DNA from: a virus
Virus record (IMG/VR): IMGVR_UViG_3300008954_002609
Span: 32,001-96,000 of that record
Direction: 5' to 3' (one strand)
Length of the DNA: 64,000 bases
Shown: one piece after another, positions 1-64,000 of the stretch
How the letters are laid out: every line of letters begins with the position of its first letter
How positions within the stretch are numbered: position 1 is the first letter of the stretch
Notes under the pieces: model-generated
What the model saw: only the letters and a program-made list of their open reading frames with translations
Databases searched by the model: none
Told to the model about the DNA's origin: nothing
Made by a program: the position numbers and the translations under genes

Positions 1-3000
1 TTCAATCTTGACTTCCTTATATATCGGCTTATTTAATATTGGCTTCCCTTTTATATCTTTCTCGAACCCCTTCAGTTTCTCTATTTTTTTCATTGTTCCA
101 TATATAACTTTCGATGCTACCTGACCTTTTTTTCCTACGGCTGGTCCTGGCTTTATCAGCTTTTCAATTTGTGGTGCAATGCTAATTTTTTCTTTTTCTT
201 TTTGCTTTTTTTGAGTGGTTGTTTTCTTCTCTTCTGTCCTCTTGTTTATGCTTTTTCTGGCTTTTGGTATTATGATCTTCTCTTTCTCTACGTCCACGAC
301 TCTATTCGACTTTGCTGCGGCTGCCTTCACTAGGCTGTTGGCTTTCGTGAACGTGTTCCTCCTTTGCTGACTTGGCTGTTCTTTCACTAGATCGAGCTTA
401 GTTACAGATTCTATTACCGGCTTCGGCTCGCGAGGTATAACTTCACAAAAAGAAGTGCTCTCGTCTTGGATGAACACCTCATCCACCTTGTCGGTCACGT
501 CTGCAGAATAAAATGCCATATTTTGATCTTCAGTCTTTGCTGAGTTTACTATCTCTACCATCATTTCTGTTTGCTTTTGGAGACTCGGGGCTTTCAGAAT
601 TTCCGAAAAATCAATATCTCCCAAGTTATCAAGAATAGATTTGGGTGATTTCTTAGCCAAAATATTAACGGTAGTGTCCAGCATGTCTATGACGGAGTTT
701 GATTTCTGTCCTATAGGTAGATCAAAAATAGACTCAGGTTCCGTAGTATAAGAAAACGTTGGCTTGCCCAATCCCAAAGAAACAGAATTCGCAGATATCA
801 CAGCAGGAAACCCATCATAAGACTTGTCTTTTAGATCAAATTTTTCCTCCTCCACTTGCAACAGTTGCTGGACCTGTTCCGAGGTTATCCTATGACTTCC
901 CAGTCCCCTCTCGATTAGCTGAATTTTTGCTTTTTCATTTGTTTTCTTGGGGCTGTTACGTTTTGCTATCTCGTTCATTCGGGCTCTGGCAGATATACGA
1001 CGCCTTCCGCGTCTTCTAACTCGCTGGTTTTTACCTTTCACAATCATGGACAGTTTACTATTTGATTCTTGGTGCGCTGTTGTAACCAATTCATTGCCTA
1101 TTTTGCGCGGATCTGTATTGACCTTGGGCTTTTTCGTGGTCAACTTTGCAAGTTCATTGAATTTTGATGCAAAATCGGACACCAGCGCGGACCTGGCATA
1201 TTGTTCTGTGTCACTTTGTGCACTGTCTGTAGATTCTTGAGCATTGTAGGACAGTACAGTCTCTGTAAGATCAAATAAAGAATTTACCGAAAATGGGCGG
1301 CGGCGGTCGCTTGCGTCTACAAAATCATCCCAATCTCCAAAAAACTTCTTAACCTTCATGGTCTTGGGGCTTCTTCCAGAGCTAGCAGCCCCGCCTCTTG
1401 TGAGGTCTACGTTGGATGAGTCTTTAATGAGGTCAACATCCAAAATGTCCTCCAAAAGAGATTGGACTTCATTAAATGACTTAAGAACATTTGATACTTG
1501 TTCTGGTCTGGAATTCTCTGGCCTCAGTAAGGATATTACATTATCGATAGTAAACTTAGAAAGCTGTGCGTTGTCATGCTCTGCCAAATTACCCATTCGA
1601 AAAATCGCATCTGCATACACTATGTTAATCGCCACGAAATAAGACCTACAAATCTTCAAAAAATCATATTCTTTGTTCGCGTGCTGCCTAAAATTTGGGG
1701 TGAATCTTCTTGTCAAGTGGTTATAGTTTCCTGATCCTTCGGTCCTCTGTAGTGCCTTCTCTCTATAGTCTGGAAAGTCTGACCCGTCGGGACCTGTTCG
1801 TCCCGTCCTGCTATAGTATTTGGCGCTCATGAACGGGATTATACATTCGTTGTGATACCTCTCTAGTTCATTTGTAGATCTTCTCAATTCAGAAAGTATT
1901 TTCTTGAGATATTTTTCAAACCCATCCTCGTAAGTCAATTCGATTCCATACTGATATGTTCCATCGTATACATTTGTTAGAGAATCGTCTCTTCCTATAA
2001 AGTTCCTGAAAAAAGGAAAAGGAGCGTAGCCGTCCGTTTGTATCGGCAAAGGAGCAGAAGAGTCCTGCTGGAACCACGCCAGCATATTAGTGAGAGAAGT
2101 TTCCCTGGTTAATTCCTCAACTGGTTCGTCGGTAACTATTCCTGCTCCACTGTCCATCACAATCAAAAGATCTGACTCGTCAAATCTGTTTACCAAATTA
2201 TCGGCGGGTGAACGCTCGCCGGTTTGGGCTACAGTAATGGCTGAACTCCCTTTGGTAAACACATCTGGGGCTGGACAACCTAAAGAATTTGCACCTAGGG
2301 GTCTGTCCGTCACTCTCCTTCTCAATATCCGAATGTCAACAAGCCTAAAATAGTCTCTGGGGCGGAGGAGAGAGTACTTTGTCACGTTTGGCAGGTTATC
2401 ATACATGTATCCATATTTTGAATTTGTTTTAAAAATCTGTTCTTGGTCGACCATAAATTCAAAAGTTACCCCACCAGTCGAAGGATCATGATCTATTTCA
2501 GCTCTTGCGTTAAAATGATTTGACCTTGCATCCTTCAAGAACCTTAATTCTTTCCTCTCTTGCAAGAAGCTAGGCATGTGTGTTGGTAAATATAAGTCTA
2601 CTTCAGATCTCTGAAAGCCCCTGAAGTCTTGCACTATCATGTTTGGGACCACTATATCTGTTAAATATTGTGCACCGTCAGAATGGAACCTCCCTGCCAT
2701 GTATCTTCCGTCTTCCATTATATGATATGGACCCGTATAGGGGACACCTCGTTGGTCTAATAATATCATCTTGTGAGGATCCACGATGCCGTTCTGAAGC
2801 ACTGTTGTTTGAGCCGGAGTACCATAAATGGAATTTAAGAATTGTGCATCTGTTAGTCCTATATTTAAATCAAATATGCTAAAGTCCATATATGTAAACG
2901 AGTGAACCTTCATGTTCCTGACTCTGGCGGGGATTGTCGGTATAGAAATCTCTTTATGGTATTTGTATACCGGCTCATTGTTTGCGTCGTACTGCTTAAA

Positions 3001-3489
3001 ATGATCGGAAGTTTCAAAGATCATTTGGTCTCCATTATTACCTCTCACCGTATCCGTATAAAAGGTAATATCATTTCGAATGGCGGCGAGTGTCTGAAGG
3101 GCTTGCGGGATGGTAGGCGCGTTTTGACCTAATATTGCTGCAACCCTGTCTCTGAAGTTTCCACGCTCAATTGCTGATGAGACGAATATAGCTTTTATTA
3201 TTCTTGAGGCAGCCGCAGATGTGGTTACTACGACTACCACCTTGCACGCTTGAGCCAAAAGCGATTCCGATACCGATTGTGGATCCTGTCCTGGAGGTGT
3301 CCTAATTCGAGATCTTGTCGCAGCAAGTACGTCTTCGTCCATAACATCACTTATCGCTATATCTACTGTTGCGGTAACATTTTCATCAGTAGGAGAGGAT
3401 TCCAGGGTAACCCTGTTTATCTCGACATTTGGCAGAAAGTTGCCTATAAGGTCTCTCTCGGGAGAGGTTACTCTACTTCTAGTCGTCAT
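1..3489 (-). CDS. Large putative virion structural protein, 3' end outside the window (more than 1163 aa); absent from the ORF track
   Basis: ATG at 3489 overlaps the end of the upstream gene and reads MTTRSRVTSPERDLIGNFLPNVE. Spot checks of this frame at about 2641-2760 (YTGPYHIMEDGRYMAGRFH), 1921-1980 (DGTYQYGIELTYEDG), 1801-1860 and 1-60 (KDIKGKPILNKPIYKEVKIE) showed no stop codon. It lies at the end of the baseplate operon. Confidence 0.8.
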   Translation of the reverse strand, partial: MTTRSRVTSPERDLIGNFLPNVEINRVTLESSPTDENVTATVDIAISDVMDEDVLAATRSRIRTPPGQDPQSVSESLLAQACKVVVVVTTSAAASRIIKAIFVSSAIERGNFRDRVAAILGQNAPTIPQALQTLAAIRNDITFYTDTVRGNNGDQMIFETSDHFKQYDANNEPVYKYHKEISIPTIPARVRNMKVHSFTYMDFSIFDLNIGLTDAQFLNSIYGTPAQTTVLQNGIVDPHKMILLDQRGVPYTGPYHIMEDGRYMAGRFHSDGAQYLTDIVVPNMIVQDFRGFQRSEVDLYLPTHMPSFLQERKELRFLKDARSNHFNARAEIDHDPSTGGVTFEFMVDQEQIFKTNSKYGYMYDNLPNVTKYSLLRPRDYFRLVDIRILRRRVTDRPLGANSLGCPAPDVFTKGSSAITVAQTGERSPADNLVNRFDESDLLIVMDSGAGIVTDEPVEELTRETSLTNMLAWFQQDSSAPLPIQTDGYAPFPFFRNFIGRDDSLTNVYDGTYQYGIELTYEDGFEKYLKKILSELRRSTNELERYHNECIIPFMSAKYYSRTGRTGPDGSDFPDYREKALQRTEGSGNYNHLTRRFTPNFRQHANKEYDFLKICRSYFVAINIVYADAIFRMGNLAEHDNAQLSKFTIDNVISLLRPENSRPEQVSNVLKSFNEVQSLLEDILDVDLIKDSSNVDLTRGGAASSGRSPKTMKVKKFFGDWDDFVDASDRRRPFSVNSLFDLTETVLSYNAQESTDSAQSDTEQYARSALVSDFASKFNELAKLTTKKPKVNTDPRKIGNELVTTAHQESNSKLSMIVKGKNQRVRRRGRRRISARARMNEIAKRNSPKKTNEKAKIQLIERGLGSHRITSEQVQQLLQVEEEKFDLKDKSYDGFPAVISANSVSLGLGKPTFSYTTEPESIFDLPIGQKSNSVIDMLDTTVNILAKKSPKSILDNLGDIDFSEILKAPSLQKQTEMMVEIVNSAKTEDQNMAFYSADVTDKVDEVFIQDESTSFCEVIPREPKPVIESVTKLDLVKEQPSQQRRNTFTKANSLVKAAAAKSNRVVDVEKEKIIIPKARKSINKRTEEKKTTTQKKQKEKEKISIAPQIEKLIKPGPAVGKKGQVASKVIYGTMKKIEKLKGFEKDIKGKPILNKPIYKEVKIE

Positions 3490-4459
3490 CACATAAATCC
3501 CCCGTAGGAATTGCCGTATCAGTTATTCTAAACCCTAGGTCCCTATCCCTATATGTCTTTGTCATTGGGTCATATACGTCGCTGTCAAAATCTATCTCCA
3601 CATATGTCGCCAATTCGTTCTTCTGGGGAACGTCCGATTCCTTCAACAACAATGCTAGCAACTTTTCCTCCACCACTTTCAGTCCATTTTCTATAAATTC
3701 CTCCTCGCCATCAACAAGAAAAAACTCAACTTCAAAATTATCATCAGAGACTGGAACGTTATCTTCTACTATATCCAATATAATATAACTCTTGTCCTTT
3801 GATACATTTAGCACATACCCGTCGACAAATTCTATCTCGTTCTCGTCGCCGTATTGCGTCTGATATTCTTCGATGTCTATCGTTTCTTCTGGCGGGGTGG
3901 TGGTTGCCTCCAACTCATAATCCACTATCATATTTATCTGAGGACGTCTGTATCCAATATTTGGACCCGAAGCACTGACCTCTATCGGTGTTTCGAATCT
4001 CTGACTATTTTTACTTGCAATGTTCCACGACGGAACATACCTGTTTCCAGTCTGTGAGTTTCCCAGCAGATTTCTCATTAACTTTCTATCGTCGGGAGTA
4101 ATAGATATGTCATCCACATAATCTTTTCCATAAAGATCATCACCCAGGACCTTTGCAAGCATGTCAGGATCGTCATCCCCCTCTGGTGCGTTTGTTATTT
4201 GATTGTTTAATCTTGTCACTCTTGATTCCGCACCTTCGTGTTCGTAGAGCGGTCTCATTCTTATCGTGTTGTTTTGTATTCTTTTGTGAGAAGATTTGCC
4301 CGTCTCAAAAGCATTTTCTCCGTAAGACACATCATAAAGAACCTCGTCGTCAGAGAAGGCATAATACACAGGCTCAAATTTGCCCTTTGATAAAAGGTAT
4401 TTGCCGTATTGAGTGAGTTGAACCTCCATTACTTCTTCTTTTTTATTAAAAAACGACAT
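3479..4459 (-). CDS. Putative baseplate/tail-associated structural protein
   Basis: N-terminus QLTQYGKYLLSKGKFEPVYYAFSDDEVLYD resembles the LT-x2-G-x3-L...F-x-DDE pattern of phage tail-fibre/baseplate attachment domains. Follows the gp7-like gene. Confidence 0.6.
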   Translation of the reverse strand: MSFFNKKEEVMEVQLTQYGKYLLSKGKFEPVYYAFSDDEVLYDVSYGENAFETGKSSHKRIQNNTIRMRPLYEHEGAESRVTRLNNQITNAPEGDDDPDMLAKVLGDDLYGKDYVDDISITPDDRKLMRNLLGNSQTGNRYVPSWNIASKNSQRFETPIEVSASGPNIGYRRPQINMIVDYELEATTTPPEETIDIEEYQTQYGDENEIEFVDGYVLNVSKDKSYIILDIVEDNVPVSDDNFEVEFFLVDGEEEFIENGLKVVEEKLLALLLKESDVPQKNELATYVEIDFDSDVYDPMTKTYRDRDLGFRITDTAIPTGDLCDDD

Positions 4460-7400
4460 TATTTCTTAGGAACCCCCTTGATAATCATGGAGAAATGATT
4501 TGCAGTATCAAATTGCCTAGGTGAGTCTTCCTCCTCCTTGTTAATTGAGATACCTGCTGTTCTAGCCACCACGCTTGCAATCTCCTCTCTTGTGAGTGGT
4601 TGTGATATATCTTCCTGTCTCGCAAAGCCAACTTCTGCCTCCACTTTAACTAGTTCGACGAGAGAGAAATAATCATATGGCCAATTATATCCATAATCAA
4701 AAATATCATTCTCAACTGATACCTCTCCGTCTGGGTGTCCGTTTGGTAATCTATCCCTCTTCATTTTCTTGAAGTAGTTTGTTTCTGCCTTCTTCTTAGC
4801 CTTGAACACCAGCCATTTTACTCCTTCATTCAATTTTTCATCGGACAGTAACCCACCATTTTGTGTCAATTCATGAGAAACTACTGCTTCTGCTTGGAGG
4901 CTGTCGCCAGAGTCCTTATGGAAGTTATTCAAGGCTACATCCGGTGGTAGATTTTGCCACATAAGAGCAATATCATTCTTTGATAAAGTGTGCTCAAACT
5001 CAAAAATATACATAGCGAAAGGAGATATAAAATTCTCCTCTGGATCGTTGTACTTCAAGAAATTCATCTTTGGAGGGATAACATATCTCAGCATCTTATC
5101 TACCATGTCCTGGATGCTCTTTCTTGGAACGATTGGCTCTGAGTGTCCGCTTCGTCCGCTCGCGTTTTGTGACGTGGTGGTTGAGCCCATTTCCACTGCT
5201 TCGATTTCCGACTTTTTGTATTTGGAAAAGCCTGCTGCCTGAACAGCCTTGTAGACCTCGCTTTTTGGCAAAACAAAGAATTGTCTTTTTCCGTTCGCTC
5301 CCTCAATGAACGGAACAGCAACAACTGCCTCTGAGATCTTTCTCTCTTCTGGCATTTGCCCGATCGAAACCCTCTTCACTTCATTGCCCAATTCCTTACC
5401 TTGTGATACGAAGTGCATTCCCAGCAACTCATCCAATGGTGCGCTGGTAGAATTTCTCTTGGTAGGTCTAATCTCCATAAAACTAATCGGAGTCTTATAG
5501 GATCCAGTTTGGTGCCACATCCCCAGCGTCTTTGTGAGCCCATATGGCTTTGGTTGTACTGCACTTGCCCTTCTAAAGTCCATATTGGGGGTCTCCCATT
5601 TGGACTGTATTATCCAAGACTTTCTTAGTATGTCCGCGTCTTCTCTGGTGTTCTCCTTAGTTGGCAATAGGCTAGCTTCACTAATATCGATTCCGTTAAA
5701 GCTCGACGAAATTTGCATTGCGTGCGACTTATTCAAAGATTCTATAATAGGCTGGATACTGTTTCTTGAACCCGGCTTACCGATGGCAAAATCACTATTC
5801 GTAAGTCCACTAAATATATAATCTGTTGAACCTGCAGAGCCTGTGCCCTTTACAAACCTATTATATTTAATAGTATTTGTTCCCAATTTGTTTTGCGTAG
5901 TTATCGTCTCTAGGACGTCTTCCACTGACTCATACTTGACACCCACTTCCGGGGTGAAAGTGTATTCCACTTCTGCATAACTATCGTAATGAGGCGGAGT
6001 AAATGGAGAAAATCCATGACCGGGATATTCTGTTTTGTCTCTCCCCACCTCTTTCCAGGATCCGGACGAGTTTGCATCTACCGGGGGACCGAATGCTTCA
6101 GGTCTATTGTATATAGGAAAGTCTTCAGTCGGTGGACGATACAGCCTCAGAGTCATCTTATACGTCTTGTTGGGGTCTACAGCCTGCTTTAGCACATCTG
6201 CGGACTTTAGAATCGTAGAGTGCCCGCCCTTTAAGAAGAAATTCATAGTTTCTGCAAAGAAGTTGTTTGAGGCTTTCGTATAATTTGTTTGACCCAATGC
6301 TCGCATTTCCGTTAAGCTAAAGCTGGATGTCATTGCCGAAGACGTGGTTGGAGTGCCTCTTACAAAAGTCTGGGCGTATGTATCCTCACCGTAGGCGAAC
6401 AAGCCCCGAGAGTGTGGGTCCATGGCATTGATATCGTTAGTATTGTGAATACCCGCGTTAGCCGTTCTGTTGCCGCCTCCTATGTTTCTCATAAACGAAC
6501 ATGGTTGAAGACTGGCACTTGGGTGTGGCTCCGTCTCGTAAAATACGACCCTTTCGTCCACGAGTGCTGTATTCACATTCGCACCAACTCTAGTAACAGT
6601 ATTACTCTGCAGTCTTCTGGGGTCTATTACTGCTTCGAAAGGGATTCTCTCCACTCTCTGTATGCCGCCGTATGGGCTTGACGATCCCGTTGACCAATAG
6701 CTCATGTAGGATGTGGGACCGTAAACGCCGTAATTTGAGCCACTCAACACACCCATACTGTAACTAGCAGATCCTATTCTAGGTATTCCGCCATCCATGG
6801 TCTCATTATATGGTGAGCCAGTTATATAAGTCGGATACTTGTAGGCACCCGTGAGCATGTGCACAGCTCCAGTGAGCCACGCATCGCCAAACCTGGTTAT
6901 GCCGCCGCTGCCGTCGTCCTTAAATACCTTGGAGTCGATTTCTTGCCAAACGTCACTGAATCCTGTAAATTGTGCATAAGAAAGAGTCTCTACTCGACCG
7001 CCAGAGCCACTGAGTCCAAACTTGCCAGCATCTGCATATAGGTCCAGTGCATGATTTCTCATATTCTGTTGGTTTGTCATATACGCAGATCCAGAATCTC
7101 CGGCAGTCATATACCCGTAGTCATTACCCATTCTATACCATCCAACTAAATTCTTGGCTTCGTTCTTGCCAACACACACATCGGGGCGGAATGGTGTGCC
7201 CAGCTGTGGTGCGTCAGTCGCATATGATCCATATGACTCACCGCCGTGAAGACCCAGGATAGATGCTGTTGACATTTGCTTATTCCATATGGTCACTTCT
7301 GCAACTGCCATTTCCATTGAGCCGCGCATAATATCTTCTGGGTTTGACCCTGTTGCTGCGCGGGTGTTACCTATCGAACAGTTGTGGTCTCCGGTTACGG

Positions 7401-10400
7401 GTGGCTCAAATACCAGAGCTGTTTCATTCAAAGTTCCTGCAGACCTTGTCAATTCGTGTTGGTAAGATTTACCATTTAGATAAAACGCAGGAGCGGAACC
7501 ATCAAACTTTTTCGTAACCGCCATATGGTGCCACAAGTTACTACTGCTAAGGATCCTTTTCTTTGTTTGCCACTCTTTATAACTGCTGCTTCCGTGCCAC
7601 ATCCCGAAAACCAGCCTGCCTCCTCGCTTCAAAAACTGGATACCTTCTGTGCAATTGTTATCATCGCCAATATGTATCAAGCTTCCAGAGTTTTCCGGGT
7701 TGTTCGTAGCATCGTCTGGATCTTCTTTGAAGTTGGCCCACATAGAAAAGCTTATTCCTGAAGTTGCTGCAGTGGAAGCTTTTCTGATACTTCCTGTCAC
7801 CATCTTCATCCAATCTTGTGCCTGACCTATATCACACCTATTTGTAGATCCAGATCCATTGAAAAGGGTGACAAACTCCAAATATGGTCTATCTTTCTTG
7901 GGAACGAAGACTGGATAGTCGACCGCGATACCAGACTTTATAGAATTATATGTTATCCCTGGGGAGTAAAAGGGAGCCAGAGCTGTTCTCCAGTGAGCAT
8001 AGTTACTACCAGTGGTAGTATAGTCTTCCGGAGTTATCGAGGTTCCTGGTCCATATGTACTCTTGAAAGTCTCCGCTAACTGAAGGGTTCTCTGGGCTGG
8101 ATAGAATCCCTTGTATGGCAGAAGCTTCTTTAGTGCCTTGCACTTGAGTGTCAAGTTAGCAGGGTGCATTTCTAATGATCGGTGCCCACTCTTCACTATT
8201 TCAAAATGCTTTATAAAATCACTATGACCATATACCTTAAAGAAATCTCCTTGGCTGCTATTGTTATAATTGTCTGAGGCTCCTGTCAAAGACAAGAAAT
8301 CCGATTGGAAACAATCAAAGAACGGGTCTTGCGATGGGCTGTCCATATAATCCGACATATGATCGCTGATCCTATACTCTGGTATTACAGAATACTCTTT
8401 CCCAATTATTCTCATGTCCTGGGCGTAATCATCATAATTTTCGTAATTAAATGGATATCTTCCTGCTTGATCTCCCGCTTCCCACTTGGCTGCTCCAGCT
8501 AAATATGTATTGGTTGAAGCACTCACCTTAAGGAAGTTTGCCAACAGAGACACATGCCTTATCCCTGTACGCACAGTCTCGACCCTGGCACCGTCCATGC
8601 TGGTGTTGAGAGTATAGTCGGTGCCCGAAAATCCGCCTCGGTACCCTGATGTTGGCCAACGGGACTTTTCATGAACCCCCCTAAATTCTAGAGTCACCTT
8701 GGCTCCACTAGAACTAGCCTTTATCCTAGGCTTTATACCACTGTGTGTATTTATTGTTTCCTTTATTGCATCGGCAATACCTGCTTTGGTGTAACTAGAC
8801 TGCGACAGGCAAACTGCTATAGTGGGTCTACCCGTGCCCCAAATCTGTGTCTCTCTTGTTACCTTCAATGCTTCCGTCTTAACGAAGACCAGAGAAAACT
8901 CGTGTTCCGTACCTGGACCGTTAAAGACAATTTCCATGTAGCTGTTTTCTACGCCACCTGTTGAATACGTGTTCCAGCTGTCGCCGTAAGTGGATTTATT
9001 CCAATAATTTTCTCTGTTAGCCTCTTCCACAGTTAAGCAATAGGTCCATGGAGTTTCTGGGAATTTTCTAGCATACAAGGCTGAAGCACTTGGGTTGCCC
9101 CACCAAGTATTACTCCCAGACCTGAATAAACTATAAGAAGACATCAATTCGCCCTCTCCAAAGGTTCCCGGAACATCAGTGCCTAGGCTTATCTCTTTCG
9201 AAGTCCCAAAATTCTCTTGTGCATCGAGGGGCCACATGCTGCTTGTGATTCCGATGTGTTCGCCCTGTGAGTTTGGCTCTGAGACGCCTCTATCCGACCT
9301 CTTTGTCTTCCACCAATCTATAACAAAATTTTCTCTCTTTCTTGACTTGTTTGAATAAGAGTTAACATCTCTTGGGTATATCGTGACAGGATACACTGAT
9401 TGCACTATATTTTTCGGCATCTTGGTGCTTAGTGCCTCTGACATATCGAATATTTGATCAATTTGTAAGAACCTTACCAATTCAGGGTTCGAGAATGTCA
9501 CCAAATCATTCAAGTATGTGATCTTTCCTCCCGAAGCAATAGATCTACCTCCTGGTGTTCTAAGTAGGGCTGCTCTCATGGTGGTGAGTGCTACGGGAAC
9601 GTTAGACGATTCATCGATAGAAGCAATTGCAGTGGTTGTAAGCGGCTTGGAGTAGGTGACCACTGATTCGGTAAATCTGTACCTTTGTGAAGAGATTGTT
9701 CTGCTTGTTCTTGTTTTCGTGTGTTCGATATTTTCCGGCCAAGAATAATCTCCATCCGTAAAATAGGATGGAGAGAAGGACATCATTTCGGGATCATCTC
9801 TCCTAACTGCAAGTGAAAATATATTTTCTTTTCTTAATTTTCTTGCAACAGGGTGGTCGCCTGCCCTTAATTGCTTCCATGTCGGGTACCCATGTATAGA
9901 TCCTCTGTTTAGTAACATGTGATTGAGGGTGTGTGCCCTCAATCGAGCCTCGATTGAACTAGTGAGTAGACCACCACGGGAATCAATTGGTGCCAAGCCA
10001 CCTAGCGTGTTGTTGCTTTGTGAGACATGCTCGTATATAATAGAATTCAGTCCGAGAAAGTCAGTTGGTATACCAGGGTCCGGGCGGTTAGTTAGTGCAT
10101 GATCAACCCCGTAAGAGAGGAGCCTATTTGCATCGCTTGTTCTCAGACCCCTATCGCTCGCGGAAAGAAAAGTGGGGGACTCAAAGTCGACCGCATTTGC
10201 TTCATTCGTCTCAAATATTTTTTCGTTGGTCTGGGACTTTGGATAGGTAAAGTTCGATTCAAGTCTGTTATAACTACATGTTGTCTCTAAGGTCGAATTT
10301 CTAATCCATGCGTACCCGAGATCACTCTGTGGTATTTGATGTTGTACAAAATTGTTGTCATACTTTGGTCTGCATTCATGCCCAGACTCATCACTCGATG

Positions 10401-13400
10401 TTGCAACGTATCTGGGGTTTCCTTGCACCTTATGATAGGATGCTGTAGTTGTTGATGAAGTTATCGAACTGTTATGCGTGGCACCAAATTGTCCCATCCT
10501 GTCAGTAGACCACTCATTTAGCGCCAGTCTTGCCATAAGGTTTCTATAATTTAGGGTATTATAAACCGAATATTGATTTGTTGCGACATCGAGACCAGGA
10601 CCACCTAAACTATCGCCCGCTGTCTCGACTCCGCCAGGGGCAGAGAATCTGTTAACAAAGACATTCTTTCTTTTCGGTCTTTCATACTTCCTTCTTTCGT
10701 TAATCTCTACGAAGTATGGAGAATTAGTTGTTGTGCCAATAGGCTCATTCGACGCAGTGCGTATCAAGAACACTGGACTCATCTCCACTGATGTTCCCTG
10801 AACTATTTCATATTCGTGCTTGTAGTTGCCGATATTTAATACTGTGTCCTTTGCGTACTCACTTGCTGTAGTCTTTATATTTCTTATATTGACTGGCCTC
10901 TTTGCCAATGGCTCCCTAAGCACTCTGGACCTATTATGGGTACTAGAGGTCAAAGACACATGAAAAGTTCCCGGTGGCTCGTGATTCAATGCATACAAAT
11001 TCGGGGAAGTAACGTACAACTGACCTTGAGACATTGTTAATGCAAACGCCTCGAATCGTCGACCCTTGTGGTCCAGGCTCATTGTTGTGTTTTGCAAGGC
11101 TGGGTCGGCTTGTGGTATCTTTGGTCTCATCATGTTCAGGTGCTGATGTCTGTGAGAGTGTCCACCCACCCAATGTTCCGTAAATGGAGACTGAATAGGG
11201 ATCTCCCTGTCGTCACCATAAGCATCTGAGTGGAGATTTGTTATGTCTATGCCCTTCTTAAAGTTATCATAAATTTCAGCCTTGTAGTCAGTTGGCACAT
11301 CTGTTGAGCTACTATACATACTAAAAGGGGCTATTGTATTAAGGTCAAAGTCAGCATTTGTGTTTGATATGTCTGCTTTGCCTCCAAGCCTCTTCTTTTC
11401 AAAAACCTCTGATCCAATGCCGTTTCCATATCTTGGATGATAAACGTCTGTGCATTCTTTTCCAAAATCAACATCGGACCCACTTATTCTAATAAAATCT
11501 TTCGCGCCAGGATTACTTGTCCCAAGAAAGAAATCCTTTTTCTTGTTTAGGTGAAAGTTGTCTCCAGCGTGCACAACAGGCTGAATTTCTGCCTTTAGTC
11601 TATATGGCTTTGTTAAGCTACGAAGAGTATAACTGGTACCTGAAACCTCAGTGTAAATTGTCCTTCTTAGCGTTTCTCTCTCGGCGTCTGTTGCAGATAT
11701 ACCAGATGATAAAGAAGTTTCTTTTCTCCCTGCTCTCTCTGACCACCACAAACAATTCTCAGTCTGCAAGGCACTGCCAGAAGGCTTGTATATGCCGGTA
11801 TGCTTGAGTAGTGGAGCGTGACCAAACTTCCAGTTATACACTAGTTCATTTATTGATTTAATTTGACCAGGTTCTGGCTCTGCTTGCTTCCCCTCCAAAG
11901 TAGGGAACTTAGCCCAGTACTTGTTTCTTTCGAGAACATGACTCTCTATCATATTCCTTATATCTTCGGAAAAATCTGCAGATGCTGGCTTCAACTGGTC
12001 TAGCATTGAAGACAGTGCCGAGTCTATCCACTTATAAAACTCAACGTACTTCTCTATGTCTGGAGTATTCTCTATTCTGTCAAAAAAGAGTTGCCTTAGC
12101 TTCTCCATTGACTTATAGTTTGGTCTGTATCTATTTACGGGCTCTCCGATTAAATTACTAAAGTCCTTTATTGTTGCAAACATATCTAACATCTCTTGAG
12201 ATATTGCCTGATACATGCTCTTTTCTATTGAAAAGTTATAATTTATCGGTTTAGAGTCTCTGGTAAATGTCTGTTCATCTCTAGACAGGACCCTAACCAT
12301 ATTCGAGCTTTGCACGTTTTCTGGTATGTTTTGTCGGGACATCTCCAGGAAAGCAACCGTCACACTGGAAGTGGAGTTTGATTGAAAGAAATCTCCGCGA
12401 CCAGGGTGGTTTGTTGCCACCACGTCACCTGCCCAGCCATAATCCCTCTTGTTTTTGAAAGAGCCAGATGTTATGTCGTCTATTATAAATTGACCACCTG
12501 TCGAAGAGCCTGTAACCGTAGTAAAATCCCAATTCAACGCAAGAGTGTCGATTGATGGGACGGGATTGTCCAATCCTGGCATAAAAGTGTACGCATTCCT
12601 CATTGGGTGAGGCACACCGTAAGCCTTTGGATCTATCGAGTGAGCTTTAATAGTCTCGTTATCTAGATAAGATAACCAATGACGCAAAGAAGAAACATGA
12701 ACGTCCGACAAAGTCTTTGTGGAGCCTGCAAAGTCTGTTCTGTGGGCTCCGGCGTACAATCTTTTAGAATATTGGTGGAACCTTTGACCTTGGGCGTTAG
12801 TTAAGGAGGATGTTAGATAAAATTTATCCTTTACCTCTCCTGCGTCTGTTCTAATTCCGTAGTACTCTATTTGATAAGAATTCGTAGATCCAGAAATCGT
12901 GTTACCAAACGTTCCCTTCGGTGCAACTCTAACTGCGAAATTCCACTTTGTTCCGTCATACACGTCATAGAATACCGGGGATTCCATTGCGGATACTATC
13001 CCAGAGGTAGACCTTATGACAAATTTTGCATTTCTAGAGTGTCGTTCGTCCTTTACAGCATAGGTCTCGAAATTCGCAAAGTCTTTTGCGCTGGCTGGCC
13101 AAGCCAAATCAGTCCCTGCTCCTTTGACAGTGTGTGCACCAAACAAGGAGCTTGATACGTTGGTGGAGATGAACCCAGGCTCGCCAGGGCGGTGTACCTT
13201 CGGAAAAACAACCTCTGCTTCCGTCGTGAAAGATAAGCCAACAGAGGAATCATTTCCGTGAGCACCAGTAATATATCCAGAAACAGGAAATTCTGAAGAT
13301 TTGTTGCCCCTCCCAAGACTGGAACTATACTGATATATGGTTGCAGAATGATTATGAGGGTGATAGAAATTTATACACCTTGTCTTAAGGCTTGATACAC

Positions 13401-15231
13401 GATAATTTTGCTCTACAGGATAATCTACTCCGTCGGCATACATGTTTATCTTTACAATCTCTTCATCTATTCCGTAACACCTTAACAGATTTCTGAATGC
13501 CTTCTCCGTGCCTTTGGATTTATAAATGTGGACAAGATTGTTATAAATGTTTTGATATATTACATTTTTTACATCTTCTAATCTCTGTTCATAATTTCTC
13601 TTTTCATCTCGTGAGGCGAATGCGGATAGCACATCTGCTTCTATGAAGATCTCCGGCGTTTCAAAACCAGCAGATCTTAGCATGGTATCCATGAAAGGGA
13701 GTGGCTTGTTACCATAATCTTGGTTTCTAAGGTGCTTTAAACTTGCTAAGTGCTGTATTTGCAGGAACAATTCATCAAAGTACGAGCCCATTATTTGGGT
13801 AAGCTTTCTTAATTCTCCATTGTCATCCTCTTCCAGAATCCACCCAGGTACAGAGTGATATATTGCAGCGTTGTTTGAGACGTCATACGTTTTTCCCAAT
13901 TCCCTCACATCATCCAAGTACTTGTTGAGCTTGGGGTTCTCCACATGTATTATTGGTTCCGCGAACTCCGTTGCCGAAGCCGAAGATTGGATTATTGCTG
14001 ACTTGATACTTCTTGCTCCGGAGGCATAGCCAACCCAGTTTCCGTTAGATACTCGACCCGAATAATCCAGAACAACCTTGTCTATACTGCTTGTTAGGGT
14101 TATCCCCTCATTAAACTTATAATAGATGCCCAAATCAACATTTGGATCTTCAACGTTCGACCCACCATCAACCTGAGCGAACCAATTGCGCCCAATGTCC
14201 TTGGATGACCTTTTCGTCTTCCAAAACCTAAACTCGTCCAATGAGCCAGATAGCTTACCAAATCCCAAACCAGGATTCAAAGAAGAATCCGAATCGTTCA
14301 AATCTGTCCCACTTGCGTCTTTTGCTGCAACAAGTGATCCGATGTTTGCCACCAGCGTGGTGTTCAAGCCACCTACGGATGAACCAGTGAGGAGCTGATG
14401 ATTCAGGTCTCCGTCCACATACATTCTGTAGTTGACCTGGCTTCCAGTATTCTGGAAGGCAAATGCGTAGTGGTGCCATTCTCCGTCTGATGCACTAGCG
14501 TAAAGACCAGCTGCACCTGAGACTATTAGATTCTTGAAGCCTGTTGATCCTGACCTGTAAGTGACTACCCACGGAGAGTTCTCCGTGGAAAGAGAACTGT
14601 CAAGCTCTATTGTTAGACGACCATATTTATGATCACCAGGTGTAGAACCCGATGTCCAAGCATCAAAGAGAACTTCTCTCTTTGTCAGAGACTGGTATGC
14701 GTCCTTCTTTAACCAAAATTCTACCGTGTTGCCGCGGCCGCCGTTAATGGTTAAATTCGATGTTCTATTGCTTGCCGTGCTCCACACGTTGTCAATATTA
14801 GGTCCGCCCTTTATGTAGACATATTCTTTTGTAGCGGGATTTCCATAGCTTCCTGATGTTGATACTCTAGATCCCCAGCCTGAAGGTGAAAACTTTATAT
14901 AACCGTGAGTTCTCGGGTATTCGTTCTCAAGTAAATAAAGATCAAGACCAGGAGAGTCGTTCACCCATTTTATTTTTTCAAACGAAGAGCCATCATACGG
15001 ATATTGTTCGTAAATTCTCTTTACGGCTGATTCATAGTATTCTTCCGCTAAACCAAACTTCGCAAAGTTGGAAGCGGTGGAATAGTTCACATGAGGTTTG
15101 AATTTTATCTTTCTCTTTACATACTCATCAATGTATTGACCGGATTCGATATCCTCAGTCAGATTATTGATCGTCGTTCCTGGCAGCATTTGCAAGGATT
15201 TTGTTTTGCTAAAAAGATTTTTTAAACTCAT
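4459..15231 (-). CDS. Giant baseplate wedge protein (T4 gp7 / P2 gpI-like) with LamG (concanavalin A-like) domains, 3590 aa
   Basis: IYKSKGTEKAFRNLLRCYG matches the gpI/gp7 KGT motif (about 13480-13530). LamG signatures TVEFW...DGEWHHYAF...MYVDG...LDEFRFW (about 14730-14200) and SFSMW...WHHMAVT...FYLNG...AEVTIWN...LVGWYRM (about 7760-7130). Downstream of gp25 and gp6. Confidence 0.75.
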   Translation of the reverse strand: MSLKNLFSKTKSLQMLPGTTINNLTEDIESGQYIDEYVKRKIKFKPHVNYSTASNFAKFGLAEEYYESAVKRIYEQYPYDGSSFEKIKWVNDSPGLDLYLLENEYPRTHGYIKFSPSGWGSRVSTSGSYGNPATKEYVYIKGGPNIDNVWSTASNRTSNLTINGGRGNTVEFWLKKDAYQSLTKREVLFDAWTSGSTPGDHKYGRLTIELDSSLSTENSPWVVTYRSGSTGFKNLIVSGAAGLYASASDGEWHHYAFAFQNTGSQVNYRMYVDGDLNHQLLTGSSVGGLNTTLVANIGSLVAAKDASGTDLNDSDSSLNPGLGFGKLSGSLDEFRFWKTKRSSKDIGRNWFAQVDGGSNVEDPNVDLGIYYKFNEGITLTSSIDKVVLDYSGRVSNGNWVGYASGARSIKSAIIQSSASATEFAEPIIHVENPKLNKYLDDVRELGKTYDVSNNAAIYHSVPGWILEEDDNGELRKLTQIMGSYFDELFLQIQHLASLKHLRNQDYGNKPLPFMDTMLRSAGFETPEIFIEADVLSAFASRDEKRNYEQRLEDVKNVIYQNIYNNLVHIYKSKGTEKAFRNLLRCYGIDEEIVKINMYADGVDYPVEQNYRVSSLKTRCINFYHPHNHSATIYQYSSSLGRGNKSSEFPVSGYITGAHGNDSSVGLSFTTEAEVVFPKVHRPGEPGFISTNVSSSLFGAHTVKGAGTDLAWPASAKDFANFETYAVKDERHSRNAKFVIRSTSGIVSAMESPVFYDVYDGTKWNFAVRVAPKGTFGNTISGSTNSYQIEYYGIRTDAGEVKDKFYLTSSLTNAQGQRFHQYSKRLYAGAHRTDFAGSTKTLSDVHVSSLRHWLSYLDNETIKAHSIDPKAYGVPHPMRNAYTFMPGLDNPVPSIDTLALNWDFTTVTGSSTGGQFIIDDITSGSFKNKRDYGWAGDVVATNHPGRGDFFQSNSTSSVTVAFLEMSRQNIPENVQSSNMVRVLSRDEQTFTRDSKPINYNFSIEKSMYQAISQEMLDMFATIKDFSNLIGEPVNRYRPNYKSMEKLRQLFFDRIENTPDIEKYVEFYKWIDSALSSMLDQLKPASADFSEDIRNMIESHVLERNKYWAKFPTLEGKQAEPEPGQIKSINELVYNWKFGHAPLLKHTGIYKPSGSALQTENCLWWSERAGRKETSLSSGISATDAERETLRRTIYTEVSGTSYTLRSLTKPYRLKAEIQPVVHAGDNFHLNKKKDFFLGTSNPGAKDFIRISGSDVDFGKECTDVYHPRYGNGIGSEVFEKKRLGGKADISNTNADFDLNTIAPFSMYSSSTDVPTDYKAEIYDNFKKGIDITNLHSDAYGDDREIPIQSPFTEHWVGGHSHRHQHLNMMRPKIPQADPALQNTTMSLDHKGRRFEAFALTMSQGQLYVTSPNLYALNHEPPGTFHVSLTSSTHNRSRVLREPLAKRPVNIRNIKTTASEYAKDTVLNIGNYKHEYEIVQGTSVEMSPVFLIRTASNEPIGTTTNSPYFVEINERRKYERPKRKNVFVNRFSAPGGVETAGDSLGGPGLDVATNQYSVYNTLNYRNLMARLALNEWSTDRMGQFGATHNSSITSSTTTASYHKVQGNPRYVATSSDESGHECRPKYDNNFVQHQIPQSDLGYAWIRNSTLETTCSYNRLESNFTYPKSQTNEKIFETNEANAVDFESPTFLSASDRGLRTSDANRLLSYGVDHALTNRPDPGIPTDFLGLNSIIYEHVSQSNNTLGGLAPIDSRGGLLTSSIEARLRAHTLNHMLLNRGSIHGYPTWKQLRAGDHPVARKLRKENIFSLAVRRDDPEMMSFSPSYFTDGDYSWPENIEHTKTRTSRTISSQRYRFTESVVTYSKPLTTTAIASIDESSNVPVALTTMRAALLRTPGGRSIASGGKITYLNDLVTFSNPELVRFLQIDQIFDMSEALSTKMPKNIVQSVYPVTIYPRDVNSYSNKSRKRENFVIDWWKTKRSDRGVSEPNSQGEHIGITSSMWPLDAQENFGTSKEISLGTDVPGTFGEGELMSSYSLFRSGSNTWWGNPSASALYARKFPETPWTYCLTVEEANRENYWNKSTYGDSWNTYSTGGVENSYMEIVFNGPGTEHEFSLVFVKTEALKVTRETQIWGTGRPTIAVCLSQSSYTKAGIADAIKETINTHSGIKPRIKASSSGAKVTLEFRGVHEKSRWPTSGYRGGFSGTDYTLNTSMDGARVETVRTGIRHVSLLANFLKVSASTNTYLAGAAKWEAGDQAGRYPFNYENYDDYAQDMRIIGKEYSVIPEYRISDHMSDYMDSPSQDPFFDCFQSDFLSLTGASDNYNNSSQGDFFKVYGHSDFIKHFEIVKSGHRSLEMHPANLTLKCKALKKLLPYKGFYPAQRTLQLAETFKSTYGPGTSITPEDYTTTGSNYAHWRTALAPFYSPGITYNSIKSGIAVDYPVFVPKKDRPYLEFVTLFNGSGSTNRCDIGQAQDWMKMVTGSIRKASTAATSGISFSMWANFKEDPDDATNNPENSGSLIHIGDDNNCTEGIQFLKRGGRLVFGMWHGSSSYKEWQTKKRILSSSNLWHHMAVTKKFDGSAPAFYLNGKSYQHELTRSAGTLNETALVFEPPVTGDHNCSIGNTRAATGSNPEDIMRGSMEMAVAEVTIWNKQMSTASILGLHGGESYGSYATDAPQLGTPFRPDVCVGKNEAKNLVGWYRMGNDYGYMTAGDSGSAYMTNQQNMRNHALDLYADAGKFGLSGSGGRVETLSYAQFTGFSDVWQEIDSKVFKDDGSGGITRFGDAWLTGAVHMLTGAYKYPTYITGSPYNETMDGGIPRIGSASYSMGVLSGSNYGVYGPTSYMSYWSTGSSSPYGGIQRVERIPFEAVIDPRRLQSNTVTRVGANVNTALVDERVVFYETEPHPSASLQPCSFMRNIGGGNRTANAGIHNTNDINAMDPHSRGLFAYGEDTYAQTFVRGTPTTSSAMTSSFSLTEMRALGQTNYTKASNNFFAETMNFFLKGGHSTILKSADVLKQAVDPNKTYKMTLRLYRPPTEDFPIYNRPEAFGPPVDANSSGSWKEVGRDKTEYPGHGFSPFTPPHYDSYAEVEYTFTPEVGVKYESVEDVLETITTQNKLGTNTIKYNRFVKGTGSAGSTDYIFSGLTNSDFAIGKPGSRNSIQPIIESLNKSHAMQISSSFNGIDISEASLLPTKENTREDADILRKSWIIQSKWETPNMDFRRASAVQPKPYGLTKTLGMWHQTGSYKTPISFMEIRPTKRNSTSAPLDELLGMHFVSQGKELGNEVKRVSIGQMPEERKISEAVVAVPFIEGANGKRQFFVLPKSEVYKAVQAAGFSKYKKSEIEAVEMGSTTTSQNASGRSGHSEPIVPRKSIQDMVDKMLRYVIPPKMNFLKYNDPEENFISPFAMYIFEFEHTLSKNDIALMWQNLPPDVALNNFHKDSGDSLQAEAVVSHELTQNGGLLSDEKLNEGVKWLVFKAKKKAETNYFKKMKRDRLPNGHPDGEVSVENDIFDYGYNWPYDYFSLVELVKVEAEVGFARQEDISQPLTREEIASVVARTAGISINKEEEDSPRQFDTANHFSMIIKGVPKK

Positions 15232-17172
15232 TTACTTTTCTACTCTAAACTTAAAAACCTTATCTTGCACAACGTGTCTACCCTCCAGATCATAAGCAAA
15301 CTGAATACCATATGAGTAGCCAGATTCGAACAGAGACATGTTAAGGTCAAAGTAATTCCCCTTCTTATCATACGATAACTTCGTATATTTTGTCTGCTGA
15401 CCGGCAGAACCCGTCCCAAATGGTACCACGTCTAGCCGATCAATTATCCTATAAATTCGATAATATCCTTCTTTTACTATTGAAGGAGAAGTCTCGGCTG
15501 TCGCAACATTGTAAATATTTGGTTGCCAATTCCTCTCTCTAATAAAAACCCTGAATCTAACTTTGTCACTTTGTGAGTATGATTCTTTAAAATTGCTTAT
15601 ACTAGTGACATAACCTTGGATACCTGGGTTATAATCATACGCATTGTGTTTCTTTACCTTAAATACTGAACCAGTCACCAACTGTATCCCTTGAGATACT
15701 CCTGTCGGCTTACTCCAGACGTCGAATATTTCGCTTTCAGATCCTGTAAATGCAAAAGAAGCAGAATAAATGCCAGTACTGACCCAGCCTCCGGTTACAA
15801 CTGTGGCACCATCGACGGTTACGCCACCTCCTATTGGCAACGTTTTCGCCTTTATAGCTGTATTTTTTACGTTACCTGATGGAAATAACTGTAGGTTTAT
15901 TTGTGTATACGCGCTGTTGCTGCCAGAATTTCCGCCTAAGACTGGAATGTTCTTTAATTTTCCATTTACGATATTGTATAAATATAGAGTATTTAAATTG
16001 TCTTCACCTGTTAGAAGCGAGCTACTAAGATGAAAGTCTCCCCTGTCGTCACCTATTGAGTCATCCCAGCGGGCTTCAATGAGCGGTCTCTTATAGAAAT
16101 ACTCAGACCCTCTTGCGAAAAATTTCTTAGTATAATAGGACCTGTTGTATCCTCCATTCTCATACGACCCAGACATCTTAAGCATGATACCATAGTTCTC
16201 TCTATCGGGGTCCACCGTTGATTCAGCTTCTATCCATTCTTCCACCAAGGCGGTTACATTTAATTCTAAGTCTTCTGTACCTTTTTCAAAATACTTGGAA
16301 TAGTTTGGCAAATTACGGCCGGCAGTGTATCCAACTTCATGATAATCACCGCCCTCGGTGGACCATCGGATTTTACCACCGTGCTGAACCGTAGTAACAG
16401 TCAGGTGGCTAGTAGATATGTTTCCCTGGAATGATCCAGAAACTCCTGCTGATCCCGTTGTTGTGATCCTAACTGTTGCCCCTGCTGAATCATCCGTATC
16501 GTCATAAGACACAGATGCAGATAGTCCCGTTTCGTATGTTCTGATGGATCCGCTCAATATATTAGCCATCTGTTTGACTGTGCTTATACTGCCAGTGAAC
16601 GGAACCGTAATCTCTACTCCAGGCAAAGCTGCTGTGATTGCGTCGGAATCTGTTTGAAAAACAAAATTAAACCTTTTGTTATCCGCGTTATAAATAGTAA
16701 AATATTCGTTCTTGAGGTTTCCTTTTGTGGTTGTTATAAACTTTACGTCTGTTATGTTCTGCTGTAGCGTGTTTGAAGCCATAATCCAACTAGCTTCGTC
16801 ATTGTCCGTGTACTCTTCCATATCAAGACCCTGTCCCTCGTCCCAGGACCTAGAAACAGGAAGAACATGCAAATTGAATTTCTTAGGTAGGCTGTCACCG
16901 TGAGGACAATTAAACATTCTTAAGAAAAACCTTACAGACCCAGACTCAGGTATATCTCCGTTTGTTCGATCCGTGGTGATAGTATCTACAGGAAACTTAA
17001 CCAACGCTCTTGCTTTTTCTAGAGACGAAGTTGTCGATTGTCCATATATGGAAAAGACTTCTAAAATATCTGACTCACCCATATTTGACCCAGTAGCCCT
17101 CGTGGATAAGTCGTTCTTAAATGCGTTTGTAATGGTTGTGTCTGCGTTTGCAGTATATCTCTTTATAGCCAT
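15232..17172 (-). CDS. Virion protein with DNRLRE/CBM96-like domain
   Basis: Motifs ADTTI...NMG...RALVKF...SRSWDEG...W-x3-GGD...LNVTALVEEW...NYGIMLK...F-x3-S...RPLIEARW are typical of DNRLRE domains. Located between gp6 and the gp7-like gene. Confidence 0.65.
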   Translation of the reverse strand: MAIKRYTANADTTITNAFKNDLSTRATGSNMGESDILEVFSIYGQSTTSSLEKARALVKFPVDTITTDRTNGDIPESGSVRFFLRMFNCPHGDSLPKKFNLHVLPVSRSWDEGQGLDMEEYTDNDEASWIMASNTLQQNITDVKFITTTKGNLKNEYFTIYNADNKRFNFVFQTDSDAITAALPGVEITVPFTGSISTVKQMANILSGSIRTYETGLSASVSYDDTDDSAGATVRITTTGSAGVSGSFQGNISTSHLTVTTVQHGGKIRWSTEGGDYHEVGYTAGRNLPNYSKYFEKGTEDLELNVTALVEEWIEAESTVDPDRENYGIMLKMSGSYENGGYNRSYYTKKFFARGSEYFYKRPLIEARWDDSIGDDRGDFHLSSSLLTGEDNLNTLYLYNIVNGKLKNIPVLGGNSGSNSAYTQINLQLFPSGNVKNTAIKAKTLPIGGGVTVDGATVVTGGWVSTGIYSASFAFTGSESEIFDVWSKPTGVSQGIQLVTGSVFKVKKHNAYDYNPGIQGYVTSISNFKESYSQSDKVRFRVFIRERNWQPNIYNVATAETSPSIVKEGYYRIYRIIDRLDVVPFGTGSAGQQTKYTKLSYDKKGNYFDLNMSLFESGYSYGIQFAYDLEGRHVVQDKVFKFRVEK

Positions 17173-18962
17173 TAGACAATTCTACCTTCTATATCAATTT
17201 GTGGATATTTCATTTCCAAGATAGCAGTGCTTGGAGGAGTTATGACGCGACCACCTTCAGATGAATTACTCTTTATACTGAAAAGGATCTCAGAATATGG
17301 TGCGCCTGCTTTATTGAATATTTCAACATTTGCAACGTCAACCACTGCTGGAACATCTTTAAGAGCCTTGAATATGTCTGATACAGTGATCGGTTCGCCT
17401 ATTTCTCTTACCTCTGTAGTAATTTCCTCTACCACCAACTGAGACTCTCTCAGTGCTTGGTGTCGGTTCGCGTTTTCGTCTATCACTATGTCGTATCTTA
17501 CCCCGTAGTTTATAATTCTTGCATCTAGAATGTCAATAGTGTCGTTTATCATTCTAGCACTATTGAGCCAAGTTCTTAAATTTCTCTTTATTGTTGAGTT
17601 AGCCCTGGTTAGAGTTCCGTCGGGAGCCTCAGACAAGACATACAAGTTAAGATTCCTTTTGAAAGAATCTCTATCTTTTTGAATGGTGCATCTCTTTATG
17701 GCTCCAAAATTAGCCGGCATGGCATAAGTCATGCTCACGTAGTCCTGTTTTGTTACTGCTCTGTTTTGTGCCGCGAAATTAGCCATGGCGCGGAGCTTGA
17801 CCTCCTCTACGTTGGGTAGAGAAACATCTCCAATAATGGGCTCCGAGTTTGAAACTTCCAGGCTGCTTGCTATGAATCTTCTGGTTGATCTATCCAAATT
17901 TAATACGTCAACAAAGTCCATAATCGGAGAGGTAACTCTCACTATCCTGTTGGCTCCAGCGTTGACGCTCTCTGCTGTATTCGCCCTGTATACTATTCTT
18001 AACATAGTATTCGCTGGGGCGACTCCAAACTTATCTGTAGATGTTAACTTAACTGGATCGAAGTTTGTATCTGATATAAAGTTTTTACCGTGCCTCTTAA
18101 GTGTGATGTTCGCAGGATCAGCCACCGAACCTGAAACTAATTCTGTTTCTGATCCGTATCCAAATTGCAGGGAAGTCATTGTGTCAATGTGAGTGACGCT
18201 GAACCTCCTAGGGACAGACATTGCTTTTAATAAATTTGGCACAGAATCATTCTTAGCATTACTGTTGGTCACAGGCTTGAACACCGTATCTTGTGATAAA
18301 TGCTCCACTTCATGATAAATATGACCTTCTGAGTCAGATACCGATATCACTTCTGTTATATTTGTATCTGGAATATCGATCGAGAGGAACCTCTGGAAAT
18401 CTCCAACTTCGACTGTGTGGACCCTATTTTCTCCGGACATTACTCGCCCTTCGGACTTCACAGCATAATAAGTAGGTGCGCCGGTTTCCTCGTTGACCCT
18501 TGCAACAACAACCTCGTTTGATGATTCTGCGAAAGATATATCGTCCATCAGTGAATACGGCATACCACGCTCTGTCTCAACCCGCGTGCCCGTTCTAAGA
18601 ATCGGGGCGTATCTCAGGTCTGGTCCCCCATCTGAAGCCGCTGGGACTAGCGCGTAAAATTGACACATCCCATACGAAGCAGGGGATTTGTTTAATTTAT
18701 ATCCCAAGAACTGGGACAGCTTTAGAACATTTGTATACTCCCCGGCTGTTGCAAAAAAAGACTCATTTGCCTGATAGTCTAAATAAAACGATAGCATATC
18801 TCCAACATACGCCACCGTGTCTATCATCAGAGAACCAAAAGAAGCTTCACTGAAATCCTTAAATGTATCCGGATAATACCTCTTTGTGTGTTGTAGTAGG
18901 GACCTTCTTATACTCGTAAAGTCTCTACTTGTGTAATCAATGGGTATATTCTTCTTTGGCAT
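17172..18962 (-). CDS. Baseplate wedge subunit (T4 gp6 / Baseplate J-like)
   Basis: IDYTSRDFTSIRRSL, DTVAYVGDMLSFYLD, LQFGYG and AQNRAVTKQDY motifs. Directly after gp25. SD AAGGAGAGG upstream. Confidence 0.9.
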   Translation of the reverse strand: MPKKNIPIDYTSRDFTSIRRSLLQHTKRYYPDTFKDFSEASFGSLMIDTVAYVGDMLSFYLDYQANESFFATAGEYTNVLKLSQFLGYKLNKSPASYGMCQFYALVPAASDGGPDLRYAPILRTGTRVETERGMPYSLMDDISFAESSNEVVVARVNEETGAPTYYAVKSEGRVMSGENRVHTVEVGDFQRFLSIDIPDTNITEVISVSDSEGHIYHEVEHLSQDTVFKPVTNSNAKNDSVPNLLKAMSVPRRFSVTHIDTMTSLQFGYGSETELVSGSVADPANITLKRHGKNFISDTNFDPVKLTSTDKFGVAPANTMLRIVYRANTAESVNAGANRIVRVTSPIMDFVDVLNLDRSTRRFIASSLEVSNSEPIIGDVSLPNVEEVKLRAMANFAAQNRAVTKQDYVSMTYAMPANFGAIKRCTIQKDRDSFKRNLNLYVLSEAPDGTLTRANSTIKRNLRTWLNSARMINDTIDILDARIINYGVRYDIVIDENANRHQALRESQLVVEEITTEVREIGEPITVSDIFKALKDVPAVVDVANVEIFNKAGAPYSEILFSIKSNSSEGGRVITPPSTAILEMKYPQIDIEGRIV

Positions 18963-18980
18963 GTATACTCCCTCTCCTTA

Positions 18981-19376
18981 TTAAATAGTCTGCGATGTAC
19001 TTATTTCAAGAATATCATCTGTCTGGAGACCGTCAATCGTATACAACAATTGTATTGATATTGGGACCCCCGATGACATGTAAAGCCCTTGTTCTGGTGC
19101 CTTTATTGCTATGTTCTTTATTTTCACGAATGGCATATATCTCTTTATCTGTTGGGTGATCTTACCTCTTATATCATCGTAGGTGAACTCGTTAGCTAAT
19201 TCGAAAAGATACCTTCTCAAACCAACGCCGAAAAGAGGATCCATGACTCTCTCTCCAGGGGAAGTCAATATAAGCATTTTTAAATTTTGTTTCACGGCGG
19301 CATACACCGTTTTATTCATGACGTAGCCGTCTTGGGCATCTATCTGTAACGGCAATTTTACTGAAACTGAAGGCAT
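18981..19376 (-). CDS. Baseplate wedge / sheath initiator (T4 gp25 / P2 gpW-like)
   Basis: KQNLKMLILTSPGERVMDPLFGVGLRRYLFE is the gp25 signature; 131 aa. Confidence 0.93.
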   Translation of the reverse strand: MPSVSVKLPLQIDAQDGYVMNKTVYAAVKQNLKMLILTSPGERVMDPLFGVGLRRYLFELANEFTYDDIRGKITQQIKRYMPFVKIKNIAIKAPEQGLYMSSGVPISIQLLYTIDGLQTDDILEISTSQTI

Positions 19377-19380
19377 TATT

Positions 19381-22300
19381 TTAGTCTCCTAATAAATTAT
19401 TTATACTATCGCGCAAATCTTGTGCCTGCTCTTCTTCCGGGTCGGATTTGCCAGCTGGCTTATTGTCATCGCATACCTTAAATACTTGTTCAGGATCTTT
19501 TTTAAGCCTATCTCTGTATCTTTCTCCTGACATTTCTGATAATCCCATAGCCAGTAGCCCAAAAGGTGTCAAAAATGACCCGTATCTGTCGCTGGTCCTC
19601 TTTGTTATCGAGTTCTCTATTCTTGTTGTGATGGTTAGCAAATCCCCTGCCCCATCTATTAACAGTGGTATGCCCGCGCCCGGTGGTATCATACTCATCC
19701 CAGCTGCTATTTTTCCTGCCGCTACTGCAGTATCTATTGGTCCTTGTATGTTCATTGGGACAAAAGTCTTTTTCGGGGTAAAACCGTTTTTGACTGAGAG
19801 GTCGGCGGTGGACAACTCTCCAGATTCAATGGACAAGGACTGTATGTTTAGACCTGCCTTTGTGTTTCGTGGGTTCTTATCAAATGTCTTTTTAAGATCC
19901 TTGTATGCAGGATCTAATCCGCCGGCAACAGTCCTCACCAACCTAGGGATGAATGTCTTAAACATTTTTTCAACAATTTTACTTATATCTGGGATACTCT
20001 GCATCGCTGCATCTCCAAGACCAGTGGATGTCTGGTCAGAAGTTAGTAGATTGTAACTTGAGGCTCCACCTAAAGGTAATTGATTAGAAGCAGTGTTAAT
20101 GTCCGTGTCACCTAATGCTTGAACCATCTTCTGAGTTAGCTTTCTTGTTGGCATAAAAATTTGTACCAGATCCGGAGATAGGTCGAACATGCTTTGGATA
20201 TAAATCGTATACATCTCCTGATACCTGTCTAGAGGAAATACGAAGTCGAAAAAGTACCTCATATTAAACCCTGGCTCCTCGACCAGTGACCTTTTGCCGT
20301 TGTCTTCTATATATTCTCCGAGTCCCAGGGCGTTCCTTATCGCATTATCATCCACCTTGTTTAAGAGTTTCCGCAACCTATCCAGGTGGACCCCTTCCGT
20401 GGCTTCTATTTGGTCTTGGCTGGGATTACCTAAATCTAAAAATGCACGAGGCTCAAACATGGCTTCTACTTCTTTAAATATTTCGCGGTGGCATGATGGC
20501 CACTGTTCGGAAGCTATAGGGGTTGGAAACATAAGACCAATTGGTTGCGCTGTAACCTGGTTGATCCCCAGAGCACCACCCAATTCAGGCATGATCACTC
20601 TAAATCCACCATCGCCGCCTGCTTCTGCGGCTACACCCAAGCCGGTTGTCCAATATGCAACATTAACGAACGGGACCCCATATACGAATTCTGCTCTAAA
20701 CTTACCGTAGTCGTTTGTGGATGTATCAGGGTGTATCTCAAGTGCCGGTGATGGTGTAAACGTCTCATGAAGCCAATTTTTTGCCAACCTCCTCACTTTC
20801 TGTTCTTCCTCCGCATTGCCGGCATTAAAGTCAGTGAAAAATTTCAACTGTGCTTCTCGTCTGCCTGACCTGTGTGGAGTCGTAGTCCCTATATAAGCCC
20901 TGTTCTTGGCAACCAACTCTGATTTAGGAACAAATTTATGTTCCAGGCGAAGACCGGGATTGATCATACTATTTACGTTTACCCCGGCCCAATAAGACCA
21001 ATCAGTCATGATATTAGAGCCTAGCAGGGAAAACTCATCGATAGTGTTTGGAGTTTCAATGTCAGCGTTATCATGGAGGTTTAATGTGCGTCGTTGGGCA
21101 CCAATGAAGTCTCTATACATGTCTGGATCAAGTGCCTCGATTGGGTCTGGGTCGCCCATTGAACTGAGTATCTTTTTTGCCATTTGTTCTGCTAATTCGC
21201 TCGGGGTGGCATCGACCACCTCAAATGTACCGTCCTCATTCTGAACTGATTTAAAGGGTCTAAAATCTATTCCTGTCATTTTACCTGGACAAAATACCAA
21301 CCTAATTCCCCTGAATGTATTAAATGCGTTTTCTACGATTTCCCGCTTTATCTGTTTTGCCAGAGCAACCAAATTTGCCTTGCCCTCATTCATTCCCTGA
21401 TTTCCAACAGGAATGCCATCTTCTGCCCGTATTATGCTTTGGATAAATAATAACAAATCAAGGTGTTCGTCTCGGTTGAATACCCCCTCATAACACCTCC
21501 AGGTCCTCCTCTTTTCAAGAAATGGGAAATATAACTCAGGTAATGACGGGGAATTTGCGTTTGGACCCAAAGTGGCGACGGCTTCTTGTATAAGATTATG
21601 TTCCAATATTTGACTCAGGGATCCCTTGATCCTGTTCTGAATAAATTCTTCTGAGAATTTATAGTACTTTTCTAAGTAAAATTTGCCTTGCTCATATTCT
21701 CTCAGGTCTGATAAAGTGGTCCCTCCGAAGATCCTCGGTCCTGAATCGTGAGATTTATGCAACGGCAACAGACCTCTGTACTGGTCAATGCCGTTTAACC
21801 GCATTGCCTCTCTGTTTTCAGGGTTTGGTCTGATGCTCTCGCGAGACACTACTTCTGTGGCTGTTTCTGAAAGTTCGTTGAAAAACTCTTCTTTGAGAGA
21901 CTTAAAAGAAGGAGAGAATATTCTATCTATGGTATCGCTCATGTCTTCGCTATCCAACACTACGTCTAATATATTCTTTACAGCTGCTCGTATATTACTG
22001 TCATTTCCCACCTTCCTCACCTCTTCAAGGAAGGGATTTCCATCAATTCCGGCGGAGCTTGCTGCCTCGTGACCCCAATTGCCGGCAATGGTGGCTACGA
22101 AATAGTCATGTATATAGTCTGAGATTATTTCAGATTTTAATATTTCACTTGCCGAATATGCAGAAAATACATACATTCCCTTTAAAACAAATTCCAAAAC
22201 ATAGGTCTTGACATAGAAGATAACCAACTGAGAAATCATGCCCTCTTCAAGTGGACCAGGCTTTGAAAAGTCTCTATTTTCTGGTTTGTTGTTTTTATTT

Positions 22301-25300
22301 CCTAGTGACTTCTTATATTTTGACAACATATCCTTTCTCATTTGATCAAAATTTATAACACCTTCATTTGACACATAACATGACTTTTCTTCGTTTCGCA
22401 AAAACTCAGATGATATGAAATCTCCAAAATCTTCTACTATGTTTTTATCAAAGAAAATTGATTCACTAATGGATTCCGATATTTTTTCTAAAAAGTATTG
22501 GGACATCATGCCATAAGCACCGATTTCTGTGGCGGATGCCGTGGATGAATCAGACTTGCCAGTGCCCACAAGCTTGGTCCAAATGCTGTTTCTGAATCCG
22601 TCCACTTCTTCGGATGATATATCTGTCTCGTCTTGCTCCAACACGGATTGCCAAGAAGCACAAAATATTTCCGCAAAAGCGTTTGGTCTCAATAGCTTTT
22701 CCTCATTTGGTGCAAGCCTGATATCTCTCGCGGATCGTCGTAATCCTAGGAACTCTTCCGGTATTTCGCTTCTATATGTCTTACCCTTCCAATCATTAAA
22801 CAACAGTCTACTTGGGCGATGGAAATTATAACAATCTTTTATATTGTCAGAGGAAACAAAAGGGATTTCCTGATATAAAATGCTTTGATTAGAAATAGGC
22901 GCATCTGTACTCTCTAAAATATCAAAAATATTAGTTGGCAAAGCTATCTTTATTTCAAAATTCTTTGTTTCCCCCACTCTCAAGGGAGCCTCTGGATTTA
23001 TTTGAACTGGAGTTTCGTCGTCGTTGTCGTCGTCCTCCATCGCTGGTGGAATAGTGGCGGCATGATAGCCCAGTCCGAGGTCGTATGCTGGATATTGAGC
23101 TGGCGAAGCGAGAATTGTATCGTCCGAGTTAACAAGCAAGCGTTTGAGCCAAGGGACGGGAACTGCATCGTCTAGCATGTTTCTCATAGGAAATTGCATT
23201 ATATGAGACAATTCCATTTGGTCCTGTCTTTCAGCTAGATTGTAGAACTTTGGCTTTCCACCGCGAGAAGCCCTTATTTGAAGGAGTCTATTTCTACTCT
23301 CCTCCATCTTTAAGCGATAATATGCGTGAGTATCTGGCTGTAAATCGGCTCTGTCTCCGCCAGTGGCAAGTCTCATTCTATCGTTGCCTCGTATTTCCGT
23401 TACTCGCTCTAGGGCTGCCATCTCCCGAACATGTTGTGCTTCTGCTTCCTCCAGGAGGGCTTCTATATCGTCAGCTGTCTCCATCGCACCGTAGCACTGG
23501 TACCCTATTGGATTAGCGTCTTTGTCCACCTCTAGGGCAGCGCCGGGCTTTTGAATTCTCCCTCCACCTTCTTGCATGGCTCTTAGTTTGTTTTTCAAAA
23601 ATGCAATTGCATTCCTCGCGGGCTGGTGAAATAAATAATATGTTTCAAAAATTCGTATTATCCAGAAGACTTTGTTTCCGTTGTTGCGGTTGAGGACGGC
23701 TTTTGTTATCTGTATATCATCCGCCTCTGAACTATCGGTTTGGAGCCAATTTTCCGCATCCATATCATCATCCAAGGCAAGCATTCCACGACTTAAGGAA
23801 TATCTCACTGGGGCGGTGGCGTTGCCTGCCTGGGCGCGTTGCTCGTGAACCCTATCGAAGATTGATTCTATGTGAAAGTCAGGATTGATACCGCCGTCGT
23901 CATTGAGATAACCATTATTGTTCATTCGCAAGCCGCCCTGCTCTTCTGGGAAGAAGCCATTTTTGTCTCGTTCAATTTGCTGTGCGTAGCTAGCCAACAC
24001 ATCCGATTCACGGTTTCTAGAAGTATCCTTAAGTTCTTGTAATTGTTTTTTTAGAAATTCATATTCTGCTGCTTCTATAGGGTTAAAACCTGCTTCGCCG
24101 GGTTCTTTCTGTTTCGACACCATGTCGAATAATGATGGCACAAAACTAGAAATGTCCATTTTAAAGGCTATTGCGACATTATCCATAAGAGCTTTCGAGG
24201 CTAAATCAGCCATCTTGTTAGTCTCTGGAGCATCGTAGGGTCCTGGTAAGTTGCCATCGAAAAAGCCCGCAAGAGGATCCCTATCGAATAGGTCCTTCAA
24301 GGAAGCCCTCCTCTTCTCAGCAGATACAAGCGCCTCTGCTATTTCTTCTGGTGTAGCATTTTGACCCTCAAGTCGTTGTCTCAGTGAGGGATTTCCATCG
24401 GGACATAGGTCTCCCAGTATTATTTCTGATGAATTAGCAAGCTTTGCGCAAAGGGCTGGGTCTACAAAATTTCCTAAGATTTCAAAAAATTCTTGTATCT
24501 CCGCTTCGCTTGTTAGGAAATTCTTTATATTAGAGTAATGATTATCTATTAGATTCTTTGTTATCGTCAACGTTTCAAAGCCGGCTGCGCCTTCGAGCAA
24601 AGCACACATTTCGGGCGGGGTTAATGCTAACGCCAAAGCGTCGAACAGATCTGCTAAGTCGGAAAAGGACCCTACCGGGATGTTCATTCTTTCCAAGGAC
24701 TGTGCTGCCTTTTTCATCAGTTCTAGTTTTTTATCTGTCCCCTCTTTAGATCCAAAGGCATCTTCCCACACAGCGGCACCATAATCCAGCAAATCTTGAC
24801 AACTTGGTAGACCTACACTTCCTATTAGATCAAGTATTCCCCTGACTATCCCACACAAAAAAGCAATCAACAGATCCAATAAAGCAGCCTCAATCATGGG
24901 TATCATTATAGCCAAAGGGTCCCACCTAGGAATATCTGGCAGAGTCGGAAGACTAAAATCAAAATCCCACTTAAAACTTATTGGCCAAGGGATGTCGGGA
25001 ATACAGGAAGCGTAACTACAGAACAACATTTCAAAATCAAATTTGTCCAAAAATTCCTGGTATAGCTCCTCTAGAGTACATAAGTCTTCTTTAGGGACCG
25101 GATCAATAATAGAATAAGTTTTGCCCCTCTCGAACCTTATTAGCTTTCCCCGCAAGGCGTTGGAGGTGGGGTTCTTGCCATCTAAATTATAATCCTCATT
25201 CAGCCTGTCCTCATATGTCTTTATTTGGCTTTCCAACTTTATGATTTCTTTGCTTACGCTCGATGTATCTATTTCAAAAATTCCGCCGGTTGACTTCAGT

Positions 25301-28300
25301 ACAACAACAAAAGGACTCGTATACTTCTGTATGTTTGTGAACATTGCCTCATCTGGAGTTTCTACCAAATCTAGAGCTTCAACAAAACAATTCTCTTCTG
25401 ACTCAAGGGCTGCCTCGTACAAGTCATGCAAATTGGCTAGAAAATTCATTGTCTTCGGAAAATTCCAGGGAGGCTTTTCTAATATTGCTGGATATCCCTG
25501 CATTAGATCTTGCTTGGGTTTTCTGCCGGTACGCTCATAAGATATTCTAAGAGGCACTGCTCCGGACCTGTCCACAATCATTTCTCTCTTACTTATTTTT
25601 CTTGCACTAACTGTTTCATCAAAGTGAATGGATAACCAATCTTTTGGCTTTGATTTTGCAATTCCATTTTTTTGCAGGTACCTCTTTACGGCGGCTTTTA
25701 CTGATCTAAGATTTTCTGACTCTTTCTTGAAGTTTATATAAGGATCAAGTCTTCCGCCTTCCAGTTGAAATATCGCGATGTCCCTGGCGTATTTTAGAAA
25801 CATATCCGAGACCTTGTCTATCATCTTCTCGAACTCGTCCATAGGATAACTGACGTCAACAGGGAAGCTTTCCATATCGCGTTCGCGTGCCCTCAGCTGT
25901 GTTCTTCTTGCTAGCTCTTGTGCATTAGATAATGGCAGACCCTTACTAGCGCCCGTCAAGCCTTGAATTTCCGCCTCCCTGGAGTATTTCTTTGTCGCTC
26001 TAAGTGCGGATTTTGCGCCGGATTTAGCAGCCTCTTTCTTGTTTTGTGAAGCCCATTTCAAGCCAGCGCGGGCTGACTTCTCTGCATTATCAATTGCTTC
26101 TTCAGCGCGGTTCAACTCACTGTTCATTCGTTCACGAGCTTCCCTAGCTGCCTCAGACATTCTCTCTGGGGCGTTCTCTACAAAATCCGCAACCCTCTTT
26201 GCAGTTTGTCTAGCCTTCTCTATTGTCTCTCCTATCGTCATCGCACGATACGACCCAGGAGGATAGGTAATTTCCTTGAACATTTTCTTTCTTAGTCGTA
26301 TTATAAACTTAAACGTAGAGCCTGGTCTCGGAGTTGGGCTTTGAATTTTATGTATCGATGCGAATATTGGTCTAGCGCCAGGCTTCAGAGATTGACCAAA
26401 CAAAACGTCTACAGGTTTTGGCGACTCTCTCATAGCAGCCTCCAGATCAACATCAGAAGTCTCGTCAGGATCAGGAGGAGGAATTGGTGGAATCTGCAAA
26501 TTGTCTGACAGACTTTGACTTTCTATTGTCATCGTGAATCTCTTACTAGAATCGAATTCAGACAAAGAGTCTATTCTGGTCTGATAAGATAACAAATCCG
26601 CATAAGCTTCCTTGTGTTCCTCAACACTTCCCTTTATTTCCCACGAAGTATCTTTTCTATAAAAATCAAAGATCTGGGCTACACCGTTTCTCAATGCAGA
26701 TTCGCTGTTGTTCTTTAGGAAAAGAGAATAAGATTCGGGATTCATCGAATTTACTTCTTTCCTGGTCGTATTCGTGAAGTATGCATGATAAATATAGTCC
26801 CCATCTTCCCACGGTTCCGTGGGGGTGTCACCCACTTGCCTGTCAGTTAGGGACTCTACGGTACTGCTTGAGGTTCCAGTGATTCCTCCGCTTATACCTT
26901 CAAGGAAGTCCATTGCCTCCGTTGCGGCGGCTCTCAACCCTCCCCTATACATAAACAAATATGTTGGGGTATCAACAATTCCAATTTGCTGATTGAAATC
27001 TTGGCTCGGTGTATTCGAGTACCTACTGGTTTTTTCCTTATCTTCGGATGGAGAAATTCCCTGCATTATATTTATGAGTTGTAGCTGATTTTCTTTCTGA
27101 AGTCTCGATAAAGCTTTTTTTGTATCCTCGTCAAAATAATCATCAATGCCAAGTTTTGTATCGAGAAGGTCTTTCAGATAATACTTGATTATCAAAGTCT
27201 GAATACTTTTTGTGCCCTTCTTTATTGGTAGGTTGAATTCTATACTTCTATTTTTGTTGTCGACAAGAATAAATCTCTTATTATTTAGTGCACTCTGAAC
27301 CTCTGGATTAGCTCTTATCCTTCTAGTTGTTTCTGGACCTGTAGCTACTTCTGGGTCGCCAACTATGCTCTGAACACCTTGATCTGCTTCTGCCGCCATT
27401 GATTCATATTCTTCCCTCATCGGGTCAAGAAGTTCTCGATGGGCGTTAACTCGCTGAATGAGGAGGTTTCTCATCTGCTCGTCTGTAAATCTGTTGATCC
27501 TTCTCTCTATGATATCTAATCTATTCGTGGTTTCCAGTATTCCACTTAAAACCTCACGTATTGTTGAATCAGGAGACGAAGCAAGCTCTTGGAGTTCTTG
27601 TATCGTCTCTTCAAAATCCAACAACCTAGACTCCACTTCTGCCTTCTGGACTTCTTGTTCAGCGGATTCCAGAATAGCCCTTGAGTGCATCTTTAATTGC
27701 CGCTGTGGAGTGAACGTTGCTGTGGGGTGTGGTTTACCTTCTGTGTAAAAATTGTGATCCGTATATACAACGTTGATAGAAATTATCTTGTCCCAGTCGT
27801 CGTTCAAAGGTTCTGTTCTTACATTTATGTGGTTTATTCCATAAGCTGCGATCTCGGGATCTAATCTAATAAGGTTTCTCCTTACTGGATCAGTGCTCCT
27901 GGGGTCTGATGAAAATAATTTCCAATAGTTTATCAGCCTGTCTATCTCCCTCTCTACTGGCTGGAGTGGTGTAGACGTAGCCGTACCGTCATAAGAAGAC
28001 TCATTATAGCCATCTTGTGCCCTCAACACAAAGCCTTCTTCCCATGCATCCGAAACTCTGTTCCACTCTTCTACAATATCGGCTGATACTGTGCCACGGT
28101 GGGCTCTCCTGGTTTGGTTCCCCAGTTCACCTTGCCAATTGTATCTTATTATTGTCTCGTCATTTGTGGCTGTGACCGCCTCAATTACAATATTATACCT
28201 TTCCCTTATTGCCTGATCTTCCTCCTCAAGCCTCGCATCCAAAGCTGGGTTTGACATTAGGGATTTTCTTATCTCTGTTAAAGAAGTCAATAATTCAGAA

Positions 28301-28854
28301 ACTGTCCCTAATCTTGCCACGATCATATTGTTTAGAGATGGGTCTGTAGATCTACTAGAAGCCTCTCTCCTTCTTGCATCCTGCAAATAAGGCGGAGGAG
28401 GATCTAAGAGTATCTTGTTTTCCATATCAAACAAGACAGAACGAAAAGCCTCGTCTTCAGAAATATTAGACGGATCTCCATATCCCCTGTAACGCTCAGA
28501 ATATGTTTTAACTGATATAGGGTCATACCTCTGTCTACGACCAGTTACCGGATCTGGAGGTCCTGGCAAGGCAAGGGCAGTAAACTCTGTTTCGAGAATC
28601 ATCATCAGCCCGCCGTCATTCATCGGATCATCTATTGGAACAATATTCAAATAATCACTTCTTGTTAATGCTTGGTTCCATTCTAGGTCTCTACGGGTAC
28701 CCGGTTCTATATCGAACTGCTGATGGGATACGTGAGTTAATCTCTGCTCCTCTGTAGGCGCACCTGTATCCAACATCCTGGCTGTTGGCTCCCTAAGTAG
28801 CCTGCCTATAAGTTGGGTGAATATTCCCCTCTGTTCTTCTCTAGTATAACTCAT
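19381..28854 (-). CDS. Giant hypothetical virion protein (3157 aa) with a degenerate peptidoglycan-binding-like domain and hydrophobic helices
   Basis: Long ORF between the spike and gp25 genes. IKKGTKSIQTLIIKYYL...DDYFDEDTKKALSRLQKENQL...GIVDTPT resembles PG_binding_1. Mostly helical/acidic, with a hydrophobic stretch LAIMIPMIEAALLDLLIAFLCGIV. Confidence 0.6.
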   Translation of the reverse strand: MSYTREEQRGIFTQLIGRLLREPTARMLDTGAPTEEQRLTHVSHQQFDIEPGTRRDLEWNQALTRSDYLNIVPIDDPMNDGGLMMILETEFTALALPGPPDPVTGRRQRYDPISVKTYSERYRGYGDPSNISEDEAFRSVLFDMENKILLDPPPPYLQDARRREASSRSTDPSLNNMIVARLGTVSELLTSLTEIRKSLMSNPALDARLEEEDQAIRERYNIVIEAVTATNDETIIRYNWQGELGNQTRRAHRGTVSADIVEEWNRVSDAWEEGFVLRAQDGYNESSYDGTATSTPLQPVEREIDRLINYWKLFSSDPRSTDPVRRNLIRLDPEIAAYGINHINVRTEPLNDDWDKIISINVVYTDHNFYTEGKPHPTATFTPQRQLKMHSRAILESAEQEVQKAEVESRLLDFEETIQELQELASSPDSTIREVLSGILETTNRLDIIERRINRFTDEQMRNLLIQRVNAHRELLDPMREEYESMAAEADQGVQSIVGDPEVATGPETTRRIRANPEVQSALNNKRFILVDNKNRSIEFNLPIKKGTKSIQTLIIKYYLKDLLDTKLGIDDYFDEDTKKALSRLQKENQLQLINIMQGISPSEDKEKTSRYSNTPSQDFNQQIGIVDTPTYLFMYRGGLRAAATEAMDFLEGISGGITGTSSSTVESLTDRQVGDTPTEPWEDGDYIYHAYFTNTTRKEVNSMNPESYSLFLKNNSESALRNGVAQIFDFYRKDTSWEIKGSVEEHKEAYADLLSYQTRIDSLSEFDSSKRFTMTIESQSLSDNLQIPPIPPPDPDETSDVDLEAAMRESPKPVDVLFGQSLKPGARPIFASIHKIQSPTPRPGSTFKFIIRLRKKMFKEITYPPGSYRAMTIGETIEKARQTAKRVADFVENAPERMSEAAREARERMNSELNRAEEAIDNAEKSARAGLKWASQNKKEAAKSGAKSALRATKKYSREAEIQGLTGASKGLPLSNAQELARRTQLRARERDMESFPVDVSYPMDEFEKMIDKVSDMFLKYARDIAIFQLEGGRLDPYINFKKESENLRSVKAAVKRYLQKNGIAKSKPKDWLSIHFDETVSARKISKREMIVDRSGAVPLRISYERTGRKPKQDLMQGYPAILEKPPWNFPKTMNFLANLHDLYEAALESEENCFVEALDLVETPDEAMFTNIQKYTSPFVVVLKSTGGIFEIDTSSVSKEIIKLESQIKTYEDRLNEDYNLDGKNPTSNALRGKLIRFERGKTYSIIDPVPKEDLCTLEELYQEFLDKFDFEMLFCSYASCIPDIPWPISFKWDFDFSLPTLPDIPRWDPLAIMIPMIEAALLDLLIAFLCGIVRGILDLIGSVGLPSCQDLLDYGAAVWEDAFGSKEGTDKKLELMKKAAQSLERMNIPVGSFSDLADLFDALALALTPPEMCALLEGAAGFETLTITKNLIDNHYSNIKNFLTSEAEIQEFFEILGNFVDPALCAKLANSSEIILGDLCPDGNPSLRQRLEGQNATPEEIAEALVSAEKRRASLKDLFDRDPLAGFFDGNLPGPYDAPETNKMADLASKALMDNVAIAFKMDISSFVPSLFDMVSKQKEPGEAGFNPIEAAEYEFLKKQLQELKDTSRNRESDVLASYAQQIERDKNGFFPEEQGGLRMNNNGYLNDDGGINPDFHIESIFDRVHEQRAQAGNATAPVRYSLSRGMLALDDDMDAENWLQTDSSEADDIQITKAVLNRNNGNKVFWIIRIFETYYLFHQPARNAIAFLKNKLRAMQEGGGRIQKPGAALEVDKDANPIGYQCYGAMETADDIEALLEEAEAQHVREMAALERVTEIRGNDRMRLATGGDRADLQPDTHAYYRLKMEESRNRLLQIRASRGGKPKFYNLAERQDQMELSHIMQFPMRNMLDDAVPVPWLKRLLVNSDDTILASPAQYPAYDLGLGYHAATIPPAMEDDDNDDETPVQINPEAPLRVGETKNFEIKIALPTNIFDILESTDAPISNQSILYQEIPFVSSDNIKDCYNFHRPSRLLFNDWKGKTYRSEIPEEFLGLRRSARDIRLAPNEEKLLRPNAFAEIFCASWQSVLEQDETDISSEEVDGFRNSIWTKLVGTGKSDSSTASATEIGAYGMMSQYFLEKISESISESIFFDKNIVEDFGDFISSEFLRNEEKSCYVSNEGVINFDQMRKDMLSKYKKSLGNKNNKPENRDFSKPGPLEEGMISQLVIFYVKTYVLEFVLKGMYVFSAYSASEILKSEIISDYIHDYFVATIAGNWGHEAASSAGIDGNPFLEEVRKVGNDSNIRAAVKNILDVVLDSEDMSDTIDRIFSPSFKSLKEEFFNELSETATEVVSRESIRPNPENREAMRLNGIDQYRGLLPLHKSHDSGPRIFGGTTLSDLREYEQGKFYLEKYYKFSEEFIQNRIKGSLSQILEHNLIQEAVATLGPNANSPSLPELYFPFLEKRRTWRCYEGVFNRDEHLDLLLFIQSIIRAEDGIPVGNQGMNEGKANLVALAKQIKREIVENAFNTFRGIRLVFCPGKMTGIDFRPFKSVQNEDGTFEVVDATPSELAEQMAKKILSSMGDPDPIEALDPDMYRDFIGAQRRTLNLHDNADIETPNTIDEFSLLGSNIMTDWSYWAGVNVNSMINPGLRLEHKFVPKSELVAKNRAYIGTTTPHRSGRREAQLKFFTDFNAGNAEEEQKVRRLAKNWLHETFTPSPALEIHPDTSTNDYGKFRAEFVYGVPFVNVAYWTTGLGVAAEAGGDGGFRVIMPELGGALGINQVTAQPIGLMFPTPIASEQWPSCHREIFKEVEAMFEPRAFLDLGNPSQDQIEATEGVHLDRLRKLLNKVDDNAIRNALGLGEYIEDNGKRSLVEEPGFNMRYFFDFVFPLDRYQEMYTIYIQSMFDLSPDLVQIFMPTRKLTQKMVQALGDTDINTASNQLPLGGASSYNLLTSDQTSTGLGDAAMQSIPDISKIVEKMFKTFIPRLVRTVAGGLDPAYKDLKKTFDKNPRNTKAGLNIQSLSIESGELSTADLSVKNGFTPKKTFVPMNIQGPIDTAVAAGKIAAGMSMIPPGAGIPLLIDGAGDLLTITTRIENSITKRTSDRYGSFLTPFGLLAMGLSEMSGERYRDRLKKDPEQVFKVCDDNKPAGKSDPEEEQAQDLRDSINNLLGD

Positions 28855-28859
28855 TTAAC

Positions 28860-28865
28860 TAATTA
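28860..28865 (-). promoter_or_regulatory. Candidate late-promoter element TAATTA upstream of the 3157-aa gene
   Basis: Minus strand reads AAGTAATTAGTTAA-ATG; no clear SD. Confidence 0.35.
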
Positions 28866-28876
28866 CTTACTTCCCG

Positions 28877-30709
28877 TTAATTAACATTATTGTATTTACT
28901 TCTTATTGACTTTTTTGCACCTGCTCTAGTATACTGGTATCTCCACTTATTTATATTCCATTTTCCTGCTGCACTAGAAAAAGTGTCTATACTTGCAAGT
29001 TTCGCAACATCCGTAGCGCAAAGAACCGCAAGCGAAGGAGATGGGGACGTGGGTCCAGGTCCAGCTGTAATATGGATGTGCGTGCCCAAAGCAGCCTCCA
29101 AGATAGCTATGTGCTTTATTATCGATTGAACTGCGCCGACCGTTTCGCTTAGTATTTCTGACAGGTCATTTACACATTCCACCATATTATTTCCTAAAAT
29201 CATCGGCTGAAGTTCCGAACCCTTATACTGTCCGTTTCCTGCTATGATATCTACGCCCTTCCTAGCTGTCATCAAACCACCCTGAGAATTGTATCCATCT
29301 ACTCCGGTTATCAATTTAATCCCCTCTCTGGCTATTACACGAACGCCGTCCGCTTTGAGGGCGATGGCAGAGCGAGGATTAGAATCCTTCTGGATAGGTT
29401 TTTCTTCGTTGTTTCCGATGCGACCAGGGGCAAGCCTAAAATTTTGATCTACATAAGTTTTTTGACTCAAATAAATTCTAGCAGCATCCATCGCTGGCGA
29501 TCCCGCACGACCTGTGGTTCCTGGATCTCTAGCTGTATTGAAAATGGGGTCCACAGTCATTGGTTTGTTTTTTCTATCTACTGCTCTCGGATTAGGACTC
29601 ATTCTTCCTACGACAATATCTATTGCTCCGCATTGTGTATTTCCCTTGCCACCGAAGCCGCTGCCAAGATTGTCAGTCCTGTCCCTACCTAAGACAATCC
29701 AAGAATTATATCTATTTGATATAACCTTCTCTGTCTTTGCTTGTCTAAAATCTGGCACCGGGTCCAACATGTGATCTCCGTAAGTACCTGAGCTTTTTAT
29801 CTTTTCGTCTTCCGATAGACCCTCTAAGCTCTCCATCTGCTCCTTAGACGCCCCCTCTTGCTGGACTGACTTCTTCACCTTTGGTACTACCGGCTTCTTT
29901 ATTTGGGGGGGACTATCTGGACTCGTAGCGGGGGCATCGTCGTCGCAAGGCTTTAGGTTTTTATTTTTTTTAGCTTTCTTCTTACTCTCATCGATAACCA
30001 TTTCATAAACGTTTCCGCGAAGGTTTATCGTATTAATATCTATGTTTTCCCTAATCTCCCTGTCTGTGTCGGCGGCGCACAATGGGCGAGTGGGTCGCTG
30101 TGCTGGTGGTGGTGGTTCTACTGAAAAGTCGGATCCGGCGACCATAAACTTGTTTTTAAGATCCTCTCCGTATATCCTCAATAATTCCGCTCGCTCTTCT
30201 CCTGAGCCGTCGACAAAATCATCCAGTTCAAAATAATCTAATTGGTCAACAATATCTGGTGGCGTGCCGGCAGAGGGCACAACCGATAGTGTAGTAGGTT
30301 GATCTTCATCTTCGAAATTTCGTATTTCTCTATCTATTGCTGCGTCGGTTTGAGCGCCCGCTGTGGCCGCGTCCCTCATGGTCGTGGTGCGCCCCTCTAT
30401 CGCAAGGCTTCCGTCTGCTTTTGTCACGACTATTGGTCTTGTTATGTCATCTCTTCTGTCTACTATCTCTTCCACACTCCTCGCTTCTTCGAGGTCTGAC
30501 ATGGGTGCCTCTGGAAATCCCTCTGATGTGTATGAGAAATCTTGATATTGCCCTTTTATTCTTTCTCTTGCCTCTACGAGTCCTTGATAGTTGGGAGCAA
30601 TGGACATAGTCTCTTCTTTTAAAATGGCTCCAGTAGCAGGATCATAGATTACTATCCTGATATCTTGATTTGAATTATTTTTTATATGGGCTTTTACAAT
30701 GTCAACCAT
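28877..30709 (-). CDS. Putative baseplate spike / gp5 C-terminal-like protein with HxH motif
   Basis: Beta-rich C-terminal half (SWIVLGRDR, AIDIVVGR, ARIYLSQKT, AIALKADGVRVIAREGIKLITG) followed by GTHIHITAGPGPTSP, like the metal-binding HxH tip of gpV-type spikes. Confidence 0.65.
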   Translation of the reverse strand: MVDIVKAHIKNNSNQDIRIVIYDPATGAILKEETMSIAPNYQGLVEARERIKGQYQDFSYTSEGFPEAPMSDLEEARSVEEIVDRRDDITRPIVVTKADGSLAIEGRTTTMRDAATAGAQTDAAIDREIRNFEDEDQPTTLSVVPSAGTPPDIVDQLDYFELDDFVDGSGEERAELLRIYGEDLKNKFMVAGSDFSVEPPPPAQRPTRPLCAADTDREIRENIDINTINLRGNVYEMVIDESKKKAKKNKNLKPCDDDAPATSPDSPPQIKKPVVPKVKKSVQQEGASKEQMESLEGLSEDEKIKSSGTYGDHMLDPVPDFRQAKTEKVISNRYNSWIVLGRDRTDNLGSGFGGKGNTQCGAIDIVVGRMSPNPRAVDRKNKPMTVDPIFNTARDPGTTGRAGSPAMDAARIYLSQKTYVDQNFRLAPGRIGNNEEKPIQKDSNPRSAIALKADGVRVIAREGIKLITGVDGYNSQGGLMTARKGVDIIAGNGQYKGSELQPMILGNNMVECVNDLSEILSETVGAVQSIIKHIAILEAALGTHIHITAGPGPTSPSPSLAVLCATDVAKLASIDTFSSAAGKWNINKWRYQYTRAGAKKSIRSKYNNVN

Positions 30710-30720
30710 TCTCTATATTC

Positions 30721-32274
30721 CTATGACGGCAACTGCGCGTATTTTCTGAAATCTGGCATGGTGTTGTAGGAAGATGTGAGAAACTCCGGTGGAACATACT
30801 TAAGCAGCACATTTATTGTATTGTTCTTTTTTGCAAAGGCTCTGCACTTCGAAATAGCATTGAAACTTCCCTTCTTTTGTCCCAAGGCTGCTAAATCAGA
30901 TTTGTGAAGATAGAGCCACGCAAGACCCCTTCCTGCAAAGCCTCTTCCTCCGTTTGCCTTATTCCATGCATCCATGTGTGTATTGTTCTTTCTTGTATCA
31001 ACATGTCGGACTCCCCACCGATCAAACCCGAAGTCGGTCCAGCCTGCTGCCTGGAAATAGCCTATCTGCCTTCTGACGAAGTTGTGGTGCCCATCGTTGT
31101 TTCCTGGTGGTGGAAAGTCAGTCCTATTATCCATCCTTTTGCCGCGAGCGCCCACGCTAGTTCGATAAATATCTATACCTAGTCCGTACCCGTGGGCTGA
31201 CCACTTTGCCCCACTCTGCCGCAAACTGTTGGACAATCCGTATATTCCTGGACCTGGCCATGTATTCAAAAACTCTATCCATCTCCTCATTGTATCTTCT
31301 GTCAGAATAACGGGGAATGTTCGTGTCAAATTCGGGTGAGACAAAAGAATTCCAGAAAACGGGAGACATGGTTCTGGAAATTGCTGTGTGAAGCCGTCTT
31401 TATCTTCGACAAGTCCACGGGTCAGTAACTTTTGCAATTCGTCCCCCTTAAGCCATCTTTGCTTTTTTGGGGATTTATTATACCTTAAATGGAATCTTTT
31501 TAATGGTTTTATTGTTTCTCTTCCCGTGACTGCAATTGGCGGAGGAAGGACGCCGGAAGCACCAACGCCACGGTTAGCTCCGGCTCCAACTCCCTGCTGA
31601 CGGGCGGGGGTTCCATCTGGACCGAGGATGGCTGATGCTGATGCACCAGGCGTAGTAGTGGCGACCGTTTGAACCTGAGCACCTGGAGCGAATGCGTTAG
31701 TGGCTCCGCCGCCTTGGTTCCAATATTTAGATTTGTATCCCTCAATCGTTGTAGAATCAGCCTCCAACATACTGTGAAATATTCCGTACTGTCCTGTTTC
31801 CTGATCAGTGATCTCGATTAAGCACTCTCTTAAAGAAAAATCCGCTATATCTTGAAAGTCATTATTCAATGTATAAAACCTGGGGAGTTGATATATTCTT
31901 TCTAAATCGTCCTTGCTCCTAGGTGGCAGCAACATTGAGCATATACCCCCAGCTGGAACACAGTAGTAAATGTGTACCATGGACTGATTAAATGCTTCAG
32001 TAGCATTTTGGTTGGAATTAAATATATGGACCGGGTCAAAGCACTGGTGAATTGGTCGGGTTTCATAGTGAAATATTATTCCCGTTCTCACGCCGGAAAA
32101 GCCAGCATCGAGCCTCTTGGCTGTCGATTCTTTTTGGACAAATCTTATTGCTGACCCAATAAGGTCGAGGTCCTTTCCGATTCCATGCTTTGTGTTTACA
32201 CTTATGGTCTTATCGGAAAAGAGGTTACTTTGCTTGGTCTTTATTCCCCAATCTGGATCGAAAACGTCAGTCAT
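30721..32274 (-). CDS. Virion-associated protein with a C-terminal peptidase M15 (LAS-family) peptidoglycan hydrolase domain
   Basis: SNSLR...WSAHGYGLGIDI...RHVDTR match the SxH-x6-D and HxD zinc ligands of M15 peptidases. Directly upstream of the spike gene. Confidence 0.7.
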   Translation of the reverse strand: MTDVFDPDWGIKTKQSNLFSDKTISVNTKHGIGKDLDLIGSAIRFVQKESTAKRLDAGFSGVRTGIIFHYETRPIHQCFDPVHIFNSNQNATEAFNQSMVHIYYCVPAGGICSMLLPPRSKDDLERIYQLPRFYTLNNDFQDIADFSLRECLIEITDQETGQYGIFHSMLEADSTTIEGYKSKYWNQGGGATNAFAPGAQVQTVATTTPGASASAILGPDGTPARQQGVGAGANRGVGASGVLPPPIAVTGRETIKPLKRFHLRYNKSPKKQRWLKGDELQKLLTRGLVEDKDGFTQQFPEPCLPFSGILLSHPNLTRTFPVILTEDTMRRWIEFLNTWPGPGIYGLSNSLRQSGAKWSAHGYGLGIDIYRTSVGARGKRMDNRTDFPPPGNNDGHHNFVRRQIGYFQAAGWTDFGFDRWGVRHVDTRKNNTHMDAWNKANGGRGFAGRGLAWLYLHKSDLAALGQKKGSFNAISKCRAFAKKNNTINVLLKYVPPEFLTSSYNTMPDFRKYAQLPS

Positions 32275-32572
32275 TCTTTTCAGACTCCTGATCTTGTATC
32301 AAATCAAAAAGCTCGTCTTTTTCTTCTTCTGTTATTTTTTCATTTGTATTTGATTGTTTGTGGAGGAGTGCGGTCAACTTAACCATTTGCTCATTGGATC
32401 TTTGTAGAGTTTCCACGTACTTAGCAGCTATCATGCCAACCTCCTTGTGTCGGTCATCTGATACTACCATGTATTTCATCAATGTTGTCAGTAGGGTTTT
32501 GGTAACAGCCCTATCTTCGTTTATATTGTTTACTGATTTTTCTATAAAATCTTGTAGTTTAAATTTACTCAT
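32267..32572 (-). CDS. Hypothetical helical protein, first gene of the baseplate operon
   Basis: 101-aa ORF, overlaps the next gene by 8 nt, preceded by a TAATTA motif. Confidence 0.7.
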   Translation of the reverse strand: MSKFKLQDFIEKSVNNINEDRAVTKTLLTTLMKYMVVSDDRHKEVGMIAAKYVETLQRSNEQMVKLTALLHKQSNTNEKITEEEKDELFDLIQDQESEKND

Positions 32573-32580
32573 AACGTCAG

Positions 32581-32586
32581 TAATTA
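32581..32586 (-). promoter_or_regulatory. Candidate late-promoter element (C)TAATTA(C)
   Basis: Minus strand reads GACTAATTACTGACGTT-ATG in the 29-nt gap after the sigma gene. The same hexamer occurs in other intergenic gaps at 28860, 63425 and 63449. Confidence 0.45.
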
Positions 32587-32601
32587 GTCGACTACGGCAT
32601 T

Positions 32602-33315
32602 TTATCGCTTCTCATAATCGCCTCGATCCCACTTAAGCTTAAAGATCCGATACTTCGCCCTTAATTTATTTAAATTGTTGACAATTTGTTTTGTATTTAA
32701 TCCCGTCAATTCTCGCAAATAGAGATATACCGCCTTTTTGTTAAAAATCTCTATTTGCTCTGCGCTGTTCAAAAGTATCTTTACAGCCTCTATTACTCTT
32801 CTTTCGTTAACTTTCAAGTCTGCTCGTTCCCACCTATCGACTTCAAAGAGCAAAGATTGCCAAAATTCCTTCTGTTCTCTAGTGTTAGCATAGATGTCCT
32901 CATCTGTAACCAAATCTTCATGCACGGTTTCCCTAACGAGTTCTTCGTAGCTAACTTCTTTTTTTGTTTTTGCTGAATTTTTCTTTAATTTGTGTATAAA
33001 CCAATGCTTTGTTATAACACTGAAATAGGAGAATGCTTTAGATCCCTTTGACGGATCATATTTATCCAATATGGTTGTGAGCCATATTTTACATTCCTCT
33101 TTCAAGGGATCTATATTTGGAAGGGTTGTGAATTTGTATGTATATGTTATTTTCTCAACCATCTCGTGAAATGCTGGTTGTATATAATCCACATACAAAT
33201 GTGTTCTGATTTTGTTATCTTCAGTTTTCGTATACTCAATGATTGCGTTCTCATGAACTTTTGTAAAATAAAGATTTTTAGTTCGTGGACGCCGCTTCTT
33301 CATCATCTTCGCCAA
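32602..33315 (-). CDS. Phage RNA polymerase sigma factor (sigma70 region 2; gp55-like late sigma)
   Basis: LDKYDPSKGSKAFSYFSVITKHWFI matches the region 2.2-2.4 pattern (KFDPxKGxxFxxY). N-terminal YFTKVHENAIIEY. Adjacent to structural genes. Confidence 0.8.
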   Translation of the reverse strand: MAKMMKKRRPRTKNLYFTKVHENAIIEYTKTEDNKIRTHLYVDYIQPAFHEMVEKITYTYKFTTLPNIDPLKEECKIWLTTILDKYDPSKGSKAFSYFSVITKHWFIHKLKKNSAKTKKEVSYEELVRETVHEDLVTDEDIYANTREQKEFWQSLLFEVDRWERADLKVNERRVIEAVKILLNSAEQIEIFNKKAVYLYLRELTGLNTKQIVNNLNKLRAKYRIFKLKWDRGDYEKR

Positions 33316-33613
33316 GTTCCGTTACCTCTCCTGTTTCTTCGTTTTCTTCCTCATCAATGAGGGTATATATGTCTTCATATTGATCGATATCCTCTAAAAT
33401 ATCCTTACTGTGGTTCATTAGTGCTTCCAAGGATTTATCTCCGTAAAACATTTCAGACTCATGCAGTACGTCAACATGTGCCCTAAATATAGTAAACTTC
33501 TCTTGCAAAGAATTTAAATTACTAGCAACTGTTAATAACCTTCTTGCACACTTTATGGAATATGGCAACAATATTACATTCGCCAGTAGTGATACTATTA
33601 ATATTACCTCCAT
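33278..33613 (-). CDS. Hypothetical protein with an N-terminal transmembrane segment and acidic tail
   Basis: MEVILIVSLLANVILLPYSI is hydrophobic; C-terminus DEEENEETGEVTELGEDDEE. Confidence 0.65.
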   Translation of the reverse strand: MEVILIVSLLANVILLPYSIKCARRLLTVASNLNSLQEKFTIFRAHVDVLHESEMFYGDKSLEALMNHSKDILEDIDQYEDIYTLIDEEENEETGEVTELGEDDEEAASTN

Positions 33614-33616
33614 ACT

Positions 33617-33862
33617 CTACCGCTTTTCCTCTCTGGATGTTTTCTTGTCACCTTGTAAATCTCTCTTTGCATCCTTTATAAATTTCTCTACTATTTCGCC
33701 TGGCTTCTTTTCCATACTTATTCTTGGAGCCAGGGAGGAAGGGACCTTGACGGTGAAGCCCTCCTCTCCACACAATATACACTCTTCCTGCTCGTGAGAC
33801 ATTGAATGTGCTATGTCAAAAAAATCTTCACATTTTTCACATTTATAGGTGTATCTTGGCAA
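33617..33862 (-). CDS. FmdB-family zinc ribbon protein
   Basis: MPRYTYKCEKC...CILCG is the FmdB (MPxYxYxCxxC...CxxCG) signature. Confidence 0.88.
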   Translation of the reverse strand: MPRYTYKCEKCEDFFDIAHSMSHEQEECILCGEEGFTVKVPSSLAPRISMEKKPGEIVEKFIKDAKRDLQGDKKTSREEKR

Positions 33863-33864
33863 GA

Positions 33865-34134
33865 CTAATCGCTTCCCACAGTCTTTGTGTTTTCTTCAAT
33901 TTCTTCCAGTGAGTCATCGTCTTCAGCAGCGCAATCAAGATCATCTTCTCCCTCTGTGTCAAAAAGGACCTCTTGATCAAATTGAAAAACGGGTGGATTT
34001 ACAACAATCAACTCCTCACTCTGGTTGGTTTGAAAATCCATTCCTCTCAAGATTGGGACGATGTCCGCCTGCTCTGCTAGAGACTTCTGTAGAGCCATCA
34101 TAATGGCTCCTAGTGCTTGATCTGAAATTTTCAT
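33865..34134 (-). CDS. Hypothetical protein with acidic C-terminus
   Basis: 89-aa ORF with SD AAGGAG upstream; in line with the operon. Confidence 0.7.
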   Translation of the reverse strand: MKISDQALGAIMMALQKSLAEQADIVPILRGMDFQTNQSEELIVVNPPVFQFDQEVLFDTEGEDDLDCAAEDDDSLEEIEENTKTVGSD

Positions 34135-34159
34135 AGTTTCTCCTTATTTCGTAATTTCA

Positions 34160-34996
34160 TTATACAACCGCACGACCCTTGAGGTTTTCCCAATCTTTTT
34201 CTGGTCGTACTTCTAAATTTGTCTGCCATGCTGCCTTGATAACATTCGCATTGACTCCGCATTGGCCGGCGAAGGCAATAAATGCGTTAATGTCCTTTGG
34301 AAAGCAGCTGCCTCCGAATCCCCATTTCCCGTCTGGTCCTGGAACGTTCAAGTGCGAATCCCCAACTCTTCCATCTGCTGCAAATCCAGCAAGTGCCAAG
34401 TCCCAATCCACGTTTGCTTTTTCACAAACTAGCTTCATTTCATTCGCAAAAGCAACCTTGACTGAGAAGAACACATTGTTAAAATATTTTATAAATTCAG
34501 CAGTATTGAAATCTGTCTTCATTATATTACAGTGCTTGAACCTCGTCCTATAAAGTTCCGCGACCTTGCTTGTGTTCTCCGGAGAGCCCCCCAGGACTAT
34601 CCTAGCCTGATTTAAGAAATCATATTTCGCATGTCTCTCTGTTAAGAATTCAGGATTAAAAACAAGATTTAAATTTGGAAACTCATCCGAGAAAGACTGA
34701 GTGGTTCCGGGGACTATTGTGGACTTAATTACCACTACATTATCGTTTCTATCACTAACATTGCTTATATCCCCCAACACCTCTCTCACTATACCAAGAT
34801 TTATGGACCCATCTTTGTTCATCGGGGTTGGCACAGAAACGAAAATTATATCAGACTCATTAACCGTTTCCTCTAGTGAATTCATGCTCCTAAGAGGGTC
34901 CTTATCGTGAACCAATACCGGGATTACGGGAACAAAACCAAAGCCTATTGCTTGCCCCACGAATCCATTTCCAATAATACCTACTGCCTTAATCAT
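34160..34996 (-). CDS. ugd: UDP-glucose/GDP-mannose dehydrogenase family protein (short form)
   Basis: GIIGNGFVG, SVPTP, IKSTIVPGT, FNPEFLTE and catalytic GFGGSCFPKD. Start moved to the ATG at 34996 (GGAG upstream). Confidence 0.9.
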   Translation of the reverse strand: MIKAVGIIGNGFVGQAIGFGFVPVIPVLVHDKDPLRSMNSLEETVNESDIIFVSVPTPMNKDGSINLGIVREVLGDISNVSDRNDNVVVIKSTIVPGTTQSFSDEFPNLNLVFNPEFLTERHAKYDFLNQARIVLGGSPENTSKVAELYRTRFKHCNIMKTDFNTAEFIKYFNNVFFSVKVAFANEMKLVCEKANVDWDLALAGFAADGRVGDSHLNVPGPDGKWGFGGSCFPKDINAFIAFAGQCGVNANVIKAAWQTNLEVRPEKDWENLKGRAVV

Positions 34997-35831
34997 TCGC
35001 AAACTCCAAAAAACACTCTCTTATTCCCTCAGATATCTCCACTTGAGGTCTCCACCCCAAATCAAGCAAAGGCTTCACATTTGCCTTAGTCAACCTGACA
35101 TCTCCTGGGCGCTCTTCAACATAATCAAACTTTAAATCTGGCAGTGTCTCTTTTACCAGCTTCTTCATTTCGTTTAGGGAAATATTGTTTCCAGTTCCGA
35201 CATCGTAAACATTGCCAGAAACAGAATCCATATTGTTCATACAGAAGATGTTCGCAGATACGACATCACTGACATGTGCCATGTCCCTCCTCTGATCTCC
35301 GTCTCCCGTTATATACGGGATCTTCCCATCTTTTATAAACCTTCTCCAATTAGCAACACATGTGGCGTATGGCCCATCAGCGACCTGGTCCACCGAATAT
35401 ACATTAAAGTACCTTAATGCGACGGTATCTACATCATAAAGCCTTTTATATAGCAAGGTTTCGACTTCTCCAACATGTTTGGACAGCGCATACGGGCTTT
35501 CTGGTCCAGATCCGTTACCTACCACGGACGACGAGCTAGAATATACCACTTTAGCTCCTACTTTTTTTGCAAATTCCAAAACAAGAGACGTAGAGTGAAC
35601 GTTGTTGTGCATAACTTCCACTGGGTTCTCAATGCTATAAACTACTCTTGGGATCGCTGCCAAATGGAAGATGACTTCTGGTTTAAAAGCCAGGTGCTTT
35701 TCCTGGAACCCGTCCAAGATGTCTTCTCCCATCTTGAGATCTATTCCCATAACATTGTGACCCAAAGAGTTAAGTTTCCAAAACAAATTCTGACCAATGT
35801 ATCCCATGTGACCAGTCACCATCACGTTCAT
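34989..35831 (-). CDS. NAD-dependent epimerase/dehydratase
   Basis: TGHMGYIG, HLAA, YSSSSSV, YALSK, LRYFNVY and GDGDQRRD motifs. Confidence 0.92.
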   Translation of the reverse strand: MNVMVTGHMGYIGQNLFWKLNSLGHNVMGIDLKMGEDILDGFQEKHLAFKPEVIFHLAAIPRVVYSIENPVEVMHNNVHSTSLVLEFAKKVGAKVVYSSSSSVVGNGSGPESPYALSKHVGEVETLLYKRLYDVDTVALRYFNVYSVDQVADGPYATCVANWRRFIKDGKIPYITGDGDQRRDMAHVSDVVSANIFCMNNMDSVSGNVYDVGTGNNISLNEMKKLVKETLPDLKFDYVEERPGDVRLTKANVKPLLDLGWRPQVEISEGIRECFLEFAND

Positions 35832-36511
35832 TAAATGTACCCCGAAATCTTTAACTGGTTCTCAAAATCTCCCAGTTCTTCATCAGTACAAATATTTTTA
35901 TATGCGTTGACATCCTTGCCAATGCCCTTGTCACTCAACTTTCTTTTTCCATAATCTGAATCATTTCCTTTTCCAGCCCTGGCAAGAACAGAGACATTCC
36001 AATCATAAACCCAGTCTTTTACAAACTCAGGATAATCAGAAAAGTGATTTGCCTTTTGGATACCAAAAACATTGCAAATGTTGTCTTGTACGCAATTTGG
36101 ATTCCTTATAAGGTCCTCGTATTTGACCTCAAGGTCTATAATATCCGAGTATTCGTTCCTTTGTTTCATGGAATCTATCCATCTCTTAGGCTTAACATAA
36201 TTTCCATCTGACAAGATCACGTCTCTTCCGTCCCTTGTCACGTTGATAATTCCGATGTCCTGCTTTCTTATCCAAGACAATTGGTCTTCGAATTCTGGTG
36301 TTTCAGAATTACTCAACACAAAGGGAGGTAGCCTCTTTCCTATCAAAAACCTCTTGTCCGTCTTGATGTTCAAGAACTCACTCAGTGTCATTTCATGACC
36401 GTTAAATCCTTTTCTATAGAGAACGTCAGTGCTTTGAAACGCATAACACATTCTCAACAAAAGAGTCGTCCCACTCTTGGCGCATCCTGTAATAAATATT
36501 CTCTTTGTCAT
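35831..36511 (-). CDS. Sulfotransferase-like P-loop protein
   Basis: IFITGCAKSGTTLL (5'-PSB loop), TRDGRDVILS (3'-PB) and VKYEDLIRNP. Confidence 0.8.
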   Translation of the reverse strand: MTKRIFITGCAKSGTTLLLRMCYAFQSTDVLYRKGFNGHEMTLSEFLNIKTDKRFLIGKRLPPFVLSNSETPEFEDQLSWIRKQDIGIINVTRDGRDVILSDGNYVKPKRWIDSMKQRNEYSDIIDLEVKYEDLIRNPNCVQDNICNVFGIQKANHFSDYPEFVKDWVYDWNVSVLARAGKGNDSDYGKRKLSDKGIGKDVNAYKNICTDEELGDFENQLKISGYI

Positions 36512-36514
36512 CTA

Positions 36515-37132
36515 CTATACTTCCCACGTCTTATATTCTGGTTGCTTGGTTTTATTGGTGTCATGCATTCTGTATCTGTAAAATGGAACTCTCAAATGGT
36601 GAATTCGATATTTGTCGCCCAAGCGTTTTCTTAGTTCCTCTTCCTCCCTATGTCTCATCTTTGGATTATATCCACCTAGCGATAAGAACAGGTCTCTTCG
36701 ATACATTATACCACAGGATATGTTTTCATTTTCAGCATATTTTCTTTCAATGGTGTTCTCATAATCATCCACCATCAAGTAGTCCGAAGATACACAAAAT
36801 GCGTCATGGTTAGACTCTAGATATTTCTTCATAACAAACGACATATCTTTGTTAATATAATCATCGGCGTCGACTCTAAAGAAGAACTGACCTCTGGCAT
36901 TTTCAATTCCTAAGTTAGACGCTACTGCTACTCCGGAATTCTTGTCCGTCTTGAGGAATCTTATGCGATCAGCGAAGGGTCTCAGCATATCTTGCGAGTT
37001 GTCTGTACTACAGTCATCCACCACTATCACCTCAAATCTGACCCTCTCCTGATTAAGACAACTCCTCAAACACCTAGAGACATATTTGCCATAGTTGTAG
37101 TTTGTTATAATTATCGATACGTCAGGTACCAT
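36515..37132 (-). CDS. Glycosyltransferase family 2
   Basis: VSIIITNYNYG, EVIVVDDCSTD, NSGVAVASNLGI and RVDADD motifs. Confidence 0.92.
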   Translation of the reverse strand: MVPDVSIIITNYNYGKYVSRCLRSCLNQERVRFEVIVVDDCSTDNSQDMLRPFADRIRFLKTDKNSGVAVASNLGIENARGQFFFRVDADDYINKDMSFVMKKYLESNHDAFCVSSDYLMVDDYENTIERKYAENENISCGIMYRRDLFLSLGGYNPKMRHREEEELRKRLGDKYRIHHLRVPFYRYRMHDTNKTKQPEYKTWEV

Positions 37133-37845
37133 TATTCTTTCCTCCGATTTAATATTTCGATTTCCTTGATTAGGTTTTTAAACTGTTTAAGAGATCCGTG
37201 ATCAAAAGACCCCAAGTGCCCTCCCTCAAACCTTGATTGTGCAAAAATGTTCTCACTATAATGCTTCTCTAATATGGTAGCACCGCTGAAATATGCTTTC
37301 AATGGGGCGGCGATGCCGACGGAGTGGTCACTATATCCGCGATACCCATATCTCTTAAATTCTTTTGGCATATTTTTCAAGTTATCATCGTGCAAAAAAG
37401 TTGGATACCTGGATACACAAAATAAGTAAGATATCTTCTCACTGTGTCCGAATGGAAATTCACCAATAGCACATTGTCCGGTGGATATGATTGTCGGTTT
37501 ATTCTCTTTTAAGATAGCTTCGCATAAATCTGGATCTTCTTTTACGGTTCTACTTGCTATCTTGTGCCTATCAAATCCGAGGTTCCGCAGCCAATCCAAT
37601 CTCTCTTTATCAAAGGGTGTAGCCATCAGTGGTATACCAAGATTATCACAAAAGTCCTTGAGGGATGCAAGTGTTTGGTAGTCGATGTCCCTGTATTCTC
37701 TTTCAGTGTTTCCAAAAAATGCCACAGAATCCATTAACTGAACTTTCACAACATCTGCTCCTGCGGACCATGCATTTAGTGACATTCTTTTTAGTTCTTC
37801 CAGCGAGCCATGGTGCTGGTTACAAAGATCAACTATTATTTCCAT
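37132..37845 (-). CDS. neuB: NeuB/SpsE-family nonulosonic acid (sialic acid-like) synthase, lacking the C-terminal SAF domain
   Basis: NQHHGS, GADVVKVQ, ATPFD, KIASR, IISTG, CVSRYPT, GYSDHS and ILEKH motifs; 237 aa. Confidence 0.88.
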   Translation of the reverse strand: MEIIVDLCNQHHGSLEELKRMSLNAWSAGADVVKVQLMDSVAFFGNTEREYRDIDYQTLASLKDFCDNLGIPLMATPFDKERLDWLRNLGFDRHKIASRTVKEDPDLCEAILKENKPTIISTGQCAIGEFPFGHSEKISYLFCVSRYPTFLHDDNLKNMPKEFKRYGYRGYSDHSVGIAAPLKAYFSGATILEKHYSENIFAQSRFEGGHLGSFDHGSLKQFKNLIKEIEILNRRKE

Positions 37846-38536
37846 TTAAATACTCCTTCAATAAAATTGGAGTCTTGTATGATATCTCCAACATTCTTCC
37901 ATAATTCATGTCTTTTAATTGATATAGTTTCCCGCCTGGTTCTACGTGATAAGGCTCTACTGAATTATTGATTATATTATACACGTTTTTCTCCAAAATG
38001 TCAAACCCTGTAATGCAAGTTCTCATGAAAATATCTTCTGGTGTGTCAGAGATATCCATCCCTTCTGTTTTAGATTGAGCTATTACCCTACCCTTGTCAA
38101 TTGACGAGTTTATATAGTGAATAGTTGCCCCTATCTCTTCCGGTTTTCCCTCGTAGAGAGCCCAATACGGGCTGTCTACCCCTCTGTGGTGCTGTACTAA
38201 GCCCGTATGTATGTTTATACAGCCTCCGGAAGGTACACTAAAGATGTGCTTTTTGAGTAGAGGGGCACCGAAGACAAAACAAAGGTCAGGAGAAACCTCT
38301 GATATCATATCCTTCATCCTTCTAGAATTTACTTGTTCTGGAGTGCACATAACTAAATTTCCTAGTATCTCGCTACCTCTTGCGTGTCCAAAAAATCTTC
38401 GCTCTGATAGGCAGAATTTCGCATTTCCGGGCTTTTTATCCACTACAATGACCATAGAAAGATCGACATACTTCTGCAATCTAGATATGAACTCCCTGTG
38501 CCTCAGTTGGTTTGATGTTATTGCGATGTGGCTCAT
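37829..38536 (-). CDS. Formyltransferase (N10-formyl-THF dependent)
   Basis: INIHTGLVQHHRG, GATIHYINSSIDKG. Confidence 0.85.
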   Translation of the reverse strand: MSHIAITSNQLRHREFISRLQKYVDLSMVIVVDKKPGNAKFCLSERRFFGHARGSEILGNLVMCTPEQVNSRRMKDMISEVSPDLCFVFGAPLLKKHIFSVPSGGCINIHTGLVQHHRGVDSPYWALYEGKPEEIGATIHYINSSIDKGRVIAQSKTEGMDISDTPEDIFMRTCITGFDILEKNVYNIINNSVEPYHVEPGGKLYQLKDMNYGRMLEISYKTPILLKEYLNGNNS

Positions 38537-39216
38537 AACTTTATTGGGCTTCTCCCCAGGCTCTTAAACGCCTCTCCTCGGGCTTCACCTATTGAATACC
38601 CCCTCACTTTCGTAATTCCATCCAGGTACCTCTCTATTTCATTTAAAATATCGAGCTGAGACATATATACCTTCAACGCTTCCATCTTCAATCCGTATTG
38701 CTCAGTAATATCGACAACGTAATCAGGATCATCAAAAGGATCCAAAATTTCAAAAGACCATATGGCCCCAACAGTGTGTACTCCACCTAACTCCTCCATT
38801 ATGTTTTCCGAAGCTTTCCAGCAGGCTTCTTCTACAATCGCAGAAGTCCTCTTATGATCTCTGTGTTTGCACACTTGATTGTGTGTTATGACCAGGTCTG
38901 GCTTCACCTCTCTTATGATTTTTATAACTTTGTGAAAATTTTGCTTCCTATTAGAGACCTTCTGACAAGGTAGACCGAGGTTGTGAATCTTTTGAATGCC
39001 CAAGATCTTTGCTGCAATAATTGCTTCTTTGTTTCTTGTTTCTACGATTTCAGAACCATCAGTACCTTGTTTAATACCAGTGGAGCCGTCGGTCATAAAA
39101 CAAACTTCTACCCGGCAGCCCCTGTCTGCCCACTTCCTTATGGTGCCGCCGCAGCCAATTGTCTCATCGTCCTGATGTGCTGCGAAAACTAGAACTTTTT
39201 TAGGTATTTTGATCAC
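38533..39216 (-). CDS. PIG-L/LmbE family N-deacetylase
   Basis: AHQDDETIGCGGT, TDG, HRDH and YMSQ motifs. Confidence 0.92.
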   Translation of the reverse strand: MIKIPKKVLVFAAHQDDETIGCGGTIRKWADRGCRVEVCFMTDGSTGIKQGTDGSEIVETRNKEAIIAAKILGIQKIHNLGLPCQKVSNRKQNFHKVIKIIREVKPDLVITHNQVCKHRDHKRTSAIVEEACWKASENIMEELGGVHTVGAIWSFEILDPFDDPDYVVDITEQYGLKMEALKVYMSQLDILNEIERYLDGITKVRGYSIGEARGEAFKSLGRSPIKL

Positions 39217-39829
39217 TTCTTTTCTCTATAAACTTTACATCTTCAATAGTGTGAACGTCATGCACATCGCAAATAAAGGCTCCCGTTTTCACACTCAAAT
39301 CTCTCTGGTGAACGTACCATAGTTTCATTATTCTAAATGCTGCATTCATCATTAAATCTCTGTCTACGCTCATCAACTCATTTCTATCATTAATAATGAA
39401 CGACTCGATTGCATTATCCAATGTTCTTCCTGTAATTTCAGGAGAATTTGCTTGCAGGGAGACGACAGTCTCTGGCTTAAAATGATTTCTCTCTATATAA
39501 GAACAAGCCTCTCTAATTGCCTCCATCTTGTAGACGTGGTCTGCCGCTGTTCTTGGATCCCTGTCGTGGACATTTGCACCATACTTAATTGCTATTTTTT
39601 TTATCTCTTCATCTTCTGTGGTTACCCACACGTCGGTTATATATTCACTGTCCTTTGCTGCCTTTATCGCCCAAGATAACATAGGCTTGCCCCAAATGGG
39701 ATAAATGTTCTTGCGCTTGAGCCTTTTAGACCCTCCCCGTGCAGGTATGATGGCTACTATTCTTTCTTTTTTAGTCTTATTGCTTGCGCCAATCAGGTCA
39801 GATAAGCCCGTCATTAATGACTCTATCAT
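39200..39829 (-). CDS. neuA: Acylneuraminate cytidylyltransferase (NeuA/PseF-like)
   Basis: IVAIIPARGGSKRLKRKN...GKPML, LQANSP, DVHTIED. Start set at the ATGA overlap at 39829. Confidence 0.88.
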   Translation of the reverse strand: MIESLMTGLSDLIGASNKTKKERIVAIIPARGGSKRLKRKNIYPIWGKPMLSWAIKAAKDSEYITDVWVTTEDEEIKKIAIKYGANVHDRDPRTAADHVYKMEAIREACSYIERNHFKPETVVSLQANSPEITGRTLDNAIESFIINDRNELMSVDRDLMMNAAFRIMKLWYVHQRDLSVKTGAFICDVHDVHTIEDVKFIEKRSDQNT

Positions 39830-40416
39830 GGCGGGAACCCTTTCGTGTGATGGGGTTTTCCGTATTTCTTGAGATTTGCCATCCATTTGGCTTTAGGTCT
39901 CAGCACTGCTATACCACCAACCTCTTCAACTAGATCATACCACTCTAAAGCAGCCTTATATCTAGGTCTGTAGTATTCACACAGAAAAACAATTGTGTCT
40001 TTGTGGGAGTACCTTGTAGCCATCTCGCAACATTGCACTCTCGCTCGACCATCGATAATGAAAAAATCATACTTTTTTTTACCAAAATGATCAATAGCCT
40101 TTATATAACTTTTAAACTCTTCGTTCCTATTGTCTAAAAGAATAGAGTGTCCTCTTTCCCAAATATTCCACGGAATATCTGCAGGAGCATAGTAGAGTTT
40201 CACATTCTTTATCTCCTGCTCCTGAATCATGTCTGCAACCTTATCTGCCCACTTGTCGTCGTGTTCTACCGAGTTGTAACTCTTTACAAATTTAGAAAAA
40301 TGAATAGTGCTGCCGCCTGGTCCCCATTCGAACAGTGTTTTGCCTTTTGACAAACGACTTTCAATATAGTCAATCTCTTCCTGATTCATTAGTGGCTTAT
40401 TTTTTATATTTTTCAT
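39826..40416 (-). CDS. Class I SAM-dependent methyltransferase-like protein
   Basis: LFEWGPGGSTIHF, SVEHD, YDFFIIDGRARVQC. Confidence 0.75.
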   Translation of the reverse strand: MKNIKNKPLMNQEEIDYIESRLSKGKTLFEWGPGGSTIHFSKFVKSYNSVEHDDKWADKVADMIQEQEIKNVKLYYAPADIPWNIWERGHSILLDNRNEEFKSYIKAIDHFGKKKYDFFIIDGRARVQCCEMATRYSHKDTIVFLCEYYRPRYKAALEWYDLVEEVGGIAVLRPKAKWMANLKKYGKPHHTKGFPP

Positions 40417-40421
40417 ACTTG

Positions 40422-41432
40422 CTATACTAACACATCAAGTAAATTTTTGCAAGTATCTTTACTGTCGAACAAATAATCTTTTCTTGCTTTTCGGAATTCA
40501 GGATCCAAATCCGTTAAATTTAGGTAGGTAATCGCTGCTGCAAATTCAGCATGAGTGAACTTTTTGTTCATATCAACACAATAACCATACCTATATAGAT
40601 AATCATGAGTCACCCTATAAGGTCTCTTGCTTCCGTTTCTAAATTCTGGCTTTATGTCAAAATTAATTAATGGCACATTGTGCATCACACACTCTTCTAC
40701 AGTTGTTGATCCAAAATTTATTGCTATGTCGCTTATCGATAACAATTCCTGGGTTGTATGAGGGTACCAAGAATCGTCTAAGAAACAATAGTGACCGTTT
40801 GATTTAAGTGCTTGTTTCCAGGTAGAACTAACTGGGTCTTTTCCTCGACTTTTAAACAAAACTGTATAGCCCATCATATCCAAACAGGCCATCAGGTTCG
40901 GAAAGTCTACATGTGCTTGGTCTCTTCCTTTAGGAGATATGAGTGTCGCAAACTTACCGTCTTTCGGCAAAGAGTATTTATTAAGAACACTTGATTTGTC
41001 GATTTCAATATCATATTTTGGTATCCCCAAATAAAGATTTTTATCCGTATGGAGATTATAATAATCTGCTATCGACCGACTAGGCATAAGCACATGATCT
41101 GCAACATCTATATAGTGTTTGTAACTTTCAATGAAGTCTGTTTGATAAGTGCAGACAACCTTCTTTGTATCCTTTGCTTTAGCAACAAAATTTACACCTG
41201 TTTTTTCATTTGAAAACAAGAGACCCTTTGCAGATTTTACATCTGCTATATCCTTAAATAATACGTTGTGATGAATGACAAGTTGCGCCAATACTGATTC
41301 ATACTTGTGAGGACAATTATATTTGTGGGATGGTGCAATGTAAAAAACAGATTGAATACCCCTCTTGTTCCCCTCTATCACTAGTGGCATCCAGTACCTA
41401 AGATGCGTCATTTCCATTAACAAAAAATTCAT
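40422..41432 (-). CDS. GT-B fold protein (CDP-glycerol transferase / sialyltransferase-like)
   Basis: YLGIPKYD and ELLSISDIAINFGSTTVEECVMHNVPLINF resemble the C-terminal GT-B domain of TagF/capsule polymerase/sialyltransferase-like families. Confidence 0.55.
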   Translation of the reverse strand: MNFLLMEMTHLRYWMPLVIEGNKRGIQSVFYIAPSHKYNCPHKYESVLAQLVIHHNVLFKDIADVKSAKGLLFSNEKTGVNFVAKAKDTKKVVCTYQTDFIESYKHYIDVADHVLMPSRSIADYYNLHTDKNLYLGIPKYDIEIDKSSVLNKYSLPKDGKFATLISPKGRDQAHVDFPNLMACLDMMGYTVLFKSRGKDPVSSTWKQALKSNGHYCFLDDSWYPHTTQELLSISDIAINFGSTTVEECVMHNVPLINFDIKPEFRNGSKRPYRVTHDYLYRYGYCVDMNKKFTHAEFAAAITYLNLTDLDPEFRKARKDYLFDSKDTCKNLLDVLV

Positions 41433-42058
41433 TTTTCTATAATCTCCGCCAATACATAAATTCTACCTTTTATCGGATCTTTTAAAACAGAATAGTCACC
41501 AAATTCCAAGCCCGCCTGATTCAACATATCGGTAGTAAATAAATTGTCAGAATGACTCACACTATGTTGCATGTCCATTCCTTCAGGTATCGCTTCCTTA
41601 AAGTGTGGAATTAAATTAGTGCTACCCGCCGGCCAGGACTGCAATAATGTATCTGGACCCAAAGCCACTATATTTCCGGTATTAAAGTCGAACATAACCC
41701 TCTTATTGTTTTGAACAGCATATTTTAGATTCCTTATCAAGCCTGACGATGATTGCACAAGATAGGCGAGCCTTAAACCTAAAACAAGATCATATCCCTT
41801 TATAGCGTTTTCCCATTTGTCGTGGACATCCCACTTGTTATTTATGGGGGGTTCGTCCTCATTCAATATATCATAGAAGTGGTGCTCAAGACCTTCAACT
41901 TGTATTTTTAGATTAATACATGAAAACATATCAGAATATTTCCCAATCTGTTGTTGTCCAAGCCAGGCGACCTTATTTCCTGGTTTTAGATTTTCATTTA
42001 TATAGTCCCCAACCAAATGTGCATATTTGGGTATTATAAAGTGATCCGTCATTCCCAC
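41429..42058 (-). CDS. Hypothetical protein, possibly a degenerate methyltransferase fold
   Basis: KVAWLGQ...FYDI...WDV...YDLVLGLRLAYL has a Rossmann-like strand order. Confidence 0.4.
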   Translation of the reverse strand: MGMTDHFIIPKYAHLVGDYINENLKPGNKVAWLGQQQIGKYSDMFSCINLKIQVEGLEHHFYDILNEDEPPINNKWDVHDKWENAIKGYDLVLGLRLAYLVQSSSGLIRNLKYAVQNNKRVMFDFNTGNIVALGPDTLLQSWPAGSTNLIPHFKEAIPEGMDMQHSVSHSDNLFTTDMLNQAGLEFGDYSVLKDPIKGRIYVLAEIIEK

Positions 42059-42765
42059 TATAAATCCTCCATAAATACAAACTCTATATCGTCTCTGTGC
42101 TGCAACAAAAAATCTATCAGCTCTTTTGTATGATTTTCGTGTAAATAATTTCTATCCCACTCGCAAGCATGATAAACTATGCCGCAGCTCTCTTTAATTT
42201 CCAGTGGGCGGTAAGGGGGAAACACGGTTGAATAATTAGACTTATACTCCTTGTCTTTCCCCTGGTAAGATTCGAGTGCATAGTCAATATCTGACACAGC
42301 AAACAGCTTGAACCCCTCTTCATTTAAAGCGTCCCAAGCTTGCGGTCCCATTCTCCACGCTGGTGGTCTAAATATTGGTTTGAACACTTCAGACAATCCT
42401 GCCTTCTCAACCCTATCCTTCATACTCTGAGCCCTCTTGATGGCATCTTCATAGGAGATGTCCAGAAACTCGTTATTGTCGTTTTCCCACGGAATTCCGT
42501 GATAATATCCATGATAACATATTTCAAAATTAAAAGGGTTCAAGGATTTTAGAGTTTCACAGAAATCCGGGTGCTTCCAAATAACTAGCGGGTCCTTTGT
42601 TTGGACCCCTAATCTCATGGTCCTCCAATAGGCAATCGGCACAAAAAGACTAATCTTGATGTCCGGAAAGGCGGATATCAGCTCCATACACCTGTCCAAA
42701 ACCTTTACAGACGCCATCGGGTGAGGAGAGACATCATCAATACTTATATTAACCCTATACTTCAA
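42058..42765 (-). CDS. Polysaccharide deacetylase (CE4/NodB-like, DUF2334-type)
   Basis: ISIDDVSP, EICYHGYYHG, FRPPAWR and YHACEW motifs. Confidence 0.82.
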   Translation of the reverse strand: MKYRVNISIDDVSPHPMASVKVLDRCMELISAFPDIKISLFVPIAYWRTMRLGVQTKDPLVIWKHPDFCETLKSLNPFNFEICYHGYYHGIPWENDNNEFLDISYEDAIKRAQSMKDRVEKAGLSEVFKPIFRPPAWRMGPQAWDALNEEGFKLFAVSDIDYALESYQGKDKEYKSNYSTVFPPYRPLEIKESCGIVYHACEWDRNYLHENHTKELIDFLLQHRDDIEFVFMEDL

Positions 42766-43663
42766 TTTTTAATTCGTCCATAAAGTCACCTAATAACACG
42801 TCAAACACCTTACGATCTTTGTCGCGCAAATACTCCTCATTGCGATAATAGTCTACCATGTCTTTTCCAAAAAGCTTTTCAAATTTTGTAGAGATCTCTT
42901 TTACATCTGCTTTGCTTTTCCACGAATTCAGGAACGAAGAGTCTTCTTTTCTAATGTAATTGTATTCTCCAGGGCCGAGAACCTCGCCGTGGCGAGGACA
43001 ATGAAGAACACTTTCCTGCCCCCTTCTAATCTTAAGCTCCTTGACCTCCACCTTCTCCGTTCCGCAAACATTACACTTTTCCATAACAGCTAGATCTTCA
43101 TTTTTGATAGTTTTAACACCCAAACAATCATAAATTCTCTGTAACTCAAAATCGGTGCTGTTAAAAAAATGTTCAAAACTCACTATATTATCTCTTTTGC
43201 TGTCAAAATTCTGAGCCAATTCATACAACGATGACATGAAGGTCACCTTAAACCACTCAAAAACCTGATCTTTCGAAATGTTTCTTCCATATCTGCTGTC
43301 TCCGTATTCTTTCCATTTCCTGATCCAAGTGTAATAGAAAGAAACAGGATTTCGAAAAATGTAAAGCACGGGAATTTCCGGATGGAATGCTCTGTGATAG
43401 TTTACCCTCTTGAGTGGCGGTTTGTTTAAAATGACCCATTCACTATTCTTTACATCCTTTTTCGGATGCAATTGCTCAGGGTTCAGATTTGGCAATACCT
43501 TCTTAGATAGGAAATTCTTTAATTCTCTTTTTGAGGTGCCGCCTTGGCTTCGAAATGCGCTCTCCTTGAGTGTCACTATATTTTCGTGCCCTTGAAGCTT
43601 ATGCAAAACATAGTGCGATCCGATTCCGCCGCTGGCAGTTATAAGGGCTGCTATTTTTGGCAA
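42755..43663 (-). CDS. Degenerate sulfotransferase-fold protein with a CxxC...CxxH insertion
   Basis: LITASGGIGSHY...LQGHENI, IFRNPVSFYYTW and VSFEHFF match the sulfotransferase topology; insert CNVCG...CPRHG. Confidence 0.6.
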   Translation of the reverse strand: MPKIAALITASGGIGSHYVLHKLQGHENIVTLKESAFRSQGGTSKRELKNFLSKKVLPNLNPEQLHPKKDVKNSEWVILNKPPLKRVNYHRAFHPEIPVLYIFRNPVSFYYTWIRKWKEYGDSRYGRNISKDQVFEWFKVTFMSSLYELAQNFDSKRDNIVSFEHFFNSTDFELQRIYDCLGVKTIKNEDLAVMEKCNVCGTEKVEVKELKIRRGQESVLHCPRHGEVLGPGEYNYIRKEDSSFLNSWKSKADVKEISTKFEKLFGKDMVDYYRNEEYLRDKDRKVFDVLLGDFMDELKIEV

Positions 43664-44574
43664 GATAAAGCCTCCTCTATTATGTTAATATATTTATTAA
43701 CCACGCCTGAATTATCCTCAGTATATTCCATAACCCTGCTCTTATATTTATCATACTCGGAAAGCACACTTCTAATAGATGACATCATCTGTTCAAAAGA
43801 AGAAAATCCTATTCCATAATCAGAGCAGTAGTTGTCTATGCTTCCACCATCTAAATGATAGACTACTGGGAGACCAGCCGCCATAGCCTCCAGTACATGA
43901 TTGGCTCCAGCCTCCTCAATCGAAGCAGTTATGTATATATCGTGTTTTGGGAGTTCTTTGGAAAGCTCATCTGCTCCAATGGGAGTTATATGATTCCTTA
44001 TTTTGGTTCCCTCTGGCATTCTTCCTATGTAGGTAAATTCAAAGTCACCGAAGGCATCTATATGCTCCTGTAATTCCTCATATATATGAAATCCCTTTTT
44101 TGGATTCATGGACCAGTGATGAGTAACTATTCTAGGGGTGCGGGATGAGTCGAATTCCGACCTCTTATGATTGTGAAAGATCGGCATTGGAGCGTTGTGC
44201 ACCACAGAATGATTGTCTCCTGTGAAGCCTATCCAGTCCCTAGCCCATTCACTAGGAAAGATAAAGTAATCCGAAAACTGCAAAGTCTGTTTCACCAGAC
44301 TCGTCAACTCCGGTTTACTGTGTGTTCCGAGATCTCCTACTCTTTGCACTATCTTTGTTTTTGGGTTACTTTGTTTGTAGTTTACAAAGTCTTGGTACCA
44401 CTCTCTAGCCTGATTGGGTCGTGGGTCTATACAGAATATAACATCTATGCCTTTTTCAAGGCGGAATACAACGTCGTGGCCGGCATCCTTCAGGGAGTCG
44501 ACTAACTTGTTTACAGTTTTTATTCCGCCGCCCCAGGGACCAAGTTTCGGCTCTCGATTGATGTAGACCTTCAT
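43651..44574 (-). CDS. Glycosyltransferase family 4
   Basis: GPWGGG, PKKGF, DIYITASIEEAGANHVLEAMAAGLPVV. Start at the ATGA overlap at 44574. Confidence 0.9.
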   Translation of the reverse strand: MKVYINREPKLGPWGGGIKTVNKLVDSLKDAGHDVVFRLEKGIDVIFCIDPRPNQAREWYQDFVNYKQSNPKTKIVQRVGDLGTHSKPELTSLVKQTLQFSDYFIFPSEWARDWIGFTGDNHSVVHNAPMPIFHNHKRSEFDSSRTPRIVTHHWSMNPKKGFHIYEELQEHIDAFGDFEFTYIGRMPEGTKIRNHITPIGADELSKELPKHDIYITASIEEAGANHVLEAMAAGLPVVYHLDGGSIDNYCSDYGIGFSSFEQMMSSIRSVLSEYDKYKSRVMEYTEDNSGVVNKYINIIEEALSCQK

Positions 44575-45497
44575 ACAGGAATGCCTATCATATTCGGAGG
44601 ATTCTTTAGTTTTATCCATGCCCCATTGTCGTCAATAGGGAGATTCCAGCCAATTGATTCCGAGATATCTTCTATCGAAACAGGAGTATCACCCCCTCCA
44701 AGACTCTCTACAACATCAGCATAATCATGTATCTTGTAGTATTTTACTCCGGACTCATCCTTTGGCGGTGCCCAGTAATCTCCATACCTCATGATGCCAC
44801 GGACGCGGGCGTTACCCCCCTTTTCGTTAAAGATGCCAACTGATACAGGTACCACAGGTGCACAATAAAAGACGGTCATACCCTTGGCTTTTAAAACTTC
44901 TTCTATCTTTTTAAGCATCTTAGTCTCTGAGTCTTCGCCTCCTTCATGAGCCGAATTGTCGGTATCCCAAGGATATATTAGATCTAGCATTTCCTTAGAA
45001 ACCATGCAGTTCATCGCGCCCATAACCGGATTGCGATTATAGTGATACAAGAATTTAAACTCGTCGTTCCCGAGAGTATTTGAGTATGTTCCTGCCTGAT
45101 TCCTCACTCTCCTCTGAGCATCAAAAGAGATACAACCAGTAGTGTCTTCATATTTTTCGAAGAAATCAACATACTCCTTTAGCCAACCACCCTTCACAAC
45201 AAATTGAACATCTGCTGGAATAAGAGATACATATTTCCCTGTTGCATTCTCGGTTGCAATATTTAGAGCCTTCGCATATTCGTTTGATGGATCTCTCTCT
45301 TGTTGCCTAAATACCTTGAATCCCCTTTCTTTCAGCTCCTCTAAGTACTCGTCTGTACCTTCCTCTGTCGAAGCGTTATCAACAACTATGATTTCTTTTT
45401 CAGAATAATCCTCGGTGCACTCTAAAAAAGACTCCAAACAACTTCTCAAATAATGAAGTCTATTACAATTTATAAATCCAAAAGTTACTTTTATCAT
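44571..45497 (-). CDS. Glycosyltransferase family 2
   Basis: NCNRLHYLRSCLES, IIVVDNAST, AKALN, HEGGED. Confidence 0.85.
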   Translation of the reverse strand: MIKVTFGFINCNRLHYLRSCLESFLECTEDYSEKEIIVVDNASTEEGTDEYLEELKERGFKVFRQQERDPSNEYAKALNIATENATGKYVSLIPADVQFVVKGGWLKEYVDFFEKYEDTTGCISFDAQRRVRNQAGTYSNTLGNDEFKFLYHYNRNPVMGAMNCMVSKEMLDLIYPWDTDNSAHEGGEDSETKMLKKIEEVLKAKGMTVFYCAPVVPVSVGIFNEKGGNARVRGIMRYGDYWAPPKDESGVKYYKIHDYADVVESLGGGDTPVSIEDISESIGWNLPIDDNGAWIKLKNPPNMIGIPV

Positions 45498-46273
45498 TCT
45501 TTTTCCTTTTTCTCTTTTTCTGATTCTAGTGGCTCATCTAATTTCTGTTCTTCTTTTCTTCCCTTTTCCGATCTCTCTTTTAACTGTTCTTCTGTCAAAG
45601 GGACCCCTTCTGGGTCGGTGCTAGGCACCAACTCAACCTCTGATCTCCTATATATCAGAACTGGCTCATGACCGGGGTGGACTGCGTCCGTAGCAACCCA
45701 CTCTGGGTTTGCTTCCAGGAATTCATCAATGGCGGGCTTAACTCCCTTCTTTTCTGGATGCTCCGTGCCCTCCCTCTTTGTTGCCAGCTCATTATCTTCA
45801 TAACCTGGTAATTCCGAGAAGTACTCGTCTTTATTCGCCCACCTGTCGGAATAATCATCAAATATTATGACTCCGCCAGGTTTAAGGAGCTTTGGAATAT
45901 ATTTAAATTCTTCTGTAACGGTATAATAATTGTGATCCCCGTCCACCAGAATTACGTCAAACATCCCTGGATACGAGTTTGACTCCATCCACGATGCGAA
46001 TTCCGGTAAAATATTGAGACTTGAATTTTCGTAAAAAAGAATGACTTGATTCTCCTCATCAACTTCCTTCTTCATCAATTCAAGATTCACATGCAAATTG
46101 TCCTGAAACTTTATATCCACACCTACGATCATGAAGTCTTCATGGTTGTTTATTAAATAACTTGTCAAGGGGACAAACATTTGACCCTTATCAACGCCCA
46201 CCTCCATTACGGTTGGTTGTTCCAGGGCGGCTAACTTGCTTTTTATAAAATCATAATATCCCCAATAAGCCAT
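45494..46273 (-). CDS. Class I methyltransferase (Methyltransf_24-like)
   Basis: VMEVGVDKG, DVILVDGDHNY, LLKPGGVIIFDDY, GVKPAIDEF. Strong SD AAGGAGAGG. Confidence 0.85.
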   Translation of the reverse strand: MAYWGYYDFIKSKLAALEQPTVMEVGVDKGQMFVPLTSYLINNHEDFMIVGVDIKFQDNLHVNLELMKKEVDEENQVILFYENSSLNILPEFASWMESNSYPGMFDVILVDGDHNYYTVTEEFKYIPKLLKPGGVIIFDDYSDRWANKDEYFSELPGYEDNELATKREGTEHPEKKGVKPAIDEFLEANPEWVATDAVHPGHEPVLIYRRSEVELVPSTDPEGVPLTEEQLKERSEKGRKEEQKLDEPLESEKEKKEKE

Positions 46274-46335
46274 ACTAATACCTCTCCTTTTCTAAAATTT
46301 CTTGTATATTTGCGCCCACAGCATGAACTATCTTT

Positions 46336-47298
46336 TTATCTTTCAATTAAGCTTTCTCCCACTTTCAAACTCACCCCTGGTGTGCTTGCCCACTCGTCTG
46401 CCCACATCTCGATGCCATCTAGGGAGACTCTTTCCAGCCAAACACACTTAAAGCCTGCAACTTTGACCAACACCCCTTTTCCCTTGACCACTGCACATAT
46501 CAAGCCTGGTGACCCGTGAACCTTACAAATATCTGTAGACGTTTGCCACAGGCTCAGTTTACCAAACCTTGTTTCCACAAATGCTCCTGGGTAGGGGTGA
46601 GTTAGTGCTCTGACATAGTCGTTTATTTTTGTGGCGGACCATGACAAATCTATTTTACCATCTTCTGGAGATCTTTTATAGTATCTTGTTGCCAGCGCCT
46701 TGTCTTGCGGTAGTTTAATCTCAAGTCTATTGGCTATTTTTGGGATCGCCATCCGGACCATATCTACTGCGGTTTGATCTACTTTATGATAAATCGTCCT
46801 AATATTGTCTCTTGGTTCGATAACAAAAGATCGGAACTCTAACACTGCGCCAGTATCAGTCTTCTCTTCCATAATGAATAGACTATTTCCCCAGGGTACC
46901 GGGTTACCGTCACTTTCTAATATTTTCCAGTTAAGCACAGCGGCTCCGCGGCCCACTGGAAGAGGGGATGGGTGAATACCCAAGCAATATCTTTTTGGTA
47001 TTTTCAATATATTGGATTTAAATATTTGAGACCAGCCGCACTGTATTATTACATCCGGATTCTGTTGTCTTATCCACTCTTCTGTCTCTTTATTGTTTAT
47101 ATCTTTTGTGAAAAATGGATCACATATATCTCCCAGACTATCATAGTTTGATTTTGACAACCCCAAGTCAGGATGAAGGTTGACTGCTCCGACAAAATTT
47201 GATTCTTCTTTTGCGCATTGAATAACTTTTCTTGCGAGTGGGGTGCACCCAATGATTAGGGTTCTTAGGTCTGGGATGTTAGGATTTTTGTTGCCCAT
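46336..47298 (-). CDS. Formyltransferase (Fmt/ArnA-like, with C-terminal domain)
   Basis: GIHPSPLPVGRGAA, TDTG, DGKIDL, VRALTHPYPGAF. Confidence 0.88.
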   Translation of the reverse strand: MGNKNPNIPDLRTLIIGCTPLARKVIQCAKEESNFVGAVNLHPDLGLSKSNYDSLGDICDPFFTKDINNKETEEWIRQQNPDVIIQCGWSQIFKSNILKIPKRYCLGIHPSPLPVGRGAAVLNWKILESDGNPVPWGNSLFIMEEKTDTGAVLEFRSFVIEPRDNIRTIYHKVDQTAVDMVRMAIPKIANRLEIKLPQDKALATRYYKRSPEDGKIDLSWSATKINDYVRALTHPYPGAFVETRFGKLSLWQTSTDICKVHGSPGLICAVVKGKGVLVKVAGFKCVWLERVSLDGIEMWADEWASTPGVSLKVGESLIER

Positions 47299-47822
47299 CG
47301 ATTTGCTATCTCCTTATGACCAGCGTTCGTAAAATGAACGCCATCGATATAATGCTCTTCGACTCCGGACATATCACACATGTCCAGCCCGAGGTCAGCA
47401 GATAGCCTCACTATAACATCATTGTATGAATTAATCAAGTGAGAATTTTTATAATATAAGGGAGTCATGCCCAACTTCGGAAGAGTCGAGATAATGATGT
47501 GCATACCGTGAATCTTGCATATGTCAATTATTTGACGCAAATTGTCTTCATAGATCTCTGGTGGGATTGCCTTTTGTGTATCATTTGTGCCAATCATAAT
47601 AAAAGCAATGTTGGCAACCTTGTGGGCAGAAGCCGCTCTCCAAGTTCTTTTGAGAAGATCAACACTTGTTTCTCCACTTATTCCGTAATTGTGACAAATG
47701 TAGACTTCTCCAGTCTTCTCCTTCATTATCTTTGATAATTCAATAGTGGGAGATCTAGCATATTCGTCTCTTGCTCCGTATGTGATGGAGTCTCCCAAGC
47801 AAACTATTTCATTCCAAATCAT
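47265..47822 (-). CDS. SGNH/GDSL esterase or O-acyltransferase
   Basis: GDSITYG, GISGET, GTND and DGVH blocks. SD AGGAGG. Confidence 0.92.
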   Translation of the reverse strand: MIWNEIVCLGDSITYGARDEYARSPTIELSKIMKEKTGEVYICHNYGISGETSVDLLKRTWRAASAHKVANIAFIMIGTNDTQKAIPPEIYEDNLRQIIDICKIHGMHIIISTLPKLGMTPLYYKNSHLINSYNDVIVRLSADLGLDMCDMSGVEEHYIDGVHFTNAGHKEIANRWATKILTSQT

Positions 47823-47841
47823 TCAAAAAACCTCCTATAAC

Positions 47842-48702
47842 CTATTTCAAACTACTGATATATTCTAAAAGCGGAGCAGCCGCTTCTTCTGGGTGTTGCC
47901 AATCCCAAGAAAACTTAAATTGCTCATGTGTCTTCCTTATTAAATCTTCGAATTCTTCTTCCTTGTCTTCAAACTCTTCAACGTAAGCCAGCTTAGTCAG
48001 CGGGGTCCACTCCACCAATAATGCATCTATCTTCTTGTAAAACCCCGTCTCAAATAGCTTCGAAATAATATCATATTCGGTGCCCTCTATGTCTAGCTTT
48101 AAAATCACAAATTCTTTTTTAAGGTCTAGGCTTTCCTTCATCCAGGAAACTAAATCAACCGATTCAACGTCAACCGAATCGTACAAGAGATGTTCATTTT
48201 TAAAAAATCCGGTGCGTATGAGTTTTCTAAATATCTCTCCGTTGATTGGAGTGAATGCAGAAAGCCTCTCATCTTCCTTTTCGAGTTCTTCTTGTTCCTC
48301 CAGATTCTCATTCATTCTATATTTTAAATCTACATACATCTTCTTTCCTGGATTGTTGGGGTCGGGTAGACATACTGCGATTTGGCCAAAGAACCCTATT
48401 TGCTTTATAATCGATTCTTTAAATCTATGAAGAGAGGACCCAGTTCTTGACCCCCAGTTTTGCAGATAAAACTTCTTTTTAGATTTTTCTATATCAACTG
48501 CGTTGTTGTGAACCGTTAGCGTTCCTTTTTCAATTAATTCAGAATTTGCTTCTTCTATGGCTTTTGAAAGTTTCGGATTTGCCTCAAAACAGTCAATCTT
48601 CAATTCACATCCTGGTATAGGAGAGAGGTACCTCCAAGCCCATTGGGCTGACTGTCCAATATTTGCGCCGCAGTCAATAAATCTAATTATTTTCTTTTTC
48701 AT
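47842..48702 (-). CDS. FkbM-family methyltransferase with an insertion of about 80 aa
   Basis: FIDCGANIGQS, FEANP, GSSL, LKLDIEGTEY, VEW. Start at the ATGA overlap at 48702. Confidence 0.85.
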   Translation of the reverse strand: MKKKIIRFIDCGANIGQSAQWAWRYLSPIPGCELKIDCFEANPKLSKAIEEANSELIEKGTLTVHNNAVDIEKSKKKFYLQNWGSRTGSSLHRFKESIIKQIGFFGQIAVCLPDPNNPGKKMYVDLKYRMNENLEEQEELEKEDERLSAFTPINGEIFRKLIRTGFFKNEHLLYDSVDVESVDLVSWMKESLDLKKEFVILKLDIEGTEYDIISKLFETGFYKKIDALLVEWTPLTKLAYVEEFEDKEEEFEDLIRKTHEQFKFSWDWQHPEEAAAPLLEYISSLK

Positions 48703-49646
48703 AATCTGTAATGTTCTTTCATCCACTGGACCGTTTCCCACACACCCTCTTCCAAGGTGACAGTGTTCTTGTGGTCCAGATCCATCACAGATTTTGATGC
48801 ATCTACATGCTTATGTTTTGTTGTTAATATTTCCGAATGTTCTCGGTAATCAACTAGCGAGGGGTCTGCTTTTGTGTACTTTACTAACGTCTCAGCCAAA
48901 AGCTCAATAGTGTGCTCTTGATCTGAAGCTATATTATATGTTTTTCCGTCAATGAAGTTGTCTGCAATATTAGCCAATGTTCTTACACTGTCATAGATAT
49001 ATGTGCTAGTCCTAGTATGCCCTTTAAAGACGGTTATGGGCTTTCCGTGCAGAAGATTGTAGGTGAACAAGCAGTTTACACTTCGAAAGGGGTGAAACCA
49101 TTCGCCGGGACCATATGTGTTGAAGAACCTTACCAACACAGTTTCTGTCCCAAAGTGCTCCCTGGAATTGTGAACCTGCATCTCGTTAACCCTCTTACTC
49201 ATCGCATAATCATTCATTTGAATAATAGGGGTCTGACTTAAGACGTCTTCGTACATAACACCCTCATAATCACCGTAAACCTCTGATGAAGAACAATGGA
49301 CAAGCTTAAATTTATGTTTTTCCTGAAGCCTAATAATGTGCTTCATTCCTATAACGTTTGATTTCCAAACCTTTTCATAGAAGTTTTCGCCATTCCAGCG
49401 ACCGAATTCCGCTGCACAGTTGTAGACCAGGTCTGGTTTAACGTACTCTATGATCTGTTCTATTTGCCTAAACTCTCCAATATCACATCGAAAGTAGTTG
49501 TCGTCAGCAACTTTACCTAGACCGTGACCATAATTCCTATTAGTATGATAGAGGTCAACACCAAAAACTTCATGTCCTCTAATTTTTAATATCTCTTCGA
49601 GCTTGCTGCCGATTACTCCCAAGACACCTGTAACTAAAATCTTCAC
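48699..49646 (-). CDS. NAD-dependent epimerase/dehydratase
   Basis: VTGVLGVIG, SSSEVYG, YAMSK, RFFNTYGPGE. Confidence 0.92.
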   Translation of the reverse strand: MKILVTGVLGVIGSKLEEILKIRGHEVFGVDLYHTNRNYGHGLGKVADDNYFRCDIGEFRQIEQIIEYVKPDLVYNCAAEFGRWNGENFYEKVWKSNVIGMKHIIRLQEKHKFKLVHCSSSEVYGDYEGVMYEDVLSQTPIIQMNDYAMSKRVNEMQVHNSREHFGTETVLVRFFNTYGPGEWFHPFRSVNCLFTYNLLHGKPITVFKGHTRTSTYIYDSVRTLANIADNFIDGKTYNIASDQEHTIELLAETLVKYTKADPSLVDYREHSEILTTKHKHVDASKSVMDLDHKNTVTLEEGVWETVQWMKEHYRL

Positions 49647-51272
49647 TTATTTTCTCCTCTTGACCAAGAGACCTTGCTCATAAAAATATAAATAATCTAT
49701 TTCTGTGCCCAAGTAGCAGTTTATAGCGTGCTCTGGGGTTTCGCAAATAGGCTCCCTGTCATTAAAACTTGTATTAAGTAGGATTGGAACCCCACTCTTA
49801 TCATACCATTTTTTGATAAAATTGTAATACCATTTATTATCATTTTCTGTAACGGTCTGAAGTCTTGCTGATCCGTCGAAATGAACTACAGCTGGGACCT
49901 TGTCCCTCTTTTCTTTTTTAAATTTTAATACGAAACTCATGTATGGGCTGTCTTTCTCCTTTTCAAACCAGTTAACGGCTTCCTCTCTTAGGATAGATGG
50001 TGCAAAAGGGCGGAACCATTGCCTATGCTTGACCTTATCATTGATAATTCCCTTCATGTCTTCGCTTCTAGGGTCTGCGAGAATACTTCTGTTTCCCAGA
50101 GCACGTCGGCCGGATTCGGAGCCTCCCCCAAAGACGGCTACTATTTTTTGATCATCGAGAAGATCCACTACGTCCTCATCAGTAACTTTGCTGTACTCTA
50201 TCTCCTTATTTCTATCCTCTAGTGTCTTCTCGACTAGGTCAGAGTGGTCACAGCCAAGATATGGGGTGTAATTGTCTTCCCATATTATTCTCGGATTATC
50301 AAGTATCTGGTGCCATAAAAACTGTGCAGAACCCAAGGTAAGACCACCATCATGAGGGGTCGGTGTTACATAAACGTTTTTATCAGGGAACCAATCCAAA
50401 ATCTTCCCCATTGCTACAGAGTTCAAAGAGACGCCGCCAGCAAAGCAGATATTCTTATGTTGGGGGTGCTTCTCCAAGAACATAGTTAACAACTCCCTAA
50501 GATATGTTTCAGTTGCCATTTGTAGACCTGCTGCTAGGTCGAATTGTTCCTGCTCTCCCTTTTTCGCTATATCCGCCCATCGCCATAAGTATGGGTGCCT
50601 AGGGTCGGTTCCGACATTAGCACCGCGTGGCTGACCTGGTGGCTTGAATGAAACCGCAGCTGAGTCCTTCCTGAACATCTTCAAAAAATCTGAAAAATAT
50701 TTCTTTCCATCTCCCATGCAAGCCATAGCCATAACAGACCCAGCCTGGTGACCTCTTGGCCACCCAGACTGCAATCCAAAGACGTACCTTGTTACTCTAG
50801 TCCATACACCTCCGATGTTTACGTCAGTAATTGGAAAAGCATGTACTGGTGATATTTTATTATCTTTTCCCTCCCAGACTGTGAACGCTGTTATGTTACC
50901 GCCCTCTGACTCAAAGCCTCCTCCGTCCATTGTAAAAATTAATGCGTCTTCATGATTGCTGGAAAAGAATGCATTCGCGGCATGTGCCTGGTGGTGACCA
51001 ATCGCATACATCTGTCCCCCATTTCTCTCAATGATATCCCTTAATTTATTAAGTGAGTCGGGATGATCACTTAACTTAGAAAAAGAATAATTGGTCGCAA
51101 AGTATTTAATATCTTGATGAGCAAGATATTCATCGAACATAAATTGAACTCCATCTCCTGCTGGCTCCTTTTCTCTTATATATCTCTCGTATTCTGCATG
51201 TACTATCGGTATTCCGTTGTCCAATATACAAAATGAACAATCATGACCTGACCATGCGCTAGCTACTTTCAT
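49647..51272 (-). CDS. Carbamoyltransferase (NodU/CmcH/TobZ family)
   Basis: GHD, ERYIREK, HHQAHAANAF, DGGG, AGGVSLN, DGG, RALGNRSILADP, KHRQWFRPFAP, HFDGSARLQTV, LLNTSFN. Confidence 0.95.
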   Translation of the reverse strand: MKVASAWSGHDCSFCILDNGIPIVHAEYERYIREKEPAGDGVQFMFDEYLAHQDIKYFATNYSFSKLSDHPDSLNKLRDIIERNGGQMYAIGHHQAHAANAFFSSNHEDALIFTMDGGGFESEGGNITAFTVWEGKDNKISPVHAFPITDVNIGGVWTRVTRYVFGLQSGWPRGHQAGSVMAMACMGDGKKYFSDFLKMFRKDSAAVSFKPPGQPRGANVGTDPRHPYLWRWADIAKKGEQEQFDLAAGLQMATETYLRELLTMFLEKHPQHKNICFAGGVSLNSVAMGKILDWFPDKNVYVTPTPHDGGLTLGSAQFLWHQILDNPRIIWEDNYTPYLGCDHSDLVEKTLEDRNKEIEYSKVTDEDVVDLLDDQKIVAVFGGGSESGRRALGNRSILADPRSEDMKGIINDKVKHRQWFRPFAPSILREEAVNWFEKEKDSPYMSFVLKFKKEKRDKVPAVVHFDGSARLQTVTENDNKWYYNFIKKWYDKSGVPILLNTSFNDREPICETPEHAINCYLGTEIDYLYFYEQGLLVKRRK

Positions 51273-51991
51273 TTAAATACTCCTGCAATTAATATGTCTA
51301 AATCCGTACAGTATCTAAAACTGTATTTTTGATTTATAGATTTTAGAGACTCTAATGTCTTTTCAATTGTTGGCCAACCTGGGGTGCCCATCATCCTAAT
51401 ATCATCTATTAAGATCATATGATTTTTCTCTTTGTGTTTTCCTATTTCTTCAATTTCCTGAATTAGCGGGCAATGCCCGTATATTTCAGAGGTGTGCGTG
51501 TTCGCTTGTGATTCTGCCGCATCATTAATGCGACCTGAAAAGTGAGCATCCAGAAAGAACACGCACCTCTTATCAGACTCTGGTCTCTTGTCTATCTCTG
51601 AAAGAATTTCCGGCAATATTTCTGGAGATTCTCCGTGAAATAGTTTTACATTTTTTCTTACCGGATGTTGGGTCCTGATTAAAGAATGTTGAAAGCAACT
51701 CTCTTGAGCCTCTATAGACCAATTGTATAAAAAGTTAGGAGACACGGACATTAGGGTCTCTGCCAAATAAGTTCCCGTTTCTACAAAAAAACCTATATTT
51801 GATATCTCTGGTAAACTAGAAATTAAAAACGCCTTACCATAAACGCAATGCGTGCCACTTCTAGACACGTCACTTTCAAAGCCCTTCTTTGTGTCTAAGC
51901 GACCATCCTTCATGAAATGATGTTTCATTCTTTCCTGGAAGCCCTCATCGGGGTCATTGTCGATACTGAAGAATGTTATCTCTTCTTTCAA
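51269..51991 (-). CDS. Methyltransferase-fold protein
   Basis: FVETGTYLAET, SIE, GESPEILP, FFLDAHFSG, ILIDDIR. Confidence 0.7.
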   Translation of the reverse strand: MKEEITFFSIDNDPDEGFQERMKHHFMKDGRLDTKKGFESDVSRSGTHCVYGKAFLISSLPEISNIGFFVETGTYLAETLMSVSPNFLYNWSIEAQESCFQHSLIRTQHPVRKNVKLFHGESPEILPEILSEIDKRPESDKRCVFFLDAHFSGRINDAAESQANTHTSEIYGHCPLIQEIEEIGKHKEKNHMILIDDIRMMGTPGWPTIEKTLESLKSINQKYSFRYCTDLDILIAGVFK

Positions 51992-51992
51992 C

Positions 51993-52502
51993 CTAATCTC
52001 CTTTTATGATTCGGTAAGAATCTGAATCAAAATGCTGAGTCGAAAATTCATACAACTCTGAGTCTTCTAGGGCTTCCATTTGGTGTCTCAATCCCCTATA
52101 AATGTGAAGTGCATCGCCGGGGTTCATGATTGATTCTTCCGCTTTTTCTATATCATCTTCATCCGAAAGTCTTACTAGTAATTTCCCGGAATGAAGAAAG
52201 AAGACCTCATCCTTTAATTTGTGATAATGCCAAGAGCACTTCTTTCCCTTATTGAAGAAGAGCAGCTTCCCGCAGTACTCTTCTTTGTTCACAATCCACA
52301 TTTCGTGGCCCCAGCCTTTCCTTATATATTGTGGAAACTGCCAAGTTTTCATAAAGAGCGGCTCCTTATGCTCATTCTTTTTAACGTACTTTATCTCATA
52401 AAATGTGGGAGCGGGTGCCTCACTCTCCTTGTCTAATGTCCAATGGCGGTCCTTTTTCTTGTCTTCGCCTTTGTCTTTTTCGCTATTTGAAGAATCTGAC
52501 AT
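51993..52502 (-). CDS. Cupin protein (sugar or sugar-phosphate isomerase-like)
   Basis: KGWGHEMWI...YCGK...SWHYHKLKDE...GLRHQM...EFST gives H-x-H-x4-E and H cupin metal ligands. Confidence 0.8.
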   Translation of the reverse strand: MSDSSNSEKDKGEDKKKDRHWTLDKESEAPAPTFYEIKYVKKNEHKEPLFMKTWQFPQYIRKGWGHEMWIVNKEEYCGKLLFFNKGKKCSWHYHKLKDEVFFLHSGKLLVRLSDEDDIEKAEESIMNPGDALHIYRGLRHQMEALEDSELYEFSTQHFDSDSYRIIKGD

Positions 52503-52800
52503 CTCTTATTCCTTTATCATCCACATAGACATCTCCTGCTGGCTTGCCCAAGAATAAATCATTATATTTGACACCCCACTTGTTTAACTGATTCCTTGTT
52601 AGGTCATAAAACATTTTATACGATAACATGACGTCATTCTTTGTTCGACCCATACCTCGTGCAGTGTGAAATATTATTGTATTTCCCGAATCATAAAGCT
52701 CATTGATTTTATCTATTCGATCTTGTATCGGGACACTGTTGTTGTAATCGCTGTTCTCGGTATGGCAAATGGTCTCGTCTATATCAAAAACATAAATCAC
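52483..52800 (-). CDS. Minimal HAD-family phosphatase
   Basis: VFDIDETIC, HTARG, GKP, YVDDK are HAD motifs I-IV; 105 aa. Confidence 0.88.
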   Translation of the reverse strand: MIYVFDIDETICHTENSDYNNSVPIQDRIDKINELYDSGNTIIFHTARGMGRTKNDVMLSYKMFYDLTRNQLNKWGVKYNDLFLGKPAGDVYVDDKGIRDVRFFK

Positions 52801-53582
52801 TTAACGTCCTCCAATGATACCACGTAATTGCCAAACTTTTTAACCGAAATTGCAGCACACTTGTTTGCAAATTCTATTGCGATGGGAAAGGAAAAGAAGG
52901 ACATGTATGCTGTAACAAATGCTGCCAGGAATGTGTCTCCTGCCCCACAAACATCAAAAACCTTGGCAGGTTCTGTTTCAAATTCTCGTCCGCGCCAAGA
53001 TGCGCCGCGAGAACCCAAAGTTACAATCATTTCAGAATTGATAGGTTGCTTTTCTATTTTTGAAAATTCTAGTTCGTTTAACTTGATTATACAATCTTCA
53101 TAACATGATAAATCTGTCTTTTTTGAATCAACAAAGATTACACAATTTTCCCCCCTCAGAGAGTCAATGATCTTGTTACAATTCTTATTACAGATGAACC
53201 CCTTATCATAATCTGATATTACTACACAATCATACTCAAATCCTGATTTTTTTACCGTTTCTATGAGGCTCTCGCTCATCGGGGGAAGCCTATTTGCCTC
53301 ACCTGCATCTACCCTAAGAAGGTGCTGCATTGTCTTTTCATCGACAAACCTCTCCTTTATTATTTCTTTTGTATTGGTCAGGACTCTCGTATCGTGCCCA
53401 AAAGACTCCAGATTCCTCTGAACATTCAATACCATGCCAGGCTTATCCTCAATGCGTGAGGTTTTAAGCACTGGAACAGGCGCTTCTGGGCTTATCCTGT
53501 CGCAAGTTCCATAGTTATACCTGTCTATGCAGGAGTCACCTATTATCAATATCTTGAATGATTTGAGTTGTTGAATATCCAT
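52797..53582 (-). CDS. hldA: D-glycero-beta-D-manno-heptose-7-phosphate kinase (HldE/RfaE kinase domain, PfkB family)
   Basis: ILIIGD, RISPEAPVPV, LLRVD, VISDYDKG, TLGSRGA, DVCGAGDTF. Confidence 0.9.
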   Translation of the reverse strand: MDIQQLKSFKILIIGDSCIDRYNYGTCDRISPEAPVPVLKTSRIEDKPGMVLNVQRNLESFGHDTRVLTNTKEIIKERFVDEKTMQHLLRVDAGEANRLPPMSESLIETVKKSGFEYDCVVISDYDKGFICNKNCNKIIDSLRGENCVIFVDSKKTDLSCYEDCIIKLNELEFSKIEKQPINSEMIVTLGSRGASWRGREFETEPAKVFDVCGAGDTFLAAFVTAYMSFFSFPIAIEFANKCAAISVKKFGNYVVSLEDVK

Positions 53583-53934
53583 CTAAATAATTAAAGATTA
53601 TCACCGAATTACACAAGTCTTTTCCAATTACTTGATCTTCGGTATAGTCTCCACCCTTTACAATAATGTCAGGCTTTATTTTTTTTACTAACTCTAGCGG
53701 AGTATCTTCGTCAAAAATAATTACTTTATCAACATATCTACATGACTCCAGTAAAAATTTTCTATCTTTTTGTGAAAAGATTGGTCTTGACGATCCCTTG
53801 AGCCTTCTAACGCTAACATCACTGTTCAGTCCGACAATCACCCTTCCATATGCCTTACAAAATTTTAATAATTCTATATGACCTCGGTGGACAATATCGA
53901 AGCATCCGTTAGTAAAGATTTTCTTTTTAGCCAT
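53536..53934 (-). CDS. hldC: Heptose-1-phosphate adenylyltransferase (HldE/RfaE nucleotidyltransferase domain)
   Basis: FTNGCFDIVHRGH, VGLNSD-x-SVRRLKG-x2-RP, FDEDTP, VKGGDY, GYSTT. Confidence 0.92.
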   Translation of the reverse strand: MAKKKIFTNGCFDIVHRGHIELLKFCKAYGRVIVGLNSDVSVRRLKGSSRPIFSQKDRKFLLESCRYVDKVIIFDEDTPLELVKKIKPDIIVKGGDYTEDQVIGKDLCNSVIIFNYLDGYSTTQIIQDIDNR

Positions 53935-53941
53935 GAATGCA

Positions 53942-54775
53942 TTATAACAGAGTATCTAGTACTTTGTCAACTATTTCTTTTTCATTGTGATTGTTTACTT
54001 CAGATGCGCACTCTTCGCATTTTATCTTAAGTCCGCATGGTTCGTGATTTCCAATATTTATATTAATATTCTGAGGATATGCAACCATGTCCTCAGACTG
54101 GTACCCTGTTATTATCACTAGCGACTTCGTATCTACAGTCGTGGCCGCGTGAACAAGACCACCTTCGGTACTGAGGAACATTTCAGATTCTCCTATAAGA
54201 ATCGCCGCTTCTCTGAAAGATGTTTTACCCCTGTAATCGATTACGTTTTCTAAGAGTGGGCTCGACGTGCTTCCTATTTGCACAATCTGTATATGGTCCT
54301 TCAACACATTCACTATACTTTGCCACTTACTTAGTGGGTATGCTCTGTTTGGTGTGTAGTTTGTTTTTGAATAAGGTTCTATAGTTACAAATCTATCCCC
54401 TAGTTTATCTGTGAGGTCTTTTACTTTCTCTCTTTCTCGATCAGTAAAGAACATTTCACATCTAAGTTCTGGATCTTCTATTCCGTAGACTTCGCACATT
54501 TGTTCGATTATATGCTTGTCTTTCCTGTGGTAGGCTTTTATTGGTGTGTCTGTTTTGCAATAATTCGCTTCCGGGTTATTCATAAACATCGGAAACGCCT
54601 CATCTCCATCTCCAGTTTTGTATATATTTGGATTATTTTCAAACACTGGGCTTCTGATAAGTTTTGTTACGTTTTTGCCGTCTCCTTCGCATGGAAGGAC
54701 TTTGACTTTCTCTGGTAGCTTCTTCTTTAACTCTCTTGCTACTGCTGTCCAGGCAAGATAACCTCCTAAGCCCAT
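53942..54775 (-). CDS. Glycosyltransferase family 9 (heptosyltransferase-like)
   Basis: C-terminal RGKTSFREAAILI...STEGGLVHAA matches GT9. N-terminal MGLGGY lacks the Asp of the usual GxGD motif. Adjacent to hldC/hldA. Confidence 0.7.
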   Translation of the reverse strand: MGLGGYLAWTAVARELKKKLPEKVKVLPCEGDGKNVTKLIRSPVFENNPNIYKTGDGDEAFPMFMNNPEANYCKTDTPIKAYHRKDKHIIEQMCEVYGIEDPELRCEMFFTDREREKVKDLTDKLGDRFVTIEPYSKTNYTPNRAYPLSKWQSIVNVLKDHIQIVQIGSTSSPLLENVIDYRGKTSFREAAILIGESEMFLSTEGGLVHAATTVDTKSLVIITGYQSEDMVAYPQNININIGNHEPCGLKIKCEECASEVNNHNEKEIVDKVLDTLL

Positions 54776-54779
54776 AATC

Positions 54780-55751
54780 CTACTCGCAATACTTTATCAT
54801 TAAATCATACGCATCATTTGCATATCTCTCGTATCCGGCGTGTTGCAGTATATATTCTCTAGGCGACAATGGCATAGGAATCTCTCCACCTAGAAACTGC
54901 TTTATCTTCTCGATATAAGGCTGGGCAGAGTCATCATTTCTTTTTAGATACTTTTCTGTCATTCTATCAGTTCCGTGAACCCAAAAATTCTGATCAAATA
55001 TGCTGGGCGTATTATGAGGAGATCCGATTACTGGCACATCTAAAAACATGGCTTCATAAGTCGCTATTCCTGGACACTCATCTAAGCTAAGGTTGATGCA
55101 ACATTTTGACTTCAATAAGGCATCAAAATATTCTTCTCTTTTATAGTCTCCGTAAGTTAGTTCAATATAGGATATCTCGTTGTTTTCAAGACCTTCGATT
55201 ATACCATCATGAAAATTAAAATAATTATCATCATATCTTCGCCTCTTCGAGTAGACAAGGCAATCATATTCTATATTCTTATTGTTTATCAAATCTGGGT
55301 CAATATCGAAGGTTACACATTTATCTAGAAAATCAGCTCTGTGTACCTGGTCTTTTGGTAAGAATTTCTTTACATGATCGTTATAATACTTAACTTGGTC
55401 AATGTATAGATCGAACTCAACATTCTCAACAAACCACTTGTCCCACGAGTCAGCAGGACCAATGTCTGGATAATCTAATAAAACATTCGGTCCAAAAACA
55501 AACTTCTTTTTTGGAAATGCTTTTTTCAAATTAGCATAAAGATTGGGATCAAAACCCTTCGCATAAAACCAGAAAACGTCAGTCCGATTAATGTCATAGT
55601 TTTCTTTAAGCTTCCAAAGCTCTTTCACATCAAATCTATCATGTTTATCTTGATTGAGTGCGTCCACATGATGGCTAAAAGTCAGCCCAGGGCCGCGGTC
55701 GCCCCCAGGTCGAGAGCACATTAGAATATTAAACTTCTTATAGGTAGTCAC
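54780..55751 (-). CDS. GT-B fold glycosyltransferase
   Basis: RGPG, FGPN, and LSLDECPGIATYEAMFLDVPVI (E-x7-E). Confidence 0.75.
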   Translation of the reverse strand: MTTYKKFNILMCSRPGGDRGPGLTFSHHVDALNQDKHDRFDVKELWKLKENYDINRTDVFWFYAKGFDPNLYANLKKAFPKKKFVFGPNVLLDYPDIGPADSWDKWFVENVEFDLYIDQVKYYNDHVKKFLPKDQVHRADFLDKCVTFDIDPDLINNKNIEYDCLVYSKRRRYDDNYFNFHDGIIEGLENNEISYIELTYGDYKREEYFDALLKSKCCINLSLDECPGIATYEAMFLDVPVIGSPHNTPSIFDQNFWVHGTDRMTEKYLKRNDDSAQPYIEKIKQFLGGEIPMPLSPREYILQHAGYERYANDAYDLMIKYCE

Positions 55752-56508
55752 TTATTGGAAGCTCCTTTAGCCTCGCATGTGGCTTCTTTTGTTTCAACTC
55801 CGCCTCTATGCGTAACTGGTCTGCCCTATGCACTCTGTCCACTGCTAGAGGATTCTCCCTATTGTATACATAAGTGATTCTCTTAACTGGGTGAAAGTGA
55901 TTTGGTCCTGCCATCTCTACCATGGGATACATTATCACCCGGTCCCACGTAAATTTATAAAAGTCACCATCACTATCCAGCATGTCTTCTTTGTTGATGC
56001 TCATAAACAATTCTTTTCTGAATGTCCTTAGATGAGAGAGCGTCCACTCCTTGTGTCTTATGTTCCCTTCCCAATAATCGTCCGTAACTTTGGGTCTTAC
56101 AATTTTGCCACCTACCGACTCGATATAGGATCCTGCAGTTATCCAAACTTTTGGATTTTGATATATTTCATTTAAGTGTTGGAGAACATACCTGTTTGCT
56201 AGCCAGTCATCGCCATCTAGAGCCAGTATTATAGATCCAGGCTTTGCACAGTCCACCGCTTGATATAAGTTGGTCAAAGCCCTTACATTTTGTCGGTTAT
56301 GTTGTATTGTCAACTGACCGGGTCTCGACTCCCTGAATTCTTGAAATAGAGCGTCTGCACGCTGACCAGTCATATCAGAAGATGCATCGTTTATGAACCG
56401 AATATCATAATTCCCATAATCCTGCTTTATAGCTGAGTTTATATTCTTCTCTACCCACGACTCATTGTTATAGGACAAGATAACTATTGTGAAGTGATTT
56501 TCTATCAA
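55738..56508 (-). CDS. Glycosyltransferase family 2
   Basis: SYNNESWVEKNINS, INDASSD, LDGDDWL, SHLRTF, YVYN. Start probably the TTG at 56508 (TTGA overlap); the track uses 56523. Confidence 0.9.
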   Translation of the reverse strand: MIENHFTIVILSYNNESWVEKNINSAIKQDYGNYDIRFINDASSDMTGQRADALFQEFRESRPGQLTIQHNRQNVRALTNLYQAVDCAKPGSIILALDGDDWLANRYVLQHLNEIYQNPKVWITAGSYIESVGGKIVRPKVTDDYWEGNIRHKEWTLSHLRTFRKELFMSINKEDMLDSDGDFYKFTWDRVIMYPMVEMAGPNHFHPVKRITYVYNRENPLAVDRVHRADQLRIEAELKQKKPHARLKELPISDYL

Positions 56509-58595
56509 AATGCATTCTCCCAAAAATACGAAGGTCTAGATTTTAGATATTCAACAACTTCTTTATAGTCCTTATTGAACCATTCCTCGTCGCGGTGTTG
56601 CACATTATCGTTAATCTCCAATTGACAACCAAGAAGCTTTGCCTCAATTACCAACCTTGGACAAGTATCTAAGCCGCCGGGCTTGAAACACAATCCACGG
56701 GATAAGGAAAGTTTCTTTAGAAATTCCATAGGTTCTACTCCCCACAAAACTTCGTATTCATAACTCTTCTCTTTGCACCAGTCCTCTGATTCTTGTGCGC
56801 CCTTGACCCAACTATCTGACCCTAAGACGACCCATTTGCTGCTTCTCTTCTTCTTTGATTCTTCTCTAAGGTTGTCAATCAATTCAAAGAAATTCTCAGA
56901 AAAAAGAGAAGACAGTACATGCAAGTTTTCAGTATTAGACAAATCTAGAGATTCTATGTGTATCTTCTTCTGATTCTCTGACATAAAGAACACAGATTTT
57001 GCGTTCTCTGCAAAATCTTTTAATCTCTTTCCCTGTTCTGTGCTGGAGTATTCGCACTTTTCTCCCTCGACCATCTCGTAAAGAGTTGGATTCCTGTGTT
57101 TGCAAAACTTATAATCAAACTCAATAAATGAATATTCTATATTTAGTTTTTTTATTGCCTCAAAGGCTTCTGGTTTCATATTCGCGATATTACCAAAAAC
57201 CCATTTTGCATCTTTGTGATCTGTCAACAACTCTTCAGTAAGCATTTGAGAATTGACTGCTCCTAATTTGTCAGAAGGAGCAGACTCAATTATGGTTTGA
57301 AGACTCATTTCCGCGCCTCCAGCATACTGACTAGCGAACATATCGCTGACATAGATGTATTCTGGGGGGTGTAAAATATTTTCCGGAAGAACAGCTTCTA
57401 GCATTCTACTTTGGATCTTTTCTTCTGAAAAGTTTTCTAGTACATGCTTTTGTAGCTTCTTAGCCCAAGACAAGTACATCCCATGATTGGTATACATCGC
57501 TCTTATTTTCTTTTTAAAGTCAACCTTGTTTGGGTAGCACCACATAGTACCTTCATGTATGATGTTTTTCCAAACAGCTTCCTTTGGAATAGGAGCTAGA
57601 ACATAATCAACACGAGCAAATAATGGCTTCCTCTTTGTCTTTCCCTTCTTATTTCTAACAGGTGCATACAAGAAATCCAAATGGCCGCTCCAACCTGGCG
57701 CAACTACTGGGAGCCCGTTACAGGCTGCTTCGAATAGAGGAAGTCCATATCCTTCACCGTGTGTTGCGCTAATTATCGCTTTAATCTTCGGATGAGTATA
57801 TAGTGAATTTAATTCTTCTCGGGTCATATCGCCGTGAAGGAAGTATATTTTGCACTTTCTATCTTGAAACTCTTTCTGACTCAATAGCATTTCAAGATTG
57901 CGTTGTGTCATTCGTCGGTCCATTATAGAATTCTTTGAGGTATTTGTTTTCACGACCAAACCAACTTCTTGATTCTTAAATTCGTCAACAAACCACCTTA
58001 TCGTGTTTTCGAGGTTCTTTCTCACAGACCATTGAGCTATTACCAAAAAGTTGAATTCTGTATCAACTTCTAAATTAAAATCTTCATCTTTGTCCAGACT
58101 GCCCACTGGGTAATGAACCACGTCGATTGGCGCTCCGCAACCCAATATTTTCTTTTCACCTTCTTCGTTCTGGAATTCATACTTGGAGTTTTCAAACCCC
58201 CACTTTGCGAATTCCGATGGGACAACAATCTTATTCATGGTATAGCTCTTCTCTATCCATGCTGGAGCTACCTTTGTTGTTTCTATTCCTGCGGTGACGG
58301 TGACTGCATAGGGAGCCAGTCTGTTAAACTCGTTAGGTATTCCCACTCTGATATGGAAATCAAAATTCCTCTGATCTTCAGGTAGAGATGTGAGTTTATG
58401 CATCAATTGATCCATCCACTCTCTTTCTTCTGTGTCGCCTAATAACCAAGAGGTTGTTCCCCAATTTAAGGGAGACAGATAAATGTCTAGAAGATCGTCC
58501 CTCTTTCTGAGTGACCTCAACACCAATCTCGTATGTTCCCCGTATCCCGACTGAGTGAGAGCGGGTCCCTCTACTATAACTTTATATTTCTTCAT
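56505..58595 (-). CDS. Two-domain glycosyltransferase (GT4 plus a second GT-B domain)
   Basis: TQSGYG, RKN, THGEGYGLPLFEAA in the N-terminal part; GGAE and DTCPRLVIEAKLLGC in the C-terminal part. Start at the ATGA overlap at 58595. Confidence 0.88.
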   Translation of the reverse strand: MKKYKVIVEGPALTQSGYGEHTRLVLRSLRKRDDLLDIYLSPLNWGTTSWLLGDTEEREWMDQLMHKLTSLPEDQRNFDFHIRVGIPNEFNRLAPYAVTVTAGIETTKVAPAWIEKSYTMNKIVVPSEFAKWGFENSKYEFQNEEGEKKILGCGAPIDVVHYPVGSLDKDEDFNLEVDTEFNFLVIAQWSVRKNLENTIRWFVDEFKNQEVGLVVKTNTSKNSIMDRRMTQRNLEMLLSQKEFQDRKCKIYFLHGDMTREELNSLYTHPKIKAIISATHGEGYGLPLFEAACNGLPVVAPGWSGHLDFLYAPVRNKKGKTKRKPLFARVDYVLAPIPKEAVWKNIIHEGTMWCYPNKVDFKKKIRAMYTNHGMYLSWAKKLQKHVLENFSEEKIQSRMLEAVLPENILHPPEYIYVSDMFASQYAGGAEMSLQTIIESAPSDKLGAVNSQMLTEELLTDHKDAKWVFGNIANMKPEAFEAIKKLNIEYSFIEFDYKFCKHRNPTLYEMVEGEKCEYSSTEQGKRLKDFAENAKSVFFMSENQKKIHIESLDLSNTENLHVLSSLFSENFFELIDNLREESKKKRSSKWVVLGSDSWVKGAQESEDWCKEKSYEYEVLWGVEPMEFLKKLSLSRGLCFKPGGLDTCPRLVIEAKLLGCQLEINDNVQHRDEEWFNKDYKEVVEYLKSRPSYFWENAF

Positions 58596-59857
58596 TTTAT
58601 CTCCACCATCTTCCACCCTTTGTGCTTTCTATTCGACCAAGAGCCGCCCTCTTCGTGAATCTTGGTGAGGGTTTCATCCCACAAATTTACATAACTTTCA
58701 AAGCCGTAATTATCGAGGACATGCTTTCTTGCCTTTTTGCCCATCTCTGCTCTCTCTTCTTTTGTCATGTTATACATCTTCTCTAGTGCATTGATGAAAT
58801 CATCCTTGGAGATCCTATCCTCATAAATATATGGAACCTGCTGAGAACCTATTATTGACTTGGAAACAGGTTCAATGCCGGTGCCGAACCATTCTTTCCC
58901 ATCTGTCACCTGTTCTTGCAAACCACCAGTCATATTTACAATGATTGGAACCTCACAAGCTAAAGATTCGAGAGTCGCTAGACCAAAACCCTCTGCATCT
59001 GAAATATTTATCGTGCAATCGCAAACATTGTATATCATAGACAAATCGCGGGCTGGCATCTTGTTTACTGATAAGAGCACTTCTCCGTTGTTTAGACCTC
59101 TTTCCGCCATGATTGCTTCTAGGTCTTGCCCATTCGGATCTTTTGGTTCCGTGTGCATAATGAGACAAGCATTTTCTCTACCAATACGATCCAAAAACTC
59201 GGAAAACCACCAAATAAGTGTACCTGATTGTTTTCTTCTTGCATTTCTATTGTTCCAAAAGAATAAAAATTTCTTTTCGCCATTTTTCTTGTAGGCTAGC
59301 TTGTTCTTTTTCCTAAAATCATCGGCTAATTCGTCTGGAACCTTTTTATATATTTCTGTATTTGCTGTGTGTGGGATTCTAACCCTAGGTACGCTCGGTG
59401 CCACCTTTGAAACGATATCGTCGGTCACCTTGCTTATCGTTGCTATAAAGTCGTTTGATTCATAGAAAGGTCGATTGAACATCGGAGGGGGATAATTGTC
59501 CCAAACATGATAATATACCAAAGGAACAACCGATCTTACTTCGTTCTCTATCTCCCATAGCCAGGGCCAGAAGCGCGGGTCTGTCATTATCCACATAATG
59601 TCTGGCTTTTCTGTTTGAAGTAGCGTTCTTACCTTATCTTGTGTTCCGTATCCATCTACTGGATAGATAACCCAGTCGTCTTCGTATCCCTGTATCTTAA
59701 TCGGGTCGTAACTGGGGTGTTTTATTGCTCCACCAAAACAAACAAACTGAAACCTACCAGTCCTAAGCAACCCTTCAATCATGTATCTTGTCTGTCCTGC
59801 TACACCGGAGGGTGCCAGTGGGTTGTCCGCCAAGACAAAGACCTTAATCTTTTTCAT
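58592..59857 (-). CDS. Glycosyltransferase family 4
   Basis: SGVA, NRNARRK, SDAEGFGLATLESLAC, TGGLQEQ. Confidence 0.92.
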   Translation of the reverse strand: MKKIKVFVLADNPLAPSGVAGQTRYMIEGLLRTGRFQFVCFGGAIKHPSYDPIKIQGYEDDWVIYPVDGYGTQDKVRTLLQTEKPDIMWIMTDPRFWPWLWEIENEVRSVVPLVYYHVWDNYPPPMFNRPFYESNDFIATISKVTDDIVSKVAPSVPRVRIPHTANTEIYKKVPDELADDFRKKNKLAYKKNGEKKFLFFWNNRNARRKQSGTLIWWFSEFLDRIGRENACLIMHTEPKDPNGQDLEAIMAERGLNNGEVLLSVNKMPARDLSMIYNVCDCTINISDAEGFGLATLESLACEVPIIVNMTGGLQEQVTDGKEWFGTGIEPVSKSIIGSQQVPYIYEDRISKDDFINALEKMYNMTKEERAEMGKKARKHVLDNYGFESYVNLWDETLTKIHEEGGSWSNRKHKGWKMVEIK

Positions 59858-59870
59858 CTATCATCTTCCT

Positions 59871-60824
59871 TTATGGGCAATAAGGTGTTTTGTGAAATTC
59901 ACACTTACTGCATGATAACTTATTTTTCATATAATTTTTACCTTTAATGTGAGTTAAGGCTTTATGAAGCAAATCAACTGCATTTGCCACACGTTTCGGT
60001 CCATTCGTTACTTTGAAAATTTCAACATTTTCTTTCTTTGCTGTTCTCTTCAGAAGAGCAAAGTATGTTTCAGCATTTTCTGGATCGATGTTGTGTTTTT
60101 TACAAAAATAATTTTTATAGAGACTCAATTGATAAACAGTCATTGGTTCCGATTTTCGCTGCATATTCCAGCCCCAAGAACAAGTCTTCCAATCAATTAT
60201 GTGGTATTTCCCATCTTCAGTCTTGATAACAAGATCAATAAATCCTTTAAAGCTAACATCAGTATCGAACTCGGTAATACCCTCGAACAAAGATTCCTCC
60301 ACGGAGACAAGATCGTACTTTCCAAACTGATCACTCAAAGCAGGTAGTATAAATTTGACCAGATGAACTCCTTGATCTACCATCTCCAAAGACATTTTCT
60401 TGTTAATACACTCTTCCTTGAGTGCTTTTAATTCTTCTACAAATTTTTCCTTAAACATCTTTTCCCCATTGCAGGTGGGGTCCTGAACTTTCATTTCGCA
60501 AACATAGTGAAGCGCCGTTCCGAAGGCTGTGTAATGGTTCCCCTCGAATCCTTTGAGTCCGTCAATATAGGTTAGTTTATGTTTGAAGGGGCAGGAGTCC
60601 CAAATCTTAAGCTCCGAAAAGCTTATCTTTTTCTTCGGTGCTGAGTTCGCGCTTTTGTTTTGGAGCCCTTCTTCTTTTTGAGGTGGTTCGACTTGGTGTG
60701 GGCTTTTTTGGTTTTGGTTCTTCAATTGTTTCACTTTCTGCTTCTTGTTTATCAGGAATTTCTTTAGTTTCCTTGGTAACGAAACCAGCTTCCTTAACTT
60801 GTGCTTTTTCAAATTCCCATTCAC
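59871..60824 (-). CDS. PD-(D/E)XK nuclease, Cas4/AddB-like (start uncertain)
   Basis: ISFSEL...CP, FGTALH, E, GFIDLV, IIDWKT, QLSLY and CSKCEFHKTPYC. The first about 65 aa overlap the upstream gene. Confidence 0.88.
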   Translation of the reverse strand: MNGNLKKHKLRKLVSLPRKLKKFLINKKQKVKQLKNQNQKSPHQVEPPQKEEGLQNKSANSAPKKKISFSELKIWDSCPFKHKLTYIDGLKGFEGNHYTAFGTALHYVCEMKVQDPTCNGEKMFKEKFVEELKALKEECINKKMSLEMVDQGVHLVKFILPALSDQFGKYDLVSVEESLFEGITEFDTDVSFKGFIDLVIKTEDGKYHIIDWKTCSWGWNMQRKSEPMTVYQLSLYKNYFCKKHNIDPENAETYFALLKRTAKKENVEIFKVTNGPKRVANAVDLLHKALTHIKGKNYMKNKLSCSKCEFHKTPYCP

Positions 60825-61026
60825 CTTCTAGCACTATATTTGAACTATAGTTGTTCAAGACAGTGTTGCTTTTACAATTGGTGACTTTTATTCCTTGTTG
60901 GCTCAAGTAAACTTCCGCATCAACAGGGTCTACATGAGTCCTCTTGTCTTTCGCTTTCTTTCTAAAAGGGATGGAGCATTTGACCACTACATATGTTTCT
61001 TCATTTTTTTTAATTTTAAATTCCAT
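60607..61026 (-). CDS. Hypothetical protein with a low-complexity charged C-terminus
   Basis: 139-aa ORF; SD AAGGAG within the end of the upstream gene. Confidence 0.7.
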   Translation of the reverse strand: MEFKIKKNEETYVVVKCSIPFRKKAKDKRTHVDPVDAEVYLSQQGIKVTNCKSNTVLNNYSSNIVLEGEWEFEKAQVKEAGFVTKETKEIPDKQEAESETIEEPKPKKPTPSRTTSKRRRAPKQKRELSTEEKDKLFGA

Positions 61027-61027
61027 G

Positions 61028-61717
61028 TTATTTCTCCTTATTATAATCTAGTTTTTCAAGTTTGTCAAACAAAATAGGACTTATTGTTGCTAATCTTCCA
61101 TGATCTCTCTTGTTGAAATAAGTTTCAAACCCACAGGCAAAATACTCGTGCAGCGAAGTTATCGCATATGGAGAGTAAAAAAGGTTAACACTCACAGCCG
61201 CAAGTAGTGGGTACCCCAAATGATAATATAAAAAATTATCAAACTCTCTAGAGTATTCTGGCTCTAGAAAATTCTGATACTCTAGATCTATTTCTTCGTG
61301 GGCAGAAAGAAGATGGAAAAGCCTTTCCCTCTTTGATATAAATTCCGATTCGATCTTCCCATCTGAGAATATTTCCATTGGGTATTTATCGTGAACCGCG
61401 TGTGCGATTTCGTGAATTATATCATCTATAAGATCATCTTCGTCATCTTGCTCATTCGTAACATATATCGCGCCGTCCATGTAGGCAGCGTTTACGCTTC
61501 TAGAATTAAGTTCGGAAAACTGGCCCACAATCACATAATCGATCTCATCCAAAAAATGATCTGGAACCTTTCTGGAAACCTCTCTCAGTACTGAATCTAA
61601 GTCTATGTTGTTATTGGTAAAGTTATCCTTTATCATAACATAGATCGATCCTATTCTAACCTTCCCTACAGACATAGATGATTTTTTACTTGTATTTTTT
61701 ATATATTCTTCACTCAA
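61028..61717 (-). CDS. Zincin-like metallopeptidase (HEXXH)
   Basis: IIHEIAHAV plus YAITSLHEYFACGFE (third-ligand E), as in MtfA/lethal-factor-like zincins. Start likely the TTG at 61717 (track: 61798). Confidence 0.7.
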   Translation of the reverse strand: MSEEYIKNTSKKSSMSVGKVRIGSIYVMIKDNFTNNNIDLDSVLREVSRKVPDHFLDEIDYVIVGQFSELNSRSVNAAYMDGAIYVTNEQDDEDDLIDDIIHEIAHAVHDKYPMEIFSDGKIESEFISKRERLFHLLSAHEEIDLEYQNFLEPEYSREFDNFLYYHLGYPLLAAVSVNLFYSPYAITSLHEYFACGFETYFNKRDHGRLATISPILFDKLEKLDYNKEK

Positions 61718-61721
61718 ATCA

Positions 61722-62066
61722 TTACTCGGAAGATTTTTCTTCTTCGTCAGAGTCGTTTGAAATTTCCTGATGTATTTTTTGCCCCTCTTCGACATCATTC
61801 AGTGCTTGGTGGTATCCTCTAATCCAATTTTCTTCAGCAACAGCCATCAAAAATTCCGGAAATTCTTCTGCCATTGTTTCAACGATCAAGCCTACAGTTA
61901 CCTGATCTTCGTCTGGTGTCTTCTTTTCTCCCACATAGTTGACCAGCCACCTTTTTAATTCTGTGTCCGGGTTTGTTGCTTCCTTTAGCGCAGGGGTCAC
62001 CTCATTCTCACCATTATCTGTAAATTCCACTTTCATGTTGTTTTCTTTATCTTCAACTAAACTCAT
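61722..62066 (-). CDS. Hypothetical protein
   Basis: 114-aa ORF with SD AGGAAAGGG; EEFPEFLMAVAEENWIRGY helical core. Confidence 0.75.
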   Translation of the reverse strand: MSLVEDKENNMKVEFTDNGENEVTPALKEATNPDTELKRWLVNYVGEKKTPDEDQVTVGLIVETMAEEFPEFLMAVAEENWIRGYHQALNDVEEGQKIHQEISNDSDEEEKSSE

Positions 62067-62081
62067 TTTAATCCCTTTCCT

Positions 62082-63422
62082 TTATAAAATTTTTGCTGCC
62101 ACGGAAGCCACCTTAGACCTCTCTCCCTTTAACAAGGTTATGTGACCTGCTATATCTTGATCTTTAAACTTTTCTACGACATAAGAGAGACCGTTGTTTG
62201 TTCCATCTATATAAACGTTATCTATTTGCTCTATATCTCCAGTAAGAACTATTTTTGTCCCTTCTCCGACTCTTGTCAGTACCGTCTTTATTTCATGTCT
62301 GTTCATGTTTTGAGCCTCATCAATAATTATAAACGCATTTGAAATCGATCGACCTCTTATATATGTCATTGCCTCGACCTCTATTCGCCCCTCTTCAATG
62401 TGCATCTCTAGAGTCATCTTATCATTTCCGAAGAGAAATTGTAAATTATCTTGTATAGGTGCAAGCCAAGGCATCATTTTTTCTTCCATTGACCCAGGTA
62501 AGAAGCCTATATCTTTTCCGACGGGCTCGACTGGTTTTGTAACCACTATCTTGTTGTAAACCCTATCGTTGGCAGTTTCTCCAAAAGTTTGTTGAAGTGC
62601 AGATGCTAATGCCAACAGAGTCTTGCCTGAGCCGGCTTTACCAATTAAAGACACTACCGGAACCGATGGGTCCATTAAGAGATCAGCTGCGAATGTTTGC
62701 TCCTTATTTCTAGGCTTCAATCCCCAGATAAACTTCTTACTTTGTCTGACTTTCTTGAGTGGTTCCCTGTAATTTAAAAACCTTACAAGTGACGCTTTTT
62801 TATCATTCGTATTAGACACAAGCATTATAAATTGGTTTTGATTTACCCTTACGTCTTCCTCTTCGAGATAGAATGGAATATCGTTGTAAACATCATCAAT
62901 GACTTGATCATCTACCAAGTGAGTCATGAATCCGGTATATAAACCGCTAACGTCCTCAACCACTTGTTCTAGATTATAGTCTTCACATTCTAATCCAAGA
63001 GAGTCACACTTGACTCTCATGTTTATATCACGAGAAACTACTATAACCTCTGAATCTTCATTATTATTCTTTTCAGTCAACGCTGTAGCAATAATCTGGT
63101 TGTCTGGGTTGTCTAAATCCAAATCGTCAGGTAGTACGAAGGGGTCATAACTCTTAGCATAGACCATGCCCTTAGCTTCTGAAATCTGAACGCCGTGATG
63201 CAGATTCCCATGTTCTCTTAGTTTGTCTAGTTTTCTTATTATGCTACGGGCGTGTGCGCCTACGGGATCTTGTCTCTTCTTATGCTTATCAATCTCATCA
63301 AGAACCTTTAGTGGAATGACTATGTCTGATTCCCCGAAAGATTCTAAAGAATTTGCATCTGTTAAATAAACATTGGTGTCGAGAACATAGATTTTTTTTG
63401 TTTTTGACAATTCGTCAGACAA
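62082..63422 (-). CDS. phoH: PhoH-family ATPase with N-terminal PIN domain
   Basis: PIN: YVLDTNV, DEID, DNQI, SRDINMRVK. PhoH: GKAGSGKT, IGFLPG, YIRGRS, IIDEAQN, LTGDIEQID. Confidence 0.95.
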   Translation of the reverse strand: MSDELSKTKKIYVLDTNVYLTDANSLESFGESDIVIPLKVLDEIDKHKKRQDPVGAHARSIIRKLDKLREHGNLHHGVQISEAKGMVYAKSYDPFVLPDDLDLDNPDNQIIATALTEKNNNEDSEVIVVSRDINMRVKCDSLGLECEDYNLEQVVEDVSGLYTGFMTHLVDDQVIDDVYNDIPFYLEEEDVRVNQNQFIMLVSNTNDKKASLVRFLNYREPLKKVRQSKKFIWGLKPRNKEQTFAADLLMDPSVPVVSLIGKAGSGKTLLALASALQQTFGETANDRVYNKIVVTKPVEPVGKDIGFLPGSMEEKMMPWLAPIQDNLQFLFGNDKMTLEMHIEEGRIEVEAMTYIRGRSISNAFIIIDEAQNMNRHEIKTVLTRVGEGTKIVLTGDIEQIDNVYIDGTNNGLSYVVEKFKDQDIAGHITLLKGERSKVASVAAKIL

Positions 63423-63424
63423 TG

Positions 63425-63454
63425 TAATTACTCTCTTTCCTTATATAGTAATTA
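63425..63454 (-). promoter_or_regulatory. Two TAATTA elements flanking an SD upstream of phoH
   Basis: Minus strand reads TCTAATTACTATATAAGGAAAGAGAGTAATTACA-TTG. Confidence 0.4.
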
Positions 63455-63459
63455 GATCT

Positions 63460-63705
63460 TTACTTTGATTTTACCCAATCAGTTGGAGTAACTATATATA
63501 TTTCCTTGATTGTTGCTCTTGTTTCGCCCTTTTTTGTCTTAAAATGAAATATTGGCTTCACATAACCTCTTTCCTCTAGGGTTCTTTTTTTTGTTTCTGC
63601 GAAAGTAAACTCATTGTTTGGACTCATTGGTGGAGCTGCAAGTGTGGCTATGGATGCCAATATTGTGGTTAATGCGTAAGCGTATAAATTCATGTTTTCT
63701 ATCAA
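63460..63705 (-). CDS. Small hypothetical protein with a possible signal peptide
   Basis: MNLYAYALTTILASIATLAAP is a hydrophobic N-terminus; AAGGA upstream. Confidence 0.5.
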   Translation of the reverse strand: MIENMNLYAYALTTILASIATLAAPPMSPNNEFTFAETKKRTLEERGYVKPIFHFKTKKGETRATIKEIYIVTPTDWVKSK

Positions 63706-63765
63706 ATCCTTTTTGTTTAAAAAAAATATCTTTGCTAATATACTTATAATATATAGGGGGTTGAG

Positions 63766-64000
63766 ATGTTAAAGGTAATATTGTTAACAATAACGATGCT
63801 TATTTTATCGTGCCATTCCAGCGTAGGAGAAATCATAAAAACATCCAGAGCAGGGACAACGAAAACAAGCACCAAAAAGGAAATCCCCGTAAAGTCTTTC
63901 GCTAAAATAATAAAAACACTGCACGTAAAAAAGTGTAAAAAGATGAACATAACTCCATGCAAGGATGGAGACAAATTTACGTCTGTTGGGTCTGGGGTTT
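63766..64000 (+). CDS. Partial putative lipoprotein, possibly a trypsin-like serine protease (continues beyond the window)
   Basis: ATG at 63766 after AGGGGG and TATAAT. Reads MLKVILLTITMLILSC (lipobox-like)...FTSVGSGV with no stop to the window edge; GSG is the typical first strand of S1 proteases. Confidence 0.6.
   Translation, partial: MLKVILLTITMLILSCHSSVGEIIKTSRAGTTKTSTKKEIPVKSFAKIIKTLHVKKCKKMNITPCKDGDKFTSVGSGV

Follow-up and report, generated by a model that had tools for sequence, protein, structure and literature searches.

The locus analysed here raises the question why two neighbouring proteins of a virus should be crowded with one tripeptide, Ser or Thr followed by Gly and Ser ([ST]GS), and what might read it. 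The stretch of DNA, in the following called the window, comprises 64,000 nucleotides (positions 32,001 to 96,000 of the IMG/VR record IMGVR_UViG_3300008954_002609) and belongs to a 104-kb contig; all genes for which coordinates are given lie on the minus strand. An earlier note, made from the letters of the window, had counted the motif by hand and had suggested that selection placed a sequon on exposed virion proteins for the neighbouring glycan island. When the motif was counted again, with the expectation for each protein calculated from that protein's own composition, 11 motifs were found in p646 (646 residues; 15232-17172), which is encoded directly downstream of gp6, against 1.08 expected, and 25 against 5.08 expected in the giant protein p3590 (3590 residues; 4459-15231), which is encoded two genes downstream of gp6 and is by synteny an outer baseplate or fibre protein. 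Ser or Thr precedes 11 of the 12 GS dipeptides in p646 (binomial P = 1e-7) and 25 of the 43 in p3590 (P = 3e-9). All manual counts (11, about 25, none in the giant protein p3157 and one in gp6) were reproduced, and the enrichment test on shuffled proteins that had been proposed along with them is significant for both proteins, with none of 20000 residue shuffles of p646 and none of 5000 of p3590 reaching the observed number.

A pattern-free ranking of all 8000 tripeptides placed SGS and TGS as the top two over-represented ones in p646, in p3590 and in a third protein, p570, each taken separately. Position 1 of the motif is Ser or Thr, Gly at position 2 is well above Ala (SAS, 15 against 4.5 expected), and position 3 is strictly Ser (SGT, 8 against 5 expected; SGA, 6 against 3.9 expected). 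The order of the residues matters, as SGS occurs 40 times and SGT 8 times, and GSS is not enriched. The residue preceding the motif is preferentially Ile, Leu or Val, and in p3590 the motifs cluster at residues 1-330, 780-1250 and 2400-3250. Across six proteins, 67 motifs are spelled by 53 distinct 9-mers with diverse codons, and the signal therefore resides at the protein level; a motif at the DNA level is ruled out by the same count. The flanks of the motifs are as dissimilar to each other as random windows (z between -1.3 and +1.4), from which it follows that the motifs are not repeats, in agreement with the dispersed, non-tandem arrangement described before. Hidden repeats or a shared domain behind the motifs are likewise ruled out by the unrelated flanks.

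The initial restriction of the excess to two baseplate proteins was too narrow. Outside the window, the contig encodes at least four further enriched proteins, namely p570 (19 motifs against 2.9 expected), the partial p518 (6 against 1.07), p421 (3 against 0.56) and p433 (3 against 0.63); at least six proteins of the phage are enriched, and in relatives the excess is shown by nearly every protein encoded downstream of gp6. The gp6-like baseplate wedge protein itself (17172-18962; PHROG baseplate wedge matches) is not enriched (1 motif against 0.42 expected), the gp25-like baseplate wedge protein (18981-19376; Pfam GPW_gp25, 3.9e-11) contains no motif, and the giant protein p3157 encoded upstream of gp25 (19381-28854), which serves as internal negative control, has none against 1.64 expected. 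Thus gp6 marks a boundary, with enriched proteins downstream and proteins that are not enriched upstream. A putative capsid protein, recognized by BLAST homology to T4-like capsid genes, has 1 motif against 0.76 expected, and the remaining conserved head and tail-core proteins (putative sheath, portal) have none. The rest of this contig's proteome under-uses the motif (5 against 13.7 expected), but such avoidance is not general because it is not shown by the relatives immuto (40 against 32 expected) and Mel-JY01 (36 against 26.5 expected). Searches of Pfam and PHROGs gave no family for p646, p570, p518, p421 and p433, a tblastn search of a phage collection gave no match for p646, and the sole Pfam match of p3590 is Laminin_G_3/ConA-like (residues 2488-2658). 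At the N-terminus of p570, x-I-S-G-S recurs with a periodicity of 10 residues. A proposed late-promoter octamer, ACTAWTTA, is present at chance level (5 matches against 6 expected) and is therefore uninformative on expression timing.

In metagenomes, the excess extends to more than 4000 homologues of p646, and the 703-residue glycosyltransferase (GT) described below likewise has more than 4000 homologues there. A set of 120 homologues of p646 contains 933 motifs against 113 expected, and across 58 IMG/VR gp6 loci a 4- to 8-fold enrichment is seen in the proteins encoded downstream of gp6 but not in those encoded upstream. Proteome-wide, the motif occurs 117 times against 46 expected in immuto (Flavobacterium), 140 times against 55 in Mel-JY01 (Microcystis) and 51 times against 19 in RM378 (Rhodothermus), and SGS is the top-ranking tripeptide here and in immuto and takes rank 2 in RM378 and rank 4 in Mel-JY01. 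No excess was detected in T4, P-SSM2, HTVC008M and the megaphage LR756508: T4 has 19 motifs against 27 expected, with gp34, gp37 and gp7 at expectation, the giant proteins of P-SSM2 are at expectation as well, and LR756508, which is as closely related as the motif-positive phages, has 109 against 80 expected, with P<0.01 reached by just 3 of its 473 ORFs. In the outer tail proteins of the present uncultured marine phage and of its relatives, [ST]GS is five to ten times above chance. Between p646 and p3590 orthologues from 41 loci the motif load covaries weakly (rho 0.41 for density and 0.20, not significant, for observed/expected, both uncorrected for phylogeny).

The excess might simply follow from biased composition or mutation in fibrous proteins rich in Ser and Gly, and the enriched proteins are in fact richer in Ser, Thr and Gly than the remaining proteome. 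However, the expectations already take each protein's own composition into account, no shuffle reached the observed count, and a first-order Markov null that preserves dipeptides is still exceeded (P = 1e-3 for p646 and 2e-5 for p3590); the tripeptide ranking, the diversity of the codons and this null, besides the dependence on residue order, effectively refute a bias, to which we assign almost no probability. The motif might instead be a structural element of the clade's beta-sandwich and fibre folds, e.g. an ST-turn with Gly ending a beta-strand, that is unrelated to the GTs. According to its AF2 model (pLDDT 72), p646 consists of consecutive Ig/FN3-like beta-sandwich domains in which the motifs follow beta-strands at the starts of loops; 10 of the 11 are located in coil or at a strand-loop boundary and three in low-confidence loops, solvent exposure being judged from the DSSP and pLDDT strings alone. 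About eight of the sites keep their position across the family, with residues among the invariant columns, and this speaks for a structural role, as do the preference for Ile, Leu or Val at position -1 and the periodicity in p570. It is opposed by the close lineage L124 (relatives of IMGVR_UViG_3300009173_000025 / Ga0114996_10000790), represented in viral and metagenome scans by one 44-kb contig and a 12.5-kb relative, in which orthologues of p646 (36% identity) and p3590 (34%) are both present: the flanking strands are kept and the motifs are replaced by unrelated residues (NDH, DTD, SES and IGG at family-conserved sites) in the two proteins at once, leaving totals of 1 and 2 motifs. In LR756508, the orthologue lacks the 8-residue loop that bears the invariant site 587-589. 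Among 12 p3590 orthologues, 224 motifs are distributed over 124 alignment columns, just 6 of which are common to at least half of them, i.e. motif density is preserved and most sites are lineage-specific. Moreover, the excess is common to mutually non-homologous proteins with unrelated flanks, and it is missing in T4 fibres, gp7, the P-SSM2 giants and the homologous tail proteins of LR756508. The motif is independent of the fold rather than an element of it; confinement to a structural turn of one fold, which the earlier note had considered, is contradicted by the exchange of motifs in L124 and by the turnover of positions in p3590, and we regard a purely structural origin as improbable.

Candidates for a reader are found in the glycan island. 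A gene for a PD-(D/E)XK nuclease (59871-60824; Pfam PDDEXK_1, 1e-20) forms a syntenic anchor upstream of the GT pair here and in immuto, Mel-JY01 and LR756508. Directly after it, the first gene of the island encodes a GT4 glycosyltransferase of 421 residues (58592-59857; Pfam Glycos_transf_1, 2e-13, 50.6 bits against a cut-off of 26.4; GT4-conflict, 9e-7; phrog_2170), whose best PDB match is the chlorovirus protein B736L and which is conserved in immuto, Mel-JY01 (split in two) and RM378, and also in the motif-negative LR756508. Its partner, a protein of 703 residues (56505-58616), is composed of an N-terminal GT4-like GT-B domain of about 420 residues and a virus-specific C-terminal domain of 283 residues, for which there was no Pfam match and for which the Atlas matches are virus-specific hypothetical clusters only. 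The partner scores 23.1 bits with Glycos_transf_1, which is below the gathering cut-off, and many of its homologues carry PF00534. Since the motif H286-G-E288-G-x-G-L-P-x-x-E296-A (EX7E) is invariant in 42 homologues and the GT-B model is confident (pLDDT 91), the partner looks catalytically competent. The top Foldseek matches of this model are all GT4/GT-B enzymes (3oy2 at E=3e-15), and SdgB and GtfA are among its structural matches, no better than many lipid or small-molecule GT4 enzymes. Directly downstream follows a GT2 glycosyltransferase of 261 residues (55738-56523; Pfam Glycos_transf_2, 4.7e-16), which holds the same position as a motif-tracking GT2 of Mel-JY01 and is, by position, a candidate orthologue of it; some homologues of the partner are fused to GT2 domains. 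The variable part of the island (34160-55751), assigned by Pfam and mostly not conserved in immuto, Mel-JY01 and RM378, encodes a UDP-sugar dehydrogenase, epimerases, NeuB with a CMP-transferase, a PIG-L deacetylase, a GDSL esterase, formyl-, methyl-, sulfo- and carbamoyl-transferases, a heptose module and further GT2/GT4/GT9-like proteins. Altogether, Pfam recognizes about eight GT2, GT4 or GT9-like domains on the island, and no Wzx, Wzy, ABC-exporter or lipid-carrier transferase family is among its Pfam matches.

The co-occurrence of motif and GT genes was assessed in four motif-positive and four motif-negative complete genomes plus fragments, uncorrected for phylogeny. In the phyletic profile of all ORFs of the contig, the 703-residue GT is the sole gene present in all motif-positive and no motif-negative genomes, and in profiles from complete genomes the sole tracking genes are the partner GT (immuto as query) and the adjacent GT2 (Mel-JY01 as query). 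The 421-residue GT4 is the syntenic partner of the 703-residue protein and alone does not separate the motif-positive phages from the motif-negative LR756508. In RM378 the pair is in tandem, with a weak match of the partner (22% identity, E=4e-7). Of 30 longer contigs bearing gp6, 18 were found to encode the partner, which in the case of checkable position (G005) lies about 34 kb upstream of gp6. Enrichment in relatives lacking GTs was not found; relatives without the partner GT are without enrichment. As the excess is exclusive to phages with the GT pair, the tag is probably the attachment site of a phage-made sugar coat. What stands of the sequon proposed in the earlier note is a tag under selection that is linked to GT genes, as indicated by the clade-wide excess, its absence in the controls, its loss in L124, the turnover of sites and the tracking by GTs only. 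The analogy drawn there with the ADP-heptose-dependent AAH/TibC enzymes finds no support: the GT9-like protein (53942-54775) matches Pfam GT9 only weakly (7e-7) and shows no similarity at E<=1 to TibC or any PDB chain, no TibC-like enzyme was detected, and the heptose module (51993-53934) does not track the motif, its homologues being present only in the motif-negative P-SSM2 and in none of immuto, Mel-JY01 and RM378.

We propose that [ST]GS is a short linear tag which would be held by selection on the outer tail proteins (those encoded downstream of gp6 and fibres) of a large aquatic myovirus clade and would be read by a trans-acting, phage-encoded factor. The likeliest reader would be the 421-residue GT4 together with the GT4-like domain of the 703-residue protein, possibly with the small GT2. 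Acting in the cytoplasm while the tail is being assembled or earlier, this pair would put the first sugar on a Ser or Thr of the tag; donor synthesis as well as extension and decoration of the glycan would fall to the remaining, variable 22 kb of the island. That the tag serves phage-encoded cytoplasmic O-glycosylation, most likely via the conserved GT4 pair, has in our judgement an even chance of being correct; the wider picture of an abundant marine and freshwater myovirus clade in which the GT4 pair would read the motif and a fast-evolving tailoring island (nonulosonate, heptose, carbamoyl, sulfo, formyl, methyl) would diversify the glycan falls slightly short of that. The action of the GTs on protein, the residue modified, the identity of the glycan and its role, be it shielding, stability or host-surface interaction, are parts of the proposal that we infer. 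Several observations count against it: in the motif-negative LR756508 the 421-residue GT4 adjoins a ThyA-like gene, a layout typical of DNA-base glycosylation; the putative capsid, sheath and portal proteins are unenriched, unlike the mycobacteriophage precedent; and most p646 sites are positionally conserved at strand ends, as a structural role would also predict.

Alternatively, the tag may be real and read in trans, but neither by the GT pair nor for glycosylation, with the pair and the island acting elsewhere, i.e. on phage DNA bases or host envelope glycans. The tag might then serve another modification, e.g. phosphorylation or acylation, or the docking of an assembly chaperone, or form a host-surface or ion-binding loop; taken jointly, we consider these options rather unlikely. 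They draw support from LR756508, where a ThyA-like gene, the PD-(D/E)XK nuclease and a single GT4 stand in a row as in hydroxymethyl-base glycosylation systems, from the nuclease preceding the pair in every genome, from the match of GT4-conflict to the 421-residue GT, and from DNA-glycan clusters documented near phage structural genes (bioRxiv 10.1101/2023.12.21.572611). Yet the genes that track the motif in the genome-wide profiles are all GTs; kinases, chaperones, proteases and any other genes are missing among them, and the complete motif-positive genomes of Mel-JY01 and RM378 are without a ThyA-like hydroxymethylase (PF00303 has matches in immuto and LR756508 and none in Mel-JY01, RM378 and this partial contig). 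A search with PF12851 (TET/JBP) gave no match here or in motif-positive relatives, though its controls gave none either, and among the families recognized on the island there is no flippase, polymerase or exporter that could serve transport to the envelope.

In the literature reachable, virion glycosylation by phage-encoded enzymes is demonstrated for mycobacteriophages only, and to our knowledge no glycosylation sequon is known for any phage. If glycosylation of the tag by the GT pair is confirmed, [ST]GS would define an O-glycosylation sequon of phage virions for the first time, and this three-residue tag would render glycosylated virion proteins predictable from sequence alone in thousands of ocean phages. 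One could then read the large 'LPS-like' sugar islands of marine phages as virion-coat factories, a defined enzyme-tag pair would become available for glyco-engineering, and a variable sugar coat on tails could affect host range, stability and evasion of host-surface or grazer defences. The hypothesis is testable now because tag and GT pair are present together in three cultured phages, namely immuto, Mel-JY01 and RM378.

The acceptors of most GT4 enzymes are lipids, sugars or small molecules, which counts against the proposal. GtfA/GtfB and SdgA/SdgB are GT4 protein-serine O-GlcNAc transferases of Gram-positive adhesins, GtfB being non-catalytic; they modify many serines of surface proteins in the cytoplasm, and their acceptors are long low-complexity repeat regions with short S-x-S or S-D units. 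The GT4 fold and the tandem arrangement of GT4-like genes are shared with GtfA/GtfB, whereas the partner described here retains an invariant EX7E, and the motifs are scattered through folded domains with unrelated flanks. The bacterial autotransporter heptosyltransferase (BAHT) family (TibC/TibA, AAH/AIDA-I) hyper-O-glycosylates many serines, not threonines, of beta-rich surface proteins in the cytoplasm; sites of TibA occur in S-G and S-A contexts, such as Ser-313 in NSGG and Ser-322 in TSAA, and the family has no strict tripeptide sequon (PMC4358343). Many candidate sites in an S-G context on beta-rich surface proteins are common to both systems, but here the tripeptide is strict, position 1 is Ser or Thr, and no BAHT-like enzyme was detected. 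Sugar hypermodification of phage DNA employs GT clusters, some of them beside structural genes, with hexose, HexNAc or heptose donors, and requires a cytosine methyltransferase and a 5mYOX/TET enzyme (bioRxiv 10.1101/2023.12.21.572611); modification of DNA would leave the protein motif unexplained. Chloroviruses and giant viruses possess their own cytoplasmic GTs and sugar-nucleotide pathways and attach unusual glycans to virion proteins at non-canonical sequons; B736L of chlorovirus NY-2A (PDB 3oy2) is a putative capsid-glycan GT4 with unproven substrate (PMC4691112). Among solved structures it comes closest to both GTs of the pair, at low sequence similarity (E about 1e-6; structural alignment with 13% identity). 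The chlorovirus glycans, however, are N-linked to the major capsid protein, and the hosts are eukaryotic. Phage-encoded GTs of mycobacteriophages glycosylate virions at the C-termini of capsid and tail-tube subunits, and a role as glycan shield of the particle is proposed (Freeman et al. 2023, Cell Host Microbe, cited through PMC12619734). Hosts and phage lineages are unrelated, and glycosylation is demonstrated there and predicted here from sequence; in the present phage, the putative capsid, sheath and portal proteins are unenriched and the candidate sites are tripeptides scattered over outer proteins of baseplate and fibres. Both systems have in common phage-encoded soluble GTs without export machinery, located near structural genes, which act in the cytoplasm in mycobacteriophages and are proposed to do so here.

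The tripeptide Ser/Thr-Gly-Ser ([ST]GS, the motif) is strongly overrepresented in two proteins of the window, which like all genes of the region are encoded on the minus strand. The 646-residue protein p646 (15232-17172, minus strand) contains 11 motifs compared to 1.08 expected from its own composition, serine or threonine preceding 11 of its 12 GS dipeptides, and the 3590-residue protein p3590 (4459-15231, minus strand) contains 25 compared to 5.08. The neighboring 3157-residue protein p3157 has none (1.64 expected) and the gp6-like baseplate wedge protein (gp6) has one; these counts exactly reproduce those of an earlier note, which had proposed the motif as a glycosylation sequon. In the shuffle test suggested there, the observed counts were reached by 0 of 20000 residue shuffles of p646 and 0 of 5000 of p3590, and a dipeptide-preserving Markov null was still exceeded (P=1e-3 and P=2e-5, respectively). 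Because the motif had originally been picked after it was seen, every tripeptide was ranked without pre-selection, and TGS and SGS occupied the top two ranks in p646, p3590, and a third protein, each taken alone. Position 1 of the motif is serine or threonine, position 2 glycine, with alanine as a weak second choice (SAS, 15 compared to 4.5 expected), and position 3 serine (SGS, 40; SGT, 8 compared to 5 expected). There are 53 different 9-mers among 67 motifs, whose flanks are no more similar than random windows, and the excess thus arises at the level of the protein rather than from repeats, as the dispersed contexts had already suggested.

The source contig (G000; 104,467 bp, viral, estimated by CheckV to be 37 % complete) was scanned as a whole, and the excess is much broader than first stated: it holds for the two proteins but is not limited to them, since four further enriched proteins are located outside the window. 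These are the fibre-like p570 (G000 98632-100344, corresponding to L098:2632-4344, minus strand), the densest carrier with 19 motifs in 570 residues (2.9 expected), the partial fibre-like p518 (6 compared to 1.07 expected), and the paralogues p421 and p433 (3 each compared to about 0.6). p570 contains N-terminal x-I-S-G-S units at 10-residue spacing (residues 54-119), and its C-terminal end reads ...FLSGSGVSG. No enrichment was found for the capsid, sheath-like, and portal-like proteins, the wedge protein gp25, gp6, and p3157. Except for a ConA-like lectin domain in p3590, the enriched proteins have no family match in Pfam or PHROG; from their synteny downstream of gp25 and gp6, we infer that they are outer baseplate or fibre proteins.

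More than 4200 homologues of p646 are present in marine metagenomes, and the best 120 of these contain 933 motifs compared to 113 expected. Some eight sites keep their position across this family (27, 77, 245, 334, 476, 500, 587, and a column near 604), and the remaining ones are gained and lost. In nearly all of 58 IMG/VR loci found via gp6, the downstream proteins are 4- to 8-fold enriched, and those upstream of gp6 are at or below expectation. At the genome level, the contig studied here (72 motifs compared to 25 expected; SGS rank 1 among all tripeptides), Flavobacterium phage immuto (117 compared to 46; rank 1), Microcystis phage Mel-JY01 (140 compared to 55; rank 4, behind a low-complexity repeat), and Rhodothermus phage RM378 (51 compared to 19; rank 2) are motif-positive. 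In the motif-negative genomes, SGS is outside the top six: the megaphage LR756508 (109 compared to 80), T4 (19 compared to 27), P-SSM2 (113 compared to 85), and HTVC008M (55 compared to 36, a mild enrichment at most). The T4 proteins gp34, gp37, and gp7 and the 5195- and 2506-residue proteins of P-SSM2 are at expectation. LR756508 (484 kb) has a gp6 of 31 % identity, as close as those of immuto and Mel-JY01, and encodes homologues of p421, p433, p332, p3590, and p646; P<0.01 for the motif was obtained for only 3 of its 473 ORFs. In Mel-JY01 (PP395634.1, 635-5655), a low-complexity protein of 805 residues rich in SGT/TSG/GTS (37 motifs) and an enriched 508-residue protein adjoin a 1234-residue ORF with a GT1 domain.

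AF2 models p646 (pLDDT 72) as a succession of Ig/FN3-like beta-sandwiches, in which 10 of the 11 motifs are located in coil or at a strand end; three motifs lie in low-confidence loops. In the LR756508 orthologue, the C-terminal domain aligns across both flanking strands, and the 8-residue loop bearing the family-invariant site 587-589 is missing. The close relative IMGVR_UViG_3300009173_000025 (L124) is a natural loss variant: p646 and p3590 both have true orthologues there (3419-13413; 36 % identity, and 34 % over 1716 residues, respectively), which contain one and two motifs at a serine content of 5.9 % compared to about 10 %. The family-conserved sites read NDH, DTD, SES, and IGG between conserved adjoining strands, and five of six conserved p3590 columns are replaced too. 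In an alignment of 12 p3590 orthologues, 224 motifs are spread over 124 columns, of which only 6 are common to half or more of the sequences, and 117 motifs stand in columns present in at most two sequences, a turnover inflated by alignment error in the variable C-terminal part. A further p646 orthologue (L107, 11788-13275) has lost several conserved sites and carries two new SGS in an insertion of about 20 residues that is specific to its lineage and follows the site-334 position; motif-bearing loops evidently can be gained.

The neighboring glyco island assumed in the earlier note is real. Pfam analysis of positions 34160-59857 revealed a tightly packed gene run for a UDP-sugar dehydrogenase with epimerases/dehydratases, NeuB with a CMP-transferase, a PIG-L deacetylase, formyltransferases, methyl-, sulfo-, and carbamoyl-transferases, a GDSL esterase, a heptose module with PfkB kinase/cupin, and about eight GT2, GT4, and GT9-like domains; no exporter, flippase, or polymerase family was among the Pfam matches. 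Between the island and the baseplate genes lies a 237-residue protein (32602-33315, minus strand) that matches phrog_234 (phage late sigma factors; 3e-7) and is kept in immuto, Mel-JY01, and LR756508; the octamer ACTAWTTA, a proposed late promoter, occurs five times in the window (six expected by chance).

Only two of the roughly 30 island genes are conserved in both immuto and Mel-JY01: a GT4 of 421 residues (58592-59857, minus strand) and the N-terminal 420 residues of a 703-residue partner (56505-58616, minus strand). In all three phages, the GT4 and then the partner follow a PD-(D/E)XK nuclease, and RM378 has the same tandem (Rm378p013, Rm378p014; Rm378p014 is 22 % identical to the partner over 419 residues, E=4e-7). 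In LR756508, the nuclease and first GT4 are present and the partner is absent. The GT4 orthologue of Mel-JY01 (PP395634.1, 83441-84932) is annotated as two ORFs of 190 and 302 residues, which may reflect a split gene or a sequencing frameshift. Unbiased phyletic profiles of every ORF against seven other genomes were calculated for the contig and the complete genomes of immuto and Mel-JY01. From the contig, only the 703-residue protein was present in all motif-positive and absent from all motif-negative genomes; from immuto, only its orthologue tracked the motif, and from Mel-JY01, only a 226-residue GT2 encoded directly after the partner. No gene for a kinase, chaperone, or protease did so. 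More than 4100 proteins belong to the partner family; they occur alone (415-430 residues) or fused to a 280-residue domain or a GT2 domain, and the metagenome contigs that encode them match those of the p646 family in length. Among 30 longer contigs with gp6, 18 also carry the partner, which on G005, where the position was checked, lies about 34 kb upstream of gp6. One partner-less contig (G004) was verified to end before this position, and the others presumably do likewise, given their low completeness. The C-terminal 283 residues of the partner (56505-57356, minus strand) have no Pfam match and resemble only virus-specific hypothetical clusters; other lineages have a GT2 domain or nothing in their place.

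Composition bias as the source of the excess is excluded by the unbiased tripeptide ranking, the 9-mer diversity, and the dipeptide-preserving null. A purely structural role, such as a recurring turn, would agree with the coil positions of the motifs but is unlikely in view of the loss at many sites in two L124 proteins, the absent loop in LR756508, and the site turnover in p3590; simultaneous loss in two proteins together with a density kept at moving positions is predicted by a tag read in trans and not by a structural turn. That the motif is such a selected tag is, in our judgment, probable.

For the more specific reading, in which the GT pair O-glycosylates the tag, the case is about evenly balanced; the sequon idea, without its heptose link, is nevertheless the best-supported reading, and a literature search found no description of such a sequon in phages. 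A serious rival is that the GT pair glycosylates DNA bases. Clusters of DNA-sugar genes have been documented close to structural genes in phages (bioRxiv 10.1101/2023.12.21.572611), and in LR756508 a ThyA-like gene is located beside the GT4, but neither Mel-JY01 nor RM378 has such a gene, and this explanation leaves the protein motif unaccounted for. A TET/JBP search gave no match, neither did its controls. The LR756508 locus (LR756508.1, 302656-306748), with the ThyA-like gene, a PD-(D/E)XK nuclease, a small ORF, and a single GT4 homologous to the first GT of the pair in a row, recalls hydroxymethyl-pyrimidine DNA glycosylation systems.

The partner has an invariant EX7E motif and a confidently modeled GT-B fold (pLDDT 91). 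For both GTs, the closest relative of solved structure, in sequence as well as in fold, is B736L of chlorovirus NY-2A, a putative transferase with unproven substrate from a virus with autonomous capsid glycosylation (PMC4691112). The protein-serine O-glycosyltransferases SdgB and GtfA are only some of many GT4 matches, and the acceptor thus cannot be read from the fold. The heptose-module genes (51993-53934, minus strand; cupin, small phosphatase-like, PfkB kinase) share 34-60 % identity with their counterparts in Prochlorococcus phage P-SSM2. Every other phage in the comparison has at most one of them, in LR756508 only the 105-residue protein; this distribution suggests that unrelated lineages of marine phages have exchanged the module. 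The analogy with AAH/TibC and ADP-heptose drawn in the earlier note found no support. TibC has no strict sequon and acts on serines in S-G and S-A contexts (PMC4358343). The GT9-like protein of the island shows no similarity to TibC, and among the compared phages homologues of the heptose module occur only in motif-negative P-SSM2 and in no motif-positive relative. The tag is thus associated with the GT4/GT2 core rather than the heptose branch.

Follow-up and report, generated by a model that had tools for sequence, protein, structure and literature searches.

A lineage-wide variable slot of predicted glycan-assembly genes behind a conserved GT4 pair in RM378/immuto-like myophages

In mycobacteriophages such as Che8, Corndog and Myrna, as described where Freeman et al. 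2023 is cited (PMC12619734, PMC12801897), cytoplasmic soluble glycosyltransferases (GTs) modify the phages' own structural proteins. Such phages have 2–4 GTs amid siphovirus late structural genes, the glycans are placed on the C-termini of capsid or tail-tube proteins, and GT sets differ between related phages, a likeness to the locus described here. In chlorovirus capsid and Megavirinae fibril glycosylation, the virus supplies nucleotide-sugar synthesis and cytoplasmic GTs, as in the present case, and the clusters are likewise clade-specific; the difference is that giant viruses infect eukaryotes. Among marine myophages, the cyanomyoviruses P-SSM2, S-SCSM1 and S-SCSM2R have at least 20 glycan genes of putative function, including up to 13 GTs, epimerases and KdsA/KdsB (PMC12801897). 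These sets belong to a T4-like lineage and form scattered clusters, whereas the island studied here is a single contiguous slot behind a core GT4 pair. It is very probably the variable part of a glycan-assembly locus shared by the whole lineage of RM378/immuto-like ("Far-T4"-type) myophages.

Gene content and setting of the island

The window, the whole stretch of 64,000 nucleotides analysed (IMGVR_UViG_3300008954_002609:32001-96000), contained 31 ORFs packed on the minus strand between 34160 and 59857 in the ORF survey. Overlaps or gaps of at most 7 nt were found at 28 of the 30 junctions, the remaining two gaps being 19 and 62 nt, in agreement with an earlier note on this DNA that had described about 31 co-oriented, coupled genes. 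A function could be assigned to 27 of the 31 ORFs by Pfam, NCBIfam, PDB sequence search or the protein Atlas. All features given below are on the minus strand.

The same note had counted about ten GT domains, of which seven were firm by Pfam and up to three more are probable, making ten the maximum. The firm domains comprised GT2 at 36515..37132 (E 4e-31), 44571..45497 (E 3e-17) and 55738..56523 (PF00535, E 5e-16), GT4 at 43651..44619, 56505..58616 (N-terminal half) and 58592..59857, and a short (277 aa) heptosyltransferase-like GT9 at 53942..54775 (PF01075, E 7e-7). The 323-aa protein at 54780..55751, possibly GT-B, had no match in Pfam, NCBIfam or PDB, and its Atlas neighbours were viral clusters, one of them GT1; as a GT it is only a lead. 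ORF 40422..41432 has a predicted GT-B fold of TagF-like or polysialyltransferase-like type (Atlas, TM 0.79 to a PF04464 cluster). It adjoins the CMP-sugar cassette in the island and in two relatives, and is a candidate nonulosonate transferase.

Two donor pathways had also been proposed, and enzymes of both the ADP-heptose and CMP-nonulosonate routes were found, but each route is incomplete. For heptose, an HldC-like heptose-1-phosphate adenylyltransferase (53536..53934; TIGR02199, 157 bits) and an HldA-like heptose-7-phosphate kinase (52797..53582; TIGR02198, 168 bits) both scored under the equivalog cut-offs and are therefore divergent members of the ADP-heptose families. They are followed by a minimal HAD phosphatase of 105 aa (52483..52800; TIGR01689, E 2e-14), a candidate GmhB stand-in present in 7 of 18 filled slots of relatives (see below), and by a cupin (51993..52502; Pfam Cupin_2), possibly a sugar-phosphate isomerase or epimerase, which accompanies the heptose module in 8 of the 18. 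GmhA, the SIS-type sedoheptulose-7-phosphate isomerase, was not found among the island proteins, and the cupin may substitute for it.

The nonulosonate cassette comprises a short NeuB-family synthase without SAF domain (37132..37845; PF03102, E 2e-33), a formyltransferase (37829..38536) that did not match immuto DpdN at E<=1e-3, a PIG-L family N-deacetylase (38533..39216) and a PseF/KdsB-like cytidylyltransferase of CMP-nonulosonate/Kdo type (39200..39886; PF02348, E 3e-23; PseF 97 bits). The synthase and the cytidylyltransferase scored far under equivalog cut-offs. For the early UDP-GlcNAc steps, neither an aminotransferase nor a 2-epimerase was found in the island, and two SDRs, one of extended NDP-sugar 4,6-dehydratase or epimerase type (48699..49646; Pfam and NCBIfam) and one epimerase/dehydratase (34989..35831), are possible dehydratases. 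The island ends with a short dehydrogenase of NDP-sugar (UDP-glucose) type that has no C-terminal domain (34160..35002; TIGR03026, 197 bits), which aligned to positions 61–295 of the 413 in the profile; the dehydrogenase of relative G006 gave a near-full-length match with 289 aligned columns.

The tailoring repertoire covers kinds of enzyme listed in the note, for the transfer of methyl, formyl, carbamoyl and sulfo groups, for deacetylation and for ester cleavage. It comprises a carbamoyltransferase (49647..51272; PF16861, E 8e-62) with over 120 metagenomic clusters sharing 60% identity or more, an FkbM-family methyltransferase (47842..48741), a GDSL esterase/acyl-hydrolase (47265..47822; Pfam, E 5e-23), a two-domain Fmt/ArnA-type formyltransferase (46336..47298; PF00551 and PF02911), a class I methyltransferase (45494..46273; Pfam Methyltransf_24), a methyltransferase-like protein (39826..40416; PDB 3cvo, E 3e-5), a deacetylase-like DUF2334 protein (42058..42765; Pfam), a sulfotransferase (35831..36511; PF13469, 31.8 bits) and a possible second one (42755..43663; 22.8 bits, under the Pfam cut-off of 27). 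The 240-aa protein at 51269..51991 had no significant match and the 209-aa protein at 41429..42058 had none.

Export, priming and polytopic membrane genes had been reported as absent, and the transmembrane check agreed: no membrane segment was detected in any island protein, and no protein with at least four hydrophobic segments occurred in the whole contig or in the complete 192.6-kb relative G002, leaving no polytopic WecA-like candidate in either. The Bac_transf priming transferase (PF02397) was absent from five complete relatives.

The description of the island as lying next to baseplate genes did not hold, since the baseplate wedge genes (17172-19376) are 14.8 kb downstream. Immediately downstream are three small genes, among them an 89-aa gene (33865..34134), and a late sigma-factor-like gene kept in relatives (32602..33315; phrog_234, E 3e-7). 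In immuto, Mel-JY01 and RM378 the homologous locus is found within the replication module, and proximity to structural genes is not a conserved feature of the wider lineage. Lying upstream of the late sigma gene, the island has promoters of sigma-70 type. Perfect consensus sites were found before the nuclease, GT4 pair and island (61040..61068, TTGACA-17-TATAAT, with the -10 hexamer ending 14 nt ahead of the ORF start at 61026), before the heptose module (53941..53970) and inside the formyltransferase gene, 131 nt before neuB (37976-38004). Nine sites in the contig scored at least 11/12, every one of them on the coding strand, and the ACTAWTTA motif that precedes structural genes was not present in the island. 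Because host-type promoters precede the modules, the glycan is probably made from early infection.

The core GT4 pair and the slot behind it

The pair consists of a retaining-type GT4 (58592..59857, GT4-1; Pfam Glycos_transf_1, AF2 pLDDT 88.7) and a 703-aa protein (56505..58616), in which residues 1-410 are the core GT4-2 and residues 420-703 form a second two-Rossmann-type, GT-B-like domain in the AF2 model. This C-terminal domain belongs to the variable set, being a stand-alone gene in many relatives and missing from slot-empty phages. GT4 family membership was confirmed by a GT-B fold whose C-terminal domain carries an E-x7-E motif, and E289-x7-E297 of GT4-1 was invariant across 23 homologues. 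The best fold match of the GT4-1 model was PDB 3oy2, a chlorovirus GT; this protein, NY-2A B736L, was the nearest solved fold for both core GT4s at 13–18% identity. The function of B736L is itself putative. The next fold neighbours of GT4-1 were MshA, BshA, sucrose-phosphate synthase and trehalose synthases, which act on small soluble acceptors, and the search with the 703-aa protein returned 8qoy at rank 2 and GtfA (4pqg) at rank 15.

The GT4-1 family comprised 246 clusters at E<=1e-30 and also matched an uncultured 484-kb phage record. An intein was called inside the catalytic motif in 17 of the best 150 representatives, by length and split matches, with four calls checked by Pfam and one by alignment. 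No close cellular homologue was found, the sole matches in 185,579 species genomes being mis-binned phage contigs. Upstream of the pair and outside the island is a PD-(D/E)XK nuclease (59871..60824; PF12705, E 1e-20), which 33 IMG/VR loci, immuto and Mel-JY01 carry in the same place. The order nuclease, GT4-1, GT4-2 is retained in Flavobacterium phage immuto and Microcystis phage Mel-JY01, and RM378 has GT4-1 and a second gene resembling GT4-2 solely at the profile level. The GT4 pair is thus a core feature of phages from three host phyla, and it is well supported that the nuclease and the pair are kept by every relative with a variable slot behind them.

The conserved downstream anchor of this slot is the 89-aa gene. 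A hypervariable locus between the GT4 pair and this gene had been anticipated, and slot sizes in 20 relatives did range from 0 to 23.8 kb. Eighteen slots were filled, the two slot-empty genomes being sisters, and other sister genomes differed strongly, for example 10.3 versus 23.8 kb. The 302 slot proteins of the 20 genomes fell into 117 families, 60 of which were singletons; these, too, include glycan genes, namely APS kinase (in six relatives; compare the island sulfotransferase at 35831..36511), DegT aminotransferases, a B12-radical-SAM enzyme and a GT32-like protein. A rapid gain and loss of modules behind the GT4 pair is well supported. No candidate acceptor gene was conserved in the slot.

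The island is a genuine phage locus. Relative G002 showed collinearity in both flanks and throughout the head, tail and baseplate genes, with 45–75% amino acid identity, and G006, from a separate sample, had a syntenic 20.5-kb island with divergence equal to that of the backbone. A chimeric assembly with a cellular locus is ruled out by the collinear independent contigs on both flanks and by the G006 island.

Candidate acceptors of the glycan

Virion proteins are the acceptor that we tentatively put first, at somewhat below an even chance. The acceptor would be encoded by the phage, most plausibly virion proteins exposed at the surface (the giant baseplate or fibre proteins, for instance), and the GT4 pair would attach the initial sugars to it. 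Enzymes of the slot would extend and decorate them, giving a strain-specific acidic glycan borne by the particle. The modules of the present island are those for heptose nucleotide, for CMP-nonulosonate with de-N-acetylase and formyltransferase, and for uronic acid and 6-deoxy sugars, with about seven more GTs and sulfo-, carbamoyl-, methyl- and acyl-tailoring. Since all enzymes are soluble, assembly is very probably stepwise in the host cytoplasm, and the complete relative, having no polytopic membrane protein, is predicted to encode no oligosaccharyltransferase or flippase. Precedents are the mycobacteriophage virion glycans, as cited in PMC12619734, and the two virion glycoproteins of jumbo phage XacN1 (PMC5852040).

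In the giant baseplate-side protein, the observed/expected ratio of [ST]-G-[ST] was 2.1–5.2 in slot-filled genomes (n = 18) versus 1.05 and 1.3 in slot-empty ones (n = 2), which counts as one independent contrast because the two slot-empty genomes are sisters. Permuted motifs were not enriched. The excess may instead be structural: in one fibre-like protein the motif belongs to a structural repeat, and in a folded protein 6 of 11 positions were conserved. Points in favour of a virion acceptor are the core GT4 pair, its lack of a close cellular homologue, the chlorovirus GT fold and the motif excess. Neutral or adverse points are the baseplate adjacency, which is not conserved, the sigma-70 promoters in place of the structural-gene motif, gene content like that of O-antigen/capsule loci, and GT4-1 folds near small-acceptor enzymes. 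The full form of this reading is a phage-owned cytoplasmic O-glycosylation of Ser/Thr in [ST]-[G/A]-[ST] of giant baseplate/fibre proteins, with the GT4 pair initiating and the swappable slot writing a strain-specific heptose/nonulosonate, sulfated, carbamoylated and formylated glycan; taken as a whole we consider it unlikely. If true, strain-specific glycans would constitute "phage serotypes", and the system would be a bacterial-virus counterpart to giant-virus fibril glycosylation.

ADP-heptose together with GT9 is the classic pairing of the LPS inner core, a point for remodelling of the host envelope, which is possible but on the doubtful side. In this reading the soluble GTs would use lipid-linked intermediates of the host (undecaprenyl-PP-sugar, lipid A-core or a capsule primer) on the cytoplasmic side of the inner membrane. 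The priming transferase, the flippase or ABC exporter and the ligase would all be those of the host; the resulting change in O-antigen or capsule could, for example, block superinfection or adsorption of progeny. Nucleotide-sugar genes, GT2/GT4/GT9 and tailoring enzymes are the typical content of an O-antigen/capsule locus, soluble GT-B enzymes can also use lipid-linked host intermediates, and the 703-aa protein (through 8qoy) and ORF 40422 (through its TagF-like cluster) resemble capsule/teichoic-acid polymerases. Slot hypervariability parallels that of host O-antigen loci, early host-type promoters suit a function needing time ahead of lysis, and the 22–24 cell-wall/LPS genes of P-SSM2, S-SCSM1 and S-SCSM2R have been read as envelope remodelling (PMC12801897). 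However, the GT4 pair, without close cellular homologue, is shared by phages whose hosts (Rhodothermus, Flavobacterium, Microcystis and unknown marine ones) have different envelopes; the island genes have diverged in step with the backbone and were not acquired recently; and the flippases and ligases that a new glycan must get through would be the host's, the phage supplying none.

Another cytoplasmic acceptor or role appears improbable, whether it involves a protein (of the host, or a non-virion one of the phage), a small molecule, or an unattached oligo- or polysaccharide set free at lysis to serve as, for example, a decoy or matrix. The folds that follow B736L for GT4-1 glycosylate small soluble acceptors, every enzyme is soluble, and expression is probably early. 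Nevertheless, the slot has no conserved acceptor candidate, ten GTs with heavy tailoring are ill-suited to a small-molecule product, and we know of no precedent for such a role.

DNA hypermodification, in which the GTs would build the glycan on a modified base and so evade restriction, is very improbable. Phage clusters that add mono- to trisaccharides, including heptose and Kdo, to 5hmC (bioRxiv 10.1101/2023.12.21.572611) and arabinose chains on 5-hydroxycytosine in phage DNA (PMC13326640) lend it a basis, as do the neighbouring nuclease, the location of the locus among replication genes in the cultured relatives, the early-type promoters, and a GT4-1 score above the cut-off of PF20706 ("GT4 in conflict systems"), beneath a stronger generic GT4 match. 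Known routes, however, all require a ThyA homologue, a C5-methyltransferase with a TET-like oxygenase, a JBP-type enzyme, or DpdA. The earlier statement that no nucleobase hydroxymethylase is present was extended to five relatives rated 100% complete, from which the ThyA-type enzyme (PF00303), PF00145 and PF01702 were absent; PF12851 was also absent from these five, a weak negative since the PF12851 control was silent. No homologue of immuto DpdA, Que, FolE, DpdN or ThyA was found in complete relative G002 or in the contig itself. LC-UV-MS/MS of immuto_2-6A DNA gave dA, dC, dT and formyl-preQ1 replacing dG, and a glycosylated nucleoside was not reported (bioRxiv 10.1101/2023.04.13.536721), although this phage carries the same GT4 pair and glycan genes. 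About ten GTs with sulfate and carbamoyl groups also far exceed any described DNA glycan. The DNA alternative is weakened, and DNA glycosylation is unlikely.

Relation to known glycosylation systems

In Che8-type mycobacteriophages, GT genes are located with the late structural genes. The island shares with these phages an all-cytoplasmic set of steps without lipid carrier or export genes, and its GTs are not embedded in a late structural operon, having sigma-70 promoters and no ACTAWTTA. It further differs in having about ten GTs, donor pathways of its own, tailoring enzymes, host-type promoters and a core GT4 pair, and a virion acceptor is here a candidate one.

Clusters for DNA glycans likewise combine GT-A/GT-B enzymes with small donor modules (HAD/kinase and nucleotidyltransferase for heptose) and Kdo-type sugars (bioRxiv 10.1101/2023.12.21.572611; PMC13326640). 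They always include a base-hydroxylating or hydroxymethylating enzyme, none of which was found in this phage family, and make trisaccharides at most. Bacterial O-antigen/capsule loci share with the island the enzyme families, the hypervariability and the co-oriented cluster of sugar, GT and tailoring genes; unlike them, neither the island nor the complete relative has Wzx, Wzy, Wzz, an ABC transporter, a priming phosphoglycosyltransferase or a ligase.

In Gram-positive serine-rich-repeat adhesins, cytoplasmic Ser/Thr O-glycosylation is started by a GT4-type pair, GtfA/GtfB, and elaborated by variable GTs. A conserved GT4 pair with variable further GTs is likewise seen here, so that the locus may work in a similar way. 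Both marine GT4s keep E-x7-E, and therefore neither is an inactive partner like GtfB; in contrast to GtfA/GtfB, no DUF1975 insertion is present, and GtfA ranked 15th in the fold search with the 703-aa protein.

No description of a contiguous slot behind a core GT4 pair was found in the phage-glycan literature examined. Newly found here are the lineage-wide variable slot, the core trio in cultured phages, the GT4-1 intein and the sigma-70 promoters.

Gene content and setting of the island

The region at 34160-59857 was confirmed as a glycan-enzyme island, consisting of 31 ORFs on the minus strand, with 28 of the 30 junctions overlapping or separated by no more than 7 nt. Nearly every gene of the 104,467-bp viral contig, of which the window covers bases 32001-96000, lies on this strand. 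Searches against PHROGs and Pfam corrected the earlier placement of the island next to the baseplate genes: the baseplate wedge genes, encoding gp25-like (18981-19376) and gp6-like (17172-18962) proteins, are 14.8 kb away, and directly downstream are three small genes and a gene for a late-sigma-like factor (32602-33315, minus strand). On the other side lie genes for a PD-(D/E)XK nuclease (59871-60824, minus strand) and a PIN-PhoH fusion (62082-63422). Among phages, the gp6-like protein had its top hits (approximately 32% identity) in Microcystis phage Mel-JY01, Flavobacterium phage immuto and an uncultured 484-kb phage; judged from these best hits, the contig appears to belong to a myophage resembling immuto and Rhodothermus phage RM378 ("Far-T4" type).

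Pfam and NCBIfam searches identified three GT2, three GT4 and one GT9 domains in the island. Other products included 1) for the heptose route, an HldA-like kinase, an HldC-like adenylyltransferase, a 105-aa HAD protein and a cupin; 2) for the nonulosonate route, a short NeuB and a PseF/KdsB-like cytidylyltransferase; 3) a PIG-L deacetylase and two formyltransferases; 4) a carbamoyltransferase, two methyltransferases, a GDSL esterase and a DUF2334 deacetylase-like protein; 5) two sulfotransferases, one firm and one weak; and 6) two extended SDRs and a short NDP-sugar dehydrogenase. The ORF starting at 39826 is methyltransferase-like. The ORF at 40422 has a GT-B fold, with TagF-type and polysialyltransferase-type proteins as the nearest clusters, and adjoins the CMP-sugar cassette in the window as well as in two relatives, which makes it a candidate nonulosonate transferase.

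For the 703-aa protein (56505-58616, minus strand), the AF2 model (pLDDT 90.9) displayed a GT4 domain (residues 1-410) followed by a second domain of two Rossmann-like halves (residues 420-703). A fold search with this model gave alignments mostly on the N-terminal GT4; therefore, the second domain is called GT-B-like from its secondary-structure pattern only. Taken with the fold of ORF 40422 and a lead on ORF 54780 as a possible GT-B protein, these results give seven firm GT domains and ten at most, where about ten had been counted. A PDB sequence search returned nothing usable for ORFs 40422, 54780, 51269 and 41429 and the C-terminal part of the 703-aa protein. Hydropathy scanning revealed no membrane protein in the island, in agreement with the earlier note.

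Four enzymes are shortened, namely the sugar dehydrogenase without its C-terminal domain (34160-35002), NeuB without its SAF domain (37132-37845), the 105-aa HAD protein (52483-52800) and a 277-aa GT9 (53942-54775). All four matched proteins of G006, a relative from another sample, over nearly their full length, indicating that they are not truncated by error. The locus is a source of compact, soluble rare-sugar enzymes, including the domain-less NeuB, the short sugar dehydrogenase, the 105-aa HAD protein and the sulfotransferases.

A conserved GT4 pair and a hypervariable slot

The island gave no match by megablast against 50,697 phage records, nor did the 517-aa downstream protein as a query against viral contigs. 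With the nuclease as the query, 33 loci were found in IMG/VR, several on viral contigs of approximately 190 kb. The order PhoH, two small genes, nuclease, GT4-1 (58592-59857, minus strand) and GT4-2 (the GT4 domain of the 703-aa protein) was common to all 33, and genes for 89-aa (33865-34134, minus strand), 81-aa and 111-aa proteins followed by the sigma factor were present wherever the locus extended that far. The complete relative G002 (192,597 bp) was collinear with our contig on both flanks and throughout the head, tail and baseplate genes, with identities of 45-75%. G006 carried a syntenic 20.5-kb island with genes 45-75% identical, a divergence equal to that of the backbone. With both sides of the island collinear in two independent contigs, and its genes as diverged as the backbone, a chimeric assembly or a cellular locus was rejected; GC content and skew were also uniform.

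The synteny comparison bore out the proposed hypervariable locus between the GT4 pair and the 89-aa gene. In 20 genomes this slot measured 0, 0, 3.7, 4.0, 5.6, 8.9, 9.5, 10.0, 10.0, 10.3, 10.8, 12.6, 15.5, 15.6, 15.8, 17.2, 18.1, 20.5, 22.4 (the window) and 23.8 kb, and sister genomes in the tree differed strongly in slot size. The cargo comprised 302 proteins, which fell into 117 families, including 60 singletons. SDRs (16 of the 18 filled slots) and the second GT-B-like domain (15/18) were the commonest, followed by sugar dehydrogenase and cupin (8/18 each), HAD (7/18), and HldA, HldC and APS kinase (6/18 each). The APS kinase of these six relatives carries an N-terminal DUF2061 (e.g. L055:10577-11308) and would supply PAPS for sulfotransferases; the window has sulfotransferases and no APS kinase.

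Both immuto and Mel-JY01 have the nuclease, GT4-1 and GT4-2 genes in this order; next come GT2, aminotransferase, methyltransferase and epimerase genes in immuto, and GT-A and methyltransferase genes in Mel-JY01. In Mel-JY01, GT4-1 is annotated as two ORFs of 573 and 909 bp (L037:8001-9492), matching residues 1-145 and 161-381, either a split gene or a sequencing frameshift. In RM378, GT4-1 lies behind a gene annotated as "similar to DNA polymerase I", and the second gene (L038:9458-10735) matched GT4-2 by profile comparison only, with a probability of 89%. This homologue lacks the second Glu of the E-x7-E motif, which is kept by both GT4s in the marine family. RM378 also has a UDP-galactopyranose-mutase-like gene (L074, 112985-114136) distant from the pair.

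GT4-1 had 246 relatives at E ≤ 1e-30 (50%-identity representatives). In a scan of one genome per species (185,579 species), it occurred solely on phage contigs wrongly binned with unrelated MAGs. These bins (public MAG contigs L110-L119) were labelled Pelagibacter (2), Woesearchaeota (3), Maricaulis, Flavobacteriales, Gammaproteobacteria and an uncultured proteobacterium; taxa so unrelated indicate mis-binning, and the labels were rejected as evidence of host identity. A piece of phage-family sequence in the 2.8-Mb WOR-3 "chromosome" CP070664.1, where the GT4-1 match ends at residue 314, probably reflects contamination of the bin or scaffold. Among solved structures, the putative GT B736L of chlorovirus NY-2A was the best fold match for both GT4s (E values of 1e-19 and 9e-14), followed by MshA, BshA, sucrose-phosphate synthase and trehalose synthases.

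Among the 150 best GT4-1 representatives, 17 were 570-911 aa long with a split match. All four long relatives checked with Pfam (P0122, P0125, P0139 and P0157) contained an intein, three with a LAGLIDADG endonuclease. By alignment, the P0122 intein sits exactly between Leu293 and residue 294, within the catalytic E-x7-E motif. Inteins usually occupy active sites of indispensable proteins, and this placement fits a core role for GT4-1. We know of no prior report of an intein in a glycosyltransferase.

Promoters and timing

The motif ACTAWTTA (ACTA[AT]TTA) occurred 14 times on the coding strand of the contig (including window sites 32588, 18989 and 63455) versus 5 on the other, mostly 16-59 nt upstream of starts in the structural module and nowhere within the island. 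It is a candidate late promoter motif; the T4-type late promoter TATAAATA showed no pattern and fitted less well. Perfect TTGACA-17/18-TATAAT sites were found on the coding (minus) strand ahead of the nuclease/GT4 operon (61040-61068), hldC (53941-53970) and neuB (37976-38004). All nine sigma-70 sites scoring at least 11/12 in the 104-kb contig were on the coding strand, and across the 20 genomes sigma-70-type sites numbered 92 on the coding strand versus 32 on the other, recurring before the nuclease, in the GT4 pair and in the slots; those of G002 lie mostly on the non-structural side of the genome. Such sites before the modules, together with the lack of ACTAWTTA in the island, suggest from sequence that the island would be transcribed early by unmodified host polymerase.

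The glycan acceptor and comparison with known systems

No polytopic protein that could serve as a phage oligosaccharyltransferase or flippase was found in our contig or G002, and no priming enzyme in five complete relatives. Two routes are left: the enzymes may glycosylate an acceptor made by the phage directly in the cytoplasm, or they may work on lipid-linked intermediates of the host. We tentatively favor virion proteins as the acceptor, as the GT4 pair is a core gene pair in phages of three host phyla, lacks a close cellular homologue and has a viral protein, B736L, as its nearest fold. Precedents are the virion glycans of mycobacteriophages (as cited in PMC12619734) and two virion glycoproteins in jumbo phage XacN1 (PMC5852040).

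The motif [ST]-G-[ST], noted earlier as a lead, was 3- to 5-fold over local-shuffle expectation in a 3590-aa Laminin_G_3-bearing protein (28 observed vs 9.2 expected), a 646-aa protein (11 vs 2.5; both in window 4459-17172) and a 570-aa fibre-like protein (contig 98632-100344); permuted motifs showed no excess in the first two. In contrast to the 3590-aa protein, a 3157-aa protein encoded upstream of the gp25-like gene (19381-28854) had no such excess and no family match; it has one strongly hydrophobic stretch (residues 1312-1350). The observed/expected ratio in the giant baseplate-side protein was 1.05 and 1.3 in the two slot-empty genomes and 2.1-5.2 in all 18 filled ones (n = 20). The tie to slot occupancy is a lead only, since the slot-empty genomes are sisters in the tree and give one independent contrast, the motif of the 570-aa protein lies within a structural repeat (h-I-S-G-S-x-x-x-F), and 6 of 11 motif positions in a folded protein are conserved.

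That the phage enzymes act instead on lipid-linked intermediates of the host, making its envelope glycans the acceptor, is somewhat less likely. The island resembles an O-antigen or capsule locus in content, it pairs ADP-heptose with GT9 as is typical of the LPS core, two of its proteins are polymerase-like, and its promoters are of early type. This is also the published view for cyanophage LPS genes (PMC12801897). Acceptors of other kinds are improbable.

DNA, the other alternative raised earlier, is very unlikely: ThyA homologues, C5-methyltransferases, TET/JBP and TGT/DpdA were not found in five relatives rated complete (PF12851 control silent), both newer DNA-glycan routes depend on such feeder enzymes (bioRxiv 10.1101/2023.12.21.572611; PMC13326640), and LC-MS of immuto DNA gave dA, dC, dT and formyl-preQ1 only, with no glycosylated nucleoside (bioRxiv 10.1101/2023.04.13.536721). 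The 7-deazaguanine genes of immuto have no homologues in G002 or our contig, and the island formyltransferases, which do not match immuto DpdN, were rejected as DpdN-like.

With a fixed anchor of the nuclease and two core GT4s, the locus can be found in hundreds of uncultured phages, among which close relatives vary in cargo from nothing to 24 kb. The three cultured relatives, immuto, Mel-JY01 and RM378, make the acceptor determinable by standard methods. If the particle carries the glycan, virion glycosylation would extend from a few mycobacteriophages to abundant aquatic myophages; strain-specific glycan coats would also follow, with a bearing in the ocean on adsorption, grazing and the stickiness of particles. 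If the host carries it, the locus would offer the first defined mechanism for auxiliary "LPS genes".

Large glycan gene sets have been recognized in marine phages for some twenty years, to our knowledge with no target demonstrated. Neither the Far-T4 genome paper nor the metaviromic-island paper uses glycosyl- or glycosyltransferase terms. Phage glycan gene sets and virion glycosylation are already known; what is new is the architecture of an anchor plus a slot, in both cultured and uncultured members, along with its cargo range, the promoter class and the intein.

Follow-up and report, generated by a model that had tools for sequence, protein, structure and literature searches.

A large, uncultured ocean phage carries genes for a NeuA-like CMP-sugar synthetase, an N-deacetylase, a formyltransferase and a NeuB-family synthase side by side, which raises the question of what sugar such a virus would make and where its formyl group would go. 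Nonulosonic acids are major recognition molecules of microbial surfaces, and which lectins, phages and enzymes recognise them depends on their N-acyl groups. The genes lie in a 64,000-nucleotide stretch (the window), which sits within an incomplete IMG/VR contig (104 kb). The reading that we favour, and regard as evenly poised, is that a host-derived N-acetylhexosamine undergoes an acetyl-to-formyl swap and ends up as a 5-formamido nonulosonate activated with CMP. If true, ocean phages would produce and modify sialic-acid-like sugars themselves instead of borrowing them, by a route that bypasses the textbook early steps and turns an inherited N-acetyl into an N-formyl group via an uncharacterised, mostly viral NeuB clade. 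The deacetylase and formyltransferase would then constitute a compact set for N-formyl sialic acid analogues. Within the literature searched, we found no description of a tailed-phage-encoded nonulosonate pathway.

Organization and conservation of the cassette

Pfam matches and four intact, overlapping open reading frames (ORFs) on the (-) strand bear out the overlapping NeuA-deacetylase-formyltransferase-NeuB cassette of the original prediction. The NeuA-like synthetase (39200..39829, -; ~209 aa) overlaps a PIG-L/LmbE-family zinc N-deacetylase (38533..39216, -; 227 aa) by 17 nt, PIG-L overlaps a single-domain N-formyltransferase (FT; 37829..38536, -; 235 aa) by 4 nt, and FT overlaps the NeuB-family synthase (37132..37845, -; 237 aa) by a further 17 nt. 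A small GT2 glycosyltransferase (36515..37132, -; 205 aa) follows with a 1-nt overlap (TAATG), and after it comes a sulfotransferase-like protein (35831..36511, -; 226 aa; Pfam Sulfotransfer_3 E 2e-7, Sulfotransfer_1 E 1e-5) that is kept in most related loci. The longest NeuA ORF runs 39200-39886; its likely start is the ATG at 39829, which is the start of the orthologues and overlaps the upstream ORF stop by 4 nt.

The arrangement is not due to chance, because the same genes recur in identical order in 10 other IMG/VR contigs, at 40-81% amino-acid identity. Four further viral contigs have a rearranged but clustered order (arrangement B) with the PIG-L/FT pair after NeuB, beside a GT2, so that less can be read into the position of the pair between NeuA and NeuB than first appears. 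Two contigs (L005 and L006) lack both PIG-L and FT and feature an FkbM methyltransferase between NeuA and NeuB; no glycosyltransferase is missing alongside the pair. In the related phage loci, PIG-L and FT are always adjacent with PIG-L first, and always within a locus that holds NeuA and NeuB, over three gene arrangements. That the two behave as one inherited unit is thus supported. Among the 80 nearest bacterial NeuB loci none has both genes, which speaks against the favoured reading.

Related loci differ in their tailoring genes, with exchange of methyltransferases, a dioxygenase, amidotransferases and sulfotransferases. As judged from gene content, this variation has the look of diversifying selection acting on a surface glycan, and the phage family thereby offers a natural experiment in how glycans are tailored.

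A SAF-less synthase and its partners

The NeuB protein, which begins MEIIVDLCNQHHG, matches Pfam NeuB (PF03102) over residues 25-230 with 116.4 bits against a cut-off of 22.1. Together with NCBIfam TIGR03569 and TIGR03586, PF03102 served as a reference family for nonulosonate synthases. The protein scores below the equivalog cut-offs of both NeuB_NnaB (109 vs 399.65) and PseI (96.8 vs 340.25). It is short, as originally predicted: the ORF spans at most 237 aa from stop to stop and has no match to the SAF/antifreeze-like domain, which normally contacts the N-acetyl group through Arg314 (PMC8208679). A length of 230-245 aa is shared by more than 100 relatives. The best solved match, at 96.9 bits, is 6ncs from Leptospira, which also lacks a SAF domain and was deposited as a sialic acid synthetase.

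Phylogeny against the Neu/Leg and Pse clades, proposed with the original prediction, placed the phage NeuB in neither. It falls in a SAF-less clade (SH-aLRT 100) separate from 70 long NeuBs, spot checks of which gave both PseI and NeuB_NnaB equivalogs. The clade is mostly viral: its Atlas clusters are 60-93% viral, and its closest cellular members share only 28-38% identity with the phage protein.

Eight NeuB residues (K34, K95, S98, S121, S172, H174, E193 and H195) show no variation among 16 sequences and correspond by alignment to 1xuu Lys53, Lys129, Ser132, Ser154, Ser213, His215, Glu234 and His236. In N. meningitidis NeuB, His215 and His236 are metal ligands, Lys53, Lys129, Ser132, Ser154 and Ser213 bind PEP, and Glu25 and Glu134 are proposed to be catalytic (PMC8208679). 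Twelve residues of that enzyme are kept (K53, Q55, T110, F112, K129, S132, S154, Y186, S213, H215, E234 and H236), and because the PEP- and metal-site residues are among them, NeuB is probably active as a PEP-condensing enzyme. The Glu25 position is an invariant Asp6 in the phage clade, and the Glu134 position is Thr100 in this protein and Thr, Ser or Leu across the clade. With both glutamates changed, no SAF domain, and a position outside both families and clades, the substrate of this D-for-E25-type NeuB may not be an N-acyl-mannosamine. Since neither the Neu/Leg nor the Pse clade contains this NeuB, a nine-carbon product is a prediction.

NeuA matches Pfam CTP_transf_3 (PF02348) with 83.4 bits and carries the N-terminal CTP-binding motif (PARxxSKR type) as IIPARGGSKRLKRKN. 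Its best NCBIfam equivalog, PseF (TIGR03584), covers only the first 132 profile positions and remains below cut-off (97.1 bits vs 205.7). Among solved structures, its nearest relatives are CMP-sialic acid synthetases (E 1e-17 to 3e-22), with KdsB at 5e-7, and by these matches NeuA resembles CMP-sialate synthetases rather than KdsB. The small GT2 (Pfam Glycos_transf_2, 108.8 bits) is a constant partner of the short NeuB, lying after it in every phage locus of this gene order, and its homologues (27-40% identity) adjoin short bacterial NeuBs. One locus (L026) joins the GT2 to a weak CTP_transf_3-like domain, and two others (L021 and L027) have long GT2 ORFs. Otherwise, short NeuBs in bacteria are flanked by AsnB-type amidotransferases and GFO/IDH/MocA oxidoreductases; Leg and Pse genes are not among these neighbours.

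These features also bear on a reading that we consider quite unlikely, namely that the short NeuB clade, the GT2 and the cytidylyltransferase make a non-classical product, from another aldose or on a glycoside-bound acceptor, for which "sialic-acid-like" would be a misnomer. The separate clade, the linkage of short NeuB to GT2 in bacteria and phages with its fusion and long ORFs, the bacterial gene neighbours, and the alteration of two of three proposed catalytic glutamates (PMC8208679) would all be consistent with it. However, the PEP- and metal-binding residues are intact, NeuA is nearest to CMP-sialate synthetases, 6ncs is deposited as a sialic acid synthetase, and SAF-less NeuBs make up ~30% of UniProt nonulosonate synthase matches (PMC8208679).

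Source of the amine and destination of the formyl group

The lack of a NeuC, PseB/PseC or LegB/LegC step, originally seen in the window, holds across the whole 104-kb contig, where DegT/PseC/LegC, NeuC and PseB/LegB-type genes are absent beyond generic SDR matches. The LegB/LegC/LegG diamino-hexose steps are absent, with PF02719 yielding weak generic SDR matches only, and neither NanE nor an enzyme releasing a free ManNAc-type aldose was found, which counts against the favoured reading. Five related phage records, one of them rated 100% complete, have no match to the DegT aminotransferase family (PF01041). Nor were NeuC and NanE found in the relative rated complete. With no aminotransferase even there, any free amine must come from deacetylation.

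Three relatives (G001-G003) encode a 357-362-aa WecB that passes the wecB equivalog cut-off (308 bits vs 210). At the same position this phage has a micro-ORF (46275..46346, -), LKDKKIVHAVGA+NIQEILEKERY*, which matches the first and last codons of the relatives' gene. By this match, the micro-ORF is the remnant of a WecB-type UDP-GlcNAc 2-epimerase gene deleted from this phage. Such a deletion could mean that the cassette is itself a decaying remnant, which we regard as very improbable: the four ORFs remain intact and have kept all conserved catalytic residues, and another relative without WecB (G004) still keeps the cassette. The relatives' WecB, moreover, is a non-hydrolysing epimerase and may act in a different branch.

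A conserved GT-B-fold protein (40422..41432, -; 336 aa; predicted fold) lies upstream of NeuA in every related locus and has no Pfam or NCBIfam match. Its AlphaFold2 model (pLDDT 88) is closest to UDP-GlcNAc 2-epimerases, including NeuC (Z 20.8) and WecB (Z 20-21), and to TagF/TarL (Z 19) and GT1/GT4 folds; the TagF and GT1 enzymes lie at most 2 Z units from NeuC/WecB. Alignment with the phage WecB by hhalign gives a probability of 0.1%, and by eye the segment bearing the epimerase (PF02350) catalytic Glu residues is apparently missing. The model makes the protein a candidate transferase or NeuC stand-in.

PIG-L (PF02585, 108.5 bits) preserves its zinc and catalytic motifs, AHxDDE and HxDH, with H14, D16, D17, H118, D120 and H121 invariant in six orthologues. 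It lies outside the characterised subfamilies BshB1, MshB and Mca, the best being BshB1 at 133.8 bits vs a cut-off of 182.5. Among solved structures it is nearest to BC1534/BshB and diacetylchitobiose deacetylase; the substrates of characterised PIG-L enzymes are GlcNAc glycosides, and PIG-L relatives exist fused to GT2s. FT (Pfam Formyl_trans_N, PF00551, 56.1 bits) has an invariant Asn-His-Asp triad (N108/H110/D147) and reaches no NCBIfam equivalog cut-off. Its PDB profile matches include the sugar N-formyltransferases VioF, WlaRD, ArnA and PseJ (PseJ E 7e-9), and solved sugar formyltransferases all use NDP-hexoses. The FT subfamily comprises 63 clusters at E<=1e-30; some members are fused in frame to a canonical NeuB (P0209) or a CE4 deacetylase (P0248), and P0121 joins FT to a GT2. 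The GT2 half of P0121 shares 52% identity with the GT2 found after FT in the phage loci of arrangement B, and the window has no orthologue of this FT-linked GT2.

The favoured acetyl-to-formyl swap would begin with a 2-acetamido sugar from the host pool (of UDP-GlcNAc or UDP-ManNAc type, or a host Leg/Pse intermediate) as nitrogen source. PIG-L would strip the inherited N-acetyl group, on a nucleotide-linked hexosamine or on the CMP-sugar, and FT would re-acylate the freed amine with N10-formyl-tetrahydrofolate as donor. The SAF-less NeuB would join the aldose with PEP, and the NeuA-like enzyme would use CTP to give the activated product. The GT-B protein and/or the small GT2 would transfer the sugar to a glycan that a 30-kb island would build and decorate further with methyl, sulfate and carbamoyl groups. 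We infer all substrates, the step order and the glycan target, which may be the virion or the host envelope.

In the main alternative, the formyl group would have another destination. Two sugars could enter one glycan, with PIG-L and FT editing a hexosamine for a GT2-type enzyme, either by UDP-GlcNAc -> UDP-GlcN -> UDP-GlcNFo or as a GlcNAc glycoside after transfer, while NeuB and NeuA make a separate, possibly amino-free (Kdn- or Kdo-like) ulosonic acid; gene adjacency would then reflect only the shared oligosaccharide. The PIG-L-GT2 fusions and the GlcNAc-glycoside activity of the nearest characterised PIG-L enzymes fit the formylation of a hexosamine. The P0121 fusion, the NDP-hexose substrates of solved sugar formyltransferases, the placement of PIG-L/FT after NeuB and beside GT2 in arrangement B, and a missing SAF domain that takes away the usual N-acetyl contact with Arg314 (PMC8208679) point the same way. 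We nevertheless consider this reading unlikely. FT is also fused to NeuB (P0209), and the window is without the FT-linked GT2. That L005/L006 lost the pair but no glycosyltransferase is also more readily explained if the two enzymes edit a residue made in any case than if they belong to a branch with its own donor and transferase.

The predicted swap on a sialic-acid-like sugar is therefore upheld in part: the unit behaviour of the pair, the invariant residues, the fusions and the lack of an aminotransferase favour it, although the formyl destination may be a hexosamine and the nine-carbon product follows by inference. A bolder version, which we deem decidedly unlikely, is that a minimal virus-specific set (the SAF-less Asp-type NeuB, the short NeuA, PIG-L/FT, and the GT-B protein as a NeuC replacement or new CMP-sugar transferase) would suffice to make a "Neu5Fo"-type mono-amino 5-N-formyl nonulosonate from host UDP-HexNAc alone, coating the virion or re-labelling the host surface. 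We know of no natural report of a sialic acid variant of this type.

Comparison with known systems

The modification of lipid A with aminoarabinose by ArnA/ArnC/ArnD likewise couples a formyltransferase to a GT2 transferase, and N-acyl editing falls to an enzyme of deacetylase fold; the joining of FT to a GT2 in P0121 matches this scheme. In the phage, however, acyl editing would run in reverse (deacetylation, then formylation), ArnB aminotransferase is absent, and NeuA and NeuB are present. The group I SAF-less NeuBs (PMC8208679), including the Leptospira protein 6ncs, share with the phage enzyme a TIM-barrel NeuB domain alone, to which the phage clade adds Asp for Glu25 and Thr, Ser or Leu for Glu134.

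Precedents for the favoured reading come from formylated nonulosonates made elsewhere. Halorubrum sp. PV6 has 5-N-formyl-legionaminic acid, with a predicted formyltransferase co-transcribed with legI and legF (PMC6137143). A formyltransferase in the cluster and a 5-N-formyl product, found there and proposed here, are common to both; there, however, the host makes the sugar with a full LegB/C/G/H set, whereas here a virus carries the genes and the early steps are missing. 5-N-formyl-legionaminic acid is also found as a decoration on the haloarchaeal virus HRPV-1. PseJ formylates an amine supplied by the aminotransferase PseC, and so needs no deacetylase. Like the phage FT, of which it is a profile match, PseJ is a Formyl_trans_N enzyme; it formylates a nonulosonate nitrogen, making Pse5Ac7Fo (PMC11040635; PDB 6ci2/6ci4). 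The phage, in contrast, has no aminotransferase, and its FT is paired with a PIG-L deacetylase.

A further comparison, by published description, is the Leg-type cluster of Candidatus Kuenenia stuttgartiensis, in which a deacetylase and a formyltransferase are tied to a formylated CMP-nonulosonate, with the formyl group detected at the CMP-sugar stage (bioRxiv 10.64898/2026.04.20.719630). Kuenenia has LegB, LegC and LegG, and therefore a diamino sugar, whereas in the phage family an aminotransferase, a 4,6-dehydratase and NeuC are all lacking; its NeuB, without a SAF domain, belongs to another clade, and the carrier of the cassette is a virus. Both systems nonetheless place the two enzymes among neuB and CMP-synthetase genes, and both are consistent with the same logic of acetyl off, formyl on.

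Cassette genes and the phage contig

The cassette comprises four minus-strand genes, each identified by a domain match: a NeuA-like CTP_transf_3 cytidylyltransferase (39200-39829), a PIG-L deacetylase (38533-39216), a Formyl_trans_N formyltransferase, hereafter FT (37829-38536), and a NeuB-domain protein (37132-37845). They overlap, in this order, by 17, 4 and 17 nt, and the four-gene cassette of the original prediction is confirmed. The longest reading frame for the cytidylyltransferase extends to 39886, and the starts of its orthologues agree with the coordinate originally proposed. A 205-aa GT2 gene follows NeuB with a one-base overlap. The PIG-L motifs AHQDDE and HRDH are invariant, as is the Asn108/His110/Asp147 triad of FT; none of the four proteins reaches an NCBIfam equivalog cut-off.

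Promoter and terminator scans return background levels, with the exception of one perfect promoter-like site. This sigma-70-like site (TTGACA-17 nt-TATAAT, 12/12 positions; 38004-37976, minus strand) lies within FT, some 130 nt ahead of the start of NeuB, in a region that has no overall excess of such sites.

The IMG/VR record, of which the window covers bases 32001-96000, spans 104 kb, with a CheckV completeness of 37%, and nearly all window genes lie on the minus strand. Baseplate-wedge genes, a PhoH gene and two very long ORFs (3157 and 3590 aa) identify the source as a large tailed phage. The window baseplate protein shares about 32% identity with those of Microcystis phage Mel-JY01 and Flavobacterium 'immuto' phages, a distant kinship. 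Cellular contamination was considered and rejected, as the baseplate, PhoH and giant structural genes occupy the same strand of this contig. Around the cassette, sugar genes form an island of about 30 kb (roughly 33-62 kb), with structural genes directly downstream in transcription. The cassette DNA has no match among 50,697 phage records, and a protein search with the window NeuB yields only two distant matches (24-28% identity), so this NeuB is absent from cultured phages.

A clade of short NeuB proteins

The window NeuB, at 237 aa, belongs to a type represented by more than 100 clusters (90% identity) of 230-245 aa, many from Tara and other marine assemblies; its ESM Atlas clusters are 60-93% viral. 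The closest cellular proteins in 185,579 species genomes reach only 28-38% identity. In a maximum-likelihood tree of 95 sequences, 15 phage and metagenome NeuBs form one clade (SH-aLRT 100), which joins nine short bacterial NeuBs (support 100) apart from all 70 SAF-bearing NeuBs. Spot checks find both PseI and NeuB_NnaB equivalogs on the SAF-bearing side; the phylogeny first proposed for this protein, now run, thus sets it outside the Neu/Leg and Pse clades. NeuBs that lack the SAF domain, an uncharacterised group, account for about 30% of UniProt hits (PMC8208679). Among solved structures, the 290-aa Leptospira protein 6ncs matches best.

Alignment to N. meningitidis NeuB shows that Lys53, Gln55, Thr110, Phe112, Lys129, Ser132, Ser154, Tyr186, Ser213, His215, Glu234 and His236 are kept, that Glu25, Glu134 and Asn184 are changed to Asp, Thr and Ser, respectively, and that the SAF domain with Arg314 is missing. 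On this residue pattern, the window NeuB would likely run a PEP- and metal-dependent condensation, but the aldose-binding side of its active site differs.

Of the nine short bacterial NeuBs, six adjoin a homologue of the window 205-aa GT2 (27-40% identity), often with an AsnB-type amidotransferase in the vicinity. At one bacterial locus (L026), the GT2 forms a fusion with a weak cytidylyltransferase-like domain, with a CTP_transf_3 gene nearby. Given this association of short NeuBs with GT2 and cytidylyltransferase, the three together appear to be the ancestral module. To this module the phages add the PIG-L/FT pair. HMM searches of the loci of the 80 closest bacterial NeuBs detect FT in six, PIG-L in three and both in none.

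The amidotransferase, short NeuB, GT2 and CTP_transf_3 genes recur as a set at bacterial loci L021, L022, L026 and L027. L022 and a further locus, L025, also carry a GFO/IDH/MocA oxidoreductase, and the L025 set adjoins a Wzt ABC-transporter gene. We know of no characterised product for this bacterial set.

Gene arrangements and the proposed formamido group

Scanning IMG/VR with NeuB and then with FT recovered 16 additional contigs, up to 193 kb long, which fall into three arrangements. Arrangement A (ten contigs and the window) reads GT-B protein, NeuA, PIG-L, FT, NeuB and GT2, usually followed by a sulfotransferase-like protein, an SDR and a short NDP-sugar dehydrogenase. In arrangement B (four contigs), GT-B and NeuA are followed by a variable slot, another type of short NeuB, PIG-L and FT, and these in turn by a 280-aa GT2, an AsnB-type amidotransferase and the 205-aa GT2. 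This second short NeuB carries an IIAE motif and shares 33% identity with the window protein; the slot is filled by a PhyH dioxygenase or by two methyltransferases, or is empty. Arrangement C (two contigs) is arrangement A with one FkbM methyltransferase in place of PIG-L and FT. Across these arrangements, PIG-L and FT are adjacent in constant order, are gained or lost jointly and always lie within the NeuA/NeuB locus. Their originally described position between NeuA and NeuB holds for arrangement A, including the window, but is not fixed, since the pair follows NeuB in arrangement B. The phage NeuA/NeuB locus diversifies in a manner like that of O-antigen loci.

At individual phage loci, the interval between NeuA and NeuB holds a PhyH-type dioxygenase (L109:3383-4582), a Methyltransf_24 and an FkbM methyltransferase (L112:3272-4619) or an FkbM methyltransferase alone (L005:5229-5894).

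Five records of related phages, of which one is rated 100% complete, bear on the sugar that enters the pathway. Each has one NeuB; they lack a DegT-family aminotransferase, give only generic SDR matches for the PseB/LegB family and contain no match above cut-off for the NanE route to ManNAc-6-P. With no DegT aminotransferase and only generic SDRs, the phages are predicted to be unable to make a 2,4-diamino hexose themselves. Sugar nitrogen, if any, would arrive with the N-acetyl group of a host hexosamine, so that a formamido group could arise only by deacetylation followed by formylation. The proposed swap of acetyl for formyl finds its strongest logical support here, as an amine could come only from deacetylation when no aminotransferase is present; the edited sugar, the editing step and the nine-carbon product are what we infer.

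Three relatives have an island Epimerase_2 gene that scores 308 bits on the non-hydrolysing wecB equivalog, above its cut-off of 210, and 74.5 on the NeuC equivalog, below its cut-off of 235.9. Related phage records G001-G003 keep a full WecB-type gene (357-362 aa) between the second formyltransferase and a methyltransferase. The window retains a remnant of this UDP-GlcNAc 2-epimerase, a 23-codon in-frame micro-ORF (46275-46346, minus strand) joining the first ~12 and last ~11 codons of the deleted gene.

The phage FT profile, searched against 1.84 billion representatives, retrieves 63 clusters at E<=1e-30, mainly stand-alone proteins of 215-270 aa. Among the fused proteins, P0209 joins FT in frame to a NeuB starting IIAEIGMNHEG, and P0248 joins FT to a CE4 deacetylase; both support deacetylation and then formylation within a nonulosonate pathway. 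An alternative has a hexosamine receive the formyl group and pass to a GT2, with NeuB/NeuA supplying a separate ulosonic acid. It draws support from P0121, an FT-GT2 fusion whose GT2 is 52% identical to the one after FT in arrangement B, and from the GT2 fusions among PIG-L relatives (31-33% identity), though we consider it less likely. The original interpretation is thus supported in part. The most likely reading, with moderate confidence, is that the cassette directs synthesis of a CMP-activated 5-formamido nonulosonate from a host-derived N-acetylhexosamine.

Island neighbours and known N-formyl nonulosonates

The 336-aa protein encoded upstream of NeuA (40422-41432) has no family match and is modelled confidently with a GT-B fold (pLDDT 88). 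A fold search independent of Foldseek ranks UDP-GlcNAc 2-epimerases, including NeuC, first (Z 20.8-19.9), then TagF/TarL (Z 19.3-18.7) and GT1 enzymes, both nearly level with them; comparing its profile with that of the phage WecB gives no match. The protein may be the transferase or a NeuC replacement.

The island also encodes a second, ArnA-N-like formyltransferase with Formyl_trans_N and C domains (46336-47298) and a DUF2334 deacetylase-fold protein (42058-42765), which gives it two possible deacetylase/formyltransferase pairs alongside no aminotransferase. The NDP-sugar dehydrogenase (34160-35002), which overlaps the preceding 280-aa SDR, is itself only 280 aa: it covers profile positions 61-295 of 413, lacking the first Rossmann strand-helix and the entire UDP-binding domain, yet it is conserved among related phages (53-83% identity). 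A 196-aa ORF (39826-40416) between the GT-B gene and NeuA matches no family and, by tblastn, nothing in related loci; in some of those loci a Methyltransf_24-like gene occupies roughly this position. By eye, the EWGPGGST of the ORF looks like SAM-methyltransferase motif I. Two sulfotransferase-like genes (35831-36511 and 42755-43663) are present in the island, and no PAPS-synthesis gene is seen in the window.

Known N-formyl nonulosonates include Pse5Ac7Fo, made via PseJ (PMC11040635), and the 5-N-formyl-legionaminic acid of Halorubrum (PMC6137143). In Kuenenia, a 2026 preprint ties a deacetylase and a formyltransferase within a Leg-type cluster to CMP-nonulosonates bearing one formyl group and one free amine (bioRxiv 10.64898/2026.04.20.719630). 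Our literature searches turned up no report of a tailed phage that encodes a nonulosonate pathway. The chemistry and the editing logic are known; the phage cassette is virus-borne, lacks the canonical early steps and has an uncharacterised viral NeuB clade at its centre.
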